IMG/VR virus record: IMGVR_UViG_3300015050_001523
Location: 32,001-96,000 of that record
Reading direction: 5' to 3' (one strand)
Source of the DNA: a virus
Taxonomy: Duplodnaviria; Caudoviricetes
Length of the DNA: 64,000 bases
Position numbers and translations under genes: made by a program. This document shows, in pieces, positions 1 to 64,000 of this stretch (position 1 is the first letter of the stretch; every line of letters starts with the position of its first letter). The notes under the pieces were generated by a model. It was not told where the DNA came from. It ran no database searches and was given only the letters and a program-made list of their open reading frames with translations.

Positions 1-138
1 CGCAAAGACAACAATAAGCTTATTCAAGAACTTTTAAGATTGGACCTTACTCCATATCAACAAAAAGAGAATCCAAAAGCACAAAGTTTTCTTGTCCTAA
101 CCGAGACTTTGGTCGCTGCGCAACAAGCAAAAAAATAA
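1..138 (+). CDS. 3' end of truncated hypothetical CDS
   Basis: Open frame 1 from window edge to TAA at 136-138. Confidence 0.5.
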   Translation, partial: RKDNNKLIQELLRLDLTPYQQKENPKAQSFLVLTETLVAAQQAKK

Positions 139-146
139 AGAGATAA

Positions 147-626
147 ATGTCCAAATTATATACAATTGGACAGATTTTATATATTATCTCTCCAAAAACC
201 CAAACAGTAATTCCTGTACAAGTGCAGGAAATAAATCAAAAGACGACTATTGAAGGAGAGAAAATTTCCTTTTTGGTAAGGGAGCCTGAAGGGAAATCTC
301 TTTATAATTTAGATGAAATTGATGGGCAAGTTTTTACTAGTCCTTCTGACGTTGCAAAAACATTAAAGGAAAATGTCAATAAGTCAATAGATCAAATGAT
401 TTCAAATGCTTGTGAATTGGCAAAGAAAAAATTTGACGCTCCTTCTGAATCAGAAAACCATATAATGGTAAAAACAAAACCTTCGCCACCGCCATTGCCA
501 ATTCCTCAAATTCAAGAACTTAAATCAAATGAAAAAATTGCGGAAGTAGAAGTCATTGGGCACGATGGGAAAACTCATCTTCAAAAACAAAAAATTAGAA
601 TTCATCCAAATAGCTTGACAATGTAA
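147..626 (+). CDS. hypothetical protein
   Basis: 159-aa ORF followed by terminator hairpin. Confidence 0.7.
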   Translation: MSKLYTIGQILYIISPKTQTVIPVQVQEINQKTTIEGEKISFLVREPEGKSLYNLDEIDGQVFTSPSDVAKTLKENVNKSIDQMISNACELAKKKFDAPSESENHIMVKTKPSPPPLPIPQIQELKSNEKIAEVEVIGHDGKTHLQKQKIRIHPNSLTM

Positions 627-645
627 AATCTTATTTTATTAATTA

Positions 646-671
646 AAATAACCGGCAAATGCCGGTTATTT
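646..671. terminator. bidirectional intrinsic terminator
   Basis: AAATAACCGGC-AAAT-GCCGGTTATTT between convergent genes. Confidence 0.8.
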
Positions 672-691
672 GTTTTTAATCAATTCTAAAT

Positions 692-1513
692 TTAGAATCC
701 TTTAACTTTCCAACTATATTCTATACCTTTTCCATTTATTTCATCCCAAATTTGAGGAATTGGGGTTCCATCACCGACTCTCCATCCTACAGGACCACAA
801 GAAAGGCCATACTTCTTCATAAGATATATTGCAACACCTTTCCATATTCTTTCTCCAGGATCTGAAACGCGAGAATCGTCTCCTTGTCTATGTGCATGAA
901 TGAATTCAATCTTTCCTCCATGCTCTGCAACAAGATTTATATAGTATTCGCAAAGATGAATGGCTGCCAGTATCTGTCGATCAGAAACCGGTCTAAATAA
1001 GTCCTCATAGGTTTTGCCAGCAGCCCTTTCTTCTTTAGAAAGGCCAAAAGATTTTGGCTCGCCTATAACTCCTGGCTCCCTCCCAGAGATTTCAACTCCA
1101 ATATCCCATTTATTTAATGCATGTCCATGACTCATTATTAATGTTGGATCATTCAGAAGAACAATATCTGCATTTTTGATAATGGCTCCATGAGAAGGAA
1201 TATTGATGCAGGTTTCTGGTTTAATAATATGAACGGCCATTTGATGTAATGTTATTCCCTTAACATTTTTCCATTCTCTTTTGCCGTCAGGAAGCCCTCT
1301 CTCTTTTGTTCTTTTGGCCTTTCTTAAATCATGAAAAACAAATTCTTCTTTTTCATCTTTGGCACCAACTTCTTCATCGTCGTCATCGGCTTCAATTGAA
1401 TTTATTGGTCTTGGTTTAAAATTCAATTCTTCTTTTGGTTCAACAATCTTGTTATCGATTTTTTGTTGTGGAAAATATCCTTTTATTTTGTCTAAAAGAC
1501 TTTGATTTGTCAT
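692..1513 (-). CDS. N-acetylmuramoyl-L-alanine amidase (Amidase_2-like), probable endolysin
   Basis: GITLHQ, HALN..DIGVEISG, HAHRQ and DPG motifs match Zn-amidase layout. Confidence 0.7.
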   Translation of the reverse strand: MTNQSLLDKIKGYFPQQKIDNKIVEPKEELNFKPRPINSIEADDDDEEVGAKDEKEEFVFHDLRKAKRTKERGLPDGKREWKNVKGITLHQMAVHIIKPETCINIPSHGAIIKNADIVLLNDPTLIMSHGHALNKWDIGVEISGREPGVIGEPKSFGLSKEERAAGKTYEDLFRPVSDRQILAAIHLCEYYINLVAEHGGKIEFIHAHRQGDDSRVSDPGERIWKGVAIYLMKKYGLSCGPVGWRVGDGTPIPQIWDEINGKGIEYSWKVKGF

Positions 1514-1525
1514 ACTTTTATAAAT

Positions 1526-1744
1526 ATGCCGAATATGGTAATATTTAAAGTACAGGACATCATGAAAACACCATTAAATGAAATAGAACAAGATAGTTTA
1601 AGAAATCGTGGAATTTTAGGACAAAATGAAATTGCATATCGTGAAAACAATTTTACATATGCAGAAGATGTTCTTTCCTCTAAAAGAAGAATGATCAACA
1701 CTTCAAATATCGTAAACGAAGGCAAAAATCTTCTTTTGGGCTAG
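1526..1744 (+). CDS. small hypothetical protein
   Basis: ORF divergent from amidase; ATG at 1526 preferred over TTG at 1502. Confidence 0.55.
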   Translation: MPNMVIFKVQDIMKTPLNEIEQDSLRNRGILGQNEIAYRENNFTYAEDVLSSKRRMINTSNIVNEGKNLLLG

Positions 1745-1770
1745 AGAACCATGTTTAGATGTGGTACAAT
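1742..1770 (+). promoter_or_regulatory. extended -10 sigma70-type promoter, leaderless
   Basis: TAGAGA-N17-TACAAT with TGn; ATG 7 nt downstream at 1777. Confidence 0.6.
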
Positions 1771-1776
1771 CATCGC

Positions 1777-3021
1777 ATGTCGTTTAAAGAACGAATAAAA
1801 AATTTCGATTGGAAACAAAATTTTCTACATTTATTAGAGATTGCTTCAGATGCAAGTGAGGTTTTAATTCATTTAAGAGATGATCCAAAACCTTCTGATT
1901 ATGTTTCAATCTCATTAAAAGTTGCGAATTCATGGTTTCATCATTCTGAAAAAATTAAAGGTCACCCTTTTAAGGGATGGCATTTAGTTGAAATTTGGGA
2001 ATATAAAGATTTCTTATATGATATTTCTAAAAGAAATTATCCAAATAAAATTGTTAGAGATAGTAATGACATTAAATCATTAATTATAGAAATTGATGGA
2101 ATTAAATTTGGATGGGAGGATTTTGGAAGTGGAGAAGGGATAAATGGTCCTTATGTCCAAAATCATATTGAACGAGAAACATATATGAAAGTTCTCGGAA
2201 AAATGGTTTGGGAAAATATTGGAACATCATCTTGCGAATTGGGAAAAAAGAAAGGAATTGTTGAAGATGTTTGGGAAGCAGGTGTTTCTGTATTCCGCCC
2301 AGATCGTCAAGAGAATGTTCACAAAAGCCAAGTTGCCGAAGGAATTCTTGAGCGATCAAAAAAATTCTTAGAAAAAGGATATAACAGAAGCATCATGCTT
2401 TATGGAGATCCTGGAACCGGGAAAAGTAGTGCAATGAGATATATTGCAAGAGAATTTGGAAAAAATTCTCTTAGAATAAATGTTGGAGATTTAGATCATT
2501 TGAACCCAGAAGATATTCTTTTGGCGATTGAATTATTAAATCCTTCAACGCTAATGATTGATGATTTTGATCGAACTCAAAACTCAACAAAATTGCTAAG
2601 TGCTCTTGAAGGGTTTAATAATACCCTTCAATTATTAATGGTTTCTGTAAATGATGTTCAAAGCTTAGAGCCTGCTGTTATTAGGCCAGGAAGATTTGAT
2701 GATATTATTGAAGTAAAAACTCTTGATGAAAACATTATTAATGAATTAATTGGTGATGGACTTCCTGAAAAAATCAGAGATCGATTAAAAAGGCTTCCAA
2801 TAGCTTTCATTGTTGATTTCCACAAAAGAAGAGAGGTTTTGGGATTGGAAGAATCACTAAAAGAAGTTGTTGAACTTGAAAAAAGACTTAGGAAAATAGA
2901 TTCTTCAATTAATGGAGAACTCGCTCCGGCTCAGATTGAAAAGAAGAAAAAGAAGAAAAATAAATTTAAATTGTTATTAAATGAAAATGGAAATATAAAG
3001 GAAGTTTTTGATGAAGAATGA
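1777..3021 (+). CDS. AAA+ ATPase (single AAA module)
   Basis: Walker A GDPGTGKS, Walker B LMIDDFD, SRH IRPGRFD; start moved to 1777 from promoter spacing. Confidence 0.85.
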   Translation: MSFKERIKNFDWKQNFLHLLEIASDASEVLIHLRDDPKPSDYVSISLKVANSWFHHSEKIKGHPFKGWHLVEIWEYKDFLYDISKRNYPNKIVRDSNDIKSLIIEIDGIKFGWEDFGSGEGINGPYVQNHIERETYMKVLGKMVWENIGTSSCELGKKKGIVEDVWEAGVSVFRPDRQENVHKSQVAEGILERSKKFLEKGYNRSIMLYGDPGTGKSSAMRYIAREFGKNSLRINVGDLDHLNPEDILLAIELLNPSTLMIDDFDRTQNSTKLLSALEGFNNTLQLLMVSVNDVQSLEPAVIRPGRFDDIIEVKTLDENIINELIGDGLPEKIRDRLKRLPIAFIVDFHKRREVLGLEESLKEVVELEKRLRKIDSSINGELAPAQIEKKKKKKNKFKLLLNENGNIKEVFDEE

Positions 3022-3340
3022 AGTCAAAATTCCAATGAAAATGAAGCTTATTATAGCAATGAGAATAGAGGGAGTTATTCTTTATACCTTTTTTTCAAGT
3101 TTGGGCATTTCCTTAGCTTCTTTTAGCTTGGCAGGACATTCTATATTTTCCTTATTGGCTTTATGTTCTGCGACTTCTATTTCGGCATTTTTATCTGTTT
3201 CTTTATTCTTATTGTCCTATTGGCAAAAGGTAAAAATAAAAAATAAAAAAGAAATTGAATTTCCTTTCTTGCCAGTCATTCTGCCAGATATTGATATAGA
3301 AATTGTCCCTTTGAGTAAAAATGAAGACAAGAAACAATAA
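3008..3340 (+). CDS. small membrane protein (about 2 TM segments; holin-like topology possible)
   Basis: Two hydrophobic stretches and a charged C-terminus. Confidence 0.5.
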   Translation: MMKNEVKIPMKMKLIIAMRIEGVILYTFFSSLGISLASFSLAGHSIFSLLALCSATSISAFLSVSLFLLSYWQKVKIKNKKEIEFPFLPVILPDIDIEIVPLSKNEDKKQ

Positions 3341-3638
3341 TGTTGAGCTAATAAATAAATGGTTGGCTTGGCTTACTTCGCCAGATCACGGGTTTACATC
3401 TCATCAGATAGGTCGGGCTCAAGAGCTATGGGATAGCGTGCCAGTCTTTTTTCAGGGCCCACCTTCAGCAATGGCGGGCGAGGATAAATGCCTCTGCCTT
3501 ACTTGGCGCACAGATCCTTGGACATTATCGATTGAAATTGATCAAGAAGGACTTCCTTCTTGGTTTGCTTACAATACTACAGATCAACAGTATTTTGAGA
3601 CAGAAGCTGAAATCCGTAATTTGTTTGTTAGTCAATGA
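3321..3638 (+). CDS. hypothetical protein
   Basis: 105-aa ORF overlapping upstream stop. Confidence 0.6.
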   Translation: MKTRNNNVELINKWLAWLTSPDHGFTSHQIGRAQELWDSVPVFFQGPPSAMAGEDKCLCLTWRTDPWTLSIEIDQEGLPSWFAYNTTDQQYFETEAEIRNLFVSQ

Positions 3639-3640
3639 CC

Positions 3641-3669
3641 TTGAGTTTCAATTGGTTTTATGATATGGT
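3641..3669 (+). promoter_or_regulatory. sigma70-type promoter, leaderless
   Basis: TTGAGT-N17-TATGGT with TGn; ATG 6 nt downstream at 3675. Confidence 0.5.
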
Positions 3670-3674
3670 GAACT

Positions 3675-4445
3675 ATGGACATGCAAAAATATCCAAGGAC
3701 TCCTCATTTACCATGGTCCGAAGGAGCCACGTCGGATGATAAAATATTAAAATCAATTAATCATTTTATTGGGCAAGAAGTTGTTGTAACAGAAAAACTT
3801 GATGGGGAGAATACATCAATTTATTCTGATGGAAAAACCCATGCAAGATCGTTGTCTTCAGCCTCTCATCCTTCAAGAAACTGGGTTCGGCAACTTGCCG
3901 CAGAAATTGCATATAAAATTCCTTCAAATATTCAAATTGTTGGAGAAAATCTATATGCAAAACATAGCATATATTATTCTCAGCTTCCAAGCTATTTCAT
4001 ATGCTATGGTGCATTTATTGAAAATGAGGGCCATCCATGCGAGGAATGCAACGGCGATCGTGGAAAAATAATTGTCAGATACCAGACAGGTGCAGGTGGA
4101 GAGTCAGAATATTGGGAAGGTTGCCGTCTTTGCAATGAAACAGGAAAGCAGAATAATCAAATTTCTGCTTTAGATTGGGATTCTATTGATAGCTTATGCA
4201 AAACCTTAAATATTGAAATCGCTCCAATATTGTATCGAGGAATATGGAATGAAAAAATAATAAAAAAACTATATCCAAGAACATCAAGTTTTGGAGATAT
4301 TTCTGAAGGTTATGTTGTCAGAACAGTTTCTAGTTTTAGAAAAACAAATTTTGATAATCATGTAGCAAAATTTGTCAGAAAAGGCCATGTAACAACAGAC
4401 GAGCATTGGATGCATGGCCAAATTGTTCCAAATAAGCTTAAATGA
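3675..4445 (+). CDS. RNA ligase family protein (Rnl2-like) with CxxC..CxxC insertion
   Basis: KYPRTPHLPWS, motif I TEKLDGEN, GEN, EGYVVR, KFVR. Confidence 0.85.
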   Translation: MDMQKYPRTPHLPWSEGATSDDKILKSINHFIGQEVVVTEKLDGENTSIYSDGKTHARSLSSASHPSRNWVRQLAAEIAYKIPSNIQIVGENLYAKHSIYYSQLPSYFICYGAFIENEGHPCEECNGDRGKIIVRYQTGAGGESEYWEGCRLCNETGKQNNQISALDWDSIDSLCKTLNIEIAPILYRGIWNEKIIKKLYPRTSSFGDISEGYVVRTVSSFRKTNFDNHVAKFVRKGHVTTDEHWMHGQIVPNKLK

Positions 4446-4472
4446 AAATGGCCTCAATTGAGGCCATTTTCA
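4443..4472. terminator. bidirectional terminator (perfect 30-bp palindrome)
   Basis: TGAAAATGGCCTCAATTGAGGCCATTTTCA at convergent junction. Confidence 0.85.
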
Positions 4473-4766
4473 AAAATCTAATGTAATGCGTTCGATTCTA
4501 TAGTTTACTCGTTGTGGTCCCCATTTGGCCTTTCGAGTAGCGGCGAAATCCCATAGCAGTCCGCCGCGATACCATTTCCATGCTGGCTCGGCCCAACCAT
4601 AATACAATCCTGGCCGCGCAATACGTGCTGAATTTTTAAATCCTTGTTCGATCCTTGTTAGTGCTTTTTCTGCCGTTGAATAAATTCCAAGAAGTTGTGA
4701 TTTATCAAAATTCCATGCATCTGGCCAAGTATGAACTTGATATACATAGGAGGAATTATTCGACAT
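4470..4766 (-). CDS. hypothetical protein
   Basis: 98-aa ORF in coupled minus-strand run. Confidence 0.6.
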   Translation of the reverse strand: MSNNSSYVYQVHTWPDAWNFDKSQLLGIYSTAEKALTRIEQGFKNSARIARPGLYYGWAEPAWKWYRGGLLWDFAATRKAKWGPQRVNYRIERITLDF

Positions 4767-5265
4767 TTATTCTATAATCCTCTAAAAGAGATTCAAGAGA
4801 ACCCATAATGAAAATATGATTATTCCGTTTTTTATATTCTTTGACAGAATTTTTATATTCTTCTGAAAAGTTATGATATTTATGGTCCGAGTTATCAAGT
4901 TCATTTCCTGTAAGGGCTAATAAAATGACTCGCTCAGCATAAACTGTTATTTCAATTATTTCATTTGGAGGGATTCGGAATAAATCTCGAACATATAAGA
5001 ATTCGTCCCACGGACCAAATTCTTCAAGATTTTCTCCATAAGAATCCATGTTTTGTAGAGCTTTATCAATAATAAAGCCTTCTAAATCTTCAATATTTGG
5101 GCTGTGCCCTTCTTCAAGAAATTTGAATAAATAATTTTCAGCTAAACTTTGTACAGCTTCAATTGCAGAATTAAAAGAATCATCTGGTGGGACGCCTATA
5201 GCAACATAAGACGAATAGCTGGTCTCGGCATATCCCATATGCATTATAATTGTATTTGTTTTCAT
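4756..5265 (-). CDS. hypothetical protein
   Basis: 169-aa ORF, ATGA overlap with upstream gene. Confidence 0.65.
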   Translation of the reverse strand: MKTNTIIMHMGYAETSYSSYVAIGVPPDDSFNSAIEAVQSLAENYLFKFLEEGHSPNIEDLEGFIIDKALQNMDSYGENLEEFGPWDEFLYVRDLFRIPPNEIIEITVYAERVILLALTGNELDNSDHKYHNFSEEYKNSVKEYKKRNNHIFIMGSLESLLEDYRINVE

Positions 5266-5480
5266 GGAACCTCGATTTGCTCGACCAACTTAGCATAGCC
5301 TTGCTGTTCCACCATAAACTTGACAAAGCCTGGAGTGTTTGTCTCACCGATGATTCGGCCTTTGTCGTCTAGGTCTTCTGACATGTTTTCAACAGGTGAC
5401 ATTGGCAGCATCGCCAATGTGGCTTTTGTAGCCTTGACGCAGTCAGGTTCAATATTGTGTGGTGTAATTGCGATCTTCAT
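5262..5480 (-). CDS. hypothetical protein
   Basis: 72-aa ORF, ATGA overlaps on both sides. Confidence 0.65.
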   Translation of the reverse strand: MKIAITPHNIEPDCVKATKATLAMLPMSPVENMSEDLDDKGRIIGETNTPGFVKFMVEQQGYAKLVEQIEVP

Positions 5481-5929
5481 TCTTCTCCTTTTGAATTTTT
5501 TATTTCTTGGCGTACTTGCATAAGAATTTTTCCAAGACGATTATCTCCAACGCCTTTGCAGATTCCCCAATAAACATCTCCCCAATTATTTCCTTCTTCA
5601 ATTTCTAAATCTTTTGTTCCAAGTAATAAAACTTGATACATTGAATCATTTTGATATTTTTGGCGAGTTAAATCAAGCATTACCGACTCTTTAATCTCCT
5701 CCCAATCAGGACGCATTGTTATTTTGCGCCCTTCGCGCTTCGCCTGGCCAGGAGACGCGAGTTGTTGAATTTTCTCTCTTTCAGATAGATTTAATGTTTT
5801 TGCAGCCTGATAAGCATGTTCAGTAGATGGATATTCAACACCATCTAAAGTTACTTTGACAGGTGCAAAATTAGAAAGCCATCTATAATTTCCGCTAAAA
5901 GATTCAATTTTAGTAATTTCAGTTTTCAT
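5477..5929 (-). CDS. NADAR (YbiA-like) domain protein
   Basis: FSGNYRWLSNF, YPSTEHAYQAAK, W...K..VM, D.YWG, N.LGKILM motifs. Confidence 0.9.
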   Translation of the reverse strand: MKTEITKIESFSGNYRWLSNFAPVKVTLDGVEYPSTEHAYQAAKTLNLSEREKIQQLASPGQAKREGRKITMRPDWEEIKESVMLDLTRQKYQNDSMYQVLLLGTKDLEIEEGNNWGDVYWGICKGVGDNRLGKILMQVRQEIKNSKGEE

Positions 5930-6049
5930 TTTTCTCTCTTTTTAGTCTTCAAATTCAAGAACTGTTAATTCTTTTGGATCAACAAGAATCTTGATAGTTT
6001 TCAGTTAGATTGGCGCATGTTTGATATTGTTCTAAAAAACATTGATCAT

Positions 6050-6331
6050 TCATGTTTTGAAGAGCCCACTTTCAGAACACCATTTGTCAAACGCCTTTTT
6101 ACGCTCAATCTCGCTGGTGGCGTACCCTACATTCTCATGTGGATATATGGTTTGTGTTTTGATGATTTCAAGGAGCCCATCCAGATTTGACCATTTATAA
6201 TGTCCGTAATACCTAATGATGTATGAGTGTATACTGCGATTCGCATCCGCTGCGCAGCGGGATGGATAGGTTCGATGGGCTGACCCACAGATGGGACATT
6301 TTAGTCGTTTTGTGGTCTCATTCATGCTCAT
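6050..6331 (-). CDS. hypothetical protein with CxxC motif
   Basis: 93-aa ORF, CPICG. Confidence 0.55.
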   Translation of the reverse strand: MSMNETTKRLKCPICGSAHRTYPSRCAADANRSIHSYIIRYYGHYKWSNLDGLLEIIKTQTIYPHENVGYATSEIERKKAFDKWCSESGLFKT

Positions 6332-6635
6332 GTTTTAAATCTCGTGCAACAGATGAAAAAATATCAAATTCACTCATTGCATGCTTAAATGGATGTTCTT
6401 CTTCATGAGTATAAGAATAGCACTTAAGAGAAAAGACAACGATTGGCTGCCCTTTTTTATCTGCTACTGCTGCAATTGCTGATGGGGCAGCAACCCCAAA
6501 TTTAGACTTCCATTTAATTGAAAGAATGTCTTTGATATCATCAGGAACTTTTGGCAGCTCCATTTCCTGAAGAGTTTCAACAGGAAGGTTTTGAGTGGTA
6601 TGATCAAAGTGGCCTTGGTTTAGTAGGGCGAGCAT
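6318..6635 (-). CDS. hypothetical early protein (leaderless)
   Basis: ATG 7 nt downstream of -10 box. Confidence 0.65.
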   Translation of the reverse strand: MLALLNQGHFDHTTQNLPVETLQEMELPKVPDDIKDILSIKWKSKFGVAAPSAIAAVADKKGQPIVVFSLKCYSYTHEEEHPFKHAMSEFDIFSSVARDLKHEHE

Positions 6636-6641
6636 GATTAA

Positions 6642-6669
6642 AGGATAGCCCAGTTTAGCCCGATGTCAA
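6642..6669 (-). promoter_or_regulatory. sigma70-type promoter
   Basis: TTGACA-N16-TATCCT. Confidence 0.75.
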
Positions 6670-6676
6670 GCCCCAT

Positions 6677-7126
6677 CTACGGGTTTAAAAATCCAAAATC
6701 CTTCATCATAGAGTCTATAAGCGGCCTAGCTTCAAATATAAATGTTTCAAATCCATTATGAAGAGGAAGTCTTCCTCCATATAGCTGGGAGATGGTAAAC
6801 CATTCTGCTTCAATATTTTCATCATCAAGGATTGGTTCAAATTCCTGCGGGCAAATACCAATAAAGTTCGTGTAAGAAAAATTCTTCATAGGATTTTCAT
6901 GAGTATACCCTTTTAAAAGGATAAGCGGCCCATCATACCCTGTTTCTTCTTCAAATTCTCGAATTGCTCCTTCTGCGCGGTTTTCTCCCCAACAAAGAAA
7001 CCCTCCAATTGTAGAATATACTCCTTCCTTTCTTAAGGCAAGAAGAAATCGGCCAGAATCCATAGCAAAAGTCAGAATACCTGCTGCTTTATTTTTATTA
7101 TCAACATTTGGTTCTATATATCTCAT
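6677..7126 (-). CDS. Nudix hydrolase
   Basis: Nudix box GG.....E....GAIREFEEETG. Confidence 0.85.
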   Translation of the reverse strand: MRYIEPNVDNKNKAAGILTFAMDSGRFLLALRKEGVYSTIGGFLCWGENRAEGAIREFEEETGYDGPLILLKGYTHENPMKNFSYTNFIGICPQEFEPILDDENIEAEWFTISQLYGGRLPLHNGFETFIFEARPLIDSMMKDFGFLNP

Positions 7127-7141
7127 TATTTATAGATATTG

Positions 7142-7399
7142 TCAAAAATTGTTTATTTTTATAACCATTTCAATTCTCATAACCCCATTAAAAATAAGAT
7201 AATTCTCAATTATAGATTTAAGAGATTTCCTCTTTTTGATTTCTTCCCAATATCCTTGCTCTGTAAAAGGATGACTATCTAAATAATAAACATTCATATT
7301 ACCAGGCCATTCAACAGCAGGACCGTCTTCTCGGTGAAGTTTATTATTTAAATAATGACGCTTTGTTCCAATGGCATCAATAATTAATCCATTTTTCAT
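7142..7399 (-). CDS. HREDGPA-repeat (MORN-variant-like) family, copy E1 (1 unit)
   Basis: MKNGLIID..LHREDGPA..YWEEIKKRKSL. Confidence 0.8.
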   Translation of the reverse strand: MKNGLIIDAIGTKRHYLNNKLHREDGPAVEWPGNMNVYYLDSHPFTEQGYWEEIKKRKSLKSIIENYLIFNGVMRIEMVIKINNF

Positions 7400-7418
7400 T
7401 AGATAATTCCTTTGTTAG

Positions 7419-7447
7419 TTTATAGCATTTTAAAATTTGGAAGTCAA
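7419..7447 (-). promoter_or_regulatory. sigma70-type promoter
   Basis: TTGACT-N17-TATAAA with TGC, upstream of RBS of E1. Confidence 0.7.
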
Positions 7448-7455
7448 CAAATTTT

Positions 7456-7710
7456 TCAGATCTTTACAAGACAAGATTGGTCAATTTCAATAATTTCTTT
7501 ACCAACCACAACTTCATACCTATAAAGAACTCCAATTGAATTAAAGTCTTTTATTTCTTCTTTTTCAATAACATTCAAAATAATAGCTAATCGATTGTTT
7601 CTTCCGGCTTGCCGTTCATTTAGTTCTTTTTTTCTTTTTAATTCTGAACTATAATCTATTTTTACAAGTTCTCCAACACAAAACTTAAGATCTTCTTTCC
7701 TTGATGACAT
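7456..7710 (-). CDS. hypothetical protein
   Basis: 84-aa ORF. Confidence 0.6.
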   Translation of the reverse strand: MSSRKEDLKFCVGELVKIDYSSELKRKKELNERQAGRNNRLAIILNVIEKEEIKDFNSIGVLYRYEVVVGKEIIEIDQSCLVKI

Positions 7711-7728
7711 ATGGTATAATAGGCTATT

Positions 7729-8163
7729 GTGTTTGAAATAAAAAGAGTTAGAAAAACATTTAAAAACTTAATGATTCTTAGAGAAATGGATGATACCTGT
7801 TTTCCAGAAGATTCTTATGCGCCTTTAGGGCTTCGCAAATATTCTTGGTGGTTTGTTTATGATGAAAACAATAAAGCAGTTGCCTATGCTGTAGGTTGTT
7901 CTAAAAAAGACAAAAGTTATTTTTTAGCAAGAGCTGGCGTTTTGCCTGAACAAAGAGGGCAAAATATTCAACAAATCCTAATAAATGAAAGAGTTAATAT
8001 GGCAAAATCCCTAGGTCTAAAGAATGTTATCACCTACACAAGCATCAACAACCCTCCTTCAATTAAGAACTTGAAAAAATGTGGATTTGTGGAATGGGTT
8101 GATGCCCCAAATTACTGGAAGACAGAAAATTTTATATCATGGATTCTCAATATTGGCAATTGA
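7729..8163 (+). CDS. GNAT family N-acetyltransferase
   Basis: V.PEQRGQNI motif A variant, N.PSIKNLKKCGF motif B; start uncertain. Confidence 0.8.
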   Translation: MFEIKRVRKTFKNLMILREMDDTCFPEDSYAPLGLRKYSWWFVYDENNKAVAYAVGCSKKDKSYFLARAGVLPEQRGQNIQQILINERVNMAKSLGLKNVITYTSINNPPSIKNLKKCGFVEWVDAPNYWKTENFISWILNIGN

Positions 8164-8315
8164 AATATTTCTAATTTTTATTAATAATTCTTTATTTTCT
8201 TTTAATTCTTCATTTTTTCTTTTTTGAATAATTAAAAGAGCTCGCAAAACAATTAATTTTTTATGAATTTTATTATAATTGTTTCCCAATTTCCATAAAG
8301 ATTTACCTTCCTATT

Positions 8316-9590
8316 TTAAGTATCTTCCATCTTTATTGTTATTTCGTTTGTTTCAAAGTTCAATGCGCCGGAAGGACAAAGAACCCAACATCTAGGAATT
8401 TTACAATCAGAGGGTTTATAGCAAAATCCATCTGTCATAAAGATTGCAGCATCAAATTTTGAATAATTTTCATTAATCCATAAAGTTGGAACATTGAAGT
8501 TTGTTCCTCCACGAGCAACCCGATCTGGGTTTATTTTTTCTCCTTTTCCCCAAGTAAAAATTTTGTCTTCAATAACTTTTGAATCAAAAGGAACAACAAT
8601 AAACTCTGTATATTCAGACAATTTTCCTAATTCAGAAAAAAACATTGCCAAAGATTCATTATCTACAGAGCCACTTTGATCAATGCAAATGACAATTCTT
8701 GCCATTCGCTTTCTTTTTCTTCCTGGATGAATATATGGATATCTTTTATTTATTCTCTTTAATGATGATGTGTATTCAATTGTGCAACTATTTCCAATGA
8801 AATTTCTTAATAAGTCTTTCCAGTCAACTGTTTCCTTAATTGACTCAAGAATCTTTAATTGCATTTCATTCGATACACTTCCCCAATGATTGCTTCGACT
8901 GCACATATCGGCAGAATCTTGAATAATTCTTTTTATGTTATTTTCAATAAATTCCTTTTCTTCAGACGAAATACCATCAGAAGGAGCCCAGCCTTCATGA
9001 TCATCAGCTGTTCCAATAATATTTGCATTTAATAATGATTCAAAAATATCACGATTATTATTGATTTGTTCATAATACCAATCAGCCGATTCTCCTTTTG
9101 GCCAACTAATCACAAGATCTTTAAATTGTTCTATTTGGCTTAAAGTTTCTTGGCTGTAAAAATGCTTATATTCTTCTGGTATTTCTATCCACTTTCCAGG
9201 AATTAGCCCGCCAGGAGGAAGTCTTTTTTCGTCAATTAAAGAATTGATTGCAAAATCAGTTGCAAAATTCCAAGCACGATCTAATTTTCCATTTAATATT
9301 TTTGCTCTTGAAGTAGTATGATTAAAAATAATATGCAAAAATTCATGGATTAGAAGTCCTTGTCTCTCTTGCCATGATAAATTATTAAAAAAATCTTCAT
9401 TATAATATAATATCATTTTTCCATTTTGAATACAAACACCAGCAGTTTCAAGTTCTTTTGTTTTGAATTTGTTTATATTCGCTGATATGTGACCATAAAA
9501 TGGTTCATCTATACTAAATTTTGAAAGAGTTTTTTCAAAATCATACTTATTCCATCTTTCACCCTTTATTTCTTCATCTTTTTTTTTCAT
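8316..9590 (-). CDS. HExxH metallopeptidase-like + VWA domain protein (DUF2201-like)
   Basis: LLIHEFLH, WNFATDFAIN, MIDAS DQSGS, GGTNF, FMTDG. Confidence 0.85.
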   Translation of the reverse strand: MKKKDEEIKGERWNKYDFEKTLSKFSIDEPFYGHISANINKFKTKELETAGVCIQNGKMILYYNEDFFNNLSWQERQGLLIHEFLHIIFNHTTSRAKILNGKLDRAWNFATDFAINSLIDEKRLPPGGLIPGKWIEIPEEYKHFYSQETLSQIEQFKDLVISWPKGESADWYYEQINNNRDIFESLLNANIIGTADDHEGWAPSDGISSEEKEFIENNIKRIIQDSADMCSRSNHWGSVSNEMQLKILESIKETVDWKDLLRNFIGNSCTIEYTSSLKRINKRYPYIHPGRKRKRMARIVICIDQSGSVDNESLAMFFSELGKLSEYTEFIVVPFDSKVIEDKIFTWGKGEKINPDRVARGGTNFNVPTLWINENYSKFDAAIFMTDGFCYKPSDCKIPRCWVLCPSGALNFETNEITIKMEDT

Positions 9591-18409: not shown

Positions 18410-20242
18410 TTAACAAAGTTTTTTAGGGGTCTCATAAAGAGATAAAATTGCATCAAAACATTTTTTTTCTGGCTGTTCAATAAGCCCAGCGAATTTAATT
18501 AATCTAATAATTTGTGCATCGTTTTTTATTGGATTAAATGTATTAGAAATTTCTTCAAGTTGTTTAAGTCTTTCATCTGAAACTTCCTTATCTGATGTCG
18601 GCCAAAACTTTAATCTGCTAATAATCGCTTCTCTACTTAATATTTTTTCTTTCTTTTTCTTGTTTCCAAGTCTTTCAATAAAATCCGATTCTTTGTCATT
18701 CTCATTCGGAGCAAAATCTTCTTTAACAACATTTAAGGCATTTTTTGCTAATGACATTTTTTTAAAAATTAATTTTCTAATATGTCTTTCAAGAGGATGA
18801 TCAGCAACAATATGATAAATAATAACTTTTTCAGCCTTTTGTCCAATTCTATGATTTCTGTGCTCTGCTTGGACATTGTTTGCCGGAACCCAATCCAGAT
18901 CATTAAATACTGAAACGCGGGAATGGGTTAGGGTTAGGCCAGAACCAGCTGATTTAATTGTTACAGCCAAACCTTTTAATTTTCCATCTTGAAATTCGTC
19001 TTTTATTTTATGTTTTTGAGAAGATGTTGAGCCAACGCCTTTAATTGTTTTCCATCCTTTTCTTTTTCCAACTTCGTCAATTGGTTTTTGATGGGCGCTA
19101 AAAACCAAAGGAACAATGTCTTTTGATTCTAAATCATCCAATAATTGATTTAGGCATGAGACTTTTGACATTGCAAGAGCTTCTTTTTCTTTTGATAGAA
19201 ACTCAAAAGAAGGCAATTCTTCTTTTTCATAATAGCTGCTTTTTTTATATACATCCCAAGCATTATCAAAAACCTTTTTTACTTTATCTGGAAGCTCTGC
19301 TTGTATTTCAATATAGATTTTATCAGGTAATTCAATTTCCACATCTTCTATTTCTCGACGAAGCATGGCCCTTTGAAGAATTTTTGGAGTTTCTTTTCTT
19401 GGTTGACTAAACGTATATCCATATGTTCCTTGCCTTCCACCAAACAAATACAAGAAGTTTGAAAAGTTTTCAAAAATAATTGTATCTATTCCTATAACTC
19501 TGCACATATTCCACAATTCAAGTTCTCTATTCAATATTGGAGTTCCAGTAATTCCAATAGTTTTATAAGCAAGCTTCATCATTTCTCTTGCTATTTTAAA
19601 TTTGATTGTTTTATTATTTTTTAATGCCTGAACTTCATCAAAAATAAGAACAGTTTTTGCCATTGAAGAATAATCCTCATCTGTCAGGTTTGGATTTTTT
19701 CTTTTATTTGGTGGAAGCTTAAATTTTTCAGGAAGAAGTCCATAAGTTGTTATTACAATTTCTCCTTTCTCTGGATATTTAAATGTTTTTCCGTCCTTGA
19801 CGATATATACCTTTAATTCTGGTCTCCATTTGGCTGCCTCATCCCTCCAGTTTAGTTTTAGATGGGAAGGAACAACTACCAAAGTTCCAAAGCTTAAGTC
19901 TAACGAAATAAGAATCTGAGGGGTTTTCCCTAGTCCACATGAATCCGCTAAAAGACAATTTTTTTGTCGAGTCAGCCATTTTACTCCTTCAATTTGATAT
20001 TTGAATAATCCGGCCTTTTCAGCACGAAGAACTGCTTCTCTATCAAAAGAATTCTTTTCTTTATTTTCATCATCTATAAATTTTTGATATTTTGGCAATT
20101 CTTCAGGAATTGTTTGCTTGATGCATTGAAGTCCTCGACAAATACCAATAAAATCATTATTTTTTTTAAAAACAAAACCGCTCATAGGAAGCAAATCGAT
20201 CCCACAAGCGGTACAGCTAGTAAAATATTTATTGACAAGCAT
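18410..20242 (-). CDS. SNF2/HARP-like SF2 helicase with N-terminal Cys cluster
   Basis: ADSCGLGKT, IFDEVQ, ITGTPILN, GSGLTLT, QAEHRNHRIGQ. Confidence 0.9.
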   Translation of the reverse strand: MLVNKYFTSCTACGIDLLPMSGFVFKKNNDFIGICRGLQCIKQTIPEELPKYQKFIDDENKEKNSFDREAVLRAEKAGLFKYQIEGVKWLTRQKNCLLADSCGLGKTPQILISLDLSFGTLVVVPSHLKLNWRDEAAKWRPELKVYIVKDGKTFKYPEKGEIVITTYGLLPEKFKLPPNKRKNPNLTDEDYSSMAKTVLIFDEVQALKNNKTIKFKIAREMMKLAYKTIGITGTPILNRELELWNMCRVIGIDTIIFENFSNFLYLFGGRQGTYGYTFSQPRKETPKILQRAMLRREIEDVEIELPDKIYIEIQAELPDKVKKVFDNAWDVYKKSSYYEKEELPSFEFLSKEKEALAMSKVSCLNQLLDDLESKDIVPLVFSAHQKPIDEVGKRKGWKTIKGVGSTSSQKHKIKDEFQDGKLKGLAVTIKSAGSGLTLTHSRVSVFNDLDWVPANNVQAEHRNHRIGQKAEKVIIYHIVADHPLERHIRKLIFKKMSLAKNALNVVKEDFAPNENDKESDFIERLGNKKKKEKILSREAIISRLKFWPTSDKEVSDERLKQLEEISNTFNPIKNDAQIIRLIKFAGLIEQPEKKCFDAILSLYETPKKLC

Positions 20243-20284
20243 TTGTCAATATTATATATCATTTTACTATTTTATTTTATTTAT

Positions 20285-20641
20285 TTATCTATACAAATAA
20301 ATGTCATGTTCAGGACCACGTTCTATTGGCCAAAACATTTCATTATATTTTTCAACTGAAAAAACTTTATTTTTGGCATCTTTTTTTACAATAAAAAGAT
20401 GCCCTCTTTCAATAGCATCTCTAAAATAAATATTTCCATTTTTCATGGCATCAATAATTGATTGAGTTGTTGTGCAAACCCAATAAAGACATGAATTGTT
20501 TTCCAATTCATCATTTGCACAATATGCAATAACTAAAGAATCATCAAATATTTTGGATATATAAATATATGGAAATCCATCATGTTCTGTAAGGATTTCG
20601 ATTGGATCTAAATTCCCAAAATATGTTAATAAGGATTCCAT
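20285..20641 (-). CDS. hypothetical protein (DUF6575-like, from recall)
   Basis: EILTEHDGFPY..GNIYFRDA pattern; resembles 56094..56537. Confidence 0.45.
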   Translation of the reverse strand: MESLLTYFGNLDPIEILTEHDGFPYIYISKIFDDSLVIAYCANDELENNSCLYWVCTTTQSIIDAMKNGNIYFRDAIERGHLFIVKKDAKNKVFSVEKYNEMFWPIERGPEHDIYLYR

Positions 20642-21093
20642 ATTGAATCTTTTGAATAGTCTGGAAAAGAAATGCATTCTCCTTTATAATTCCAGGTTCT
20701 GTATGATTCTGTTACCATTTCAATATTATTATTGTTGGTTGAGACATTATAGTGTATATCGTCTGGGACGTCAACTAAAAAAAATTGGTATGATCCATCG
20801 CTAAGGTCTCCTCCCATTTCTTCAAATAGTTTGAGCAAATAAATGTCATTCCTCGGAATATTGTACGGAGCACAATAAAGTTCTTTTTCTCCATCATCAA
20901 AATTAAAAAAAACATGCTGTTTTTCATTGTCCTTGTTGAAATCTTCTGAATAAAAAATATATTCTTCTCGATCCAATTCTTTTACCATTGGCATGTATTT
21001 TTTATTCGCCCATGGAGCACCAAGCTCTCTTGCTTTTAAAAGAGCATTCTCCGAAAGCATTAAATCATAATAGTTTGTTAATAATAGTTTCAT
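20626..21093 (-). CDS. conserved hypothetical phage protein
   Basis: VDVPDD..EMVTESYRTW C-terminal motif. Confidence 0.6.
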   Translation of the reverse strand: MKLLLTNYYDLMLSENALLKARELGAPWANKKYMPMVKELDREEYIFYSEDFNKDNEKQHVFFNFDDGEKELYCAPYNIPRNDIYLLKLFEEMGGDLSDGSYQFFLVDVPDDIHYNVSTNNNNIEMVTESYRTWNYKGECISFPDYSKDSIWNPY

Positions 21094-21109
21094 ATTACTT
21101 TATTTGCAA

Positions 21110-21385
21110 TCAAAGAATATCTCTTTTGTCTTTTATAATAAGATAATCGGCCTTATCATCTTCTTTTGGCTCGGCACACCAGCCAGAATTGATAAGTTTT
21201 TCAATTACAATATTGATAGTTTCATCTGAATATGATCCAATATTAACAGAGATTAAGCACTTTTTTTGTTTATACATGACAAAATATTTTCTTATTGCGA
21301 GAAAACATTGCCAAGTAAGATCAGATACATCATCATAATTTGAGATTTCTTCAGGTGTTGGAAATTCCATAATGCTTACAATCAA
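21110..21385 (-). CDS. hypothetical protein, tandem paralog of 21382..21675
   Basis: Shared PTPEEI, YKQKK, IGSYSDET, LIIKDKRDIL. Confidence 0.75.
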   Translation of the reverse strand: MIVSIMEFPTPEEISNYDDVSDLTWQCFLAIRKYFVMYKQKKCLISVNIGSYSDETINIVIEKLINSGWCAEPKEDDKADYLIIKDKRDIL

Positions 21386-21675
21386 AGAATGTCTCTTTTA
21401 TCTTTTATAATAAGAACAGGAATTTTGTCAGTAGTGAATGGATTGAGTGGATTGATTAATGACGTTGTTTCTCTCTTGGCTAGCCAACCAGAATCACCAA
21501 GTTTCGCAATCACAATGTCGACAGTCTCATCTGAATATGAACCAATATCAACACTTATTATTATCTTTTTTTGTTTATAATAAACAAACCATTCTTCTAT
21601 TGTTCGAACACATTCCCAAATAAGCTTGAATGCATGAATATTTGTTATTTCTTCAGGTGTTGGAATTTTTATCAT
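21382..21675 (-). CDS. hypothetical protein, tandem paralog of 21110..21385
   Basis: Shared PTPEEI, YKQKK, IGSYSDET, LIIKDKRDIL. Confidence 0.75.
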   Translation of the reverse strand: MIKIPTPEEITNIHAFKLIWECVRTIEEWFVYYKQKKIIISVDIGSYSDETVDIVIAKLGDSGWLAKRETTSLINPLNPFTTDKIPVLIIKDKRDIL

Positions 21676-21688
21676 AAAATTTTATTCT

Positions 21689-21949
21689 TTATTTATTTAG
21701 ATCTTTGATTTCTTTAATCAAATTATTCCATTCACAATCAGAATCATAGCGCTTAAAATTTTCCCATGCAGCATCAATTGCTTCAGATTCTGAATTTTTT
21801 GGATCTATGCCATCATGATGATCTCCGCGAACATAAATAATCCAACCGTTATATTCTGGGTCGTTTGTATCTTCATATGAAACATTATATCCTGGTGGCA
21901 ATTTTGGAAGTTTTAATTTTTTGTTTTTCGGTGATTTGATTTTATCCAT
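21689..21949 (-). CDS. hypothetical protein
   Basis: 86-aa ORF in coupled run. Confidence 0.6.
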   Translation of the reverse strand: MDKIKSPKNKKLKLPKLPPGYNVSYEDTNDPEYNGWIIYVRGDHHDGIDPKNSESEAIDAAWENFKRYDSDCEWNNLIKEIKDLNK

Positions 21950-22283
21950 AAAGATTATACTCTTTTGCTATTTGTTTTAGTCTTTTTGGCCAATCTTTTG
22001 GTTCCCTGCAATCATGAAGAGATTCTAATACAATTATCATATCAAATATCTTTTCATCAATTTGATATCCAGACTCATTTATTATCTGAATTAAAATTTC
22101 GGTTGAAGGACAAATATTTTTTAAATTATATTTATCATATAATTTATCATTAATAAGGCATCCAATTGCAGACTTATTTCCATATATGTCTTTATAAACG
22201 CTTGATAAATCAAGATTTAAGCTTTGTTTGTTTTGAGCTAATAGATGCCTTGAAATTTTATCAAATATATTTTGATTTGACAT
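21942..22283 (-). CDS. conserved hypothetical phage protein
   Basis: HLLAQNKQS..SAIGCLI..LHD motif. Confidence 0.6.
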   Translation of the reverse strand: MSNQNIFDKISRHLLAQNKQSLNLDLSSVYKDIYGNKSAIGCLINDKLYDKYNLKNICPSTEILIQIINESGYQIDEKIFDMIIVLESLHDCREPKDWPKRLKQIAKEYNLYG

Positions 22284-22680
22284 TTAGCAAAATTATATTA
22301 AGAGACTTTCTTCTTTCAATTTCTTTCCAATATTCTTCTTTAGAATAATTTTTTCCATTTAAGTAATAAGGACTATCTTTGCTTTTATGGGCTTCTTCTA
22401 AATTCTGACAAAGATCACCTATATAATATCTATCAGATGATTTAGAAATATAATCAAGAGCAGGACCATCTTCTCTGTGAAGTTTGCCATGAAGACAATA
22501 AGCCTTGTCACCGCATATCCATTCAATTGCAGGAAGATTTCCGTCTCGATGAGTTTTACCGTTTATAAACCATTCTTTACATTCGTCTGGCCATTCGCAA
22601 GCAGGACCATCTTCTCTATGAAGCTTGTCATTTAAATAATAACGCTTAGCACCATACTCAATTCTTAATCCATTTTTCAT
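22261..22680 (-). CDS. HREDGPA-repeat family, copy E4 (3 units)
   Basis: Conserved head, repeat units and tail. Confidence 0.8.
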   Translation of the reverse strand: MKNGLRIEYGAKRYYLNDKLHREDGPACEWPDECKEWFINGKTHRDGNLPAIEWICGDKAYCLHGKLHREDGPALDYISKSSDRYYIGDLCQNLEEAHKSKDSPYYLNGKNYSKEEYWKEIERRKSLNIILLNVKSKYI

Positions 22681-23042
22681 TTTATTAACTCACTTTTAAT
22701 GTTAAAAAGAATTACATTAAGAGACTTTCTTCTTATAATTTCTGTCCAATAATCTTTTTCAGAATAACTTTTATTATTTAAATAATATTCTTTACTTCCT
22801 TCTGGATATTCAATTGCAGGACCATCTTCTCGATGAAGAAGATTGTTCATCCACCATTCTTTATGTCCATTTCCATTTAGCCCTTCAAATGCAGGGCCGT
22901 CTTCTCGGTGCCTGTCTCCATTTAAAAACCATATTTTTGTTCCATTTGAATATTCAACGGCAGGACCATCTTCTCGATGAAGAAGATTGTTTAAATAATA
23001 TCGTTTGGCTCCATGTTCATTAATAATTAATCCATTTAACAT
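22677..23042 (-). CDS. HREDGPA-repeat family, copy E5 (3 units)
   Basis: Conserved head, repeat units and tail. Confidence 0.8.
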   Translation of the reverse strand: MLNGLIINEHGAKRYYLNNLLHREDGPAVEYSNGTKIWFLNGDRHREDGPAFEGLNGNGHKEWWMNNLLHREDGPAIEYPEGSKEYYLNNKSYSEKDYWTEIIRRKSLNVILFNIKSELIK

Positions 23043-23054
23043 TTTTTAGTCCTT

Positions 23055-23270
23055 TTATTTATATTGTTTTATATATTTAAAATTATTTTTAATATGATTT
23101 TGAAAATACTTGCCAAGACTATCTGAATTCACAAAATCATTTAGCACAGACAAAGGAACATCCAAATATCGATATTTATCACCGGATTTAAATGTAATAT
23201 CTAAATGGTATTTATTGTTGGCTAAATCATAGATTTGATAATTTATTTTTTCAATTGCAGATGACTTCAT
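23055..23270 (-). CDS. KTSC domain protein
   Basis: SSAI..I.Y..L.ITFKSG..YRY..VP......S.SLGKYF..HIK. Confidence 0.85.
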   Translation of the reverse strand: MKSSAIEKINYQIYDLANNKYHLDITFKSGDKYRYLDVPLSVLNDFVNSDSLGKYFQNHIKNNFKYIKQYK

Positions 23271-23308
23271 TCTATCATTATACTATATTTGGATGCAAAT
23301 TTGCTATT

Positions 23309-24091
23309 TTAATCAAATTTATTATCTCTTAGAGCGTCCATTAAGCAATTTATCGCCTCATGAAAATCATGATTTGTAAGAATTTTTTCTCCATCAATTT
23401 GGAACCAAGATCGGCTTATTGACCAAGTTTCAGGAATTGATTCTGGATAGTCTTCATCATTACTTGTGCCGGCAAGCATTGCATTTAGTGTGTCAATTGC
23501 TTGTGATGCGGAATACCAAGACCAAATAACTTCATTGCTCTTAAATAAAGACAATTCTTCTGTATCCAAATTTAGACAAAATTGATATTTATCATTTCCA
23601 AATTTTATATTAGCATTTTTTCTAAATAGAAAGAAATTTTTAATTGAATCTCTCTTAAATAAGAGCAATGAATCATTTACCAAAAAAACAATCCCATCGT
23701 ATGTAACTCCAACAACTTGTCCAAAAATGTATGGTTTTTTATTTTCAATAATATCCCATTTGTCAATTTGGAAAAACAGTACGGCCCATTGTCCTTTTTT
23801 TGGAAGCCCTGTTCTTAGCTTTTTTTCATCAATATATAAATCATATTCATGACTTCCCATATCTTTGATTTTGCATGATTGATAAAGCGAACGATAAGCA
23901 TCGCCATCAATCTGACCATACTCGTCTGGGCTTGAAGAATAAAGCTCGTAACAGTCCGGCATGCAGTGTATAGAAGCCTTTAGTCCTTCTTCTTGTTTGG
24001 TTTCTTGGATTGGTCCGAGGTCCCATCGCGGCGGTAATAAATTTTTAGTTTTTTTTGCCATAAAATTAATCTTTCTTAATTTGACCTTCAA
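23309..24091 (-). CDS. hypothetical protein
   Basis: 260-aa ORF; true start may be MAKKTK near 24061. Confidence 0.6.
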   Translation of the reverse strand: MKVKLRKINFMAKKTKNLLPPRWDLGPIQETKQEEGLKASIHCMPDCYELYSSSPDEYGQIDGDAYRSLYQSCKIKDMGSHEYDLYIDEKKLRTGLPKKGQWAVLFFQIDKWDIIENKKPYIFGQVVGVTYDGIVFLVNDSLLLFKRDSIKNFFLFRKNANIKFGNDKYQFCLNLDTEELSLFKSNEVIWSWYSASQAIDTLNAMLAGTSNDEDYPESIPETWSISRSWFQIDGEKILTNHDFHEAINCLMDALRDNKFD

Positions 24092-24302
24092 AATTATTAA
24101 TTAATTCAGATACAAACATTATACTTCCATTAGATAAACCATAAACAGACATAAGCCATTTTGATCTATCTATCAATAGAGTAAGTAGGGCATGTTGTTG
24201 TTGGGATGGGCCAAGTGGCGATTGTTGTTGTAAGATAGTGCGACAATTTGCAAGTTTATTAGAAGATTCAAATTGACTAGATGATGATTTTAAATTATTC
24301 AT
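24066..24302 (-). CDS. hypothetical protein
   Basis: 78-aa ORF. Confidence 0.5.
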   Translation of the reverse strand: MNNLKSSSSQFESSNKLANCRTILQQQSPLGPSQQQHALLTLLIDRSKWLMSVYGLSNGSIMFVSELINNFEGQIKKD

Positions 24303-24307
24303 AAAAA

Positions 24308-24916
24308 TTAAAGCATTTCTTGAAATTTTTTATCGTCTTTATACAAATCCCTTAATTTTAATATCCATGCTTCATTTTTTACTTTAAACATCAAAGGAAG
24401 TCCTGGGCTTCTGTATTTTCCTTTACAAACAACTCCTTCAAAAGTCATGCCTTGAAGTGTTCCATTTTTTACAGAGTCAACAAAATCAGAATTTGGATTT
24501 CCATAATATAAAAGCTCTGCATGAGAGATGTTCTGAAACAGTTTTAGAAATAGAGATGGCTCAAGGAGTCCTTTTTTCTCTACTCCAACATCAAACAAAA
24601 CAACATCTTGTATTTCATTTTCATCATGAACCCCAGCAAAGCTGCTTGGCCCAAAAAATTCAAAAAAAGAAATCGTATTTTTCCATTTATTTTCTATGAA
24701 AATTCTTGATAAATCTTCAGAATATTTATTTAAAAATAAATCAACAGACCTTCCAAATGTTGGCTCATTTTTATCAAGTAATCTTTTTCTGGTTCCAAAT
24801 TTATGAAATCCATTTTTCTTATTCCATTCTACTCGAATGTTTGAGCCATCCAATTTATCAAAAGCATAAATTTTTTCTTTTATAATATCTTTGGTTATCG
24901 ATGGATAAGTTTTCAT
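24308..24916 (-). CDS. RNA-ligase-like nucleotidyltransferase (adenylation domain only)
   Basis: KTYPSI, motif I DKLDGSN, FFEF, LFDV, EGVVCK, MFKVK. Confidence 0.75.
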   Translation of the reverse strand: MKTYPSITKDIIKEKIYAFDKLDGSNIRVEWNKKNGFHKFGTRKRLLDKNEPTFGRSVDLFLNKYSEDLSRIFIENKWKNTISFFEFFGPSSFAGVHDENEIQDVVLFDVGVEKKGLLEPSLFLKLFQNISHAELLYYGNPNSDFVDSVKNGTLQGMTFEGVVCKGKYRSPGLPLMFKVKNEAWILKLRDLYKDDKKFQEML

Positions 24917-24933
24917 TTTATTTCTTTCAATTA

Positions 24934-24959
24934 ATAAAGCCCTGATGTCAGGGCTTTAT
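24934..24959 (-). terminator. intrinsic terminator
   Basis: ATAAAGCCCTGA-TG-TCAGGGCTTTAT directly after stop at 24962. Confidence 0.8.
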
Positions 24960-24961
24960 AT

Positions 24962-26212
24962 TTAAACAATTCCTTCTTTAATTCTTTCAGAAACTGCTTC
25001 TAGACTCATATCGTTGTCCTCATCCTCATCCTCATCCTCATCATCATCATCATCTTCGTCGTCAGGATCTTTCTCTATTTCGTCTTCAGTTTCGTCTTCA
25101 GTTTCATCTTTATTTAGGAAATTTTCTAGTGACTGATTTTTTACCCAAGAAGAAAATAGGTCAGCAATTTTTACCGCATGTTCTCTTGAAATGTGCAAAT
25201 GATGATCATAGTCTTCATTTGTTATCTCAATATAATTTTCATAAAATGTTATTTGAGAATTAGAAAAATTTTCAGGATTAGAACCATCTGGATCATCTAT
25301 TTCTTCGATATCGATTATTACTGGCCCTACTGTTTTTTCTATTGATTTCAAAAGAGAAATTGGAAAAAAGTGCTCTTCTGTACCTGATTCATCTGAAACT
25401 TCAATTATTTCATTTTCATCTATTATAGCAAATTTTAATTTTTTATGCTGAAATAAACTAAGATCAATTTCTTCATCAGCAATTATCTTCATTTCTTTTA
25501 CCCCAAATTTTTTCCATTTTGGAATAAAATAGTCATAACAAGTTATGTTTGCATCTGTAAACAAATTTGATTTAATTGTTTTTTTTGATTTTTTTGTTTT
25601 TTTGATTGCCATAATTTCTTCTTTTTCTTTTGATTTGAGTGACTTTATGTAACCAGCATACAATGGAGATATGCGTTGCCACTCAAAAAGTCGATCTCTC
25701 CATTCGGAAGCAGCTTGATTCCAGTCTAAATCTTTATCCCAGTTTCCACTATCAGCATTGGTAATAATGGCCCATGCGAGATCAAGCATTTTTATAATTT
25801 CATCTTGTTCTATTTTTGATAAAATTATTTCATTATCCCTTTTGGGTATATTTTTAATTATTGTACCTAATTTCTCTACAAGTTCTTGTTTTATAATTTT
25901 TCTTTTCTTGATTTCTTCCCAATAATCTTTTTCTGAAAACTTTATATTATTTAAATAAAAATACTTAACTCCATTAGCAAACTTTCTAGCTGGACCGTTT
26001 TCTCGATGAAGTTCTCCATGGACATAATAAAATTTGTCTCCATCTGAATATTCAATAGCAGGAAGATCTCCTTCTCGATGAAGGTTTCCATTTTTCCACC
26101 AAGACTTATCACCATTTGGACACTCAATAGCAGGACCATCCTCTCTATGAAGGAGATCATTTAAAAAATATCGCTTGTCTCCAAAGCTATCAACAATTAA
26201 TCCATTTTTCAT
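24962..26212 (-). CDS. fusion ORF: HREDGPA-repeat copy E6 (3 units) + AWAIITNA domain + acidic C-terminal protein
   Basis: N-terminal 115 aa is family member; internal MAIKKTKK with own RBS-like AAAGAAG; D/E-rich tail. Confidence 0.7.
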   Translation of the reverse strand: MKNGLIVDSFGDKRYFLNDLLHREDGPAIECPNGDKSWWKNGNLHREGDLPAIEYSDGDKFYYVHGELHRENGPARKFANGVKYFYLNNIKFSEKDYWEEIKKRKIIKQELVEKLGTIIKNIPKRDNEIILSKIEQDEIIKMLDLAWAIITNADSGNWDKDLDWNQAASEWRDRLFEWQRISPLYAGYIKSLKSKEKEEIMAIKKTKKSKKTIKSNLFTDANITCYDYFIPKWKKFGVKEMKIIADEEIDLSLFQHKKLKFAIIDENEIIEVSDESGTEEHFFPISLLKSIEKTVGPVIIDIEEIDDPDGSNPENFSNSQITFYENYIEITNEDYDHHLHISREHAVKIADLFSSWVKNQSLENFLNKDETEDETEDEIEKDPDDEDDDDDEDEDEDEDNDMSLEAVSERIKEGIV

Positions 26213-27678
26213 TATCCAATATCATCTTCTTCTAAAGAATCTCCATAATATTTATCATAATCTTTTTCAATTGACATTATGGCATTATAGCTCTTATACC
26301 CAATAAAGACAAGTAAAATAACAATTAGACCCCCGATAAGGATAATTTTCCAAGTGTGCCAACCACCAACGCCATTTTCTTTTTTCGCTTCAATAACGGC
26401 CATGTTGGCATTTAGAAGGCCGGAGCCCATATCCTTATTTTCAATATCTGTTGCAGTTTCTACTAAAATCCTTTCAACTTCAGCAGGGTCAAGGACTCCT
26501 TCTCCAATTATTAGAGCGGCAACTCCAGCAACATGGGGAGCTGCCATTGAAGTCCCTTGATAGGCATAATAAGCGCCAGCTTCAGATGGTTTTCGTGGAT
26601 TTATTGTGTTCTGAAGAATTCCATCAAATGGATCAATTCTTGTATCTCCTCCAGGAGCCGAAAGGGTTACTCCGTCTCCATAATTTGAATAAAAAGAACG
26701 ATCATCATTTTTGTCAGTCGCTCCAACAGAAATACAATTATCATAACCAGCAGGATATCCAACATGCCTTGAGTTATCGTTTCCTGCTGCGCAAACAACA
26801 GTTACTCCATGCTCATAAGCATAGTTTACAGCATCTTCCATAATTTTAGAAGGTGATGGTCCACCGAGACTCATATTGATAACTTTGGCTCCGTTGTCAG
26901 TTGCATATCTAATGGCAGATGCGATATCTTCGACAGAACCATAGCCTTGAGCGCTCAGCACTTTTAGGGGCATTATGGTGGCCTTTGGAGCGATGCCAGC
27001 GACCCCGCGTCCATTGTTGGTTGACTGGGCGATTGTGCCTGCAACATGACTCCCATGAGAATGATCGTCTAAGCCATCAGGCAACCCTGAACTAAAAGTT
27101 ACTCCTTTAGTAAATTTTGTATTATTTAAATCTTCTAAAGCAGCATGCCCTTCATAGTCTTTATATGCAACACCAGTATCAATAACTGCAACTATTACTC
27201 CTTCTCCTTGTTTTGAATTTTTCCAAGCTTTTTCCATATCAAGCTTTTCAAAATTCCATTGATGCTTATAAAGTGGATCATTTGGAAAATTTGACGTTGA
27301 ATAATCTCCATGTCCAAGGTCTTCTAAAACAATTGGAGCTGGGACACTATAAAATGTAGAAGGTTCAATATTTTCAATATTGAAATCTAATACGAATGGA
27401 CAATCTCCATTCATAATATAGAGATGGTTACTCTCTGAATAAAATGAATCTACCGGTCGAAAATTTCTGTCAGCCCAAGTTTTTTCATAATCAGTAATTA
27501 TTCCTCGAAGCTCAAATTCATCAACAAATCCTTCTTTGTCTTGAGGGTCAATGAAATCAATAAGACATGTTTCTCCGTTTCTTTGAAGAAATTCATTGCT
27601 TGGCTCTTGATTTGAGCAAGCAGAAATGCAGGTTGAAATGCCAATTGCCAATATAAATGTTTTTATTGTTTTTTTCAT
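26212..27678 (-). CDS. subtilisin-like S8 serine protease, lipoprotein signal and C-terminal TM helix
   Basis: Triad VIDTG, HSHGSHVAG, GTSMAAPHVAG; lipobox ISAC; WKIILIGGLIVILLVFIGY. Confidence 0.93.
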   Translation of the reverse strand: MKKTIKTFILAIGISTCISACSNQEPSNEFLQRNGETCLIDFIDPQDKEGFVDEFELRGIITDYEKTWADRNFRPVDSFYSESNHLYIMNGDCPFVLDFNIENIEPSTFYSVPAPIVLEDLGHGDYSTSNFPNDPLYKHQWNFEKLDMEKAWKNSKQGEGVIVAVIDTGVAYKDYEGHAALEDLNNTKFTKGVTFSSGLPDGLDDHSHGSHVAGTIAQSTNNGRGVAGIAPKATIMPLKVLSAQGYGSVEDIASAIRYATDNGAKVINMSLGGPSPSKIMEDAVNYAYEHGVTVVCAAGNDNSRHVGYPAGYDNCISVGATDKNDDRSFYSNYGDGVTLSAPGGDTRIDPFDGILQNTINPRKPSEAGAYYAYQGTSMAAPHVAGVAALIIGEGVLDPAEVERILVETATDIENKDMGSGLLNANMAVIEAKKENGVGGWHTWKIILIGGLIVILLVFIGYKSYNAIMSIEKDYDKYYGDSLEEDDIG

Positions 27679-28046
27679 TTTGAGGATCCTTTGAGTTTGT
27701 CTGCAATTTTTGCAAGAATATAATTAAGAGATTTTCTTCTTTTGATTTCTTCCCAATAATTTTTTTCGGAATATTCTATGCCATCAAGAGCCCAGTCTTT
27801 TTTCCCATTCCAATTTTCTTCTCTTGCTGGGCCGTCTTCTCTATGAAGATTCCCATGAATAAAATAAGTATAAAACATATGTCCTTCAACTGCTGGCCCA
27901 TCGCTTCTATGAAGCTCATCATTTACATAATAATGCTTAGTGCCATCTTTCCATTCAACAGCAGGAAGATTTCCCTCCCGATGAAGCATATCATTTAAAT
28001 AATGGCGTTTAGTGCCGTATTTGTCAATAATTATTCCATTTTTCAT
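27675..28046 (-). CDS. HREDGPA-repeat family, copy E7 (3 units)
   Basis: Start at 28046 (MKNGIIIDK) with AAGGA RBS. Confidence 0.8.
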   Translation of the reverse strand: MKNGIIIDKYGTKRHYLNDMLHREGNLPAVEWKDGTKHYYVNDELHRSDGPAVEGHMFYTYFIHGNLHREDGPAREENWNGKKDWALDGIEYSEKNYWEEIKRRKSLNYILAKIADKLKGSSK

Positions 28047-28063
28047 TTTTTTGGTCCTTTTAA

Positions 28064-28101
28064 CCTTGGAAGCTGGTTGAAGATTCAACCAGCTTCCAAG
28101 G
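28064..28101. other. perfect 18-bp stem hairpin (processing site or atypical terminator)
   Basis: CCTTGGAAGCTGGTTGAA-GA-TTCAACCAGCTTCCAAGG; no U-tract in transcription direction. Confidence 0.75.
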
Positions 28102-28104
28102 AAA

Positions 28105-29040
28105 TTATTTGGCGGCGACTTTTGTCTTTTTGTTTAGAAGCTCTTGAACTTTGTCAGTTGCTGGGCTTGAGGTTGCAGCCGGCGTTCCTATACCTTTTGC
28201 GACATTGCCTACAGTAGCGGCCCCAGCAGAAGCAATTTCTTTAAGAAGTGGAACCAAGAACTCTAGAAGAGGTTCCATAACATCTTGGAGCGCGGCCTGA
28301 GTCGCAAATTTGCAACCCTCTTTAATGTTTTCTGAGGCGTTGTCACCAATCAGATTATCAATATATTCGGCCTGGGTGTCAGCCGCATAATGAATAGCGA
28401 GCGGTCCAAGAAGGGCCAAAACTCGTTTGCCATTTTCGGATTCTAGAAATTCGCTTGGCAGGCCAAGTGATTCTGCTCCTTTGATAATCGCAGAAGTTAC
28501 CATTCCGTTAACTTGTGCTGCTCCTACGGTTTTAGCCGCATCGATTCCGGCGACTTTGATCATGTCTAGGGTTGAATTAGTATTGCTCATATATTTTTTC
28601 TCTTCTTTCAGTTTCTCGCTAATCTCATCAAATGAATTGGTCTTTGAACTATTATCTTTAGTTGTTTTTATGATTTTGAAAATATCACCACTTTTTGAAA
28701 CATATGCATTTTGTGCATAATCAAAAACTTCAATTTCATTGGCTTCCTTTATTGGTCCAATTTCCCATGGATCAATATGAAGTACAATGGATTTACTTCC
28801 TTCTTTATGGAGAGCTTGCCACTGTTTATCTCCTAATTGGTGAGTCCAATGCAGAGTTGGAGTAAGGACATAAGTCTCTCTATCTTTTGGCTTAAGGGCT
28901 ACATCCTTCTCGACAGTATAAATTTTTAGATATTGATCATTTCCATCATCATCTTCAAACTTATATCTTCCAGCAAGTTTTGCAACTGTTCCATTATCAA
29001 ATTTTATTTGTGTTGGATTGTCTTTTTCGTTTTCGTTCAT
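28105..29040 (-). CDS. hypothetical protein, possibly two fused genes (internal MSNTNST)
   Basis: 311-aa ORF; C-terminal half Ala/Gly-rich and GC-richer. Confidence 0.6.
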   Translation of the reverse strand: MNENEKDNPTQIKFDNGTVAKLAGRYKFEDDDGNDQYLKIYTVEKDVALKPKDRETYVLTPTLHWTHQLGDKQWQALHKEGSKSIVLHIDPWEIGPIKEANEIEVFDYAQNAYVSKSGDIFKIIKTTKDNSSKTNSFDEISEKLKEEKKYMSNTNSTLDMIKVAGIDAAKTVGAAQVNGMVTSAIIKGAESLGLPSEFLESENGKRVLALLGPLAIHYAADTQAEYIDNLIGDNASENIKEGCKFATQAALQDVMEPLLEFLVPLLKEIASAGAATVGNVAKGIGTPAATSSPATDKVQELLNKKTKVAAK

Positions 29041-29069
29041 AATCTTTTATTTTTCTAATAAACATAAGT

Positions 29070-29249
29070 TTATATTTCGATTGTTACTTTGATTTCTTGC
29101 GGGGCATTATCATTTCCAAGCTCAGACCTTAGTACATCTTTTTTTAGATATAAGGTACCTATAGCAATTTGGCCCCCGCTGTCTACCTCCTCATAACAAT
29201 GAGTTCCTTTTGTGCTTTTTTTGAATTTGAAGTGAATGAGTCTTTTCAT
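29070..29249 (-). CDS. small hypothetical protein (59 aa, not in ORF track)
   Basis: MKRLIHFKFKKSTKGTHCYEE..; downstream of promoter at 29280. Confidence 0.6.
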   Translation of the reverse strand: MKRLIHFKFKKSTKGTHCYEEVDSGGQIAIGTLYLKKDVLRSELGNDNAPQEIKVTIEI

Positions 29250-29279
29250 TTTGACAGGTGCCTTTGTTCTGACCTTCTG

Positions 29280-29308
29280 ATAGTAACCTCATTCTCTTTT
29301 GATGTCAA
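29280..29308 (-). promoter_or_regulatory. sigma70-type promoter
   Basis: TTGACA-N17-TACTAT. Confidence 0.7.
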
Positions 29309-29338
29309 GCTTTAAAGACAGGACCAAGAAAAGCAAAG

Positions 29339-29758
29339 TTATTTTTTAGGGCAAATTTTTGCTTTTGCCTTTGTTTTTTTAGTTGTTGTTGGTTTTTTTG
29401 GAATCATCTCAACATCAAAAGATTCTGTTATTTGTTCACTGCCTCCCTCTTGTAAACCGGCAGCGATATAATCAATAGTTGACGAATAATATCCGTCAGA
29501 AAGAGCAGATTCAAAATACTCTTGAATATCTTTTTCTGAAATACAATTCATCTTTTCCTCTAAAAGAGCTTGTATTTCATTATCATTCATAAGGTTTTTT
29601 ACATCTTTAAATTCACCTTCATAATTGTCAATCCTTTGTTCTAAATATTGATAATAATCTTCTGTAATCTTTATTTTTATTTTTGTTGTATAAGTAACAA
29701 CAACATAAGTGTCATCTTTTTGATTTTTTTTATTTTTTTTATTTAAATCTATTTTCAT
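29339..29758 (-). CDS. hypothetical protein
   Basis: 139-aa ORF with AAGGA RBS. Confidence 0.65.
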   Translation of the reverse strand: MKIDLNKKNKKNQKDDTYVVVTYTTKIKIKITEDYYQYLEQRIDNYEGEFKDVKNLMNDNEIQALLEEKMNCISEKDIQEYFESALSDGYYSSTIDYIAAGLQEGGSEQITESFDVEMIPKKPTTTKKTKAKAKICPKK

Positions 29759-29860
29759 AATTTTTCCTTTGATCCCTTAATTTATATTAATTTTCCATCT
29801 TCAAGAGCGATTTTTTTTGGTCCGAATGGACCATGAAAACCATCATCAAGAGCAAATGGA

Positions 29861-30004
29861 TCATAGTCGCTTCTTTTCTTGTTCGCTTTCTAAGATTGCA
29901 TTTTTTAGAATTCTTTCATTGTATTTTTTTGATATAAAATAAAACAAAAAAGAGAAAACAATAAATGATAAAAATATGGATAAAATAACTGCTGATGTAG
30001 TCAT
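29861..30004 (-). CDS. small single-pass membrane protein (47 aa, not in ORF track)
   Basis: MTTSAVILSIFLSFIVFSFLFYFISKK..; extended -10 TGGTATACT ends 7 nt upstream. Confidence 0.5.
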   Translation of the reverse strand: MTTSAVILSIFLSFIVFSFLFYFISKKYNERILKNAILESEQEKKRL

Positions 30005-30025
30005 GATTTGAGTATACCAAAATGA

Positions 30026-30059
30026 AAAAGAGGTCTGAGAATATTCTCAGACCTCTTTT
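30026..30059 (-). terminator. perfect 34-bp palindrome, intrinsic terminator
   Basis: AAAAGAGGTCTGAGAAT-ATTCTCAGACCTCTTTT, U-rich tail on minus strand. Confidence 0.8.
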
Positions 30060-30086
30060 ATGTCAGATGATTGTGGGGAAATTAAT

Positions 30087-30368
30087 TTATGAAATTCTTT
30101 TAACGTTTGAAATTAGAATAGGCGCAGTAACTTTGATTTCGCCCATTTCGTCAGTTTCTGGTGAAAAATTATTATTATCAAGATCCATTGTGGGATCATA
30201 TATTACACGTAACATAATATCTCCATACATTGCAGCCTCGTCTTTAGATTTGGTCAAGTAAGTATGTCGTTTTCCTTCTGGGGTAATGCTCCAAAGATGT
30301 CCATCTTTTTGGATCTGAGACCAGGCAAGTTCGGTGGTTGAGTGATACCAAGTATTATTTTTGTTCAT
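30087..30368 (-). CDS. hypothetical protein (WYHST..HTYLT, weakly ADP-ribosyltransferase-fold-like)
   Basis: 93-aa ORF; YH, YLT and E pattern only. Confidence 0.35.
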   Translation of the reverse strand: MNKNNTWYHSTTELAWSQIQKDGHLWSITPEGKRHTYLTKSKDEAAMYGDIMLRVIYDPTMDLDNNNFSPETDEMGEIKVTAPILISNVKRIS

Positions 30369-30418
30369 TTTTATTTCTTGTCAATTTTTAGCAGAATTTA
30401 TATTTTACACTTATTATA

Positions 30419-31096
30419 TTAGGCTTTTACAAAGACATTCCAAGATGCATTATTGTTTTTTGTATTTCCTTCTTCAAGGACAGAATCTAACCTTTTCAAG
30501 ATCATTCCTTCAATTTGATTTGATTTTGAAAGACGAGAAAATTCATTGGCTAGGCCATAAATAAAAGTTCTTGCCTGCCACAAGTGATCTCTCACATAAA
30601 TAGAACAAGAAAGACCAGTTTCAATTTCTAGTTCTCCCTGCTCTCCCATGATTGAATCAAGTACATTGTACCTTTCTAGAGTCGGCATGTCAACAAGATA
30701 GTTGTCCTCGCAAACTAAGACATCATTTGCGATAAATCGATCTTTGTATTTTCCTTCATCCAAGAAGAATTCTCCATCCAAAACAAGATGAGTTAATGAC
30801 TTTAGACTTCCATGAAGTTCAAGAAGATCGGATTTTAGTCCTTCGGACAATTCAATATAAAGACGATTTCGAAAAGCATCCCATAGTTTGATTTCTCCAT
30901 TTGGGGAGATTTCAAGAAGAGAACGAAGTCCCTTGAATTTGATTTGTCCAATATATCCTTTTTTTTCATACTCTAAAATATCACCAACAGATGCCACTTT
31001 GTCAATCGTTGGTGCATACATAATGTCTCCATTGTATTGGAAATATTCCATATTTTCACCAAAATTTACATCTTCAGGAATTTTTGAGTCTTTCAT
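30419..31096 (-). CDS. ATP-dependent ligase adenylation-domain protein, motif I variant KFKG
   Basis: QIKFKGLR, VLDGEF, FIANDVL, IEGMILK. Confidence 0.7.
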   Translation of the reverse strand: MKDSKIPEDVNFGENMEYFQYNGDIMYAPTIDKVASVGDILEYEKKGYIGQIKFKGLRSLLEISPNGEIKLWDAFRNRLYIELSEGLKSDLLELHGSLKSLTHLVLDGEFFLDEGKYKDRFIANDVLVCEDNYLVDMPTLERYNVLDSIMGEQGELEIETGLSCSIYVRDHLWQARTFIYGLANEFSRLSKSNQIEGMILKRLDSVLEEGNTKNNNASWNVFVKA

Positions 31097-31114
31097 ATTT
31101 TATCCTTTTTTAGA

Positions 31115-31300
31115 TTAAAGGTTCCAAAGGTGATGAATTAAGTATGCATAAGCAGTTGCGCATGCAAAAATAAGAAGAATGATGATGCTAATATATGCAA
31201 AAATATATTTTAGAATTGAAAGACCACCATTTGCATCTCCTTGTGATGCGAGCGTTCCAATAACTGTAATCGCAATGAAAATAATGATTCCAATAGTCAT
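31115..31300 (-). CDS. small membrane protein
   Basis: Two hydrophobic segments. Confidence 0.55.
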   Translation of the reverse strand: MTIGIIIFIAITVIGTLASQGDANGGLSILKYIFAYISIIILLIFACATAYAYLIHHLWNL

Positions 31301-31310
31301 TTTTTCTTTC

Positions 31311-31442
31311 TTATGAAGCCTTGATTACTTCAAGGATAAAACTGTAAACAAAATAGGCGAAAGCAAATGCAATGGCAGAACCCCAGAGCATATGAAGCCA
31401 GTAGATAAAAACAACCCTAACTGCATGTGAAATAAAGTTCAT
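31311..31442 (-). CDS. small membrane protein (43 aa, not in ORF track)
   Basis: MNFISHAVRVVFIYWLHMLWGSAIAFAFAYFVYSF.. Confidence 0.45.
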   Translation of the reverse strand: MNFISHAVRVVFIYWLHMLWGSAIAFAFAYFVYSFILEVIKAS

Positions 31443-31483
31443 TTTTCTTTCTAGTTTTGTTGTTGTAGGTTGAAGGCCATGCT

Positions 31484-31533
31484 AAAGCATAGCACCTTCT
31501 GAACGCATGTCAATGGAGAAGGTGCTATGCTTT
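31484..31533. repeat. 17-bp perfect inverted repeat enclosing a promoter
   Basis: AAAGCATAGCACCTTCT-N16-AGAAGGTGCTATGCTTT. Confidence 0.85.
31486..31513 (-). promoter_or_regulatory. sigma70-type promoter inside hairpin
   Basis: TTGACA-N16-TATGCT with GGTGC. Confidence 0.7.
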
Positions 31534-31546
31534 TTATCTCCAATTT

Positions 31547-31801
31547 TTAGATATCGATAATTTTTTTGGAAGAAGGCTTTGATTTTAGCGTTAAATTATT
31601 CATTTTTAAACATTTTTTTAATAGAATAACTTTTTCTTCAAGATCAAAAATTTTATTCTGTAGATGATTCATTAATAGAAATAATCTTAAAATTAAAAAT
31701 CCAAAAATAAAAGAAAAAACAAAAAAAACGAATTCAATGACTGACATATTATTTCTTTCTGAATAAAGATTTTTATGAAGCGAAGATAAGAAGTTTCGCA
31801 C
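31547..31801 (-). CDS. membrane protein with coiled coil
   Basis: Hydrophobic FVFFVFSFIFGFLILRLFLL; real start probably MSVIEF. Confidence 0.5.
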   Translation of the reverse strand: MRNFLSSLHKNLYSERNNMSVIEFVFFVFSFIFGFLILRLFLLMNHLQNKIFDLEEKVILLKKCLKMNNLTLKSKPSSKKIIDI

Positions 31802-32039
31802 TAAGTAGGCGCATATCTTCGATTTTGTCCAAATAATAACTTATCTCATCAAATTCTGAGATTTTGCAAATATACTCTTTATATTTATTTAGAACTTGTA
31901 AATTGGTAGGTGAGCCAATTTCTGTTTTATGATCTTTTAGAATATTTTTGGTGTCGATAGTCCCAACTTGAAGAATGGGAATGTTTATGGAAATGCCAGT
32001 GTCTTGGTCCACATAATTAACAGTAAGATTGAGTGACAT
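31773..32039 (-). CDS. hypothetical protein
   Basis: 88-aa ORF. Confidence 0.6.
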   Translation of the reverse strand: MSLNLTVNYVDQDTGISINIPILQVGTIDTKNILKDHKTEIGSPTNLQVLNKYKEYICKISEFDEISYYLDKIEDMRLLSAKLLIFAS

Positions 32040-32042
32040 TAT

Positions 32043-32426
32043 TTATTCCTTTTTGGATGGTTGTCCTGGAAGTAAAGCTTGACCCTCTTTTTCAATTTCG
32101 ACTAAAATATCTAATCCATATGTTCTATATGCCTCCCAAGAAGTAAGGCAGCGTCCAGTTGCTTTTGGTGAATATTCACTAATTTGAAATGTAGAGCAAA
32201 CATAAATTTTAGTGGAGGCACGAGCGCGTTCATCTATGTTGGTTAATTTACCGGGGCCGAAAATACGATCCAATAAAACTGGATCATAATTTTCTTTATT
32301 TTTCAAATCCAATTTAGTTCGCAACGATTCAAGTGCTATAATAGCATCTCTCGCAGCAAGTGGAGCGATACTATTTAGTGCATTTAATGCCATTTCGATA
32401 GTGTTTAGATTCTCAAATATTGTCAT
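32043..32426 (-). CDS. hypothetical protein
   Basis: 127-aa ORF. Confidence 0.6.
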   Translation of the reverse strand: MTIFENLNTIEMALNALNSIAPLAARDAIIALESLRTKLDLKNKENYDPVLLDRIFGPGKLTNIDERARASTKIYVCSTFQISEYSPKATGRCLTSWEAYRTYGLDILVEIEKEGQALLPGQPSKKE

Positions 32427-32459
32427 AAATAAAACTTTTTTATCGCTAATTTGTAGCTT

Positions 32460-32729
32460 TCAATATCGCTCAGGCCAAAAGTGTCCTGTATCCATTGCCG
32501 AGTCATTCGGGGAATAGGAGCGGCTGGCAATACGTTGTTCTGCTGCCCTCTCTGCTGCCATCTTTTCTTTCCAGTGGCGTGATAGATCTTGGTCGACATC
32601 CTCAGATTGGACAAGTCTTTCAATAACTTGTTTGATATATTCTTGCGACTCTTTTGATTTTTCTTGATTACAAGAAAATTTGCAAGAAAGTTTGAATGCT
32701 TTTAGGAGTTCTGGATATGAAGGTTTCAT
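32460..32729 (-). CDS. hypothetical protein
   Basis: 89-aa ORF directly after ClpS stop. Confidence 0.5.
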   Translation of the reverse strand: MKPSYPELLKAFKLSCKFSCNQEKSKESQEYIKQVIERLVQSEDVDQDLSRHWKEKMAAERAAEQRIASRSYSPNDSAMDTGHFWPERY

Positions 32730-32732
32730 AAT

Positions 32733-33029
32733 TTATTCTTCTTTAATTGTTACAAGTAGAGGATGCTCAGTAAGCTTTATAATATTGGTAACTTCTAGAA
32801 GTTTGGTTTCAGCAATTTCATATGTATATGAACCTGCGCTTCCAATTCCTTTTTTATGTGTTTCAGAAGCAATAAATTCTGCTTCTTCTCTTGTTTTATG
32901 AAATACTTTTTGTAATAGTTCGACTACAAATGTGGCTGGCGTGTAGTCGTCATTATGAAAAAGTACAACATATTTTTTTGGCCTCTTTAATTTAAATTCA
33001 GACTTGTCAATCGTTTTAGTTTGAGACAT
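32733..33029 (-). CDS. clpS: ClpS N-end-rule adaptor
   Basis: PKKYVVLFHNDDYTP..FVVELLQKVF, HKKG..AG.YTYEIAETK. Confidence 0.92.
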   Translation of the reverse strand: MSQTKTIDKSEFKLKRPKKYVVLFHNDDYTPATFVVELLQKVFHKTREEAEFIASETHKKGIGSAGSYTYEIAETKLLEVTNIIKLTEHPLLVTIKEE

Positions 33030-33049
33030 ATAGTGCCCCCTTCACTAAC

Positions 33050-33077
33050 AGAATAGCATGCCAAAAGAAGATGTCAA
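33050..33077 (-). promoter_or_regulatory. sigma70-type promoter
   Basis: TTGACA-N16-TATTCT with TGC. Confidence 0.75.
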
Positions 33078-33379
33078 ATGTCTTTAACGACTTTAACGTC
33101 TGAGATTGACATCATCACATATCCAGCTGGGATGCCGAAATGGCCACCTTTAACGATATGTGTGACGACACAAGTCAACTCTCGACCAGTATAGCCTTCG
33201 CTATGACCGTCGATGATAATAGCTTCTGGCCAGCGCTCAAACGGCCTGTACTCGCGCAGATGTAGGACATCGCCAACTTGGAATTGTTGGCGATCAGCAA
33301 GACGAAACTCGGCTCGCTTGGAACCATCGAGCACCGATTGAAACGGACTTGGCCAAGTCTTGAGTTCGTGCGTTGTCAT
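33074..33379 (-). CDS. ASCH/PUA-like (DUF3850) domain protein
   Basis: HELKTWP..F..VLDGSK..EFR..DR..FQVGD.L.LREY. Confidence 0.85.
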   Translation of the reverse strand: MTTHELKTWPSPFQSVLDGSKRAEFRLADRQQFQVGDVLHLREYRPFERWPEAIIIDGHSEGYTGRELTCVVTHIVKGGHFGIPAGYVMMSISDVKVVKDI

Positions 33380-33843
33380 TAATTATAGCGATCCTTAATA
33401 GTAATTCCATCTTCAGTAACAACTTTATCTGCCATTCGTAAAGGTTCTAAACCTCCGCGAACCCCCCAATCTCCCCTCGAATTTTGAAATACTTCATGGA
33501 TTTCATTAGGGCGACCCAAACAATCTGCAAAGCAGAACGTAGCTTTTTTATATCCTGAAATATTTGAAAGAATATAATTAAGAGATTTTATCCTTTTAAT
33601 TTCTTTCCAATAGTCTTGTTCAGAATATTCTTGATCATTTAAAAAATAAAATTTTCCATATGTATATTCACAAGCGGGGCCATCTTCTCGATGAAGTTTA
33701 TTGTGAATCCAATATTCTTTATCTCCATTTTTCCGTTCAATGGCAGGAAGATTTCCGTCTCGATGAAATTTATCATTTAAGTAATAAAATTTCGTTCCAT
33801 ATTGATTAATGATCAATCCGTCTCTAATAATGTTTCCCATCAT
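33379..33843 (-). CDS. HREDGPA-repeat family, copy E8 (2 units) with long unrelated tail
   Basis: Family core then about 55 aa of non-family sequence. Confidence 0.8.
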   Translation of the reverse strand: MMGNIIRDGLIINQYGTKFYYLNDKFHRDGNLPAIERKNGDKEYWIHNKLHREDGPACEYTYGKFYFLNDQEYSEQDYWKEIKRIKSLNYILSNISGYKKATFCFADCLGRPNEIHEVFQNSRGDWGVRGGLEPLRMADKVVTEDGITIKDRYN

Positions 33844-33852
33844 AATATTTTC

Positions 33853-34569
33853 CTATAAATTTTTTACAAAATCAAATAAATTTTCTTCACTATCTGAAGT
33901 TAGAATATTTTTAAAATTTGCACGAGGTTCAAGAATTTGCAACATTTTATATAGGCGATCTGGATTATGGTCGCAAAATTCTGCCAAATTATTAAAGAAA
34001 TCTTCTTTTAACTTAAAAGTTCTCGAAATAAATTCATCACTATCAAGATCTTCTTTTGAGATTTTCGACACAAAATCTAGAAATGCATTGAAATAAACTT
34101 CATTTTGTTTAATTTTTTCAAGATCAATTTTAAATCCGGTTATTTCAAATTGATCACTCATATCAAGCTTAAGCTCTTTTTCAATTTTTTCTTGCTTTTC
34201 AGCAGTAAAATTTACATAACTTGTCATCACATAATCAACACTTGATCGTAACGCTTTCCATGTTCTTGTTGGCGGTCTTTCTTTTTCTCTCGCCCAGTTT
34301 TTAGAAAAGTTTTCAAGAAGAAAATTCTTTATTGTTGATTTATGCTCTAAAACTTTTAGAGCGGCAGAACTAACAACAGAATATGCAGCAGCAAATTCAT
34401 CCATCAAATCTGACAATGATTTATTATCGATATTTGAATCAATTGGAAAATGTGAGACCGGTTTCTCTTTTTTATAAGAGGATTTTTTATTTGTTGATTT
34501 TATTTTTTTTGGATTTAAAAAATCCTCTTTAAAGTCTTTATCTTTTTCAAGATTTTTTGCGGTTGACAT
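33853..34569 (-). CDS. hypothetical protein
   Basis: 238-aa ORF. Confidence 0.65.
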   Translation of the reverse strand: MSTAKNLEKDKDFKEDFLNPKKIKSTNKKSSYKKEKPVSHFPIDSNIDNKSLSDLMDEFAAAYSVVSSAALKVLEHKSTIKNFLLENFSKNWAREKERPPTRTWKALRSSVDYVMTSYVNFTAEKQEKIEKELKLDMSDQFEITGFKIDLEKIKQNEVYFNAFLDFVSKISKEDLDSDEFISRTFKLKEDFFNNLAEFCDHNPDRLYKMLQILEPRANFKNILTSDSEENLFDFVKNL

Positions 34570-34586
34570 TTTTGAACTTTCTTTAT

Positions 34587-34907
34587 TTATGAACCAATAA
34601 TTCTAACAGTGTAAATCTTTTTGCCTGGAATTTTTTGATCCGGTTGATGAATCATAAATTGGACTTCTAATTCTGTTGATATGTTATGGACTTCAGCTAT
34701 AACCTCTAATTTTGATAAATATTCCAAGCCTGAAATCTCTACACTATTTTTTATTGAACCATGATGTTTAATGTCAAAAATAAATGTTTTTACTGCTTTA
34801 TTAAGCCGCAAAAATTCTGATGTTTTTGCGACTTCTAGTTCTCGCCGTTCAAAATCTTCTTTTATTGCTCTGTTTTTATTTAGTTGATCAAGTAAATTAT
34901 TTGACAT
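34587..34907 (-). CDS. hypothetical protein
   Basis: 106-aa ORF. Confidence 0.6.
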   Translation of the reverse strand: MSNNLLDQLNKNRAIKEDFERRELEVAKTSEFLRLNKAVKTFIFDIKHHGSIKNSVEISGLEYLSKLEVIAEVHNISTELEVQFMIHQPDQKIPGKKIYTVRIIGS

Positions 34908-34910
34908 AAT

Positions 34911-35294
34911 TTATGCTCCAAGTTTCTTGGAAAGTTCAAGGACAGGAGCAAGGAAATTTTCTATTTTGGTACTATAATCAGAAATCAAATCATATCCATA
35001 ATTTCCAAACACAAGAAAAATTGATCCAATAGGTTCATCAGATTCTTTTTCAAAAATATAAACAATTGCCTCATCTAAATTAAATAGAAGATCTTTTATA
35101 TCTTCATCATAATAAATGTCTTCCTTATCTTCTTCATATTTCTCGTCATCAATAATCTTTAAAATATGCCCAGTTTTTTTAGCTTCGTCAATTAAACAAT
35201 CAACAATTGCTAATTCTAGCATTGCACGCGCCCGACATGAATCATCATACTTATTCAAGATTTCAATATCTTTATCTGTCATTAAAATTTGCAT
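34911..35294 (-). CDS. conserved hypothetical protein
   Basis: 127-aa ORF, GSIFLVFGNYG.DLISDYS. Confidence 0.6.
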   Translation of the reverse strand: MQILMTDKDIEILNKYDDSCRARAMLELAIVDCLIDEAKKTGHILKIIDDEKYEEDKEDIYYDEDIKDLLFNLDEAIVYIFEKESDEPIGSIFLVFGNYGYDLISDYSTKIENFLAPVLELSKKLGA

Positions 35295-35305
35295 AATTGT
35301 TATTC

Positions 35306-35608
35306 TTATTCAGAAGGATCATTTAAGTGTTCAATTTTGAACAAAGTTTTCATTTTTGATGGATTAGAATCTGATGGATCTCTAGAGCTTTGGCACCATT
35401 CATAAACTTCACAAACATATAAATCTTCAGAATCGTCGCCACAAAAAAAGTTCGGAATGCTTCTTAGCATTTCTTCCAAAAAATTAGAAGAATCTTCTAC
35501 TATTGTTCCGTAATGGAGATTAAATCTACAAAGAATATAACGATCTCCTTCAACGGCTATTGAAGATTTACTATCTTGTGGAATTGAAAACATATTTTGT
35601 GACGACAT
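35306..35608 (-). CDS. hypothetical protein
   Basis: 100-aa ORF. Confidence 0.55.
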   Translation of the reverse strand: MSSQNMFSIPQDSKSSIAVEGDRYILCRFNLHYGTIVEDSSNFLEEMLRSIPNFFCGDDSEDLYVCEVYEWCQSSRDPSDSNPSKMKTLFKIEHLNDPSE

Positions 35609-35625
35609 TCTGAAGATTTTATTTA

Positions 35626-35913
35626 TTATTTAACAATAATTACTGTTGGATTGGTTTCCATTGCCTGTGGCTCTGAAAGTGATGGCTCTCCATCTCCATC
35701 TCCATCTCCATCTCCATCTCCATCTCCATCTCCATCTCCATCTCCGGTCTCAGTAGAGCCAAGATCAGGGCCTGATGATGATTCAGTGGTTGAAGTTTCA
35801 ACAGCATCAACATCGTCGGTTGGGCTGCATGAAGTTCCTGAACATGCAGTAAGCATGGTTGCAAAAATTGCAGCAATTATAGTATTTTTGGTTTTGATTT
35901 TATTAGTTAACAT
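35626..35913 (-). CDS. lipoprotein with (GD)9 repeat
   Basis: Lipobox LTAC; TGDGDGDGDGDGDGDGDGDGE. Confidence 0.75.
   Translation of the reverse strand: MLTNKIKTKNTIIAAIFATMLTACSGTSCSPTDDVDAVETSTTESSSGPDLGSTETGDGDGDGDGDGDGDGDGDGEPSLSEPQAMETNPTVIIVK
35687..35745. repeat. (TCTCCA)n hexamer microsatellite, about 9.8 units
   Basis: Perfect repeat encoding Gly-Asp on minus strand. Confidence 0.95.
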
Positions 35914-36011
35914 ATTAGTTTCTTCTCTTTCTATTTTTATATAACCGATTTATTTATCGGGAATGGCTAATTTACAATATATAAAAGGAGTTTTATACAC
36001 TTCCTCTAATT

Positions 36012-36263
36012 TTAGTTTGAAAAATTAGCAGGTTCTGGATTATAACGAATTACATGTCCTTCGTAATCAAATGGAATGTCCTTCTCATTTTCTTCTGGAT
36101 GCACAATTAGATAATTTTCTTTTTTATAAGAAGCCAAATTTGCAATGTGTTCTGTGCAAGTTTGTCCCATTTTTACTGTGTTATCCGCCCAGAATCTGGC
36201 CCTTTCATTTCGAAAGTAAACAAGAGGGTGTTTTTTACTCTGAATCATAAAGCAATGCTGCAT
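36012..36263 (-). CDS. hypothetical early protein (leaderless, start 36263)
   Basis: ATG 7 nt below -10 box; upstream extension in ORF track contains the promoter. Confidence 0.6.
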   Translation of the reverse strand: MQHCFMIQSKKHPLVYFRNERARFWADNTVKMGQTCTEHIANLASYKKENYLIVHPEENEKDIPFDYEGHVIRYNPEPANFSN

Positions 36264-36269
36264 TGAACG

Positions 36270-36298
36270 AGAGTAACATGAACTTAGAACGTTGTCAA
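36270..36298 (-). promoter_or_regulatory. sigma70-type promoter
   Basis: TTGACA-N17-TACTCT with TGT. Confidence 0.75.
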
Positions 36299-36354
36299 TG
36301 ATCATATTTTTGTTGGCTTTCTTTTGTTTGTAATCTCTTTTTATGGAATTTTTA

Positions 36355-36660
36355 TTAGCGTAATAGCCACCAAATTTTTATTTTTCGCCAAAATGTTCGC
36401 CAAAATGTAACTTTAACTTCTGGCAGACTCTCCTTATAATTGGAACAATCTCCATTTTCATTAATGTCCTTACAAAAGCCATATACATGGTCTCCTGACA
36501 CATAATCTGGCCTTATTAGAGCCAAAGAACATTTCCATTGATCGCTATGAAAATGAATATATTCATTCAGAGTTTTTTTCAAGCAATAATCACAATTTGC
36601 ACATATCGATTGGTTTGTTTTGGTTATTGACTTATATGGACTAAGTTCTTTAGATGACAT
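36355..36660 (-). CDS. Cys-rich hypothetical protein
   Basis: CANCDYC, WKC, GFC..NGDC. Confidence 0.6.
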   Translation of the reverse strand: MSSKELSPYKSITKTNQSICANCDYCLKKTLNEYIHFHSDQWKCSLALIRPDYVSGDHVYGFCKDINENGDCSNYKESLPEVKVTFWRTFWRKIKIWWLLR

Positions 36661-36662
36661 AG

Positions 36663-37388
36663 TTATTCAACCCAATAAAAAACGCGATTACCATTATAAT
36701 TTCGGAATTCGTGCTTTAGTCGGCCATAAGACTCATCTTTTTTAAGGGCATGAATAGCATCTGAAACCGTGCTATGTGAAAAATCATGACGAGCAGATGA
36801 CATAATGTGAGACTTAAGCTCTTCAATTGTAAGGGCGGCTTTGGGGCCAGTAGGAAGCTGCGAAAGCCCAAGCCGAACAAGTTCAATTGGGTCTTTTACT
36901 TTTGGAAGGCTTTCCAAATTTGTTCGGTCAATTTTTTCTGGTGCTTCTACCTTTTCCTCTTCAACTATTTCTTCAATTAGTCCTTCTGATTCATGACGAG
37001 CAAGCCAAAAAAGCTGGCCCTTCTTTTTATTGTTATCGAGAACAATTTTCTTCTCAACAAGCTCCAAAAGAGAAGGTCGAATTTTTGCATCATAAGTTCC
37101 AATTTTCTCGCACAAAAGCTTGCGAGAAACTCGACCTTTTTCTTCTTCTAGAACCTTTAGAATTTCTGCCTTGTAGTCAAGCCCAGCGTTGCTTGCTGGG
37201 GCTTCGTTTGTTGCCATTCCATATTTTGTGCCGCGCTTCTCTCCAGTCTTCTTTACTTCACCAGACTCGATAAGACTGGCGAGCTGTACACGCAAGATAA
37301 CAGGGTCAGAACCAGTTAGCTCGACAAGGGTGCCCATTGATAGCCAAGGCTGACTGTTTAGTGCTTCCAAAAGGTTCATGATGGTCAT
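36663..37388 (-). CDS. putative multi winged-helix DNA-binding protein (leaderless)
   Basis: Repeated helix + L.E.G.V..TGEKRGTKY / KKKGQLFW wing segments. Confidence 0.55.
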   Translation of the reverse strand: MTIMNLLEALNSQPWLSMGTLVELTGSDPVILRVQLASLIESGEVKKTGEKRGTKYGMATNEAPASNAGLDYKAEILKVLEEEKGRVSRKLLCEKIGTYDAKIRPSLLELVEKKIVLDNNKKKGQLFWLARHESEGLIEEIVEEEKVEAPEKIDRTNLESLPKVKDPIELVRLGLSQLPTGPKAALTIEELKSHIMSSARHDFSHSTVSDAIHALKKDESYGRLKHEFRNYNGNRVFYWVE

Positions 37389-37394
37389 GGATTC

Positions 37395-37422
37395 AGTATA
37401 GCACCGTTCGCCCTGATCGCAA
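37395..37422 (-). promoter_or_regulatory. sigma70-type promoter
   Basis: TTGCGA-N16-TATACT with GGTGC; ATG 7 nt downstream. Confidence 0.7.
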
Positions 37423-37437
37423 GGAAAGAATGGAAGA

Positions 37438-37974
37438 TTAAATTATTGGAGTTAGATCATCTTCTATAATTGAAGGATGGGGCTCTAATTCTTTAGGTTT
37501 CTCAAATAGCCATTTTAATAAATTTTCAAACGACTCATTATTATCAACAATATAAGTCCATGGCAAATTGTAATTATTATATTCATTTGAAACAAAGTTT
37601 GTTGAGCTTCCTTTTAGGAATTTTTCACTAAAATGGAGGACAATAGAGGAATCACCATCAATCCATTCAAAACAAAAATTTTTGTCTCCATCACTATAGA
37701 TAAAAGGATTAGGGTATTTTAATAAATTAGAAATATATAAATTGGTAAGAAGTGAAATTTCATTTTCATTTAGATTTGAGCCCTTTAATAAATCAACTAA
37801 ATAATTTTTTAATCTAATTTTTCCATTTTCTTCTTCCTCCAAAATTTCTTCATCGTCCATTTCATCATCTATTAAGATTTTGGTCCATTTTTTCCATTTT
37901 AGTATTGACAATAAAACCAAAATGAAAGGAATAGAAGAAACTGTAATTGCAAATATAAATATTATTTGTTGCAT
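37438..37974 (-). CDS. single-pass membrane protein
   Basis: N-terminal hydrophobic helix. Confidence 0.6.
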   Translation of the reverse strand: MQQIIFIFAITVSSIPFILVLLSILKWKKWTKILIDDEMDDEEILEEEENGKIRLKNYLVDLLKGSNLNENEISLLTNLYISNLLKYPNPFIYSDGDKNFCFEWIDGDSSIVLHFSEKFLKGSSTNFVSNEYNNYNLPWTYIVDNNESFENLLKWLFEKPKELEPHPSIIEDDLTPII

Positions 37975-37980
37975 AAATTA

Positions 37981-38334
37981 TTATTTTTTTAGATTTGTTA
38001 AAATATAATTGAGAGATTTTCTCTTTTTGATTTCTTCCCAATAATATTGTTCAGAGAATTCTTTTCCATTTAAGATATAAGCTTTATATCCTCTTTTTAT
38101 ATATTCAATAGCTGGTCCATCTTCTCTATGATATTGGCCATTTATATAATAAGATTTATCTCCATTAAAATATTCAATAGCAGGAAGATTTCCGTCTCGA
38201 TGAAACTTTCCATGAATAAAATAAGCTTTAGTTCCATCTTTATCTTCGAAAGCGGGTCCATCTTCTCGATGAAGAATATCATTTAAATAATGTCGCCTAT
38301 TTCCAAATTCGTCAATAATTAATCCATTTCTCAT
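37981..38334 (-). CDS. HREDGPA-repeat family, copy E9 (3 units)
   Basis: Conserved head, repeat units and tail. Confidence 0.8.
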   Translation of the reverse strand: MRNGLIIDEFGNRRHYLNDILHREDGPAFEDKDGTKAYFIHGKFHRDGNLPAIEYFNGDKSYYINGQYHREDGPAIEYIKRGYKAYILNGKEFSEQYYWEEIKKRKSLNYILTNLKK

Positions 38335-38342
38335 ATTTATAA

Positions 38343-38717
38343 CTACTTTTTGATGACGGCGACCAGGTTGTTCAGCCCGGTAAGAATATAATTTAGAGAT
38401 TTTCTTCTTTTAATTTCTTCCCAATAATAAGCTTCTTCAAAATATCTTTCTCCATTTAAATAATATTCTTTATCCCCATCTGAAAATTCAATGGCAGGTC
38501 CATTTTCTCGGTGAAGCCGTCCATTAATATAATAATTTTTCTTTCCGGTCGCCCATTCTATTGCAGGAAGATTTCCATCACGATGAGTTTCTCCATGAAT
38601 CATCCATTGTTTGTCTCCATTTATATTTTCAAATGCTGGTCCATCTTCTCTATGACGTCTATCATTTAGGTAATAACTCTTATTTCCAAATTCATCAATA
38701 ATTAATCCATTTTTCAT
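38343..38717 (-). CDS. HREDGPA-repeat family, copy E10 (3 units)
   Basis: Conserved head, repeat units and tail. Confidence 0.8.
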   Translation of the reverse strand: MKNGLIIDEFGNKSYYLNDRRHREDGPAFENINGDKQWMIHGETHRDGNLPAIEWATGKKNYYINGRLHRENGPAIEFSDGDKEYYLNGERYFEEAYYWEEIKRRKSLNYILTGLNNLVAVIKK

Positions 38718-38736
38718 TTTTATAATTCCTTATAAA

Positions 38737-39942
38737 TTAGTTTTTGTTTTTCCATTCAAACTTTTTGTAATTTTCTTTTAGCCACAATTCAAATTTTGAC
38801 AAAACATCATCAATTTGATTTGTCATAAATTCTGCTGAATTCTTAAAGAAGAATGATTGAATCTTTTGATCAGCATGCTTTTGCACAAAAATCGCAAAAT
38901 CTTTCCTGGATGAAAATTCATTCTTTGAAATAAGTTCTGCAACATTCATTGCATTTAGTTCGATTTCTGAAGCATTATGCTTAATTTCGTCTGCAAATAA
39001 CTTTAATCGATCGCTAAGAACATCATAAACATCATCAATAAATCCTAAAAATATTGAATCAATAATTTGATTTTTGCTGTGCTCAATATCTCCACCACCA
39101 ACATGATGAAGGCTAACATATTTTGCATTCTTCATTTTGGCGATTGGACACAAATTTTCATCATAAACAACATATCCTTCAGGATATTTTCCATGATCTT
39201 CTATCTCTGACATTTTCTCAACAAAGAGTTTAACATCTTCTAGTGATTTATAACCAAGCAACCCAGGGAAAACTCTATGAGAAGTTACAATATTAGCTTC
39301 TGAAAATGCCCCATATAATATTTCATCATAAAGCTGAATATTACATTCATACCCCCCAGAATTACGATTTCTTGCTCCCAACAAAACAGCATGATCAAAA
39401 GGGTACTTTGTAACAATTCTGTTCTCTTCTGTGCAAAGCTCAAAAATATATGTAAATTCTTGGTTTAATTTATCCCAAAAAATGTCTCCAATTGTATCAA
39501 AAAAAAGTTGTTCAAATGTTTTATTTGCTTCGTGAGCATTTAATGTCGTGATTGAGCCAAGAGTAGAAATTTTCCATTCAATTCCAGAATGCCAAAGTTG
39601 AATGCATGTCCCATCTGACTTAATTGCCAAACTTAAATTTGGCAACCTTTCATTAAAAACCTTTGGATCAAAGATGGGGCAATGTCCTTCATGCTGATTG
39701 AAAAATTTATCAAATGGTCGGGCCATAAAGGCCCAATTTCCATTTTCATTTCTTAGGATTGAGCCACGACATTCTTTCGTAATTGGTTCTCCCCAATTGG
39801 CCGTAATCATTCCATATTTAAAAAGAAAAAATCCATCTTCTTCTTTGACATTTACTCCAAATTTTTGAGAAAAATCATTTTTAATGGCTTCATAATCACT
39901 TTTGGAATGATTAAGGTTTAAGTATTGAAGAAGATGGCTCAT
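38737..39942 (-). CDS. T4 Rnl1-like RNA ligase (leaderless)
   Basis: LFKY, ECRG.IL, ARPFDKFFN, motif I KSDGT, YIFEL, EGYVV, KMKN..YV..H. Confidence 0.88.
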   Translation of the reverse strand: MSHLLQYLNLNHSKSDYEAIKNDFSQKFGVNVKEEDGFFLFKYGMITANWGEPITKECRGSILRNENGNWAFMARPFDKFFNQHEGHCPIFDPKVFNERLPNLSLAIKSDGTCIQLWHSGIEWKISTLGSITTLNAHEANKTFEQLFFDTIGDIFWDKLNQEFTYIFELCTEENRIVTKYPFDHAVLLGARNRNSGGYECNIQLYDEILYGAFSEANIVTSHRVFPGLLGYKSLEDVKLFVEKMSEIEDHGKYPEGYVVYDENLCPIAKMKNAKYVSLHHVGGGDIEHSKNQIIDSIFLGFIDDVYDVLSDRLKLFADEIKHNASEIELNAMNVAELISKNEFSSRKDFAIFVQKHADQKIQSFFFKNSAEFMTNQIDDVLSKFELWLKENYKKFEWKNKN

Positions 39943-39948
39943 GATAAG

Positions 39949-39977
39949 AGGTTAGCATTGCTTTCATGTTGTGTCAA
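39949..39977 (-). promoter_or_regulatory. sigma70-type promoter
   Basis: TTGACA-N17-TAACCT with TGC; ATG 7 nt downstream. Confidence 0.75.
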
Positions 39978-40285
39978 GGCGTCCATCGATTTTTTTGAAC
40001 AAGACAATTTAAAACTTTGGGTTTATAATCGGGTGAATGCATTGAAAATATAACATCGGGTTCGTTATATTTTTTTCTAATGCTTGAAAGAATATAATTA
40101 AGAGACTTTCTCTTTTTAATTTCTTTCCAATAATATTCTTCAAGATATTCAATTCCACTTATATAATATTCTTTATTTCCATTTGGGAATTCAATTGCTG
40201 GCCCGTCTTCTCGGTGAAGAAAATCGTTTAAATAATGTCGCTTAGCCTTATCACTAATTTTAATAAAAATTCCAGTTTTCTTCAT
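39974..40285 (-). CDS. HREDGPA-repeat family, copy E11 (1 unit, diverged head)
   Basis: HYLNDFLHREDGPAIE..YWKEIKKRKSLNYILS. Confidence 0.75.
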   Translation of the reverse strand: MKKTGIFIKISDKAKRHYLNDFLHREDGPAIEFPNGNKEYYISGIEYLEEYYWKEIKKRKSLNYILSSIRKKYNEPDVIFSMHSPDYKPKVLNCLVQKNRWTP

Positions 40286-40287
40286 TT

Positions 40288-40674
40288 TTATTCCCATCTA
40301 TATATTTTTGTTTTATTTTTTATTATTTTTTTCAAGTATTCGCAAAAAATAAAATTGAGAGATTTTATTCTTTTGATTTCTTCCCAATAATCTTGTTCGG
40401 AAAATCTTATATGATTTAAGTAATAATGATTTCCATTAGCAAACTCTCTAGCTGGACCGTTTTCTCTATGATATTTTCCATAAACAAGATAAGTCTTTTC
40501 TCCATTTGGCCATTCAATGGCAGGAAGATTTCCTTCTCGATGAAGTTTTCCATGAAGATAGTAAAATTTATTTCCGCTTAGAAATTCAACAGCAGGACCA
40601 CCTTCTCTATGAAGAAGACCATTTAAATAATAATATTTGGTTCCAGATTCATCAATAATTAATCCATTTTTCAT
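40288..40674 (-). CDS. HREDGPA-repeat family, copy E12 (3 units)
   Basis: Tail duplicates C-terminus of 40678..41118. Confidence 0.8.
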   Translation of the reverse strand: MKNGLIIDESGTKYYYLNGLLHREGGPAVEFLSGNKFYYLHGKLHREGNLPAIEWPNGEKTYLVYGKYHRENGPAREFANGNHYYLNHIRFSEQDYWEEIKRIKSLNFIFCEYLKKIIKNKTKIYRWE

Positions 40675-40677
40675 ATT

Positions 40678-41118
40678 TTATTCCCACCTGTATATTTTTG
40701 TTTTATTTTCTATTATTTTTTTAATAAATTCATCAGAAGGTTTTTCTAGTTCTTGTGGGGTGTCCTCATCTGCCATAAAGAATTTTTGAGGTTCATTAAA
40801 TGTATTTATTGTTTTTTCAAGTTCAAAATTTGGAGTTGCAACAATCCCCAATCTAAAAGATTGTTCATCCATAAAAGTTTCTAAACTATACCATTTTACA
40901 ACAGATATATCTGGAAGAAATAAAGTCGATATTCCAGCTGGAATATCTTCATTAAAAACATTTCCTCTATGATAATTTATGATTTGTTTTGATTTGATAA
41001 GAATAGATTTTATAATACATCCTCCTGGAACGTTCATGGCTTCTGTATCATTTCCAATTGAATACCATCTATTTTGAGAAATATTTGGTTTGTTAATATA
41101 AATTTTATTATTTATCAT
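40678..41118 (-). CDS. hypothetical protein
   Basis: 146-aa ORF, AMNVPGGCII motif, flanked by E13 and E12. Confidence 0.6.
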   Translation of the reverse strand: MINNKIYINKPNISQNRWYSIGNDTEAMNVPGGCIIKSILIKSKQIINYHRGNVFNEDIPAGISTLFLPDISVVKWYSLETFMDEQSFRLGIVATPNFELEKTINTFNEPQKFFMADEDTPQELEKPSDEFIKKIIENKTKIYRWE

Positions 41119-41417
41119 ATAAATCTCTCTTTAATATTTCGGCAAAATTTTGAAAGAATATTATTAAGAGATTTTCTCTTTTTAATTTCCTGCCAATAAT
41201 CTTCTTTAGAATATTCAATATTATTTAAAAAGAAATATTCTCTTCCGTCTGGCATTAAAATGGCAGGCCCATCTTCTCTATGAAGAAGATGTCCATTAAT
41301 AATCCACTGTTTCTCGCCGTTCACCCATTCAATAGCAGGCCCATCTTCTCTATGAAGCTTATTATTTACATAATAACATTTGGTTCCACGGCCATTAACA
41401 ATTAATCCATTTAGCAT
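41115..41417 (-). CDS. HREDGPA-repeat family, copy E13 (2 units)
   Basis: Conserved head, repeat units and tail. Confidence 0.8.
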   Translation of the reverse strand: MLNGLIVNGRGTKCYYVNNKLHREDGPAIEWVNGEKQWIINGHLLHREDGPAILMPDGREYFFLNNIEYSKEDYWQEIKKRKSLNNILSKFCRNIKERFI

Positions 41418-41428
41418 TTTTTAATCCT

Positions 41429-43924
41429 TTATTTGATCTTTAATTTATTTTCACTAAGAACCATTTTGACAACGGTTCCTTGTTTTACATTGTTTGTAAG
41501 AAGATATTCAGAAAGAGGTTTCAAAATTTCTTGTTTCATTAGCCTCTTTAAAGGTCGTGCGCCATATTTTGGATCATATCCATTTTCAGCTAACCATTCA
41601 CGAGCTTCAGTTGAAAGTTCTAAACTTAAATCTCTTTCACCAAGTCTTTTTTGAAGAGATTTCATTTGAATATCAAGAATGTTTATCATGTGCTCTTTGT
41701 AAAGAGGATGAAAGTAAATCATTGAATCAATTCTATTTAGAAACTCTGGTCGAAATTTGCTTTGAAGCAACTTATCTCTCGCTTCGCTAAGAGATTCTTC
41801 GTCATGATCTTGAAAATAAAGCTCTGAGCCAATATTTGAAGTTAACAATATTATTGTATTGGTAAAATCAACTGTTCTTCCTTGAGTATCTGTTAATCTT
41901 CCTTCATCAAAAACTTGAAGCATGATATTCCAAACATCTGGATGTGCTTTTTCTACTTCATCTAAAAGAACAATTGAATATGGTCGATGTCGTACAGCTT
42001 CAGTTAATTGCCCTCCTTCACTATATCCAACATATCCAGGAGGAGAACCTACCAAACGGGAAACAGAATGTTTCTCCATGTATTCACTCATATCAATTCT
42101 TACAATTGCTGATTCATCATCAAATAAGAATTCAGCAAGAGCCTTGGCTAATTCGGTTTTGCCAACACCGCTAGGACCAAGAAACAGAAAGGTTCCGACC
42201 GGCGCTTTTGGATCGGTTAGTCCTGCGCGGCTTTGGCGAATAGCATCAGAAATCGCAGAAATTGCTGGGTGTTGCCCAACAACTCTTTCATGCAATCTAT
42301 CTTCCATTAACATAAGAGAACTTTGGGTTTTTTGCTGAAGCATTTTTTCAGCAGGAATTCCTGTCCATGAAGAAATAACTTTTGCAATATCTGCTTCTTC
42401 AACTTTGTCTCGAAGATAGCTACATCCTGACTCTTGAATCTTTTTCAGAAGATCGGCATATTTTGAATACTGTTTTTCTAGTTGAGGAATATCAACATTC
42501 AAAATATTTTTTGCCAAATCAAGATTATCATCTTTTTCAGCATTTTTGACGGAATTCTTCAATGCCTCTATTGATTCAGTAATTGATTTTATTTTGCCAA
42601 TTGCTGTTTTCTCTTCTTCCCAAGAAGCTCTCATTTTCTCAACTTCAGATTCTAATTTTTTAATTTCATTATTTATTTTGATTTTTCGTTCTTTATTTTT
42701 TCTTGACTCTTCAAGGGATGAAGATTCTACATTCAACCGAAGAATTTTTCGTTCTTTTTCATCGATAACAGCCGGAAGACTTTCGATATCCATTTTCAAT
42801 TCTGCGCAAGCCTCATCAACCAAATCAATAGCTTTGTCTGGGAGACTTCTGTTTTGAATATATCGAGCACTTAGTTTTGCTGCTGCAATAAGGGCAGAAT
42901 CTTGAATAGTTAATCCATGATGATTTTGGAACTTATCGCGCAATCCTCGCAAAATGGCAATTGAATCTTCAATTGATGGCTCATTGATTCGGATTGACTG
43001 AAATCGTCGCTCTAGCTGTGGATCTTTTTCAATATATTTTTTGTATGCATCAGTTGTAGATGCGCCAATGCAACGAATTTCTCCATTGGCCAAAGCTGGT
43101 TTTAGAATGCTTGCAGCATCTTGGCCACTCTCGCTTGAACCTGTTCCCATAATGTTATGAAGATCATCAATAAATAAAATGATATCTTTTGCTTTTGAAA
43201 TGGAGGTAATAACTCCTTTTAGTCTTTCTTCAAACTGTCCTCGAAACTGGGCTCCTGCCACAAGGCTTGATAGATCAAGCTGCAAAATGGTAATATTTTT
43301 TAGAGAATCAGGAACATCATTCTTTGCAATTCTTTGAGCGATTGCAAAAACGATGCTCGTTTTACCAACCCCAGACTCTCCAATAATAACAGGATTATTT
43401 TTATTTCTTCGGCTTAAAGTTTGAATTGCCCGACGAACTTCTTGATCTCGACCAATTACAGGGTCGAGCTGGTCTTGCCTTGCAAGCCTGGTGAGGTCCC
43501 TGGTATAATTTGATAGCTCTTCTCCATATTCTTTGGGCGACACAACTTTATTGAGATCAAGTCCTTCTAAAATATGTTTGGTAGCATTTAATTCCATCAT
43601 TGCAAGAATTAAATGGTCAACAGATATTGTATTTTTTGTTTTTGTTGCAGCGACATTAAGCATTTCTTCAATATCGCTTGAATTTCTGGGATCACCAAAC
43701 CTATTGGTTCTAGGAATCTTTGTTAGTTCTTCTTTCAGACTCAAAGAAATGTCTTTAAGAGAACCTCCTGCATTTTTAATTAGAGCCTTATTTTTTTCAT
43801 CATGAATAAGCACAGCCAAAACATGAAGGGTTGTAAACTCCTGATGTTTTAGTCTTTTTGCTTGTTCAACTGCTTTAACAATAATTTTTCGGGCTGATTC
43901 TGAAACGTTTGATGGATTAAACAT
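41429..43924 (-). CDS. clpB: ClpB/Hsp100 disaggregase
   Basis: LDPVIGRD.E, GESGVGKT, coiled-coil M domain, GPSGVGKT, RIDMSEYMEKHSVSRLVGSPPGYVGY; no IGF loop seen. Confidence 0.95.
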   Translation of the reverse strand: MFNPSNVSESARKIIVKAVEQAKRLKHQEFTTLHVLAVLIHDEKNKALIKNAGGSLKDISLSLKEELTKIPRTNRFGDPRNSSDIEEMLNVAATKTKNTISVDHLILAMMELNATKHILEGLDLNKVVSPKEYGEELSNYTRDLTRLARQDQLDPVIGRDQEVRRAIQTLSRRNKNNPVIIGESGVGKTSIVFAIAQRIAKNDVPDSLKNITILQLDLSSLVAGAQFRGQFEERLKGVITSISKAKDIILFIDDLHNIMGTGSSESGQDAASILKPALANGEIRCIGASTTDAYKKYIEKDPQLERRFQSIRINEPSIEDSIAILRGLRDKFQNHHGLTIQDSALIAAAKLSARYIQNRSLPDKAIDLVDEACAELKMDIESLPAVIDEKERKILRLNVESSSLEESRKNKERKIKINNEIKKLESEVEKMRASWEEEKTAIGKIKSITESIEALKNSVKNAEKDDNLDLAKNILNVDIPQLEKQYSKYADLLKKIQESGCSYLRDKVEEADIAKVISSWTGIPAEKMLQQKTQSSLMLMEDRLHERVVGQHPAISAISDAIRQSRAGLTDPKAPVGTFLFLGPSGVGKTELAKALAEFLFDDESAIVRIDMSEYMEKHSVSRLVGSPPGYVGYSEGGQLTEAVRHRPYSIVLLDEVEKAHPDVWNIMLQVFDEGRLTDTQGRTVDFTNTIILLTSNIGSELYFQDHDEESLSEARDKLLQSKFRPEFLNRIDSMIYFHPLYKEHMINILDIQMKSLQKRLGERDLSLELSTEAREWLAENGYDPKYGARPLKRLMKQEILKPLSEYLLTNNVKQGTVVKMVLSENKLKIK

Positions 43925-43953
43925 AATTTCCTTTTATGGGAAGATGAGACAAA

Positions 43954-43982
43954 GGTATATCAATTCTCAGGGATAAAGTCAA
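43954..43982 (-). promoter_or_regulatory. sigma70-type promoter for clpB
   Basis: TTGACT-N17-TATACC with TGA. Confidence 0.7.
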
Positions 43983-43997
43983 GACAATTAAATTTTT

Positions 43998-44025
43998 TTG
44001 ACTTGCTATTAAGTTAAAATAAATT
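43998..44025 (+). promoter_or_regulatory. possible divergent promoter facing the tandem repeat
   Basis: TTGACT-N16-TAAATT; no ORF downstream on plus strand. Confidence 0.35.
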
Positions 44026-44064
44026 GATCTCAAAGCCTTTACAAGTCATGAGATCAATATTATC

Positions 44065-44170
44065 TTTTAATTTAATTAATGCTTTTAATTTAATTAATGC
44101 TTTTAATTTAATTAATGCTTTTAATTTAATTAATGCTTTTAATTTAATTAATGCTTTTAATTTAATTAAT
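44065..44170. repeat. perfect 18-bp tandem repeat, about 5.9 copies
   Basis: (TTTTAATTTAATTAATGC)5 plus 16 nt. Confidence 0.95.
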
Positions 44171-44408
44171 TTAAATGATCTAGTGCAGAATTAGTTGGTA
44201 ATGGATTGTGAGAGAGGCATTTCGCTTCATTGGAATGATAAGCCCCACAAGATGCTCCACCTAAAAGTGTAAGTACAATAAGGGAAGTGATTCCCCATTT
44301 TGGAGGATGCTTTTCGAATTCAGCACCAAAATAAATAGTTAGGACTATAATCAAAACGGCTGCTACAATACCGCACCCAATAAAGGCAGAAAAAATAATG
44401 CAAATCAT
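44166..44408 (-). CDS. small membrane protein (2 TM)
   Basis: Start MICIIF at 44408, ATGA overlap with upstream gene. Confidence 0.55.
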   Translation of the reverse strand: MICIIFSAFIGCGIVAAVLIIVLTIYFGAEFEKHPPKWGITSLIVLTLLGGASCGAYHSNEAKCLSHNPLPTNSALDHLN

Positions 44409-44767
44409 TTTGAATCGACCATTTCTAAGAATAATGAATTGGTTATTTGAATTTCTTTGCATTGAAAATCTAAATCATCAACATAAAAAAATGGGCCATC
44501 ATTTAATTTGCTGTTAGAATTTACAATCATAATTTTGAAAAACCAGCCTAATTTTCTTGCCAATTTTGGCCCATTATTTTTTACAGTAACAATTTTAAAA
44601 TCATTGTCATTGAATTTTTCATATCCTGCATGCAGATTCTCAAGATTAAGAAGTGGTTGTTCTTTACTAAATGTAAAATAGACTATGTCTTGAATGCCTC
44701 TAACAACCATACATTTATTAAAACGCACGGCAAGAGATTGAGAATTTTCTTTTTTATTTGCTGTCAT
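44405..44767 (-). CDS. hypothetical protein, paralog of 50963..51406
   Basis: Shared KC.VVR, LH.G...FN, NGP.LAR.LGW. Confidence 0.7.
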   Translation of the reverse strand: MTANKKENSQSLAVRFNKCMVVRGIQDIVYFTFSKEQPLLNLENLHAGYEKFNDNDFKIVTVKNNGPKLARKLGWFFKIMIVNSNSKLNDGPFFYVDDLDFQCKEIQITNSLFLEMVDSK

Positions 44768-44777
44768 AATTTGTCTT

Positions 44778-44975
44778 TTATGAAAGTTTATCAGGAATTA
44801 TTGGATTTGGACGAGTAGGATTGAATAATGTATGATCGCAATATTTCTGTGATTTTTCTACTGAACTAAATAAAGGAACACCTTTTGGAATGTCTTTTTC
44901 ATTTATTACTTCAATATGTTTAAATTCTGCGGTTTCGTTATCTATTTTTTCAATTGTATATGTAAAGTATTTCAT
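44778..44975 (-). CDS. hypothetical protein
   Basis: 65-aa ORF. Confidence 0.5.
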   Translation of the reverse strand: MKYFTYTIEKIDNETAEFKHIEVINEKDIPKGVPLFSSVEKSQKYCDHTLFNPTRPNPIIPDKLS

Positions 44976-44977
44976 AC

Positions 44978-45280
44978 CTAAAGAAATCCTTGTCTATTTA
45001 GAAGCCTTTTTGATTTTTTTAAATCAATAAACCCAATTGAGCTTAGGTCTTCTACATCATTTATACGACATTTTGTAAAGTCGTTTTTTGTCAGTTTTCT
45101 TTTTATTTTTTTTTCTACGCAGCCAATACAAAACATGCGATGATAATCTTCGCCACATACCTGTATCCATAAATCATTTTGAATCATATAATACTCACCA
45201 ATAACATTGGTATTTATATTACAGTCTCTACATAACCAACTCATTTTAAAAGATAAAAGACCTTTCAAGTGTTTTATCAT
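44978..45280 (-). CDS. Cys-containing conserved hypothetical protein
   Basis: CRDC..EYYMI..LW..FCIGC.E..I.RKLT..DF. Confidence 0.65.
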   Translation of the reverse strand: MIKHLKGLLSFKMSWLCRDCNINTNVIGEYYMIQNDLWIQVCGEDYHRMFCIGCVEKKIKRKLTKNDFTKCRINDVEDLSSIGFIDLKKSKRLLNRQGFL

Positions 45281-45298
45281 AAGTCTTATCTGTTATCT

Positions 45299-45544
45299 TC
45301 AAATAATTCCTGCTTTCTCTAATGCAGACTTTACATTCGCTAAAGCTGCACCGTCATCAAAATATGCAGAGATAATTTCAATATCTTCTGGACGTGCATC
45401 AGTTCCCAATAACATTGTAATGTCTTGTTTTAGAACGGAAATAACTACATTGGCTGCTTTTTCAATTGCTTTTTGTTTTAGTGCTGAAAACATATTTTTG
45501 TTCCTTTGTTTGTAAGGGCTCGGGATTCTCCGAGCCATGATCAA
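45299..45544 (-). CDS. hypothetical protein
   Basis: 81-aa ORF. Confidence 0.55.
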   Translation of the reverse strand: MIMARRIPSPYKQRNKNMFSALKQKAIEKAANVVISVLKQDITMLLGTDARPEDIEIISAYFDDGAALANVKSALEKAGII

Positions 45545-45985
45545 TCATACCAGTTTAAGCTTTTCAGTGCAAGAGCATTCTTGGCCCATTTCAAAGTGTG
45601 GGCCAATAGATTCCGGCAATTTATCCCAGTTATTAGAAGAAGAAATAATGTCTAAACCCAGATTAAGAATATCTTCTATTAATGGAACAAATTTATATTT
45701 AGTTTTATGAACGATTAGTGGCAATACTTCTAAGCCCTTTAAGTCTAACTTAAGTAATCTTGCTACTGGGTATTTGTTCTCGCCAGTCAAAGTTGGTCGA
45801 AAATAAATTATTTTATATATAATTTTTTCTCTATTTGATTTAAGAACAAAATTTTCTTTCAATATGGCTGCCCGACCCTTTTCAAGAGATTCAATTTTTG
45901 ATTGAAGTTTTTCATTTTGTTGTTTTAATTCTCTAATTTTAGATTCAGGACTTTCGATTTTGTTAGATAGTTTTATTTTATTCAT
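45545..45985 (-). CDS. coiled-coil hypothetical protein
   Basis: 146-aa ORF. Confidence 0.55.
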   Translation of the reverse strand: MNKIKLSNKIESPESKIRELKQQNEKLQSKIESLEKGRAAILKENFVLKSNREKIIYKIIYFRPTLTGENKYPVARLLKLDLKGLEVLPLIVHKTKYKFVPLIEDILNLGLDIISSSNNWDKLPESIGPHFEMGQECSCTEKLKLV

Positions 45986-46196
45986 TTTTATTCTCCGAAT
46001 TAATTGGCATCGAGCTAATAACTAATTCATTATTTTTATAAAGCAGAATTTGAGTAACTCCAAGAAATATTAAGGTAATAAAATTTAAAAACAAATAATA
46101 ATACAAAAATATAGTTGCCAATATAAATGATATTGTGGCGAGTATAATGTTTGATATCATTATTTTTTTTAATGTTTTTGTTGTTTTATTTTTCAT
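45978..46196 (-). CDS. small membrane protein
   Basis: Long hydrophobic stretch. Confidence 0.5.
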   Translation of the reverse strand: MKNKTTKTLKKIMISNIILATISFILATIFLYYYLFLNFITLIFLGVTQILLYKNNELVISSMPINSENKNE

Positions 46197-46428
46197 AAAG
46201 ATTGGTTTTTATATTTTTGTTTTGATGCCGATTTGACATTCGTACTCTGGTAGAAAAACAGAAAGTACGAGGGCTAATCATCGTACCTCCATTTGCTTCA
46301 TAGGCGATATATCTCTCTGAGCCGTTACGACATGTAGGACATGCGCATCCAACCAACCCTCTTGAATATCTTTGGAGCGATGCAATATTTTTACATGTTT
46401 CTCTAAATGATATCACTTTGTATTCCAT
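46186..46428 (-). CDS. hypothetical protein with CACPTC motif
   Basis: 80-aa ORF. Confidence 0.5.
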   Translation of the reverse strand: MEYKVISFRETCKNIASLQRYSRGLVGCACPTCRNGSERYIAYEANGGTMISPRTFCFSTRVRMSNRHQNKNIKTNLYEK

Positions 46429-46970
46429 ATTCTTTTTTGTATGCTTCTGACATTTTCAGTATCGCCAATTTCATCTAAATAAATTAATAACTTCTGAAGA
46501 AGATTGTCATTTGGATCTCCAACAAATTTTGGAATTCTTATTAAATTGCCATAACTTTTTTGAAGACCAGCTGCTGTATCATCTATAAACAAAATTTGAT
46601 TTTTATGAAATCCAAATTTTTTCAATTTTTTAATATCTTTAATCCAACAATACTCATCTGTTTCTAAGTCTCGTTTTAGATGGCAACGTTCTCTGGAATA
46701 TATAAATCTTAACTGCAAGATTTGTTCAGGGGTTGCAATTAACCTTAGCATTTCCAAAGCATAGTCATGAGTTCCTGCTGTCCAAACTCCAACAGCTTCA
46801 AATCGAGCTAGGACGCCTTCTAAGAAGTGATGAATGCTAGGACGTAGATATGTTCTGCAACCGTCTAACGATTGCCAGTGAGGCTCCCACGACGGTTCTC
46901 TTTCTTTTTGTTCAACAGTATAAAGAAGAGTTTCATCAAGATCAAGCACTAAAAGTTTTGAATATTTCAT
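46413..46970 (-). CDS. HAD-family NIF/FCP1-like phosphatase
   Basis: LVLDLDETL, YLRP, VWTAG..YA, SRERC, IKDIKKL, FIDD. Confidence 0.85.
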   Translation of the reverse strand: MKYSKLLVLDLDETLLYTVEQKEREPSWEPHWQSLDGCRTYLRPSIHHFLEGVLARFEAVGVWTAGTHDYALEMLRLIATPEQILQLRFIYSRERCHLKRDLETDEYCWIKDIKKLKKFGFHKNQILFIDDTAAGLQKSYGNLIRIPKFVGDPNDNLLQKLLIYLDEIGDTENVRSIQKRIWNTK

Positions 46971-46971
46971 T

Positions 46972-48753
46972 TTACTTATCAGATGCCTCAAATACATCAG
47001 TTGATGAGTAATCTCCATAATTCATAAAGTTCTCACCAGTTATTGCAGTCAGTTTTGCACGATTAAGTATTTCACGAGTAGGTAATAATGCGTGGATAGG
47101 CTCCATGTCAAATGGAGGAGCAGACTCATTTGATTGAGTTTCTTTTTCTTTCTCTTTTTCTTTTACATAGACAAGATCTTCCATATGCCTAGTATGAGCA
47201 ACATAGCTCAAATTACTTTCTTGATCCTTCATCCATTGTTTTTGGCCTTTGAAATTAATTTCAGTCGGTCCAAGGATAAAGATTCTTTTGTTCTCTAACC
47301 CTTTTGAACGATGGATTGATGATAGAGTGACGCTTGAGCGATTGTCGCTAAAAAGATCAGAAATTGCATTATTGATATCTTGAATTGAATTCACTTCTTT
47401 TCGTTGATAGATAACCCTTAAGCATTCGGCCGAATCATCAAGTGACATAATTTTTTGCTGGATGCTTGATTCATCTCCTCCTCGATTAAGAATAAGATTC
47501 TTTTCTTTTTCAAGCCATGTTTCAATTCCTTGTCCAAAAGAATCGAAATTGCTTGACTTAAGAATTACTTTAATGATTTTTGTTAGTCCTTCTCCAATTG
47601 CGCGACCCTTTACAACGGCTGGAATTCCTTTTGAAATAATTGAGAAGGCAGCACTAACAAGAGGAGCATTTCGACGACAAAGAATCATATCTCCTTCTCG
47701 AACCATATCTTTCATTTCATCATATTTAATATGAGAAACTGTTCCTTCTGGCGCGTTTGGGCGAGCCTCAATTTGCGGAACCCACCTTTTTGCAAGCTCA
47801 ATCCCAGAAGTTGGGCATCGATAACAAACAGAAAGAGGAAGAACTTTGGCCTTCAAATCTTTAATGATTTGATTAAAGCTATTTGCGTCGGCTCCCATGA
47901 ATCCGAAAATGGATTGAAATGGGTCCCCAATTGCAACAATGCGTCCACCACGCTTTGTGCATTTTTTGATGATATCTAGCTGGGCAGGAGAAGTATCCTG
48001 GCACTCATCAACAAAAACCCATGAAAACTTTTTTGGAGTATATCGATTCACATGGGGAAGCCATACCATATCCACAAAATCAATAAGAGAAATATTCTTC
48101 TTGCCATAATCTGCAAGATATTTAATAATCTCAGAGATTACTCGATCAAGATTTTGAGGACAATCAATATTATGATGGTTCGCCAAATCCCAAAGGACGT
48201 TTGGATACTCGCGTCCATCAAAATCAACTAAATTAAGTCGTGCCTTATCAAAAAGGCTCATGATGACGCTTGAAGGAAGCTTAAGTTCTCCATTTTCGGA
48301 GTTTCCACGCAACTCATACATTTCATCATAATCAAGCTTTTTGCCAAATAGAAATCCTCCATTTCGCTGAAGATCATTTTCAATTTGATTGATAACTGAC
48401 TTATACTTGTAAGTTTGTCGTTTGGGATCTTCAACCTGAACATTTACGTTTCGATTACAAAAACGAATTGCACCAAAGCCGATAGAATACGCGGTCCGCG
48501 CAGTCATGTTTGTATCTTTTAGTTTTGGCTCAATTTCATCGACAACAGCCTTACTAAAGGCGATGTAGACTCCATCTCCAATAATGAGGCGAGCACCAAA
48601 AATAATGCTTGACGTTTTTCCGGCGCCTGCGACTGCATTAACAACAGCGTTACCTGAGCCATTAACAATCCAATCAAAAAAATCGCATTGGTAATTGCTA
48701 GGAATATATGGAGATTTGACTAGTTTTTGCCATTCAGTAGGTTGGATTACCAT
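46972..48753 (-). CDS. UvrD/Rep-like SF1 helicase
   Basis: AVAGAGKT, FVDECQD, GDPFQSIFGF, YRCP, HRSKGLE. Confidence 0.92.
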   Translation of the reverse strand: MVIQPTEWQKLVKSPYIPSNYQCDFFDWIVNGSGNAVVNAVAGAGKTSSIIFGARLIIGDGVYIAFSKAVVDEIEPKLKDTNMTARTAYSIGFGAIRFCNRNVNVQVEDPKRQTYKYKSVINQIENDLQRNGGFLFGKKLDYDEMYELRGNSENGELKLPSSVIMSLFDKARLNLVDFDGREYPNVLWDLANHHNIDCPQNLDRVISEIIKYLADYGKKNISLIDFVDMVWLPHVNRYTPKKFSWVFVDECQDTSPAQLDIIKKCTKRGGRIVAIGDPFQSIFGFMGADANSFNQIIKDLKAKVLPLSVCYRCPTSGIELAKRWVPQIEARPNAPEGTVSHIKYDEMKDMVREGDMILCRRNAPLVSAAFSIISKGIPAVVKGRAIGEGLTKIIKVILKSSNFDSFGQGIETWLEKEKNLILNRGGDESSIQQKIMSLDDSAECLRVIYQRKEVNSIQDINNAISDLFSDNRSSVTLSSIHRSKGLENKRIFILGPTEINFKGQKQWMKDQESNLSYVAHTRHMEDLVYVKEKEKEKETQSNESAPPFDMEPIHALLPTREILNRAKLTAITGENFMNYGDYSSTDVFEASDK

Positions 48754-48775
48754 AAGCTTTATTCCCCCTGCTCAA

Positions 48776-48803
48776 AGGATAGCACCTTGAATCGAGAAGT
48801 CAA
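48776..48803 (-). promoter_or_regulatory. sigma70-type promoter
   Basis: TTGACT-N16-TATCCT with GGTGC. Confidence 0.75.
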
Positions 48804-48854
48804 CCTTCCTTAGCTTAAATAAACAACGTCTTTGTTTAGAATATCATTATCTTT

Positions 48855-49082
48855 CTACTCATCAGGATAAAGACCTAGCCAACTGCGTTTCTGTGCAGCA
48901 TAACGCCGTCCACGTTCAAAATTATAACTCCAACTATCTAAGGTAGAAGGATATGCGAAATTCTTTCCTTCTAGATCACAAATCACGCGTCGGGCTTCGT
49001 CACGCTCTTGTGTTAAGGTATTGATTTTATTTATTAATTCTAAATATTCAGAATTAGTTAATGTTAATGTTGCTTCAACCAT
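48855..49082 (-). CDS. hypothetical protein
   Basis: 75-aa ORF, LTQERDEARR coiled coil. Confidence 0.55.
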   Translation of the reverse strand: MVEATLTLTNSEYLELINKINTLTQERDEARRVICDLEGKNFAYPSTLDSWSYNFERGRRYAAQKRSWLGLYPDE

Positions 49083-49200
49083 TGGTATAGTATCTTATGA
49101 GAAAAAGAGATTTATTGTTTGAATGATTGCAAAAGAAATTGGCCAGCCTAAAATAAATCCTAAAACGGCACCTGAAAGAAAAATATAACTTGGATCTAAT

Positions 49201-49581
49201 TCATTCATTTGATAATCTTTTTTTTAGATTTGAAAGAATAAAATTAAGAGATTTTCTCCTTTTAATTTCTTTCCAATAATCTTTTTTTGTAAAAAAGATA
49301 TAATTGTTTAAATAATAATGACTCATTCTGCCTGTTTCGCCTGTTGCTGTATGAAAAGCTGGTCCGTCTTCTCTATGATATTCTCCATGAATAAAATAAG
49401 ACTTATCTCCGTTTGCAAATTCAATTGCAGGAAGATTTCCCTCTCGATGCCGTTCTCCATAGAGATACCATGCTTTATATCCATTATTATATTCAACAGC
49501 AGGACCATCTTCTCTATGAAGAAGATCGTTTAACCAATATCTCTTTACTCCATTATTACTAATAATTAATCCATTTTTCAT
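49201..49581 (-). CDS. HREDGPA-repeat family, copy E14 (3 units)
   Basis: Conserved head, repeat units and tail. Confidence 0.8.
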   Translation of the reverse strand: MKNGLIISNNGVKRYWLNDLLHREDGPAVEYNNGYKAWYLYGERHREGNLPAIEFANGDKSYFIHGEYHREDGPAFHTATGETGRMSHYYLNNYIFFTKKDYWKEIKRRKSLNFILSNLKKRLSNE

Positions 49582-49584
49582 AAT

Positions 49585-50310
49585 TTATATCTCAATTATA
49601 TGCAACTTTGCTGTTCTTGCACCATTATAAAATTTGGTGGCAATTTCTTTTGCAATTTTTGTTTTATTTCCGCTTTCATGGACATGGCCAAAAAAATGGT
49701 GCTTTATTTTATGTTCTTCCATAAAAAGAAATGATGACAATATTTTAATTCCATAATTTTCATTATTGAAATCTCCACCACAATCAAGAATCTTAAAAGG
49801 TGGAGAATGTGTAATTAAAATATCTGGTTCAAGGACTCCCATTTTTCTGACAATTTCATATAAATCATTTTCTGAGGTTTCATAATTCCATTCTCCTGAA
49901 ATATAATTTATATTTGGAAAACCTGACCACTTAAGTCCAACCAATTCAAAACAATTCAAATTGATTTCAAAAACATTTGGGCATCCAAACTCTATTAATT
50001 CATTTGATAATGAAATAAAGTCATGATTTCCTGATACGCTTATAAATGGTCTTCCATCTAACCAATTTGTAATATGTTCAAGAATATTGTTTCTCTTTAA
50101 CCATTCTTTTTGGAATTCAATTTCATGATCTTTATCAAGAACTCTTTCAATATATCTTGGACCCATTTTTATGATTGGGTCATTAGGAAAGAAATCTCCG
50201 GTATCAACCCAAACATCAAAATTTTTGATCAAATGAATTTTATTATGAACAATTTTCATTAGTTCAGAATGAAGATCTGAAGTATGAAAAATTTTGATGT
50301 TTTTGTTCAT
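49585..50310 (-). CDS. calcineurin-like metallophosphoesterase
   Basis: SDLH, GDFF, GNHD, THSPP, GHVHE. Confidence 0.9.
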   Translation of the reverse strand: MNKNIKIFHTSDLHSELMKIVHNKIHLIKNFDVWVDTGDFFPNDPIIKMGPRYIERVLDKDHEIEFQKEWLKRNNILEHITNWLDGRPFISVSGNHDFISLSNELIEFGCPNVFEINLNCFELVGLKWSGFPNINYISGEWNYETSENDLYEIVRKMGVLEPDILITHSPPFKILDCGGDFNNENYGIKILSSFLFMEEHKIKHHFFGHVHESGNKTKIAKEIATKFYNGARTAKLHIIEI

Positions 50311-50318
50311 AACCTTTT

Positions 50319-50597
50319 TTAATTTAAATAATTTAATAAAAAATTTAAATTTGGTTCATTGGGCTCTTGAGGTTCTTGATTTAGTTGATTATTAAGATTA
50401 TTAATTGTGATATAGGATGCTAAAAAATGAAATACCAATTCTTTAGAAAGTCCTGTTCTATTGCAAACCAAAGATTCAGTATGAGATATATCTGATTTAA
50501 AAGAATTATCTTCATTTAATAGAGAGTCAACTTCTTCTCTGGTTAGATTGGCGCCAAATTCTAAAAGTTTTTGAATTGTTTTTTGTAAGCTGTTCAT
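50319..50597 (-). CDS. hypothetical protein, tandem paralog of 50625..50879
   Basis: Shared EFG.NLT.EE..SLLNED.S.KSDIS..RTG. Confidence 0.75.
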   Translation of the reverse strand: MNSLQKTIQKLLEFGANLTREEVDSLLNEDNSFKSDISHTESLVCNRTGLSKELVFHFLASYITINNLNNQLNQEPQEPNEPNLNFLLNYLN

Positions 50598-50624
50598 AAT
50601 TTGGTATCGATTTTATCGATTTTA

Positions 50625-50879
50625 TCAATTTTGCAAAAGTGTTAAGAGAGGTTTGGGATTTAGTCGCCTCATAAGATTATTTACACTAATATAGGCGGTT
50701 AAAAGATCTGAAACCAACAATAAATTAAAACCAGTTCGAATAGAAATAAGATTGATAGAGCTAGAAATGTCTGATTTCCAGGAACCATCTTCGTTTAGTA
50801 ATGAAATAATTTCTTCATCAGTCAAATTTTGACCAAATTCTTGAAGAGTTATAAAAGTTTTGTTTAATTTGTCATTCAT
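50625..50879 (-). CDS. hypothetical protein, tandem paralog of 50319..50597
   Basis: Start MNDKLNK with AAGG RBS; shared motifs. Confidence 0.75.
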   Translation of the reverse strand: MNDKLNKTFITLQEFGQNLTDEEIISLLNEDGSWKSDISSSINLISIRTGFNLLLVSDLLTAYISVNNLMRRLNPKPLLTLLQN

Positions 50880-50962
50880 TTTAAATAACCTTTGCGAATC
50901 CATCGTTGGTAGAAAAATAAATATTTCGGCAACCAACTGATCAAAAATTTATCATACTTCTT

Positions 50963-51406
50963 CTATTTGTAGCCGAGTTCATCAAGCAATTCTACAATGG
51001 CATCATTTTGGTTTTCATCGCAGTAGTCAGTTATCTCATTCAAAGTTCGAAGTGTTTTATCAAATAATTCTGGGGATCCAATATTGATTTTGTCAGATTT
51101 TTCCCAAGATTCAATATAGCTTAAGATATGTTCTGCATTTTTTGTTGCATCAATTATTTCAATTCTTAACATCCATCCAAGATTTCTTGCAAGATTTGGA
51201 CCATTTCCAAGAACTGTTTTTATTGTCAAGTCTCTTGTATTAAATTCGTCAAATCCATTATGAAGTGATTGAACTGCTTTAATATCTCTTCCAAAGATAT
51301 CCTTTTTTGCAATATGTAAATAAACTGTGTCTGTTGAATTATGCCTAACAACAACACATTTGTCGAAAGTTATTGAAACTGATTGGTTAGTTTTTTGAAA
51401 TGCCAT
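50963..51406 (-). CDS. hypothetical protein, paralog of 44405..44767
   Basis: Shared KC.VVR, LH.G...FN, NGP.LAR.LGW. Confidence 0.7.
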   Translation of the reverse strand: MAFQKTNQSVSITFDKCVVVRHNSTDTVYLHIAKKDIFGRDIKAVQSLHNGFDEFNTRDLTIKTVLGNGPNLARNLGWMLRIEIIDATKNAEHILSYIESWEKSDKINIGSPELFDKTLRTLNEITDYCDENQNDAIVELLDELGYK

Positions 51407-51443
51407 AAGTTATTTCCTAATAGTTTTCTCTTCTTTATATTTT

Positions 51444-51836
51444 TTATACAACCTTTGCGAATCCATCATTGGTTGAAAAATAAATGTTGCGACAACCAAC
51501 AACATCCAAAAATGCGGAGCAGCAGGAACAAGGCTTGCTCATCCTAAGCGATCCATTCTTATTTAGACGAATATTCAAAATGTCAAAAGGCTTTTGATAG
51601 TCGATGATTCCCTTTGCCTTACGATAAACATCGTTCTCAGAGTGAATCTTCCCAAAATCTTGGGAATAGCCAAAGCCTTCAAGTGGCGGACCCTTTCGAT
51701 TCATTCCCATTTCCAAGATTTTATTATTTTGAATAATAAACGAAAAATGGTGAAAAGAGCCATATTCAGGATGCGAGTCTGGGTTGTTCTTCGCCCGAGC
51801 CATCGCAACACACTGCTTGATGATTCGCTTCCTCAT
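51444..51836 (-). CDS. zinc-dependent cytidine/CMP-dCMP deaminase superfamily protein (leaderless)
   Basis: HSE (HAE-like) and SKPCSCC (PCxxC); start moved to 51836. Confidence 0.8.
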   Translation of the reverse strand: MRKRIIKQCVAMARAKNNPDSHPEYGSFHHFSFIIQNNKILEMGMNRKGPPLEGFGYSQDFGKIHSENDVYRKAKGIIDYQKPFDILNIRLNKNGSLRMSKPCSCCSAFLDVVGCRNIYFSTNDGFAKVV

Positions 51837-51842
51837 GCTTAA

Positions 51843-51870
51843 AGGATAGCGCGAAGCCATCGAAAGTCAA
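51843..51870 (-). promoter_or_regulatory. sigma70-type promoter
   Basis: TTGACT-N16-TATCCT; ATG 7 nt downstream. Confidence 0.75.
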
Positions 51871-51891
51871 GGAGAATCGAACCAAAATCAA

Positions 51892-51921
51892 TCAATATGG
51901 CAATATTAATCCATTTCTCAT
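51892..51921 (-). pseudogene. 5' remnant of HREDGPA-repeat family (MRNGLILPY*)
   Basis: ataaatATGAGAAATGGATTAAT identical to start of E9, then abrupt divergence and TGA. Confidence 0.65.
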
Positions 51922-51923
51922 AT

Positions 51924-52373
51924 TTATCTTCCTATTAGTTCTATTCGATTTAATGTGTTACTTTGTTTTTTTAATTTCAATTCAAGTTCTCTAATTGCTT
52001 CTTCTAGAACTACAGCCAACATTTCTAAATGCTCTACTCTTTCTTCTAGGGTTTTTGTAGTGGCAAGATTGGATGGATTGTGTAAGGAGAAAAGCCAAGC
52101 TAATACGTCACGTGTATAAAAAACGTGGTCTTTATCGATCTGGGCTTTAAAACCGACTCGTTTGCCACGCATATGATTACTTAGACTATTCCACAGCTCA
52201 TTAGAAAGATTCTTTTTAAGCTTTGCAATAGTCCATCCTATCGCCGTGTCAGGTTGTTCTCCAATGATTAACATGATTAATTCTTGTTCGTGCAACTCCG
52301 CATTTTTAGCAGGTTGCGCTATGGAGCTATTCTGTGGGCGATTCCATTTTGGAGAATTATTAATAAAATCCAT
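51924..52373 (-). CDS. hypothetical protein with C-terminal coiled coil
   Basis: ORF; start MDFINN preferred. Confidence 0.55.
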   Translation of the reverse strand: MDFINNSPKWNRPQNSSIAQPAKNAELHEQELIMLIIGEQPDTAIGWTIAKLKKNLSNELWNSLSNHMRGKRVGFKAQIDKDHVFYTRDVLAWLFSLHNPSNLATTKTLEERVEHLEMLAVVLEEAIRELELKLKKQSNTLNRIELIGR

Positions 52374-52383
52374 AAAGTTATTC

Positions 52384-53412
52384 CTATCTAATTTCATAAC
52401 CTTCTAAAATAAGATTATCTCGAAGTAAGTTATTTAGATTATTTACTTCATTATTCAAAAGAGAACGGTCTAAAGATCTACAATTTATTCTATAGCAATA
52501 TGAAGTTTTTCCATTTTTGTTTGTAAATTTATCAATTTGCACAACAGATTCTGCCAAATCTCCAAAAACATTTCTAACATGTTCATAAAAATCATTTGGA
52601 GAATAATTATCTGGCTCCCAAAAAGAGATATCTTTATAGCATAAAGGATATTTTGAATAAGGTTGAAATTTTGTAATTTCTCCTTCTTTGAATTGAGACA
52701 AAAAGCGATCGTCTTTTGACCAGAAAAGTCTAATATCTGGAATCTCAAAAAGAATCATTGCCAATCTTTCAAGTCCCAATCCGAAAGCCCATCCCAAATT
52801 TGAAACTTTACAATTAGACAAAATTTCTTGATGAATTACTCCACAACCAAGAACTTCTAATTTTTTATCATTCCAATTTACTTCAAATTCAAATGAAGGT
52901 TCTGTAAATGGAAAATATGAATTTGTAATTTCATATGTGCATTCAGGAAATAAATAAGAAACTAAAGAAGATAAAGTTGACAATAAATCTTTTTCAATGT
53001 CTTCTTTTGATGCATTTGGGATTATTTTTACTCCCTCCATTTGATGGAATACTGGATAATGAGAAGAATCAATTTCGTCCCTCCTAAAGACAGGGCCAGA
53101 AACTAAAAACCTTTCTTCTTTTTTATTTAGAAAATATGTTTGATGTGCAGAAGTATGCGTCCTTAAAACTTTGTTATTGTCTAAATAATAAGTGTCAGAA
53201 ACGCTTCTAGAAACATGATCTTTTGGAATCAAAAGGCTATCAAAATTATCATATATTTCAACAATAGGATCTAAAGAATCAAAACATTTAAATTCTTCAC
53301 CAAAGAATGATTGGATTCTTTTTTTGATAATTGATATTGGATGATTTGGAATTAGATGAAGATTTCTATCTTTTATTTTCCAAATATTTTCTGGAATGTT
53401 TAATCCTATCAT
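52384..53412 (-). CDS. pheS: monomeric organelle-type phenylalanine-tRNA ligase (catalytic domain + FDX-ACB)
   Basis: NLHL..NHPI..IK, NFDSLLIP.DHVSR..SDTYY, LRTHTSAHQ, FRRDEID..HYPVFHQMEG, GWAFGLGLERLAM, then SKYP..YKDISFW anticodon-binding domain in the same 342-aa chain. Confidence 0.92.
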   Translation of the reverse strand: MIGLNIPENIWKIKDRNLHLIPNHPISIIKKRIQSFFGEEFKCFDSLDPIVEIYDNFDSLLIPKDHVSRSVSDTYYLDNNKVLRTHTSAHQTYFLNKKEERFLVSGPVFRRDEIDSSHYPVFHQMEGVKIIPNASKEDIEKDLLSTLSSLVSYLFPECTYEITNSYFPFTEPSFEFEVNWNDKKLEVLGCGVIHQEILSNCKVSNLGWAFGLGLERLAMILFEIPDIRLFWSKDDRFLSQFKEGEITKFQPYSKYPLCYKDISFWEPDNYSPNDFYEHVRNVFGDLAESVVQIDKFTNKNGKTSYCYRINCRSLDRSLLNNEVNNLNNLLRDNLILEGYEIR

Positions 53413-53428
53413 ATTTTGTCATCTTTCG

Positions 53429-53986
53429 TTATTTTGATAATTCCATTGATATACTGTGCATGGCGATTCCCGAAGCCGTCCCAACATTAACACTTCTTAC
53501 TGAGCCTCGCTGTTCAATATGAACAACCTTGTCACAAATTTCTAGGATTTCTGGCTGCAATCCTTGCTGTTCTTCTCCAAAAAAGAGCAAAGAATTTGGT
53601 TCCCATTTATGTTCTTTTAATGGGGTAGAAACTCCTGGAATTATATCCATTGCAATAAAATGTGAATATTTGCTGCGCAAATCAATAATTTGATTAATTG
53701 ATGAAAGATAAATTACATCTGAGTAGTGGTACGATCCGATTGCTCCTCTTTTATCAAACTTTTTTCGAGGACCATAATAAAAAATTTCTTGGGCACCAAA
53801 TGCATTTCCATTTCTGATCAAAGTTGAAAAATTAAAATCTCCATGAATCTGCATCATTATTGGAGCAAAAGGAAGAGTTAATTTTTGGATTTCATTTTTG
53901 ATTTCTTCGGTTGTCATTCCTTTGTATTGGTCAACAACATTTCCAAAATTGCCATTATTTGGTGCAGTATCTGGTAAAGTATTCAT
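53429..53986 (-). CDS. SpoU/TrmH family RNA 2'-O-methyltransferase
   Basis: N.STLIR..NAFG, FFGEEQQGL, IEQRG.VRSVNVGTASGIAM. Confidence 0.88.
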   Translation of the reverse strand: MNTLPDTAPNNGNFGNVVDQYKGMTTEEIKNEIQKLTLPFAPIMMQIHGDFNFSTLIRNGNAFGAQEIFYYGPRKKFDKRGAIGSYHYSDVIYLSSINQIIDLRSKYSHFIAMDIIPGVSTPLKEHKWEPNSLLFFGEEQQGLQPEILEICDKVVHIEQRGSVRSVNVGTASGIAMHSISMELSK

Positions 53987-53988
53987 TA

Positions 53989-54384
53989 TTAAATTCCAAG
54001 CTTATTTTTTAAGCGTTCTAATTCTTTTAAATCTCTTTTAAGCTGCTCTTCTTCTGATTTTTGTTTTTTTTGTTCTCTCTCTTCTTGTTCTTGTTTTTTT
54101 CTAATAGAAACTTTTTCATAAGTTGCATTGTTTATTAGCTCTTGAAAATCTTCTGGGAGGTTTTCATTTGTAAAAAGCTTATATTCATATTCTGCATGCC
54201 AATTTTCCTTTGGCTGTGCTTCATATTCTGAAATTTTTTCAATCAGGTTATTCTGATCTGAAAATTCATATAATGAATTATATGAATCTAAAGCATCATA
54301 AGCACCAAATCCATAAGTTATAGAAGAGTATTCTCTAATAACAACAAGAACATATGGAAGACTTTTTATGATATCAAGATTCAT
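53989..54384 (-). CDS. hypothetical protein with coiled-coil tail
   Basis: 131-aa ORF. Confidence 0.6.
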   Translation of the reverse strand: MNLDIIKSLPYVLVVIREYSSITYGFGAYDALDSYNSLYEFSDQNNLIEKISEYEAQPKENWHAEYEYKLFTNENLPEDFQELINNATYEKVSIRKKQEQEEREQKKQKSEEEQLKRDLKELERLKNKLGI

Positions 54385-54692
54385 TTGGATATATTTCCTG
54401 CTTTATTGAATAATTCTTTCAAATTTGAAAGAATATAATTAAGAGATTTTCTCCTTTTAATTTCTTTCCAATAATTTTCTTCAGAAAATTCTTTTCCATT
54501 TATAAGATAAAATTTGGTTCCACTTGAATTTTCAACAGCCGGACTATCTTTTCGATGAAGAATCCCTTTTATATAATAAGATTTATCTCCACCTAAATAT
54601 TCGCAGGCCGGAAGATTTCCTTCTCGATGAAATTGCCCATTTAAATAATATCGTTTGGTTCCATATGCATCAATAATTAATCCATTTCTCAT
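54381..54692 (-). CDS. HREDGPA-repeat family, copy E15 (2 units)
   Basis: Conserved head, repeat units and tail; ATGA overlaps both sides. Confidence 0.8.
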   Translation of the reverse strand: MRNGLIIDAYGTKRYYLNGQFHREGNLPACEYLGGDKSYYIKGILHRKDSPAVENSSGTKFYLINGKEFSEENYWKEIKRRKSLNYILSNLKELFNKAGNISK

Positions 54693-55231
54693 ATTTTATT
54701 TCTTCCTTTGTGCTTGTAAACGTGTTCGTAGTATGTATTTTTATTAATTCCACGAAGAAAGGATTTTGCTGGGCCAAGGCCATAAACAGGCATTTTATTA
54801 TGAGAAAATCCATTTTCTTCAAGCCAAAAAAATGCTTGTTTCCAATCTTCTGGAAGCTTATTTGGATTTTGGCATTTAAGAATCTCTTCGCCTTCATCTC
54901 CATCGGCCGTTACAATGCAAACAGAAAAAAATTTAGCCCAATTTTTTTTATCTTCACCTGTTAGTTCTTTTGCAACTAGCCATTCATAAGCAAAAATTCT
55001 TGTTTCATCTTCGTCTCCAAATATTGCATGACAAGCTTCATGAAGAATTCCTGAGCGAGAACGATTAGAGTTGTTTTTATATAAAACGATTGGAGCTTCA
55101 TTTACACAAGCAAGTTGGCTTCCCCAATCTGAAAACATTTCATCCCCCCAAATATATTCAAGGCGAGGATCGTCATCTTCTGAAGTGTCTATACAAATTC
55201 CAAGTGCATTGACTAGACTTATAATGTTCAT
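54689..55231 (-). CDS. HExxH-motif protein (possible zincin metallopeptidase)
   Basis: GILHEACHAIF followed by downstream Glu residues. Confidence 0.5.
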   Translation of the reverse strand: MNIISLVNALGICIDTSEDDDPRLEYIWGDEMFSDWGSQLACVNEAPIVLYKNNSNRSRSGILHEACHAIFGDEDETRIFAYEWLVAKELTGEDKKNWAKFFSVCIVTADGDEGEEILKCQNPNKLPEDWKQAFFWLEENGFSHNKMPVYGLGPAKSFLRGINKNTYYEHVYKHKGRNKI

Positions 55232-55419
55232 TATTTATAGATCAAAACAAGAATGGTAAATAAAGAGACAAGAAATAAACTAAATAAAACTCCACGTGTC
55301 CAAATAAGTTTCATAATTACCGCATGATCTTCATGCATGCAGCCTTTTAAGAATCTGATTCTTTCTTCGTAGGAATTGATGATTTGTATCTTTTCATTTT
55401 CTTCTTTATAATTGAGCAT
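55231..55419 (-). CDS. small membrane protein
   Basis: C-terminal hydrophobic helix. Confidence 0.55.
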   Translation of the reverse strand: MLNYKEENEKIQIINSYEERIRFLKGCMHEDHAVIMKLIWTRGVLFSLFLVSLFTILVLIYK

Positions 55420-55444
55420 AAATAACCTTGACCTTCATGATCTC

Positions 55445-55472
55445 ATTGTAACTCTTCTGCATGAGAAGTCAA
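55445..55472 (-). promoter_or_regulatory. sigma70-type promoter
   Basis: TTGACT-N16-TACAAT. Confidence 0.75.
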
Positions 55473-55503
55473 CTCTTTCAAGTTTTCATTTTTGTTGATT
55501 TTA

Positions 55504-56097
55504 TTAGGTCTGAAAATTTCTAAAAGTTATATTAATTCTGGGCTTCCAAACCTTAGTTCTTTTAGGAAGAGAATGATCCCAATTTTTTTGAGTTTCTCCT
55601 TCCATCAAAAGCAAACTCCCATTTTCAAGAATTATTTTTCTTTTATTTTTATGATCGGTTTTTTTTCTTAATAAGAAATCTCGTTCGGCGCCAAAGCTAA
55701 CACTTGCAATTTTTGAACCAATTTCTGATTCATCATCAGAATGCCAGCCAACAACATTCAAACCTGTCTCATATAAATTAACAAGGGCAGAATTAAATGT
55801 TGTTTTACAAATTCCTTCAATTTTATTTTTTATATCTAAAAGAGAAGATGACCAATAAATTGGTTCAAGTTTTATTCCAGAATAGATATAAACTATATCA
55901 GGACTATCGGCAAACCATTGATGTTTTCGTGGAACATTATGTGTTTTTCCATATACAGAAATTTTGTCTTGCCTCCAAAGAATTGAATTAAATAATTTTT
56001 CGAAAATCAAATTGGGATTTTCAAAATTTACAATGTTTGGAGGATAGTAATTAACAACTCCCGAATTATCATCAATAATTGATATTGAATTCGTCAT
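55504..56097 (-). CDS. alkB: AlkB (ALKBH2/3-like) 2OG-Fe(II) dioxygenase
   Basis: LVNLY..G...GWHSDDE, SVSFGAER.F, HSLPK, RINITFR. Confidence 0.92.
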   Translation of the reverse strand: MTNSISIIDDNSGVVNYYPPNIVNFENPNLIFEKLFNSILWRQDKISVYGKTHNVPRKHQWFADSPDIVYIYSGIKLEPIYWSSSLLDIKNKIEGICKTTFNSALVNLYETGLNVVGWHSDDESEIGSKIASVSFGAERDFLLRKKTDHKNKRKIILENGSLLLMEGETQKNWDHSLPKRTKVWKPRINITFRNFQT

Positions 56098-56537
56098 TTT
56101 GTTTGATCAAAATCAAAAGGACGTAAAAGAGGATCATGATATGTTTTTGGTGATGGAAGATATTTCTCTGGAAGCTCATCTAATTTTACTTTTGTTATGC
56201 GAGATCGCATATAAAGTTCACCAGAAGGAACTTTCTCTTCTAAAATGGCTCCATAATCACATAAAAGCCCTTCATTTGAGCTGTGTTTTGAAAGTAGTTC
56301 ATGCATTGTCAACAAACCATCAAGATATTCTTTAATTGATTTTTTCTCTGAGCGAACAAATAGAGTTCTTGTAATGGTTGGCTCACATGTTAAATCGCAA
56401 GAACACCATTTTTCAATATAAGATTCTCCATCTTTACCAATCCACTCAGACAATAAAGGTCCTTGAAAATCTTCAAGATCACGAACATATTCTAATTTAG
56501 GCAAATTAGATTCTGTTCCAATAATTGGAAATATCAC
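56094..56537 (-). CDS. hypothetical protein (DUF6575-like, from recall)
   Basis: LEDFQGPLLS..DGESYI.KWC pattern. Confidence 0.45.
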   Translation of the reverse strand: MIFPIIGTESNLPKLEYVRDLEDFQGPLLSEWIGKDGESYIEKWCSCDLTCEPTITRTLFVRSEKKSIKEYLDGLLTMHELLSKHSSNEGLLCDYGAILEEKVPSGELYMRSRITKVKLDELPEKYLPSPKTYHDPLLRPFDFDQTK

Positions 56538-56776
56538 TTTTCAACCTTTTCTTCTTTTTCTGGTAACTGCGATTGGCAAGCTGAGTTTAAACCGTTGTCC
56601 CATGGCGTGTCAGTCTCTCCACACGTAACGCAGCGTATATCGTAGATGGAGCTATCAGAGAAGCGTATTCGATGGCCTAGCGAGTCTGGCCTGATCAGGT
56701 ATGGATCTTCCCCAAAATTATCTCTGGTTGCGCGAGCAATAATAGTTTCTAATTGGTTAGTTGATTTTTGAGTCAT
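56534..56776 (-). CDS. hypothetical protein with Cys/His motif
   Basis: GH....SDSS.YD.RC..CG.TD. Confidence 0.55.
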   Translation of the reverse strand: MTQKSTNQLETIIARATRDNFGEDPYLIRPDSLGHRIRFSDSSIYDIRCVTCGETDTPWDNGLNSACQSQLPEKEEKVEK

Positions 56777-57050
56777 AAGTTTCTTTATAATTTCTAGTTT
56801 TTAAAAAATCTTCTGGGTCCAAATCCAGAAATATTGCTCTTTTTACATCTTCTGCCAACTCATCATCAATTGCATATTCTTCAATTTTTGAAATAACTTC
56901 AGAGCGAGACCAAAAATCTTTGAACTCTATAAGAATATCGTCATCTTCGCCTTCTTTTGTTACCGAAATAAAAAAAGTATTCAAAGGCTTGTCAAGTCCG
57001 GCAACAACTTCATATTCTGGATTTTTTGAATTTAATTTAATTCTACTCAT
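56757..57050 (-). CDS. hypothetical protein
   Basis: 97-aa ORF, VAGLDKPLNTFF. Confidence 0.6.
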   Translation of the reverse strand: MSRIKLNSKNPEYEVVAGLDKPLNTFFISVTKEGEDDDILIEFKDFWSRSEVISKIEEYAIDDELAEDVKRAIFLDLDPEDFLKTRNYKETYDSKIN

Positions 57051-57069
57051 TTAATTTTCTTCTTTATCT

Positions 57070-57489
57070 TTAATATAATTTAAGATCTTTGGTAATTGGA
57101 TCAATTTTTGAAGAGAAATCTGGCCCAATTGCAACAGTTGTATAGGTCTCAATTCCTTTAAATTCTGTCCTTCCTGAATCCTTTATTATTGAACAAATTA
57201 TATTTGAATCATTTGCTTTATTGTAAATATCTAAAAGTTCTTGTTCTGAATCAACAGTTAAACAAATTTTTGTAAATGAGCCTTGCATCCATTTGTGCAT
57301 GGCCTCTGAATTATGAACAAACTTGCAACAATACTCATTGTTTATATTTGAATCAATATTGTTTGAATTTTGTTCTTTCATTAAGTTTAAAAAAACTGCA
57401 AGAGAAGCATGGGCACCTTGGGCGACTTCTTTTCCCCTTCTCATTTTTAAATCTTTTCTAATTACTATAACTTGTTTTATATCGCTCAT
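57070..57489 (-). CDS. pth2: peptidyl-tRNA hydrolase Pth2 (archaeal/eukaryotic type)
   Basis: KQVIVIRKDLKMRRGK..AQGAHAS, KICL, I.DSGRTE, T.VAIGP. Confidence 0.93.
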   Translation of the reverse strand: MSDIKQVIVIRKDLKMRRGKEVAQGAHASLAVFLNLMKEQNSNNIDSNINNEYCCKFVHNSEAMHKWMQGSFTKICLTVDSEQELLDIYNKANDSNIICSIIKDSGRTEFKGIETYTTVAIGPDFSSKIDPITKDLKLY

Positions 57490-57503
57490 GATTCTAATAT
57501 ATT

Positions 57504-57821
57504 TTAAATTTTAATGAAATCTTTTTTAAGATTTGAAAGAATAAAACTAAGAGACTTTCTCCTTTCAATCTCTTTCCAATAATCTTCTTCAGAATATCTT
57601 CTATCGTCTAAATAATAGTCATAATCTTTATTTCCCCATTCGATAGCAGGGCCGTCTTCTCTATGAAGTTTTCCATGGATTCTCCATTCTTTGGTTCCAC
57701 CATATTTATCTTCGAAAGCGGGTCCATCTTCTCGATGGAGCTTGTCATTTAAAAAATACCACTTGGTTCCTAATTTATATAGATCAACATGTAACCCGTT
57801 CATTATAGACTGATTTTTCAT
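57504..57821 (-). CDS. HREDGPA-repeat family, copy E16 (2 units)
   Basis: MNGLHVD..LHREDGPA..YWKEIERRKSLSFILSNLK. Confidence 0.8.
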   Translation of the reverse strand: MKNQSIMNGLHVDLYKLGTKWYFLNDKLHREDGPAFEDKYGGTKEWRIHGKLHREDGPAIEWGNKDYDYYLDDRRYSEEDYWKEIERRKSLSFILSNLKKDFIKI

Positions 57822-57847
57822 AATTTTATTCCTTAAATCTTAAAATC

Positions 57848-58318
57848 TCAACATGCAAAATCGCATATTTTGTATTCGTTTTTAGCATTCTTTCCCCAAT
57901 GATGCAAGGAATATTGCTCTGAACGATCTAATTTTAGTTCATGCGCAAAAGCACGTATTTCATGATTTGGAGGCGTTGAATTTGCATCTTTTAGATATTC
58001 CATTTCTAGCCATCGAAAATCCTTAACATCCCAATCATAAATTTTAGGCAAGAATTTATGATTTGATTTAAGCCAATTATTAACTTCTTTTTTATTTTGG
58101 TTATGAAATTGGTGGTCGCTACTATCTGGGCCTTCCCATTCTATTTTAAGCGCAACTGGCTCTTCATATTCTTTTATCTTTAATTTATAAACTGTTCTAC
58201 AACATCCACTGCCAAGATATTCTGAATATTTATTTAATATTTTTCTAGCACTTTGATCTTTTCTTTTCTCAATTAAGTTGAGCAACTCTCGATATAAAGA
58301 TTCTTTTATTTGTTTCAT
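57848..58318 (-). CDS. minimal protein-kinase-like fold protein
   Basis: Gly loop LGSGCCRTVY, VALK, helix-C-like E, MEY hinge, ICDF. Confidence 0.55.
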   Translation of the reverse strand: MKQIKESLYRELLNLIEKRKDQSARKILNKYSEYLGSGCCRTVYKLKIKEYEEPVALKIEWEGPDSSDHQFHNQNKKEVNNWLKSNHKFLPKIYDWDVKDFRWLEMEYLKDANSTPPNHEIRAFAHELKLDRSEQYSLHHWGKNAKNEYKICDFAC

Positions 58319-58400
58319 TTTGTTCTTTCTTTTTCAAGACAATTTTGACTTTCCAATTTTATAAATTTCTGCTACACTCCTAAAACAGATTGAACAAAAA

Positions 58401-59150
58401 ATGAAAAGAATTTTTATCAAAGATAAACTTAAATCGTTAGATACCAATATTGAAGATGTTCCTCTTGGTGTTTTCGATGAGATTGGCGAATACTGCGCAA
58501 AAAAAGCAAGACAACCAACAAATAAATATTATAATTCAGCAGGATGTTTTTTTCGTCCAAATTATGAACGTGGAATCCTAATTGATTCCATGGTTAGGCG
58601 CTATAGGCCAAAATCATTATTGGAAATTGGTTTTGGCCGCGGATATTGGTCAATGTGTGCAGCAATGTCAATGACAAATAATAGAATTGATGGAACTATT
58701 GATTCTATTGATGTTTCATATGATAAAACCCATCTTGACAATATGGAAAAGATTTTTCCTAAAAACTGGTTGTCAAAAATGAAACTATGGGAAGGAACAT
58801 CTTTAGAAGTTTTGAATAATCATATGCCCGACAAAACTTGGGATATTGTATATATCGATGGAGCCCATACCTACGATGCAGTAATTGCTGATTTTAAAGC
58901 CATTATGAATCGAACGAATATGTTTGTTATTTTTGATGATTATTATTTTGAAATGGATGAAACGGCCCCAGATATTCAGGTTCGACAAGCTGTTGATGAT
59001 GCTGTTTTATGGGATAAGGAATTGATCCATATGGATAGATTAATTTTTTCTGACGATAGAGAATCATGGAGATCAAATGAAGATCTAGAAAAAATGAAAT
59101 CTTCAACCTATGGCCAAGTAATCGCAAGAAACCCAGCATTTAATGGCTAA
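58401..59150 (+). CDS. class I SAM-dependent methyltransferase (Methyltransf_24-like)
   Basis: LLEIGFGRG, YIDGAHTY..V..DF, IFDDY. Confidence 0.85.
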   Translation: MKRIFIKDKLKSLDTNIEDVPLGVFDEIGEYCAKKARQPTNKYYNSAGCFFRPNYERGILIDSMVRRYRPKSLLEIGFGRGYWSMCAAMSMTNNRIDGTIDSIDVSYDKTHLDNMEKIFPKNWLSKMKLWEGTSLEVLNNHMPDKTWDIVYIDGAHTYDAVIADFKAIMNRTNMFVIFDDYYFEMDETAPDIQVRQAVDDAVLWDKELIHMDRLIFSDDRESWRSNEDLEKMKSSTYGQVIARNPAFNG

Positions 59151-59413
59151 GTTTCTTCTTTTGTTATTTCGAGAACGCCAAAGTCAACAAGATTCCAGTC
59201 ATCAATAATCTTTTTTGCATCCTCGTCTCTTAGCTCGATTGAATCAGGTTCTTTGCTGTAGTTTGTTGAGGTTCTACTATACTTTTTTATTTCATTAAAG
59301 ACATCTTGAATGGTTGGCTCAGGTGGGAAATTTCCATCCGGCCAAATTTCAAATTCATCCATAACAAGGTCAATAGTGTATCTAATCCTGAATTTTGAGC
59401 TATAATCTTTCAT
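59147..59413 (-). CDS. hypothetical protein
   Basis: 88-aa ORF. Confidence 0.55.
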   Translation of the reverse strand: MKDYSSKFRIRYTIDLVMDEFEIWPDGNFPPEPTIQDVFNEIKKYSRTSTNYSKEPDSIELRDEDAKKIIDDWNLVDFGVLEITKEET

Positions 59414-59429
59414 AATTTTATTTCTTTAA

Positions 59430-59645
59430 TTAATAAGTAAAAGTGAACCAGCCACGAGTTGAAGTTGATTGATATTGAATCAGTCCGATTGTTCCAACTT
59501 CTGGTTTGCCAACTACCTGATTACTCATTAGATAATAATAATCTCCATTTTCATCTTCGTCCTTTATAACCCATTTGTATCCAGTTTCAGGACTTGGGAC
59601 TTTTAGAATTTTGGCTTTTTTCGGTTCGTTTTTAGTCGCAGCCAT
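59430..59645 (-). CDS. hypothetical protein
   Basis: Start MAATK preferred; longer track ORF overlaps upstream gene. Confidence 0.5.
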   Translation of the reverse strand: MAATKNEPKKAKILKVPSPETGYKWVIKDEDENGDYYYLMSNQVVGKPEVGTIGLIQYQSTSTRGWFTFTY

Positions 59646-59919
59646 AACTAGCACCATATCCTTTCGGTTCGTCACTATGATCATAATCATCATTGTAATC
59701 ATGATCCTGTTCATCGATGTCTAAGTCTTCACATAATTCTTCACATAGTGTCATTCCGGCGGCAGCATCATTAAGTTTATTTTCAGAATCAATAAATTCT
59801 TCAGCGTCTTCTTTATACTTAAAGTAAGCCAAGGTAAGAGGTTCTGGCTCCTCTTCAGAAATAAAATCATCAGTAATGACAAAAAAGAGACCATGTTCTT
59901 CTGAAATAATTGTAGCCAT
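59632..59919 (-). CDS. small highly acidic protein (DNA-mimic candidate)
   Basis: 30 D/E vs 4 K and 0 R in 95 aa. Confidence 0.6.
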   Translation of the reverse strand: MATIISEEHGLFFVITDDFISEEEPEPLTLAYFKYKEDAEEFIDSENKLNDAAAGMTLCEELCEDLDIDEQDHDYNDDYDHSDEPKGYGASYGCD

Positions 59920-59922
59920 AAT

Positions 59923-60180
59923 CTATCCCTTCGTTTGCTGCTTTGTCCAAATGTTTAAGGTTTGAATATCAAGTGCCTCATTTAGTGTTTTGACTTTAAC
60001 TCCAAGCAGTTTACCATATTTTCCGGCCACATAACCAGCTCCATAGTCAGCTGATTCATTGCTTACAGGCCGCCCAGTTTTATTTTGTTTATCTCTTTGG
60101 CCATCATCATATCCAGCCAAAAAATGATTTTCTCGTTCTTTTATATTGAGACCTTGTTGCTGTTGTGTTTCAAGAGTCAT
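59923..60180 (-). CDS. hypothetical protein with GYxDG / GYxAG motifs
   Basis: 85-aa ORF. Confidence 0.55.
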   Translation of the reverse strand: MTLETQQQQGLNIKERENHFLAGYDDGQRDKQNKTGRPVSNESADYGAGYVAGKYGKLLGVKVKTLNEALDIQTLNIWTKQQTKG

Positions 60181-60186
60181 TTTTAT

Positions 60187-60372
60187 TTAATCTTTCTTCT
60201 CGTATGAGATTTTGATTTGGGTTGAGCGACGAACATCACCAAGCGGCCCTCCATAACATTGGCCTTGACCTATGGTTCCAGGCTGAACTTCAATGGCGAG
60301 ATCATATATCTTTACATCAAGATGATCGGCAAGAATATTAAGTATTTCGTTATGGTTTAGTGTCTTTTTCAT
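60187..60372 (-). CDS. hypothetical protein
   Basis: 61-aa ORF, first gene after promoter. Confidence 0.55.
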   Translation of the reverse strand: MKKTLNHNEILNILADHLDVKIYDLAIEVQPGTIGQGQCYGGPLGDVRRSTQIKISYEKKD

Positions 60373-60406
60373 AAGATTTTTTTTGGTATATCTTTGTCCC
60401 TTAGTG

Positions 60407-60434
60407 ATTGTAGCACCTCTTCATTGGGAGTCAA
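60407..60434 (-). promoter_or_regulatory. sigma70-type promoter
   Basis: TTGACT-N16-TACAAT with GGTGC. Confidence 0.8.
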
Positions 60435-60568
60435 GAAGATTTAATTACCATATTTTTATTCTCTGAATAAAATAGAATAACATATTGAAAAATAAAGACG
60501 CAAATATGCTAACAAACAAACTTACTAAAAATGCAGATAAAGTCATTCAAGGATTCCTATTGGTTTTG

Positions 60569-61042
60569 TTAAGGATGAAAGCAAAATATTTTTTCATGTC
60601 GACAAGTAATTTCTCTATCCAAAATTAGATATTCTTCTTCCAATTCCTTGATAAGTTCTTTCACTTTAGAGTTAATTTCTTGCATTCTTTTTAATATAAT
60701 TTGTTTCTCTAATTCTAATTCTTCATCTGTTTTAGTATTTTTTACTTTAATTTTGTAAAGATTTTTACAATAATCTTCATCTTTAATAATTTCAAGTTCT
60801 TTTGAAACTGATTTCACTGTACTTCTAGCAAGGCTAATAAAATCAAAACAATTGTCTGGTTCGGCTGATAGTGGAAAGAATGGAATGTAGATAATAGCCT
60901 CTTCTTTGGTGCCTCCATCCTCTATATATTTTACAAAGGTTTCTGCTGTCTCTTTAACCATTTGAAGAGATTTATCTAAATCTGATTGTTTATTTTTTTT
61001 AGATTTAGAAATGTTTTCTTTTAGTTTTTCAGCAAGATTCAT
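60569..61042 (-). CDS. hypothetical coiled-coil protein
   Basis: 157-aa ORF. Confidence 0.6.
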   Translation of the reverse strand: MNLAEKLKENISKSKKNKQSDLDKSLQMVKETAETFVKYIEDGGTKEEAIIYIPFFPLSAEPDNCFDFISLARSTVKSVSKELEIIKDEDYCKNLYKIKVKNTKTDEELELEKQIILKRMQEINSKVKELIKELEEEYLILDREITCRHEKIFCFHP

Positions 61043-61047
61043 AAATT

Positions 61048-62406
61048 TTATTTCATTAGGTTTGAAGAAATAATCTCGGCAAAAATTCGATATTGATTGT
61101 TTTCATGATTGTTGTCGCTATCGTCACCGTACTTGTGCGCAACCTCATGAACAAGAGTTTGAAGCAAGTCTGATTCATTATCAAGAATTTTTCGAGCAAG
61201 ATTAATGCTCTTGACTTCGCCGCCATGAACAACTTCTGCCGTCCCTTTGATGCTATCTCCTAAAAAGTCAACAACATTAATGATATTCATTGTTAGCCAA
61301 TATTCAACGGAAGAAACAAGTTCAATACTTCGAACCAAATTCTTTTTTTCATTTTCAGTTAGGTCGTTCCAAGAATAGGTTGTCTTTTTATCCATTGCAC
61401 TCTTATTTAGACGGTCTGCAAGTTTCCCCACATACTTTTCAATAATGTTCTTAATGGACTGAGAAACAACAACTCCTTTCTTTCCAAAGTGTTCTACACG
61501 CTGACTGTCCCCAATGGAAGTGACAGGCATAGCAGCTTCTCCATTTTGAGAAATAAAATGATCTGCAACCATTTTATTAAATCCACCAGAATACCCATAG
61601 AAATCAGTATACGCAAATGCCTGGCTTTCTCCGCAAGAATCATCATTTAAAACAGTAAGAATCTCTTCTACTTTGAAAAGTTTCTTTTCAGTTGCCTCCA
61701 TAATAAGTTCACGAATTGTAGAAAACAAATCCCAAGGATTGGCAACCTCTCGATCTCGATTCAGATCGATATTTAAATTATATCCGAAGCTATAATTGTT
61801 TGGAAGTTTGCAAACATAAATTCCTTTGACAAATAGATCATTTTGATATTTTGGGTCAAGAAGAATAGATCCATTCTTCAAATTAATCCGAGGATCATTT
61901 TTATTGTTAAAATGAAGAAGTCGAGCCTTGTAAGCTTCCCAATCGCTCGGAGAAACTCCCTTAATTTCAACAATAAAATCATTGATGCGTTTTGGTTGCT
62001 TCCTAATGTCAATAACCAAAACTTCTAATCCATTTTCATTTAAAACATGTTTTGCAATCCAAGCTTCGTCTCCTGTTCGAATCCAAACTTCATGACCAAA
62101 ATTAAGCAAAGAATTAATTCCAACAATAAGACCTTCTCCATGCTGTCCACGCGCAGCCGAGTCTTCTCGCTTGGTCGAGAACCCGAGCACCAAAGCGTCT
62201 GTAGAGAGCGTCACGCCTTCATTGGACACCTTGAGCGCCCAGGCTCCCGAACGGTCACGAGCCTTTCCATGCTCGATTCGCATAAAATGACCTTTATCAT
62301 GTCCATCCAAAGCATTTTGAATGATTTCACGAATGCCAGCCCATGCTGAATTAAACCCGGCAGTTAGAGCATAATTTTTTGCGATATTTGTATTATAAAT
62401 GGTCAT
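61048..62406 (-). CDS. GHKL (Hsp90/MutL/MORC-type) ATPase with C-terminal HExxH motif
   Basis: IREIIQNALD, SNEG, LVLGFSTK, RGQHGEGL; TLVHEVAH near C-terminus. Confidence 0.75.
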   Translation of the reverse strand: MTIYNTNIAKNYALTAGFNSAWAGIREIIQNALDGHDKGHFMRIEHGKARDRSGAWALKVSNEGVTLSTDALVLGFSTKREDSAARGQHGEGLIVGINSLLNFGHEVWIRTGDEAWIAKHVLNENGLEVLVIDIRKQPKRINDFIVEIKGVSPSDWEAYKARLLHFNNKNDPRINLKNGSILLDPKYQNDLFVKGIYVCKLPNNYSFGYNLNIDLNRDREVANPWDLFSTIRELIMEATEKKLFKVEEILTVLNDDSCGESQAFAYTDFYGYSGGFNKMVADHFISQNGEAAMPVTSIGDSQRVEHFGKKGVVVSQSIKNIIEKYVGKLADRLNKSAMDKKTTYSWNDLTENEKKNLVRSIELVSSVEYWLTMNIINVVDFLGDSIKGTAEVVHGGEVKSINLARKILDNESDLLQTLVHEVAHKYGDDSDNNHENNQYRIFAEIISSNLMK

Positions 62407-62441
62407 ATTAATATCTTTCTTTTATGTGAAATGATCAAGTT

Positions 62442-62624
62442 TTACTTGGCACCAATCCAAATTTCTCGACATGAATTGCATTCATATCTAATCTTGGACT
62501 CGCCTGTACAGGTATGGCAAATTTCCTTTTCGGGCTCAGTTAGCAGCGTGAATACATTACACCCACAAACACAGCGAAAGGAGTTTTTAGACCCATTTAA
62601 AAAAATCATTTTAGATTCTGACAT
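62442..62624 (-). CDS. small zinc-finger-like protein
   Basis: CVCGCNVF, CHTC, YECNSC. Confidence 0.55.
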   Translation of the reverse strand: MSESKMIFLNGSKNSFRCVCGCNVFTLLTEPEKEICHTCTGESKIRYECNSCREIWIGAK

Positions 62625-62888
62625 TATTTTTACCTCGGATATTCCACTTAGCTTAGCTCAAGAGGAATTCGCATACCATTTGTTTTTGATTTGAGCCAAA
62701 GCTCACATTTTTTTAATTCAGATTTTCCTAACTCTGATAGTGAGTCTTTGTTTCGAGAAAAATCCAAAAGCCTATCAATAAAATCAATCTCTTGTTTGTT
62801 TTTCATACCGGCCCGCACACCTGTACAGCTAGAACAACCACCGCAACGAGGACCCAGAAAATCAGCTCGGCATAACTTTCCCTCCTCA

Positions 62889-64000: not shown

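What the first reader, a model, noticed from the sequence alone, without database searches (positions are those of the whole stretch)
7142..57821. Sixteen dispersed HREDGPA-repeat mini-genes with conserved DNA ends and no conserved stop: candidate self-spreading cassette or variable binder library
Seen: 16 copies (7142, 16104, 16390, 22261, 22677, N-terminus of 24962, 27675, 33379, 37981, 38343, 39974, 40288, 41115, 49201, 54381, 57504), roughly 5-6 kb of the window. Most start with a near-fixed ATG(A/C/T)..AATGGATTA head; E8, E11 and E16 have diverged heads. Each carries 1-3 mix-and-match units of two types (HREDGPA, HR[D/E]GNLPA) and ends in YW.EIK.RKSLN.IL, with strong nucleotide conservation (AAATCTCTTAATTATATTCTTTCAAAT). 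Similarity then stops abruptly and the frame runs on into unrelated local sequence (2 to about 55 aa; about 300 aa in E6). All copies are co-oriented with local transcription, sit exactly at gene junctions (often with ATGA overlaps) and four are tandem pairs. Established: such repeats resemble MORN-variant beta-hairpin repeats known from phages, giant viruses and YwqK-type immunity proteins. Inference: either a mobile coding element that inserts next to start codons without breaking operons, or a shuffled repertoire of binders (for example against host toxins or defence proteins).
Basis: partly seen in the sequence, partly recalled or inferred. Interest (0 to 1): 0.88.

Follow-up and report, generated by a model that had tools for sequence, protein, structure and literature searches.

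The report
Expanded MORN-like repeat gene family
A 322-kb uncultured freshwater phage carries about 35 old, diverged copies (16 in this window) of a small beta-hairpin repeat protein gene; this looks like a large ordinary gene family of probable protein binders, not a self-spreading DNA cassette.

Summary
All 16 genes are at the stated coordinates, with the described head, one to three units of two types, the conserved tail and no fixed stop. A profile built from them finds 35 members across the 322,518-bp phage genome, about 4.6% of it.

The mobile-cassette reading is not supported:
- No pair of copies exceeds 79% nucleotide or 69% protein identity.
- Upstream DNA shares only a generic ribosome-binding site.
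- The genome has no reverse transcriptase and no integrase.
- The family tree is a star.

The "conserved ends" are the N-cap and C-cap of a repeat fold. The AlphaFold model (pLDDT 96) resembles MORN and YwqK-type proteins. The variable middle comes from in-frame 23-residue unit gains and losses.

Some points do favour a diversifying binder family:
- One face of each hairpin is hypervariable.
- A 59-nt identical patch joins two copies 143 kb apart.
- Synonymous sites are unusually uniform at the head and, less so, at the tail.
- In a near relative, flanking genes are 92-96% identical but the family gene in the same slot is only about 62% identical and has one more unit.

Function is untested. 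This repeat type matches about 39,000 database clusters, has no Pfam model of its own and turned up in none of my paper searches. Earlier notes of this scan flagged similar expansions in at least nine genomes.

The parts
7142..7399 (-). E1, 85 aa, one unit (A), canonical head and tail, 20-aa variable end
16104..16388 (+). E2, 94 aa, AA; directly after the GroEL gene; tandem with E3
16390..16740 (+). E3, 116 aa, BA; tandem with E2, yet each is the other's least similar family partner (49% aa)
22261..22680 (-). E4, 139 aa, ABA with an insertion before the last hairpin; ATGA overlap with E5
22677..23042 (-). E5, 121 aa, AAA; carries the 59-nt tract identical to the copy at genome 197464-198324, including the rare GLNGNGHKEWW insertion
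24962..26212 (-). E6, 416 aa: N-terminal ABA domain with the tail cut after YWEEIKKRK, fused to about 300 residues with no detectable homologue and an acidic end
27675..28046 (-). E7, 123 aa from the ATG at 28046 (not the TTG at 28088), BAA; ATGA overlap with the downstream protease gene
33379..33843 (-). E8, 154 aa, BA, extended head, 55-aa unrelated C-terminal extension; its tail shares 56 identical nt with the copy at genome 178204
37981..38334 (-). E9, 117 aa, ABA, shortest tail (ends ...SLNYILTNLKK); tandem with E10
38343..38717 (-). E10, 124 aa, ABA; modelled copy (pLDDT 96.4: beta hairpins plus two C-terminal helices); E9 and E10 are mutual best matches (68% aa)
39974..40297 (-). E11, 107 aa, one unit, diverged head, 35-aa unrelated end; overlaps E12 by 10 nt
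40288..40674 (-). E12, 128 aa, ABA; its unit 1 is 91% nt but 78% aa identical to unit 1 of the copy at genome 97091
41115..41417 (-). E13, 100 aa, AA; 11 nt after the ClpB-like gene; a contig of a roughly 94%-identical relative loses homology exactly at 41417
49201..49581 (-). E14, 126 aa, ABA; in the variable slot between the Metallophos and helicase backbone genes
54381..54692 (-). E15, 103 aa, BA; ATGA overlaps on both sides; positional counterpart P0006 (120 aa, ABA) in a near relative
57504..57821 (-). E16, 105 aa, AA, six extra residues before the head

Best explanation
These are members of one large, old, lineage-specific gene family: 35 genes, 16 of them in this window, in an uncultured T4-like jumbo phage.

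Shown:
- Each gene encodes a small cytoplasmic repeat protein. It has an N-terminal half-unit cap (MKNGLII..G.K.YYLN), then one to three (up to seven) 23/24-residue beta-hairpin units (HREDGPA.E...G.K.WY.NG..), then a two-helix C-terminal cap (YW.EIK.RKSLNYIL).
- The 'conserved DNA ends' are the two caps of this fold. The variable middle reflects in-frame loss or gain of whole units, mostly from an A-B-A ancestor.
- The 'missing stop' reflects an unconstrained stretch after the last conserved helix turn. That stretch is occasionally replaced by a fused extension (membrane segment, coiled coil, capsid-peptide copy, or the 300-residue tail of E6).
- The genes lie in the variable slots between conserved backbone genes (GroEL, protease, RNA ligase, ClpB, helicase, Metallophos, SpoU), as other accessory genes of T4-like phages do.
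- They have diverged to 46-69% protein identity.
- At least one unit-sized patch has been copied between distant loci.

Inferred:
- The copies spread by duplication and ordinary recombination, with occasional short non-allelic gene conversion.
- The proteins are binders. The conserved face of the hairpin sheet packs against the cap helices, and the hypervariable face (unit positions 10, 14, 16, plus 11 and 22) contacts different targets.
- Those targets are most plausibly host proteins such as toxins or defence effectors, by analogy with YwqK-type immunity proteins.
For: - Family size: 35 members by profile search of all six frames. The 33 full genes total 14.7 kb, or 4.6% of the genome.
- Age of copies: over all pairs, maximum nucleotide identity is 79%, maximum protein identity 69%, median dN 0.34 and median dS 0.82.
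- Tree: star-shaped, with terminal branches of 0.35-0.75 and members from other contigs interleaved.
- Upstream DNA: only an AAAGGA-type ribosome-binding site is shared.
- Units: units within one gene are no more alike than units of different genes (0.582 vs 0.586). The best unit pairs are same-index units of different genes. This fits whole-gene duplication followed by unit loss.
- Unit indel in a relative: E15 against its positional counterpart P0006 differs by exactly one 23-residue unit.
- Fold: the AlphaFold2 model has pLDDT 96.4, with hairpins plus helices at 95-106 and 108-123. Matches are MORN1, MORN4 and junctophilin in the PDB, clusters named 'MORN repeat protein' and 'YwqK family antitoxin' at TM 0.57-0.80, and many phage and giant-virus proteins.
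- Variability pattern: in the unit, variable positions 10/14/16 (entropy 3.0-3.4 bits) alternate with conserved positions 9/13/15/17 (0.2-1.0 bits). dN/dS is about 1.3 at variable and 0.09 at conserved positions.
- Mosaic tract: 59 identical nt between E5 and the copy at genome 197464.
- Collinear relatives: L084 and L085 keep the backbone order but differ in nearly all small genes.
- Precedent: an expansion of about 35 copies is known in a jumbo phage, the ZnR family of Bacillus phage G (PMC7824862).
Against: - No function, partner or expression data exist. The binder role and the anti-defence target are analogy only.
- Synonymous sites in the first 21 nt, and to a lesser degree in the tail, are far more uniform than codon usage predicts. 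Plain old paralogy does not predict this. Gene conversion or selection on the mRNA must be invoked, and neither was shown.
- In a near relative, SpoU is 92% and a 138-aa protein 96% identical, but the family gene in the same slot is only about 62% identical. This could mean replacement by another copy rather than vertical descent.
- The dN/dS contrast used positions chosen after seeing their variability, so it cannot prove positive selection.
- No family gene here sits next to a recognisable toxin gene, unlike ywqK.
Confidence: 0.7

Rival explanations
1. Actively shuffled binder repertoire. The nucleotide-conserved head and tail serve as homology arms. The phage's own recombination machinery uses them to swap whole genes or single units between loci and between co-infecting relatives, so a library of variable binders is continually re-sorted under selection by host defences.
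For: - Synonymous sites at the head (GGA 19/19, TTA 16/17, ATT 31/31) and, less strongly, the tail (TCT 17/18) are far more uniform than in the unit cores or in other genes.
- A 59-nt identical tract spans variable residues and joins loci 143 kb apart.
- Unit 1 of E12 and of the copy at genome 97091 is 91% nt but only 78% aa identical.
- The syntenic slot in a near relative holds a copy no closer to E15 than to other paralogues.
- A contig of a roughly 94%-identical relative loses homology exactly at the E13 start codon.
- Similarity shows no decline with genomic distance.
Against: - Only one statistically clear conversion tract was found among about 500 pairs. The 56-nt tail tract lies in the most conserved segment and could be chance.
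- No pair is more than 79% identical, so exchange, if any, is rare or short.
- The neighbouring non-family genes in the same slot of the relative are at least as diverged, so the whole region is plastic, not just the family gene.
- Uniform 5' codons could instead reflect selection for translation initiation.
Confidence: 0.2
2. Self-spreading coding cassette. This would be a mobile element lacking its own stop codon that inserts next to start codons and proliferates within the genome.
For: - There are many dispersed copies, all co-oriented with local transcription.
- The family is absent from 21-kb collinear stretches of two relatives.
- One HNH gene lies directly upstream of the copy at genome 178204.
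- The family also occurs in unrelated phages and in bacteria.
Against: - There are no young copies.
- No conserved DNA lies outside the coding sequence; flanking repeats or target duplications were not looked for.
- There is no reverse transcriptase or integrase, and only single GIY-YIG and HNH genes in 322 kb.
- The 3' ends are scattered in non-canonical members.
- The ends correspond to structural caps of the protein.
- Relatives that lack copies also differ in almost all other small genes there.
Confidence: 0.04
3. Non-conflict role. The proteins would be housekeeping adaptors of the phage itself, for example assembly or membrane-associated scaffolds like eukaryotic MORN proteins. On this view the copy number reflects dosage or sub-functionalisation rather than an arms race.
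For: - The closest solved folds are scaffold and adaptor MORN proteins.
- Some members carry membrane segments or a coiled coil.
- The copies are old and kept intact under purifying selection at scaffold positions (dN/dS 0.09).
Against: - Collinear relatives lack the family in the same region, so the copies are dispensable accessory genes.
- They lie among small accessory genes, not in the structural module. None lies between about 236 and 322 kb of the genome.
- The hypervariable surface argues against one fixed partner.
Confidence: 0.06

Closest known systems
MORN repeat proteins (MORN1, MORN4, junctophilins, radial-spoke RSP1/10; Pfam PF02493)
   Same: - Period of about 23 residues.
- Elongated sheet of beta hairpins with a helix alongside.
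- Best PDB fold matches (6t69 E 7e-4; MORN4/Myo3a 6jle).
- Protein-binding scaffolds.
   Different: - No sequence-profile match.
- The signature is HREDGPA.E...G.K.WY.NG, not YxGxWxxGxxxGxG.
- The proteins are tiny (1-3 units), with their own N-cap and two-helix C-cap.
- TM-scores are only about 0.4.
YwqK-type antitoxin / MORN-variant proteins (Pfam MORN_2 PF07661, COG2849)
   Same: - AlphaFold DB clusters with this name match the model at TM 0.57-0.65 and 23-30% identity.
- One homologue (P0035, 46% identical to E10) is named this way by JGI.
- Small binders that neutralise a partner protein (from general knowledge of the B. subtilis YwqJ/YwqK pair).
   Different: - The MORN_2 profile gives one weak hit in the whole genome (E 0.07).
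- No toxin gene was seen beside any copy examined.
- There are 35 dispersed copies instead of one gene paired with a toxin.
Pfam DUF6745 (PF20530)
   Same: Many metagenomic homologues carry it. Profile positions about 63-100 resemble one unit.
   Different: - It is a 206-position domain model, not a repeat model.
- Window copies score 12 bits against a cut-off of 27.
- Only the 7-unit gene passes, and only by summing hits.
- No paper mentions it.
Lineage-specific expansions of small domains in large viruses (about 35 ZnR copies in Bacillus phage G, PMC7824862; MORN and ankyrin families of giant viruses)
   Same: - Tens of diverged paralogues of one small binding module.
- Dispersed and in tandem.
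- Located in accessory regions of a very large viral genome.
- Similar scale (about 35 copies).
- Fold relatives are multi-copy in Agrobacterium phage Atu_ph07 and in giant viruses.
   Different: - The module is different (beta-hairpin repeat with caps).
- Unit number varies between copies.
- Nucleotide-level uniformity of the head is unexplained.

Membership tests
MORN repeat (Pfam PF02493) | Match to the family's sequence profile at or near its cut-off | tested here: not met
   No hit at E <= 1 for six window copies. No hit at E <= 1 in the whole genome.
MORN repeat (Pfam PF02493) | Fold: array of about 23-residue beta hairpins forming an elongated sheet | tested here: met
   The model has pLDDT 96.4. 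Top PDB and Swiss-Prot matches are all MORN proteins, with E 7e-4 to 1e-2 and TM about 0.4.
YwqK / MORN_2 (PF07661, COG2849) | Match to the MORN_2 profile | tested here: not met
   One hit in the genome, E 0.07, 13 bits against a cut-off of 29.6. NCBIfam finds nothing.
YwqK / MORN_2 (PF07661, COG2849) | Structural similarity to proteins annotated as YwqK family antitoxin | tested here: met
   Several AlphaFold DB clusters match at E 7e-9 to 7e-6 and TM by query 0.35-0.65 (four of them 0.57-0.65). These are automatic names on predicted structures.
YwqK / MORN_2 (PF07661, COG2849) | Gene paired with a cognate toxin gene (LXG/YwqJ type) | tested here: not met
   Neighbours identified are GroEL, protease, RNA ligase, ClpB-like ATPase, Metallophos, SpoU, 2OG-Fe oxygenase and unnamed small ORFs. 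Not every neighbour could be named.
DUF6745 (PF20530) | Score above the gathering threshold (27 bits) | tested here: not met
   Window copies score about 12 bits. Genome-wide, only the 7-unit gene at 197464-198324 passes, by summed hits.
Mobile element (transposon, homing cassette or retroelement) | Young, near-identical copies at different sites | tested here: not met
   Maximum 79% nucleotide identity over about 500 pairs.
Mobile element (transposon, homing cassette or retroelement) | Conserved non-coding termini, inverted repeats or target duplications | tested here: not met
   Conserved non-coding termini were tested and not found: similarity starts at the ATG, with only a generic ribosome-binding site upstream, and it fades within the coding tail, with nothing conserved downstream. 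Inverted repeats and target duplications were not searched for.
Mobile element (transposon, homing cassette or retroelement) | An encoded or nearby transposase, integrase, reverse transcriptase or homing nuclease | tested here: not met
   RVT_1: none. Phage_integrase: none. HNH_3: none. One GIY-YIG (genome 26305) and one HNH (genome 178702, beside one copy) in 322 kb.
Mobile element (transposon, homing cassette or retroelement) | Filled versus precisely empty sites in close relatives | tested here: inconclusive
   - L084 and L085 (60-73% aa in backbone genes) have no copies, but they differ in nearly all small genes.
- The near relative has a copy in the E15 slot.
- DNA of near relatives could not be fetched.
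Diversity-generating retroelement | Reverse transcriptase plus a template repeat nearly identical to the variable region | tested here: not met
   No reverse transcriptase. No near-identical repeat pairs apart from one 59-nt tract.
Lineage-specific paralogue expansion | Many copies sharing lineage-specific features, diverged from one another, in accessory regions | tested here: met
   - Twenty-two members share the canonical M[KRL]NG head; 19 of these also carry the canonical tail. The only other carriers of both caps seen among the 120 listed hits are a few short metagenomic contigs, one of them (P0006) shown to come from a close relative.
- Unrelated phages have other caps.
- The tree is a star.
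- Copies sit in the slots between backbone genes.

The most novel reading that the evidence does not exclude
The family would be a recombination-driven variable binder repertoire of a phage. The head and tail are kept identical at the DNA level because they serve as homology arms. Units and whole genes are swapped between about 35 loci and between co-infecting relatives. The hypervariable hairpin face is selected to neutralise a changing set of host toxins or defence effectors. That would make it a viral counterpart of cassette-based variable receptor systems, built on an unnamed repeat class with about 39,000 database clusters.
Probability: 0.12. Interest if true: 0.8.

Novelty: new variant of a known kind. 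Interest (0 to 1): 0.45.

Why it matters
- Large viruses are known to amplify small binding modules, usually in conflicts with their hosts. This case ties with the largest expansion reported in a jumbo phage (about 35 copies).
- The repeat class involved is abundant: 39,201 cluster representatives match the profile, 5,234 of them at E <= 1e-30. It has no Pfam model of its own and I found no paper on it.
- Naming and modelling this 'HREDGPA repeat' would annotate tens of thousands of hypothetical proteins.
- If the copies neutralise host toxins or defence proteins, each would be a ready-made probe for a host defence component.
- The odd DNA-level uniformity of the gene ends offers a concrete test of whether phages shuffle such modules by recombination.

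Tried and rejected
- Close relatives in public phage records: megablast of 8 kb found nothing. tblastn of E10 found only Celeribacter phage P12053L and Agrobacterium phage Atu_ph07.
- IMG/VR scans with the ClpB-like gene gave only relatives at 51% identity or less. Scans with the RNA ligase and the helicase gave none.
- The single metagenome scan, with SpoU, gave only 31-44% relatives.
- The 321-kb contig carrying P0004 is an unrelated jumbo phage that merely shares the family.
- DNA of the near relative (5.8-kb, 25-kb and 4.1-kb contigs) could not be fetched. P0081 is not on record.
- The genome search cannot reach the relatives' records.
- Laying four public runs gave only fragmentary contigs. 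The many 'joints' between copies come from abundant foreign family members, not from deletions.
- The 131-aa neighbour of E15 has no detectable homologue.
- The C-terminal 300 residues of E6 have no homologue or fold match.
- The sigma-70 promoter scan was below the shuffled expectation and the terminator scan within shuffle noise (13 vs 8.8 +/- 3.2), so nothing can be said about timing of expression.
- PHROGs, NCBIfam and a PDB sequence search gave nothing for the family.
- Paper searches for HREDGPA and DUF6745 gave nothing.
- Simple recent tandem duplication is rejected. Only E9/E10 are mutual best matches, E2/E3 are each other's worst, and similarity shows no decline with genomic distance.
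- Intragenic unit amplification is rejected.

Full report
**What the window is.** The window is bases 32001-96000 of a single 322,518-bp contig (GC 33.6%). The tools class it as an IMG/VR virus record, about 93% complete. It encodes GroEL, a ClpB-like ATPase, helicases, an RNA ligase, SpoU and a PheRS-like protein. The runs that hold parts of it are freshwater, freshwater-sediment and aquatic metagenomes.

**Checking the observation.**
- E7 more plausibly starts at the ATG at 28046.
- An HMM built from the 16 finds 35 members among all stop-to-stop frames of the genome, with E from 1e-78 to 3e-9. Thirty-three are full genes totalling 14.7 kb, or 4.6% of the genome. Twenty-seven lie on the minus strand. 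None lies between about 236 kb and the contig end.
- Unit architectures are ABA (10), AA (9), AAA (5), BA (3) and A (2). A few longer genes have up to seven units.
- Some members carry C-terminal additions: membrane segments, a coiled coil, the capsid-peptide copy noted earlier by this scan, and E6's 300 unrelated residues.
- The genes are packed like all others here, with junctions from a 23-nt overlap to a 118-nt gap and five ATGA overlaps. 'Sitting at gene junctions' is therefore true but not special.

**The DNA ends.**
- Upstream of the ATG only a generic AAAGGA ribosome-binding site is shared.
- Downstream, conservation fades within about four codons after ...SLNYILSN, three to four residues before the shortest stop. 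Nothing is conserved beyond that.
- Non-canonical members end earlier, at different points.
- The ends are nevertheless more uniform at synonymous sites than codon bias explains. In the head GGA is used 19/19, TTA 16/17 and ATT 31/31 times, against 0.60, 0.49 and 0.43 in the first seven codons of 217 other ORFs. In the tail TCT is used 17/18 times against 0.34 in the body of those ORFs; this excess is smaller than at the head.
- Four-fold sites in the HREDGPA cores are close to the codon-usage expectation.
- I regard this as a real, unexplained feature. Candidate explanations are short-tract gene conversion, which feeds on the most conserved segments, and selection on the 5' mRNA.

**Age and relationships of the copies.**
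- Over about 500 pairs, nucleotide identity averages 68% (maximum 79%) and protein identity 56% (maximum 69%). Median dN is 0.34 and median dS 0.82.
- A maximum-likelihood tree is a star with no well-supported deep structure. Seven homologues from other contigs that share the same caps interleave with the phage's own copies.
- Of the three tandem pairs that could be compared, only E9/E10 are mutual best matches. E2/E3 are each other's least similar partners. Similarity shows no decline with genomic distance.
- Units within a gene are no more alike than units of different genes, and the best unit pairs are same-index units of different genes. This points to duplication of whole A-B-A genes followed by loss of unit 1 or unit 2, not to unit amplification.
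- There is one clear mosaic. E5 and the seven-unit gene at genome 197464 share 59 identical nucleotides across variable residues, including a rare three-residue insertion, inside a stretch of about 150 nt of raised identity. A 56-nt identical tail tract (E8 against genome 178204) lies in the most conserved segment and is not significant on its own.

**Search for a mobility partner.** The genome has no reverse transcriptase, no tyrosine integrase and no HNH_3. It has one GIY-YIG gene and one HNH gene, the latter next to one family copy. This excludes a diversity-generating retroelement and gives no support for transposition or homing.

**Relatives.**
- Two collinear relatives were fetched through the helicase. 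L084 has helicase and ClpB 73% identical. L085, from a 355-kb contig, has them 61-63% identical.
- Both relatives share several backbone genes with the window in the same order. L085 has SpoU, the 138-aa protein, Metallophos, the helicase, an 81-aa protein and ClpB; L084 has the 138-aa protein, the helicase, the 81-aa protein and ClpB. Neither has a family member in 21.6 kb, where this phage has eight. Almost all other small genes differ as well.
- A much closer relative is known only from short contigs of one JGI sample. Its SpoU is 92% and its 138-aa protein 96% identical to those here.
- Its gene order is 2OG-Fe oxygenase, 136 aa, 177 aa, family gene P0006 (120 aa), 131 aa, SpoU. That mirrors 2OG-Fe oxygenase, 62 aa, 180 aa, E15, 131 aa, SpoU in the window.
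- P0006 and E15 are identical at only 60 of 97 aligned residues and differ by exactly one 23-residue unit. P0006 is no closer to E15 than to several other paralogues.
- The 131-aa neighbour has no detectable homologue at all. The whole slot is therefore fast-changing, not the family gene alone.
- In the same sample, a 25-kb contig has a family gene directly after an (intein-bearing) RNA ligase, as E10 is here.
- A contig of a relative about 94% identical, in run X2, aligns across the end of ClpB and stops exactly at the E13 start codon. I could not see what follows it.
- So copies have positional counterparts in close relatives and are absent in distant ones. Whether the counterparts are diverged orthologues or swapped paralogues remains open.

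**What the protein is.**
- Pfam, PHROGs, NCBIfam and PDB sequence searches give nothing significant. DUF6745 scores about 12 bits, MORN gives nothing and MORN_2 gives E 0.07 once.
- AlphaFold2 with a 60-sequence alignment gives pLDDT 96.4: a run of beta hairpins followed by helices at 95-106 and 108-123.
- Fold searches return MORN1, MORN4, junctophilin and radial-spoke proteins in the PDB (best E 7e-4, TM about 0.4). In AlphaFold DB they return clusters named 'MORN repeat protein' and 'YwqK family antitoxin' (TM up to 0.80). In the viral library there are 41 hits at E <= 1e-3, among them several proteins of Agrobacterium phage Atu_ph07 and of giant viruses.
- The head is a half-unit and the tail is the helical cap, which explains conserved ends around a variable number of units.
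- Within the unit, positions 10, 14 and 16 are hypervariable (about 3.0-3.4 bits). The alternating positions 9, 13, 15 and 17 are conserved. That fits one exposed, variable face.
- dN/dS is about 1.3 at the variable positions and 0.09 at the scaffold positions. The positions were chosen after the fact, so this shows a lack of constraint, not proven positive selection.
- The profile matches 39,201 cluster representatives among 1.84 billion (5,234 at E <= 1e-30). Many are long multi-repeat proteins that hit only a fragment of DUF6745.
- No paper in the library contains HREDGPA or DUF6745. The survey of 224 jumbo phages does not mention MORN or YwqK, but it calls a 35-copy zinc-ribbon expansion in phage G 'unprecedented'.

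**Verdict.** The mobile-cassette interpretation fails every test I could run. The binder-family interpretation fits the fold, the variability pattern and the mosaic tract, but rests on analogy. Earlier notes of this scan report HREDGPA-repeat expansions with other caps in at least nine genomes. I did not test those notes, but they suggest a recurrent phenomenon in large phages. I rate this a new variant of a known kind (expansion of a MORN-like repeat family in a large virus), of moderate interest. Two concrete open points remain: the DNA-level uniformity of the gene ends, and the fast turnover of copies between close relatives.

Noticed in passing
G000:C1:322159-322518 and G000:C1:1-942 (outside the window): Both ends of the contig lie inside family genes. 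Read across the junction, the frame stays open (...EDYWKEIK | IKMKNGLIVD...). The assembly probably broke, or was joined, in this repeat family, and the record may be circularly permuted.
   Followed up: partly
window 22677-23042 and G000:C1:197464-198324: A 59-nt identical tract lies within about 150 nt of raised identity, between two copies 143 kb apart that are otherwise about 68% identical. It covers a rare GLNGNGHKEWW insertion and is evidence of non-allelic gene conversion.
   Followed up: yes
window 41417 (start codon of E13): A 1,192-nt contig of a relative about 94% identical (run X2) aligns over the 3' end of the ClpB-like gene and the 11-nt spacer. It stops exactly at the first base of E13. 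Its remaining 331 nt are less than 80% like the window.
   Followed up: partly
window 52384-53412 (-): The phage encodes a phenylalanyl-tRNA synthetase alpha-like protein (tRNA-synt_2d plus FDX-ACB). The near relative with 92-96% identical flanking genes has a 173-aa gene in that place instead.
   Followed up: no
window 38737-39942 (-): This is a T4 Rnl1-type RNA ligase of 401 aa. In a related 25-kb contig a 707-aa gene with a faint RNA_ligase (PF09414) hit, carrying an intein and a LAGLIDADG domain, is likewise followed by a family gene.
   Followed up: no
G000:C1:178702-178839 (-), outside the window: The only HNH endonuclease gene of the genome lies directly upstream of the family copy at 178204-178560.
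   Followed up: no
L001:9557-10441: An unrelated 321-kb metagenomic jumbo-phage contig has its own tandem pair of HREDGPA-repeat genes with different caps. Nearby are an intein-bearing AAA protein, Thg1, RtcB and an NAD-dependent ligase.
   Followed up: partly
window 40288-40674 and G000:C1:97091-97447: Unit 1 of these two copies is 91% identical in DNA but only 78% in protein: six nucleotide differences give five amino-acid changes. Nearly all recent change there is non-synonymous.
   Followed up: partly
window 14458-16086 (+) and 41429-43924 (-): The phage encodes its own GroEL and a ClpB/ClpA-like double-AAA protein. Both are directly followed by family genes (E2/E3 and E13).
   Followed up: no

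Follow-up and report, generated by a model that had tools for sequence, protein, structure and literature searches.

Why would a bacteriophage carry a phenylalanyl-tRNA synthetase (PheRS) of the monomeric kind, which reviews regard as peculiar to mitochondria, present throughout the eukaryotes and with a bacterial ancestry that is uncertain (PMC3275996)? The question is raised by a gene at 52384..53412 (minus strand, ATG start, stop included) in the window considered here, i.e., the whole 64-kb stretch that was analysed, corresponding to bases 32001-96000 of a 322,518-bp IMG/VR record with a CheckV completeness of 93%. Its 342-aa product, P0001, is a single-chain PheRS of the mitochondrial type. 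The explanation that best accounts for all our observations, and that we consider very likely, is that P0001 is an active, stand-alone enzyme of the type designated PheRS-M, supplying the phage with Phe-tRNA-Phe. 'PheRS-M' is the AARS Online name of the mitochondrial/plastid monomeric PheRS.

A preliminary description of this DNA had read the gene as one 342-aa chain carrying class II motifs 2 and 3, followed by an FDX-ACB domain, and the ORF, the Pfam domains and the location of the strings it quoted all bear this out. The PheS-type class II catalytic core (residues 16-241, 52690..53367, on the minus strand like all features of the gene given below) is matched by Pfam PF01409 (tRNA-synt_2d, E 2.7e-53). 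It is followed by a B8-like FDX-ACB anticodon-binding domain (residues 253-334, 52411..52656), which scores above the gathering score of PF03147 (E 9.5e-12) and includes SKYPLCYKDISFW (residues 253-265). Beta-subunit modules and the editing (B3/B4) domain are absent from the 342-aa chain, in which the PheT-like part comprises the last 100 residues only (TIGR00472 positions 689-789). An N-terminal organelle presequence is absent too, conserved sequence beginning within the first 5-15 residues. The gene is the single PheS-like locus of the 322-kb genome.

The preliminary description had also attributed to P0001 the architecture of mitochondrial/plastid PheRS (FARS2/MSF1), and family models, the alignment with FARS2, fold and phylogeny agree with it. 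Among the NCBI curated models, P0001 passes TIGR00469 only (pheS_mito, an NCBIfam equivalog; 376 bits, cut-off 258.35, E 1e-112); on TIGR00468, the bacterial PheS model, it reaches 180.9 bits, under the cut-off of 237.45, with the core alone covered. Its best solved relative is the human mitochondrial PheRS FARS2 (3CMQ, E 3.7e-94), bacterial alpha subunits following at about 1e-41. Chance similarity is excluded by the E-values of 1e-112 against TIGR00469 and 4e-94 against the human enzyme. An alignment-based AlphaFold2 model of P0001 (mean pLDDT 95, pTM 0.90) matches 3CMQ best in Foldseek, along its entire length (TMq 0.93, rmsd 2.7 A), whereas bacterial PheS structures match it in the core only (TMq about 0.6). 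Taken with the phylogeny described below, in which P0001 is not nested among ordinary PheS, and with the identity of the C-terminal domain as FDX-ACB, these results support the assignment of P0001 as a phage-encoded organelle-type single-chain PheRS composed of an alpha-type core and a B8/FDX-ACB domain.

The functional residues of the enzyme are kept. Motifs were compared in an alignment of phage, giant-virus, bacterial, eukaryotic, SrmL and PheS sequences, in which four signature stretches are intact in P0001 and match eukaryotic and bacterial PheRS. These are LRTHTSAHQ (residues 83-91, 53140..53166), the conserved His/Ser stretch that belongs to the active site of PheRS and is identical in the eukaryotic mitochondrial forms; motif 2, located by alignment as VFRRDEIDSSHYPVFHQMEG (residues 108-127, 53032..53091); FPFTEPS (residues 167-173, 52894..52914), the aromatic wall of the phenylalanine pocket; and motif 3, GWAFGLGLER (residues 207-216, 52765..52794), which includes the pocket residue Ala209. 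Across 25 aligned homologues, H86, T87, S88, A89 and H90 of the first stretch are invariant, as are R110, H123, Q124, E126 and G127 of motif 2.

The anticodon-reading residues are likewise in place. In the human mitochondrial enzyme, Asp364, Phe366, Ser375 and Arg414 read G34 of the anticodon, and the Asp364Gly change abolishes activity (PMC7540514). Alignment to that enzyme pairs these four with D294, F296, S304 and R342 of P0001. The first three lie in the segment IDKF...KTSYCYRI (residues 293-309, 52486..52536) and are invariant across the 25 homologues; the fourth is the C-terminal residue (52387..52389), the counterpart of the human arginine that bonds to G34, and is nearly invariant (at least 90%). 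Because the catalytic motifs, the phenylalanine pocket and all four G34 readers are conserved, P0001 is very probably an active PheRS; as judged from its residues, it would recognise tRNA-Phe via G34.

A different reading of the same build is that P0001 is a PheRS-like ligase that has been neofunctionalised towards another amino acid or another RNA, as has been proposed for SrmL ('PheS-related mystery ligase', NF051887). Like P0001, SrmL is non-eukaryotic and combines a PheS-like core with an FDX-ACB-like domain in a single chain; P0001 obtains 254.2 bits on the SrmL model, and changed motifs do occur in a sister group of proteins from huge viruses (L018-L028, L038). That score, however, is under the cut-off of 300 bits, with the two true SrmL reference proteins scoring 530 and 472 bits, and P0001 is only 24-28% identical to those two. 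SrmL lies on a very long branch with changed pocket residues, having PHQ/PYQ, HPYT and ALG where the unchanged pocket of P0001 has FHQ, FPFT and AFG, and the G34-reading residues of P0001 are intact. Membership of P0001 in SrmL is thus rejected on its sub-cut-off score, its low identity and the absence of SrmL-type pocket changes, and we regard a neofunctionalised ligase as improbable.

The carrier is a T4-like (gp23-capsid) jumbo phage, neither a giant virus nor a chimera, in keeping with the earlier claim that the PheRS is located in a bacteriophage. The 322,518-bp record encodes a gp23-type major capsid protein (PF07068, 199.6 bits, within a 624-aa ORF) and 37 tRNA genes, among them a tRNA-Phe(GAA) with a regular acceptor stem and an A73 discriminator. 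No match to an NCLDV capsid was found in the record by a search whose controls were silent too; a giant-virus origin of the record was rejected on the presence of the gp23 capsid gene together with this lack of an NCLDV match. The phage is TTT-rich, as had been proposed: TTT outnumbers TTC by about 5:1 (3243 vs 627), and phenylalanine makes up 4.8% of residues. The companion proposals of a GC-rich host and of an inhibited host PheRS are conjectural. At 28%, the GC content of the PheRS gene is below the genome mean of 33.6% and just under the range of the window measured per 2 kb (29-38%), which leaves room for a foreign origin of the gene. Searches with eight Pfam families (tRNA-synt_2b, 2, 1, 1b, 2c, 1c, 1g and 1d), in which every control genome was positive and from which CysRS, class I LysRS and two-subunit GlyRS fell outside, found no other synthetase core in the genome. 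PheRS is therefore the only synthetase of this phage as far as the eight core families show.

Could misassembly have attached a piece of eukaryotic or bacterial DNA, with the gene on it, to the phage contig? The record comes from an assembled metagenome, and only small shares of the stretch were found in public freshwater metagenomes; the same search of sequencing runs returned no RNA run with the stretch. We saw no sign of a chimeric contig. The gene is positioned about 84 kb into the 322-kb contig, within a block of same-strand genes and with tight spacing to both neighbours, its base composition is phage-like, and homologues are found across many independent contigs of jumbo phages, one of which is a 518-kb genome with terminal repeats. 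An assembly artefact thus has an almost negligible chance of explaining the locus.

Immediately upstream on the minus strand is a gene for a SpoU/TrmH-type RNA 2'-O-methyltransferase (53429..53986; Pfam PF00588, E 1.5e-21), whose stop is 16 nt before the PheRS start and which is probably co-transcribed with it. On the other side, a 157-aa ORF without a Pfam match (51924..52397, minus strand) overlaps the PheRS stop with its start by 14 nt, and thus reads as part of the same operon. The neighbourhood is one of RNA and translation maintenance: an AlkB-type 2OG-Fe(II) oxygenase (55504..56097; PF13532, E 1.8e-32), a peptidyl-tRNA hydrolase of the Pth2 type (57070..57489; PF01981, E 1.1e-33) and, further away, a T4 Rnl1-type RNA ligase of tRNA repair (38737..39942; PF09511, E 3.9e-14) are all encoded on the minus strand, and genes for a UvrD helicase, a metallophosphoesterase and a ClpB-like ATPase are also near PheRS. 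When the window ORFs were compared by tblastn with 41 related loci, the only shared genes were PheRS itself and, in one group, a UvrD helicase in loose linkage; no synteny is conserved beyond these. Because the neighbours, UvrD apart, are not conserved, this 'toolkit' should be viewed as an association and not as an operon conserved across phages. A promoter and terminator scan gave nothing above shuffled expectation.

P0001 belongs to a large group of such genes from huge phages, giant viruses and a few bacteria that has drawn little notice. When 5.8 billion proteins were searched, the matches ran into the thousands, the best being metagenome proteins of about 340 aa, of which the two closest share 66-67% identity with P0001 and the next 55-61%; named eukaryotic mitochondrial PheRS are intermixed among these best matches at 50-57% identity. 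In two scans of IMG/VR, a full-length relative turned up on about 35-40 contigs; the long ones among these are mostly 200-536 kb. Matches to gp23 were found in five of the PheRS-relative records searched, and in two of these relatives' records, one of them a complete 518-kb genome with terminal repeats, full capsid genes are 43-44% identical to that of this phage while the PheRS is 51-54% identical. The gene has therefore diverged together with a jumbo-phage lineage, in which it has long resided.

The contexts of other family members are phage-like, with small ORFs tightly packed on one strand and often accompanied by tRNA enzymes. In GCA_902731705.1 (298 kb), a CCA-adding enzyme is encoded two genes from the PheRS relative; neighbours in other contigs include Thg1 and Pth2, an AlaRS-core fragment, Macro, Tad2-like and AlkB proteins, and RNase T with RlaP. 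The gene is also carried by three giant-virus MAG contigs and by six Bacteroidota MAGs, which form a tight clade. In the one Bacteroidota context examined (L034), the neighbours of the gene are ordinary chromosomal ones, and the same MAG has a canonical PheS. The 50,697 GenBank phage records of INPHARED contain no full-length homologue, only partial matches of the ordinary PheS-like kind. Megablast with the 15 kb surrounding the PheRS gene of this phage gave no match. Homologous genes lie unremarked in public phage assemblies.

How these forms are related to the organellar enzymes was addressed with several trees. In every one of them P0001 groups with P0002 and P0003 (100/99), never inside a eukaryotic group. 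The cleanest tree (49 rows; LG+C20, careful search) combines 20 named eukaryotes, 25 non-eukaryotic forms and four PheS; most of the 25 have a checked phage, giant-virus or bacterial context, with P0002, P0003 and a few IMG/VR loci assigned by similarity or by their IMG/VR label. All 25 form one clade apart from every sampled eukaryote (UFBoot 82, SH-aLRT 92), within which the giant-virus sequences make up a clade nested among those of T4-like phages (96/93). The phylogeny called for by the preliminary description thus places P0001 in a non-eukaryotic clade and not among ordinary PheS, and the suggestion that the gene may inform the origin of the organellar enzyme is justified by the separation of these forms, as one clade, from eukaryotes.

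The root is where the trees disagree. A FastTree backbone shows two sister clades, a quick IQ-TREE run of 142 rows puts the short forms at the base, and a careful 81-row tree puts the eukaryotes there; in both careful trees (81 and 49 rows) the long PheS branch falls among eukaryotes with weak support. In AU tests on 81 rows, for which groups were partly defined after seeing the trees and 15 of the 34 'eukaryote' rows were unnamed, neither holding eukaryotes together (p 0.58) nor holding short forms together (p 0.59) was rejected, and both constrained trees were likelier than the free search. The choice between placing the non-eukaryotic clade as sister to the eukaryotes and placing it among them consequently hinges on an unreliable root. 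The spacing between motif 2 and FPF was considered as a rare-change marker: it is 45 residues in P0001, which lacks the variable insertion, against 47-113 in eukaryotes and 42 in PheS. This marker was not decisive, since the eukaryotic insertion grows gradually from 47 (Andalucia) to 113, with the short forms at 40-46. In our reading of the sequences, the non-eukaryotic forms represent a separate, old clade beside the organellar enzymes, compatible with either direction of the ancient transfer.

These results bear on two rival accounts of how the phage came by its gene. One holds that it is a passenger without a role in the phage, recently picked up from a eukaryote either directly or via a giant virus. 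The 50-57% identity between P0001 and eukaryotic mitochondrial PheRS speaks for it, as does the placement of the non-eukaryotic clade among eukaryotes in two trees when they are rooted on the long PheS branch. Yet the nearest relatives of P0001 are the phage-like metagenomic proteins at 66-67% identity and jumbo-phage proteins, with no eukaryote among them, all 25 non-eukaryotic forms stay in one clade, and holding eukaryotes together improved the likelihood over the free tree. Furthermore, the gene has neither presequence nor introns, keeps every functional residue and is spread over phages with deeply diverged capsids, and giant-virus copies nest within phage copies, not vice versa. Recent capture from a sampled eukaryote appears unlikely on these placements, and the full account of a recently acquired, roleless passenger strikes us as very improbable.

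The other account is that the gene was acquired from a bacterial host that, like some Bacteroidota, has a mitochondrial-type PheRS on its own chromosome, and that it duplicates a host function. In its favour, a clade of six Bacteroidota MAGs carries the gene; the context in L034 is chromosomal, and its MAG, the one tested, also has canonical PheS. P0001 does not group with that clade, however, and the Bacteroidota sequences form a single tight branch nested among phage sequences, a pattern that transfer from phage to bacterium fits at least as well. We therefore consider a host-derived duplicate quite improbable, only marginally less so than the passenger account. A bolder proposal is that the one-piece PheRS, an alpha core fused to the B8 domain, is not a eukaryotic invention: it would have originated in bacteria or in the large phages that infect them, and would have reached the eukaryotic ancestor from a phage. 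We regard this as rather doubtful. If true, the clade of jumbo phages, giant viruses and Bacteroidota would be the surviving donor lineage, and the history would parallel those of mitochondrial RNA polymerase and the Twinkle helicase, both of which are phage-type.

Returning to the preferred explanation of an active phage enzyme, we infer its activity, the tRNAs that it charges and the selective reason for its presence from the features above. The PheS-type class II core would activate phenylalanine, and the C-terminal FDX-ACB domain of the same chain would bind tRNA-Phe through recognition of G34 in its GAA anticodon, neither a beta subunit nor an editing domain being present. In the infected bacterium, the substrates of P0001 would be the phage tRNA-Phe(GAA) and, probably, the tRNA-Phe of the host, which would make the supply of Phe-tRNA-Phe independent of the host alpha2beta2 PheRS while TTT-rich phage mRNAs are translated. 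PheRS would be one item of a tRNA-upkeep toolkit that also comprises the SpoU methylase, AlkB, Pth2, the Rnl1 RNA ligase and the 37 tRNA genes, and these companion genes point to a general strategy of tRNA maintenance during infection. Bacterial pheST takes up about 3.4 kb, as opposed to about 1 kb for a one-piece PheRS; small size and freedom from a partner may be the reason why PheRS is the only synthetase of this phage.

Both the mitochondrial-type PheRS family and virus-encoded synthetases were already known, and the unexpected part is the phage carrier. Our literature search returned no description of a phage organellar-type monomeric PheRS, of its non-eukaryotic clade or of SrmL. The present results place an intact PheRS of the monomeric type in a T4-like jumbo phage, as a member of a diverse non-eukaryotic clade that is found in dozens of huge phages, in giant-virus MAGs and in a Bacteroidota lineage with the gene on its chromosome. 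In this clade, the question of where the organellar enzyme originated has a concrete comparison group, and biochemistry and engineering have PheRS variants that are very compact and expressed in bacteria. The gene also presents a defined case for asking what leads large phages to keep a single synthetase alongside nearly complete sets of tRNAs.

Compared with known systems, P0001 is closest to the mitochondrial/plastid monomeric PheRS (human FARS2, yeast MSF1; TIGR00469; PDB 3CMQ, 3TUP), with which it shares the two-domain chain at about 44-57% identity, the catalytic motifs, the phenylalanine pocket, the G34 readers and the fold (TM 0.93), the editing domain being found in neither. It differs in being phage-borne, in its length of 342 aa without a presequence as against 380-460 aa, the eukaryotic enzymes carrying 30-90 extra N-terminal residues, and in its membership of a separate non-eukaryotic clade. 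That such a build can suffice is illustrated by the monomeric human PheRS, which is fully active without a beta subunit and has no editing (PMC3275996). Bacterial PheS (TIGR00468) is homologous to P0001 over the core (34-40% identity, TM about 0.6), and the C-terminal B8 domain of PheT is homologous to its FDX-ACB domain; whereas PheS, with an N-terminal coiled coil that P0001 lacks, relies on PheT for tRNA binding and editing, P0001 joins both essential modules in one chain. [quoted passage not shown] 2020, PMC7162821). Like the synthetases of huge phages and giant viruses, P0001 comes from a viral genome of very large size and has many genes for tRNAs and for tRNA repair beside it, but while the published phage synthetases are host-related, P0001 is of the organellar type.

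In the tree of context-checked sequences, the mitochondrial-type PheRS copies recovered from giant-virus MAGs (L013, L015 and L016) form one clade, which lies inside the copies of the T4-like phages L006, L008, L010 and L012 (UFBoot/SH-aLRT 96/93), and this nesting hints at gene flow between giant viruses and phages. Short fragments resembling gp23, the T4-type major capsid protein, occupy separate small ORFs in our phage (G000:C1:7823-7927 and 235394-235525), an arrangement that recurs in several PheRS-carrying IMG/VR relatives (G001, G004 and G007).

Six Bacteroidota MAGs (L030, L031, L033, L034, L036 and L037) carry mitochondrial-type PheRS genes of 344 aa that form a tight clade. The single genomic context read for this clade, via L119, places the gene among ordinary chromosomal genes, and canonical PheS is also present in that MAG, so that both enzyme types occur in one bacterium. 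Two further records labelled as prokaryotic branch with eukaryotes: the mitochondrial PheRS gene of L040, a MAG labelled Lapillicoccus (chromosome of 6.65 Mb), groups with fungi, and that of L032, a MAG labelled Methanobacteriota, with land plants. These placements suggest that the assemblies are contaminated or mislabelled, or else that transfer was very recent.

Within the phage window, a ClpB/ClpA-type double AAA+ chaperone gene (831 aa; 41429-43924, minus strand) lies at a distance of a few kilobases from the genes for the RNA ligase and for PheRS. The window also encodes a tRNA-Ile (11574-11648, plus strand) with the unusual anticodon AAT, whose A34 would normally require deamination to inosine; further tRNA-Ile genes elsewhere in the phage have the anticodons GAT and TAT. 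Directly upstream of the PheRS gene of another phage-like contig, L122, a 280-aa ORF (6783-7625) matches the AlaRS catalytic core only (tRNA-synt_2c) and appears to be a stand-alone, truncated form of that core.

A second group comprises huge viral contigs (266-498 kb; L018-L028, L038 and L120) with a PheRS-like gene of 355 aa (e.g., L023:5995-7059), and one member is binned in a MAG of 'Candidatus Berkiella'. A capsid search of the group's records returned neither gp23 nor NCLDV (giant-virus) matches. The gene is accompanied by Thg1, Pth2, SET, PARP and Kelch genes, and a UvrD helicase is located 4-5 kb upstream, as it is in the phage window. Compared with P0001, the phage enzyme, LRTHMTCY stands in place of LRTHTSAHQ, FHQMDA replaces the FHQMEG of motif 2, and FPFTVDS replaces the pocket wall FPFTEPS; the specificity of the altered-motif protein may have changed.
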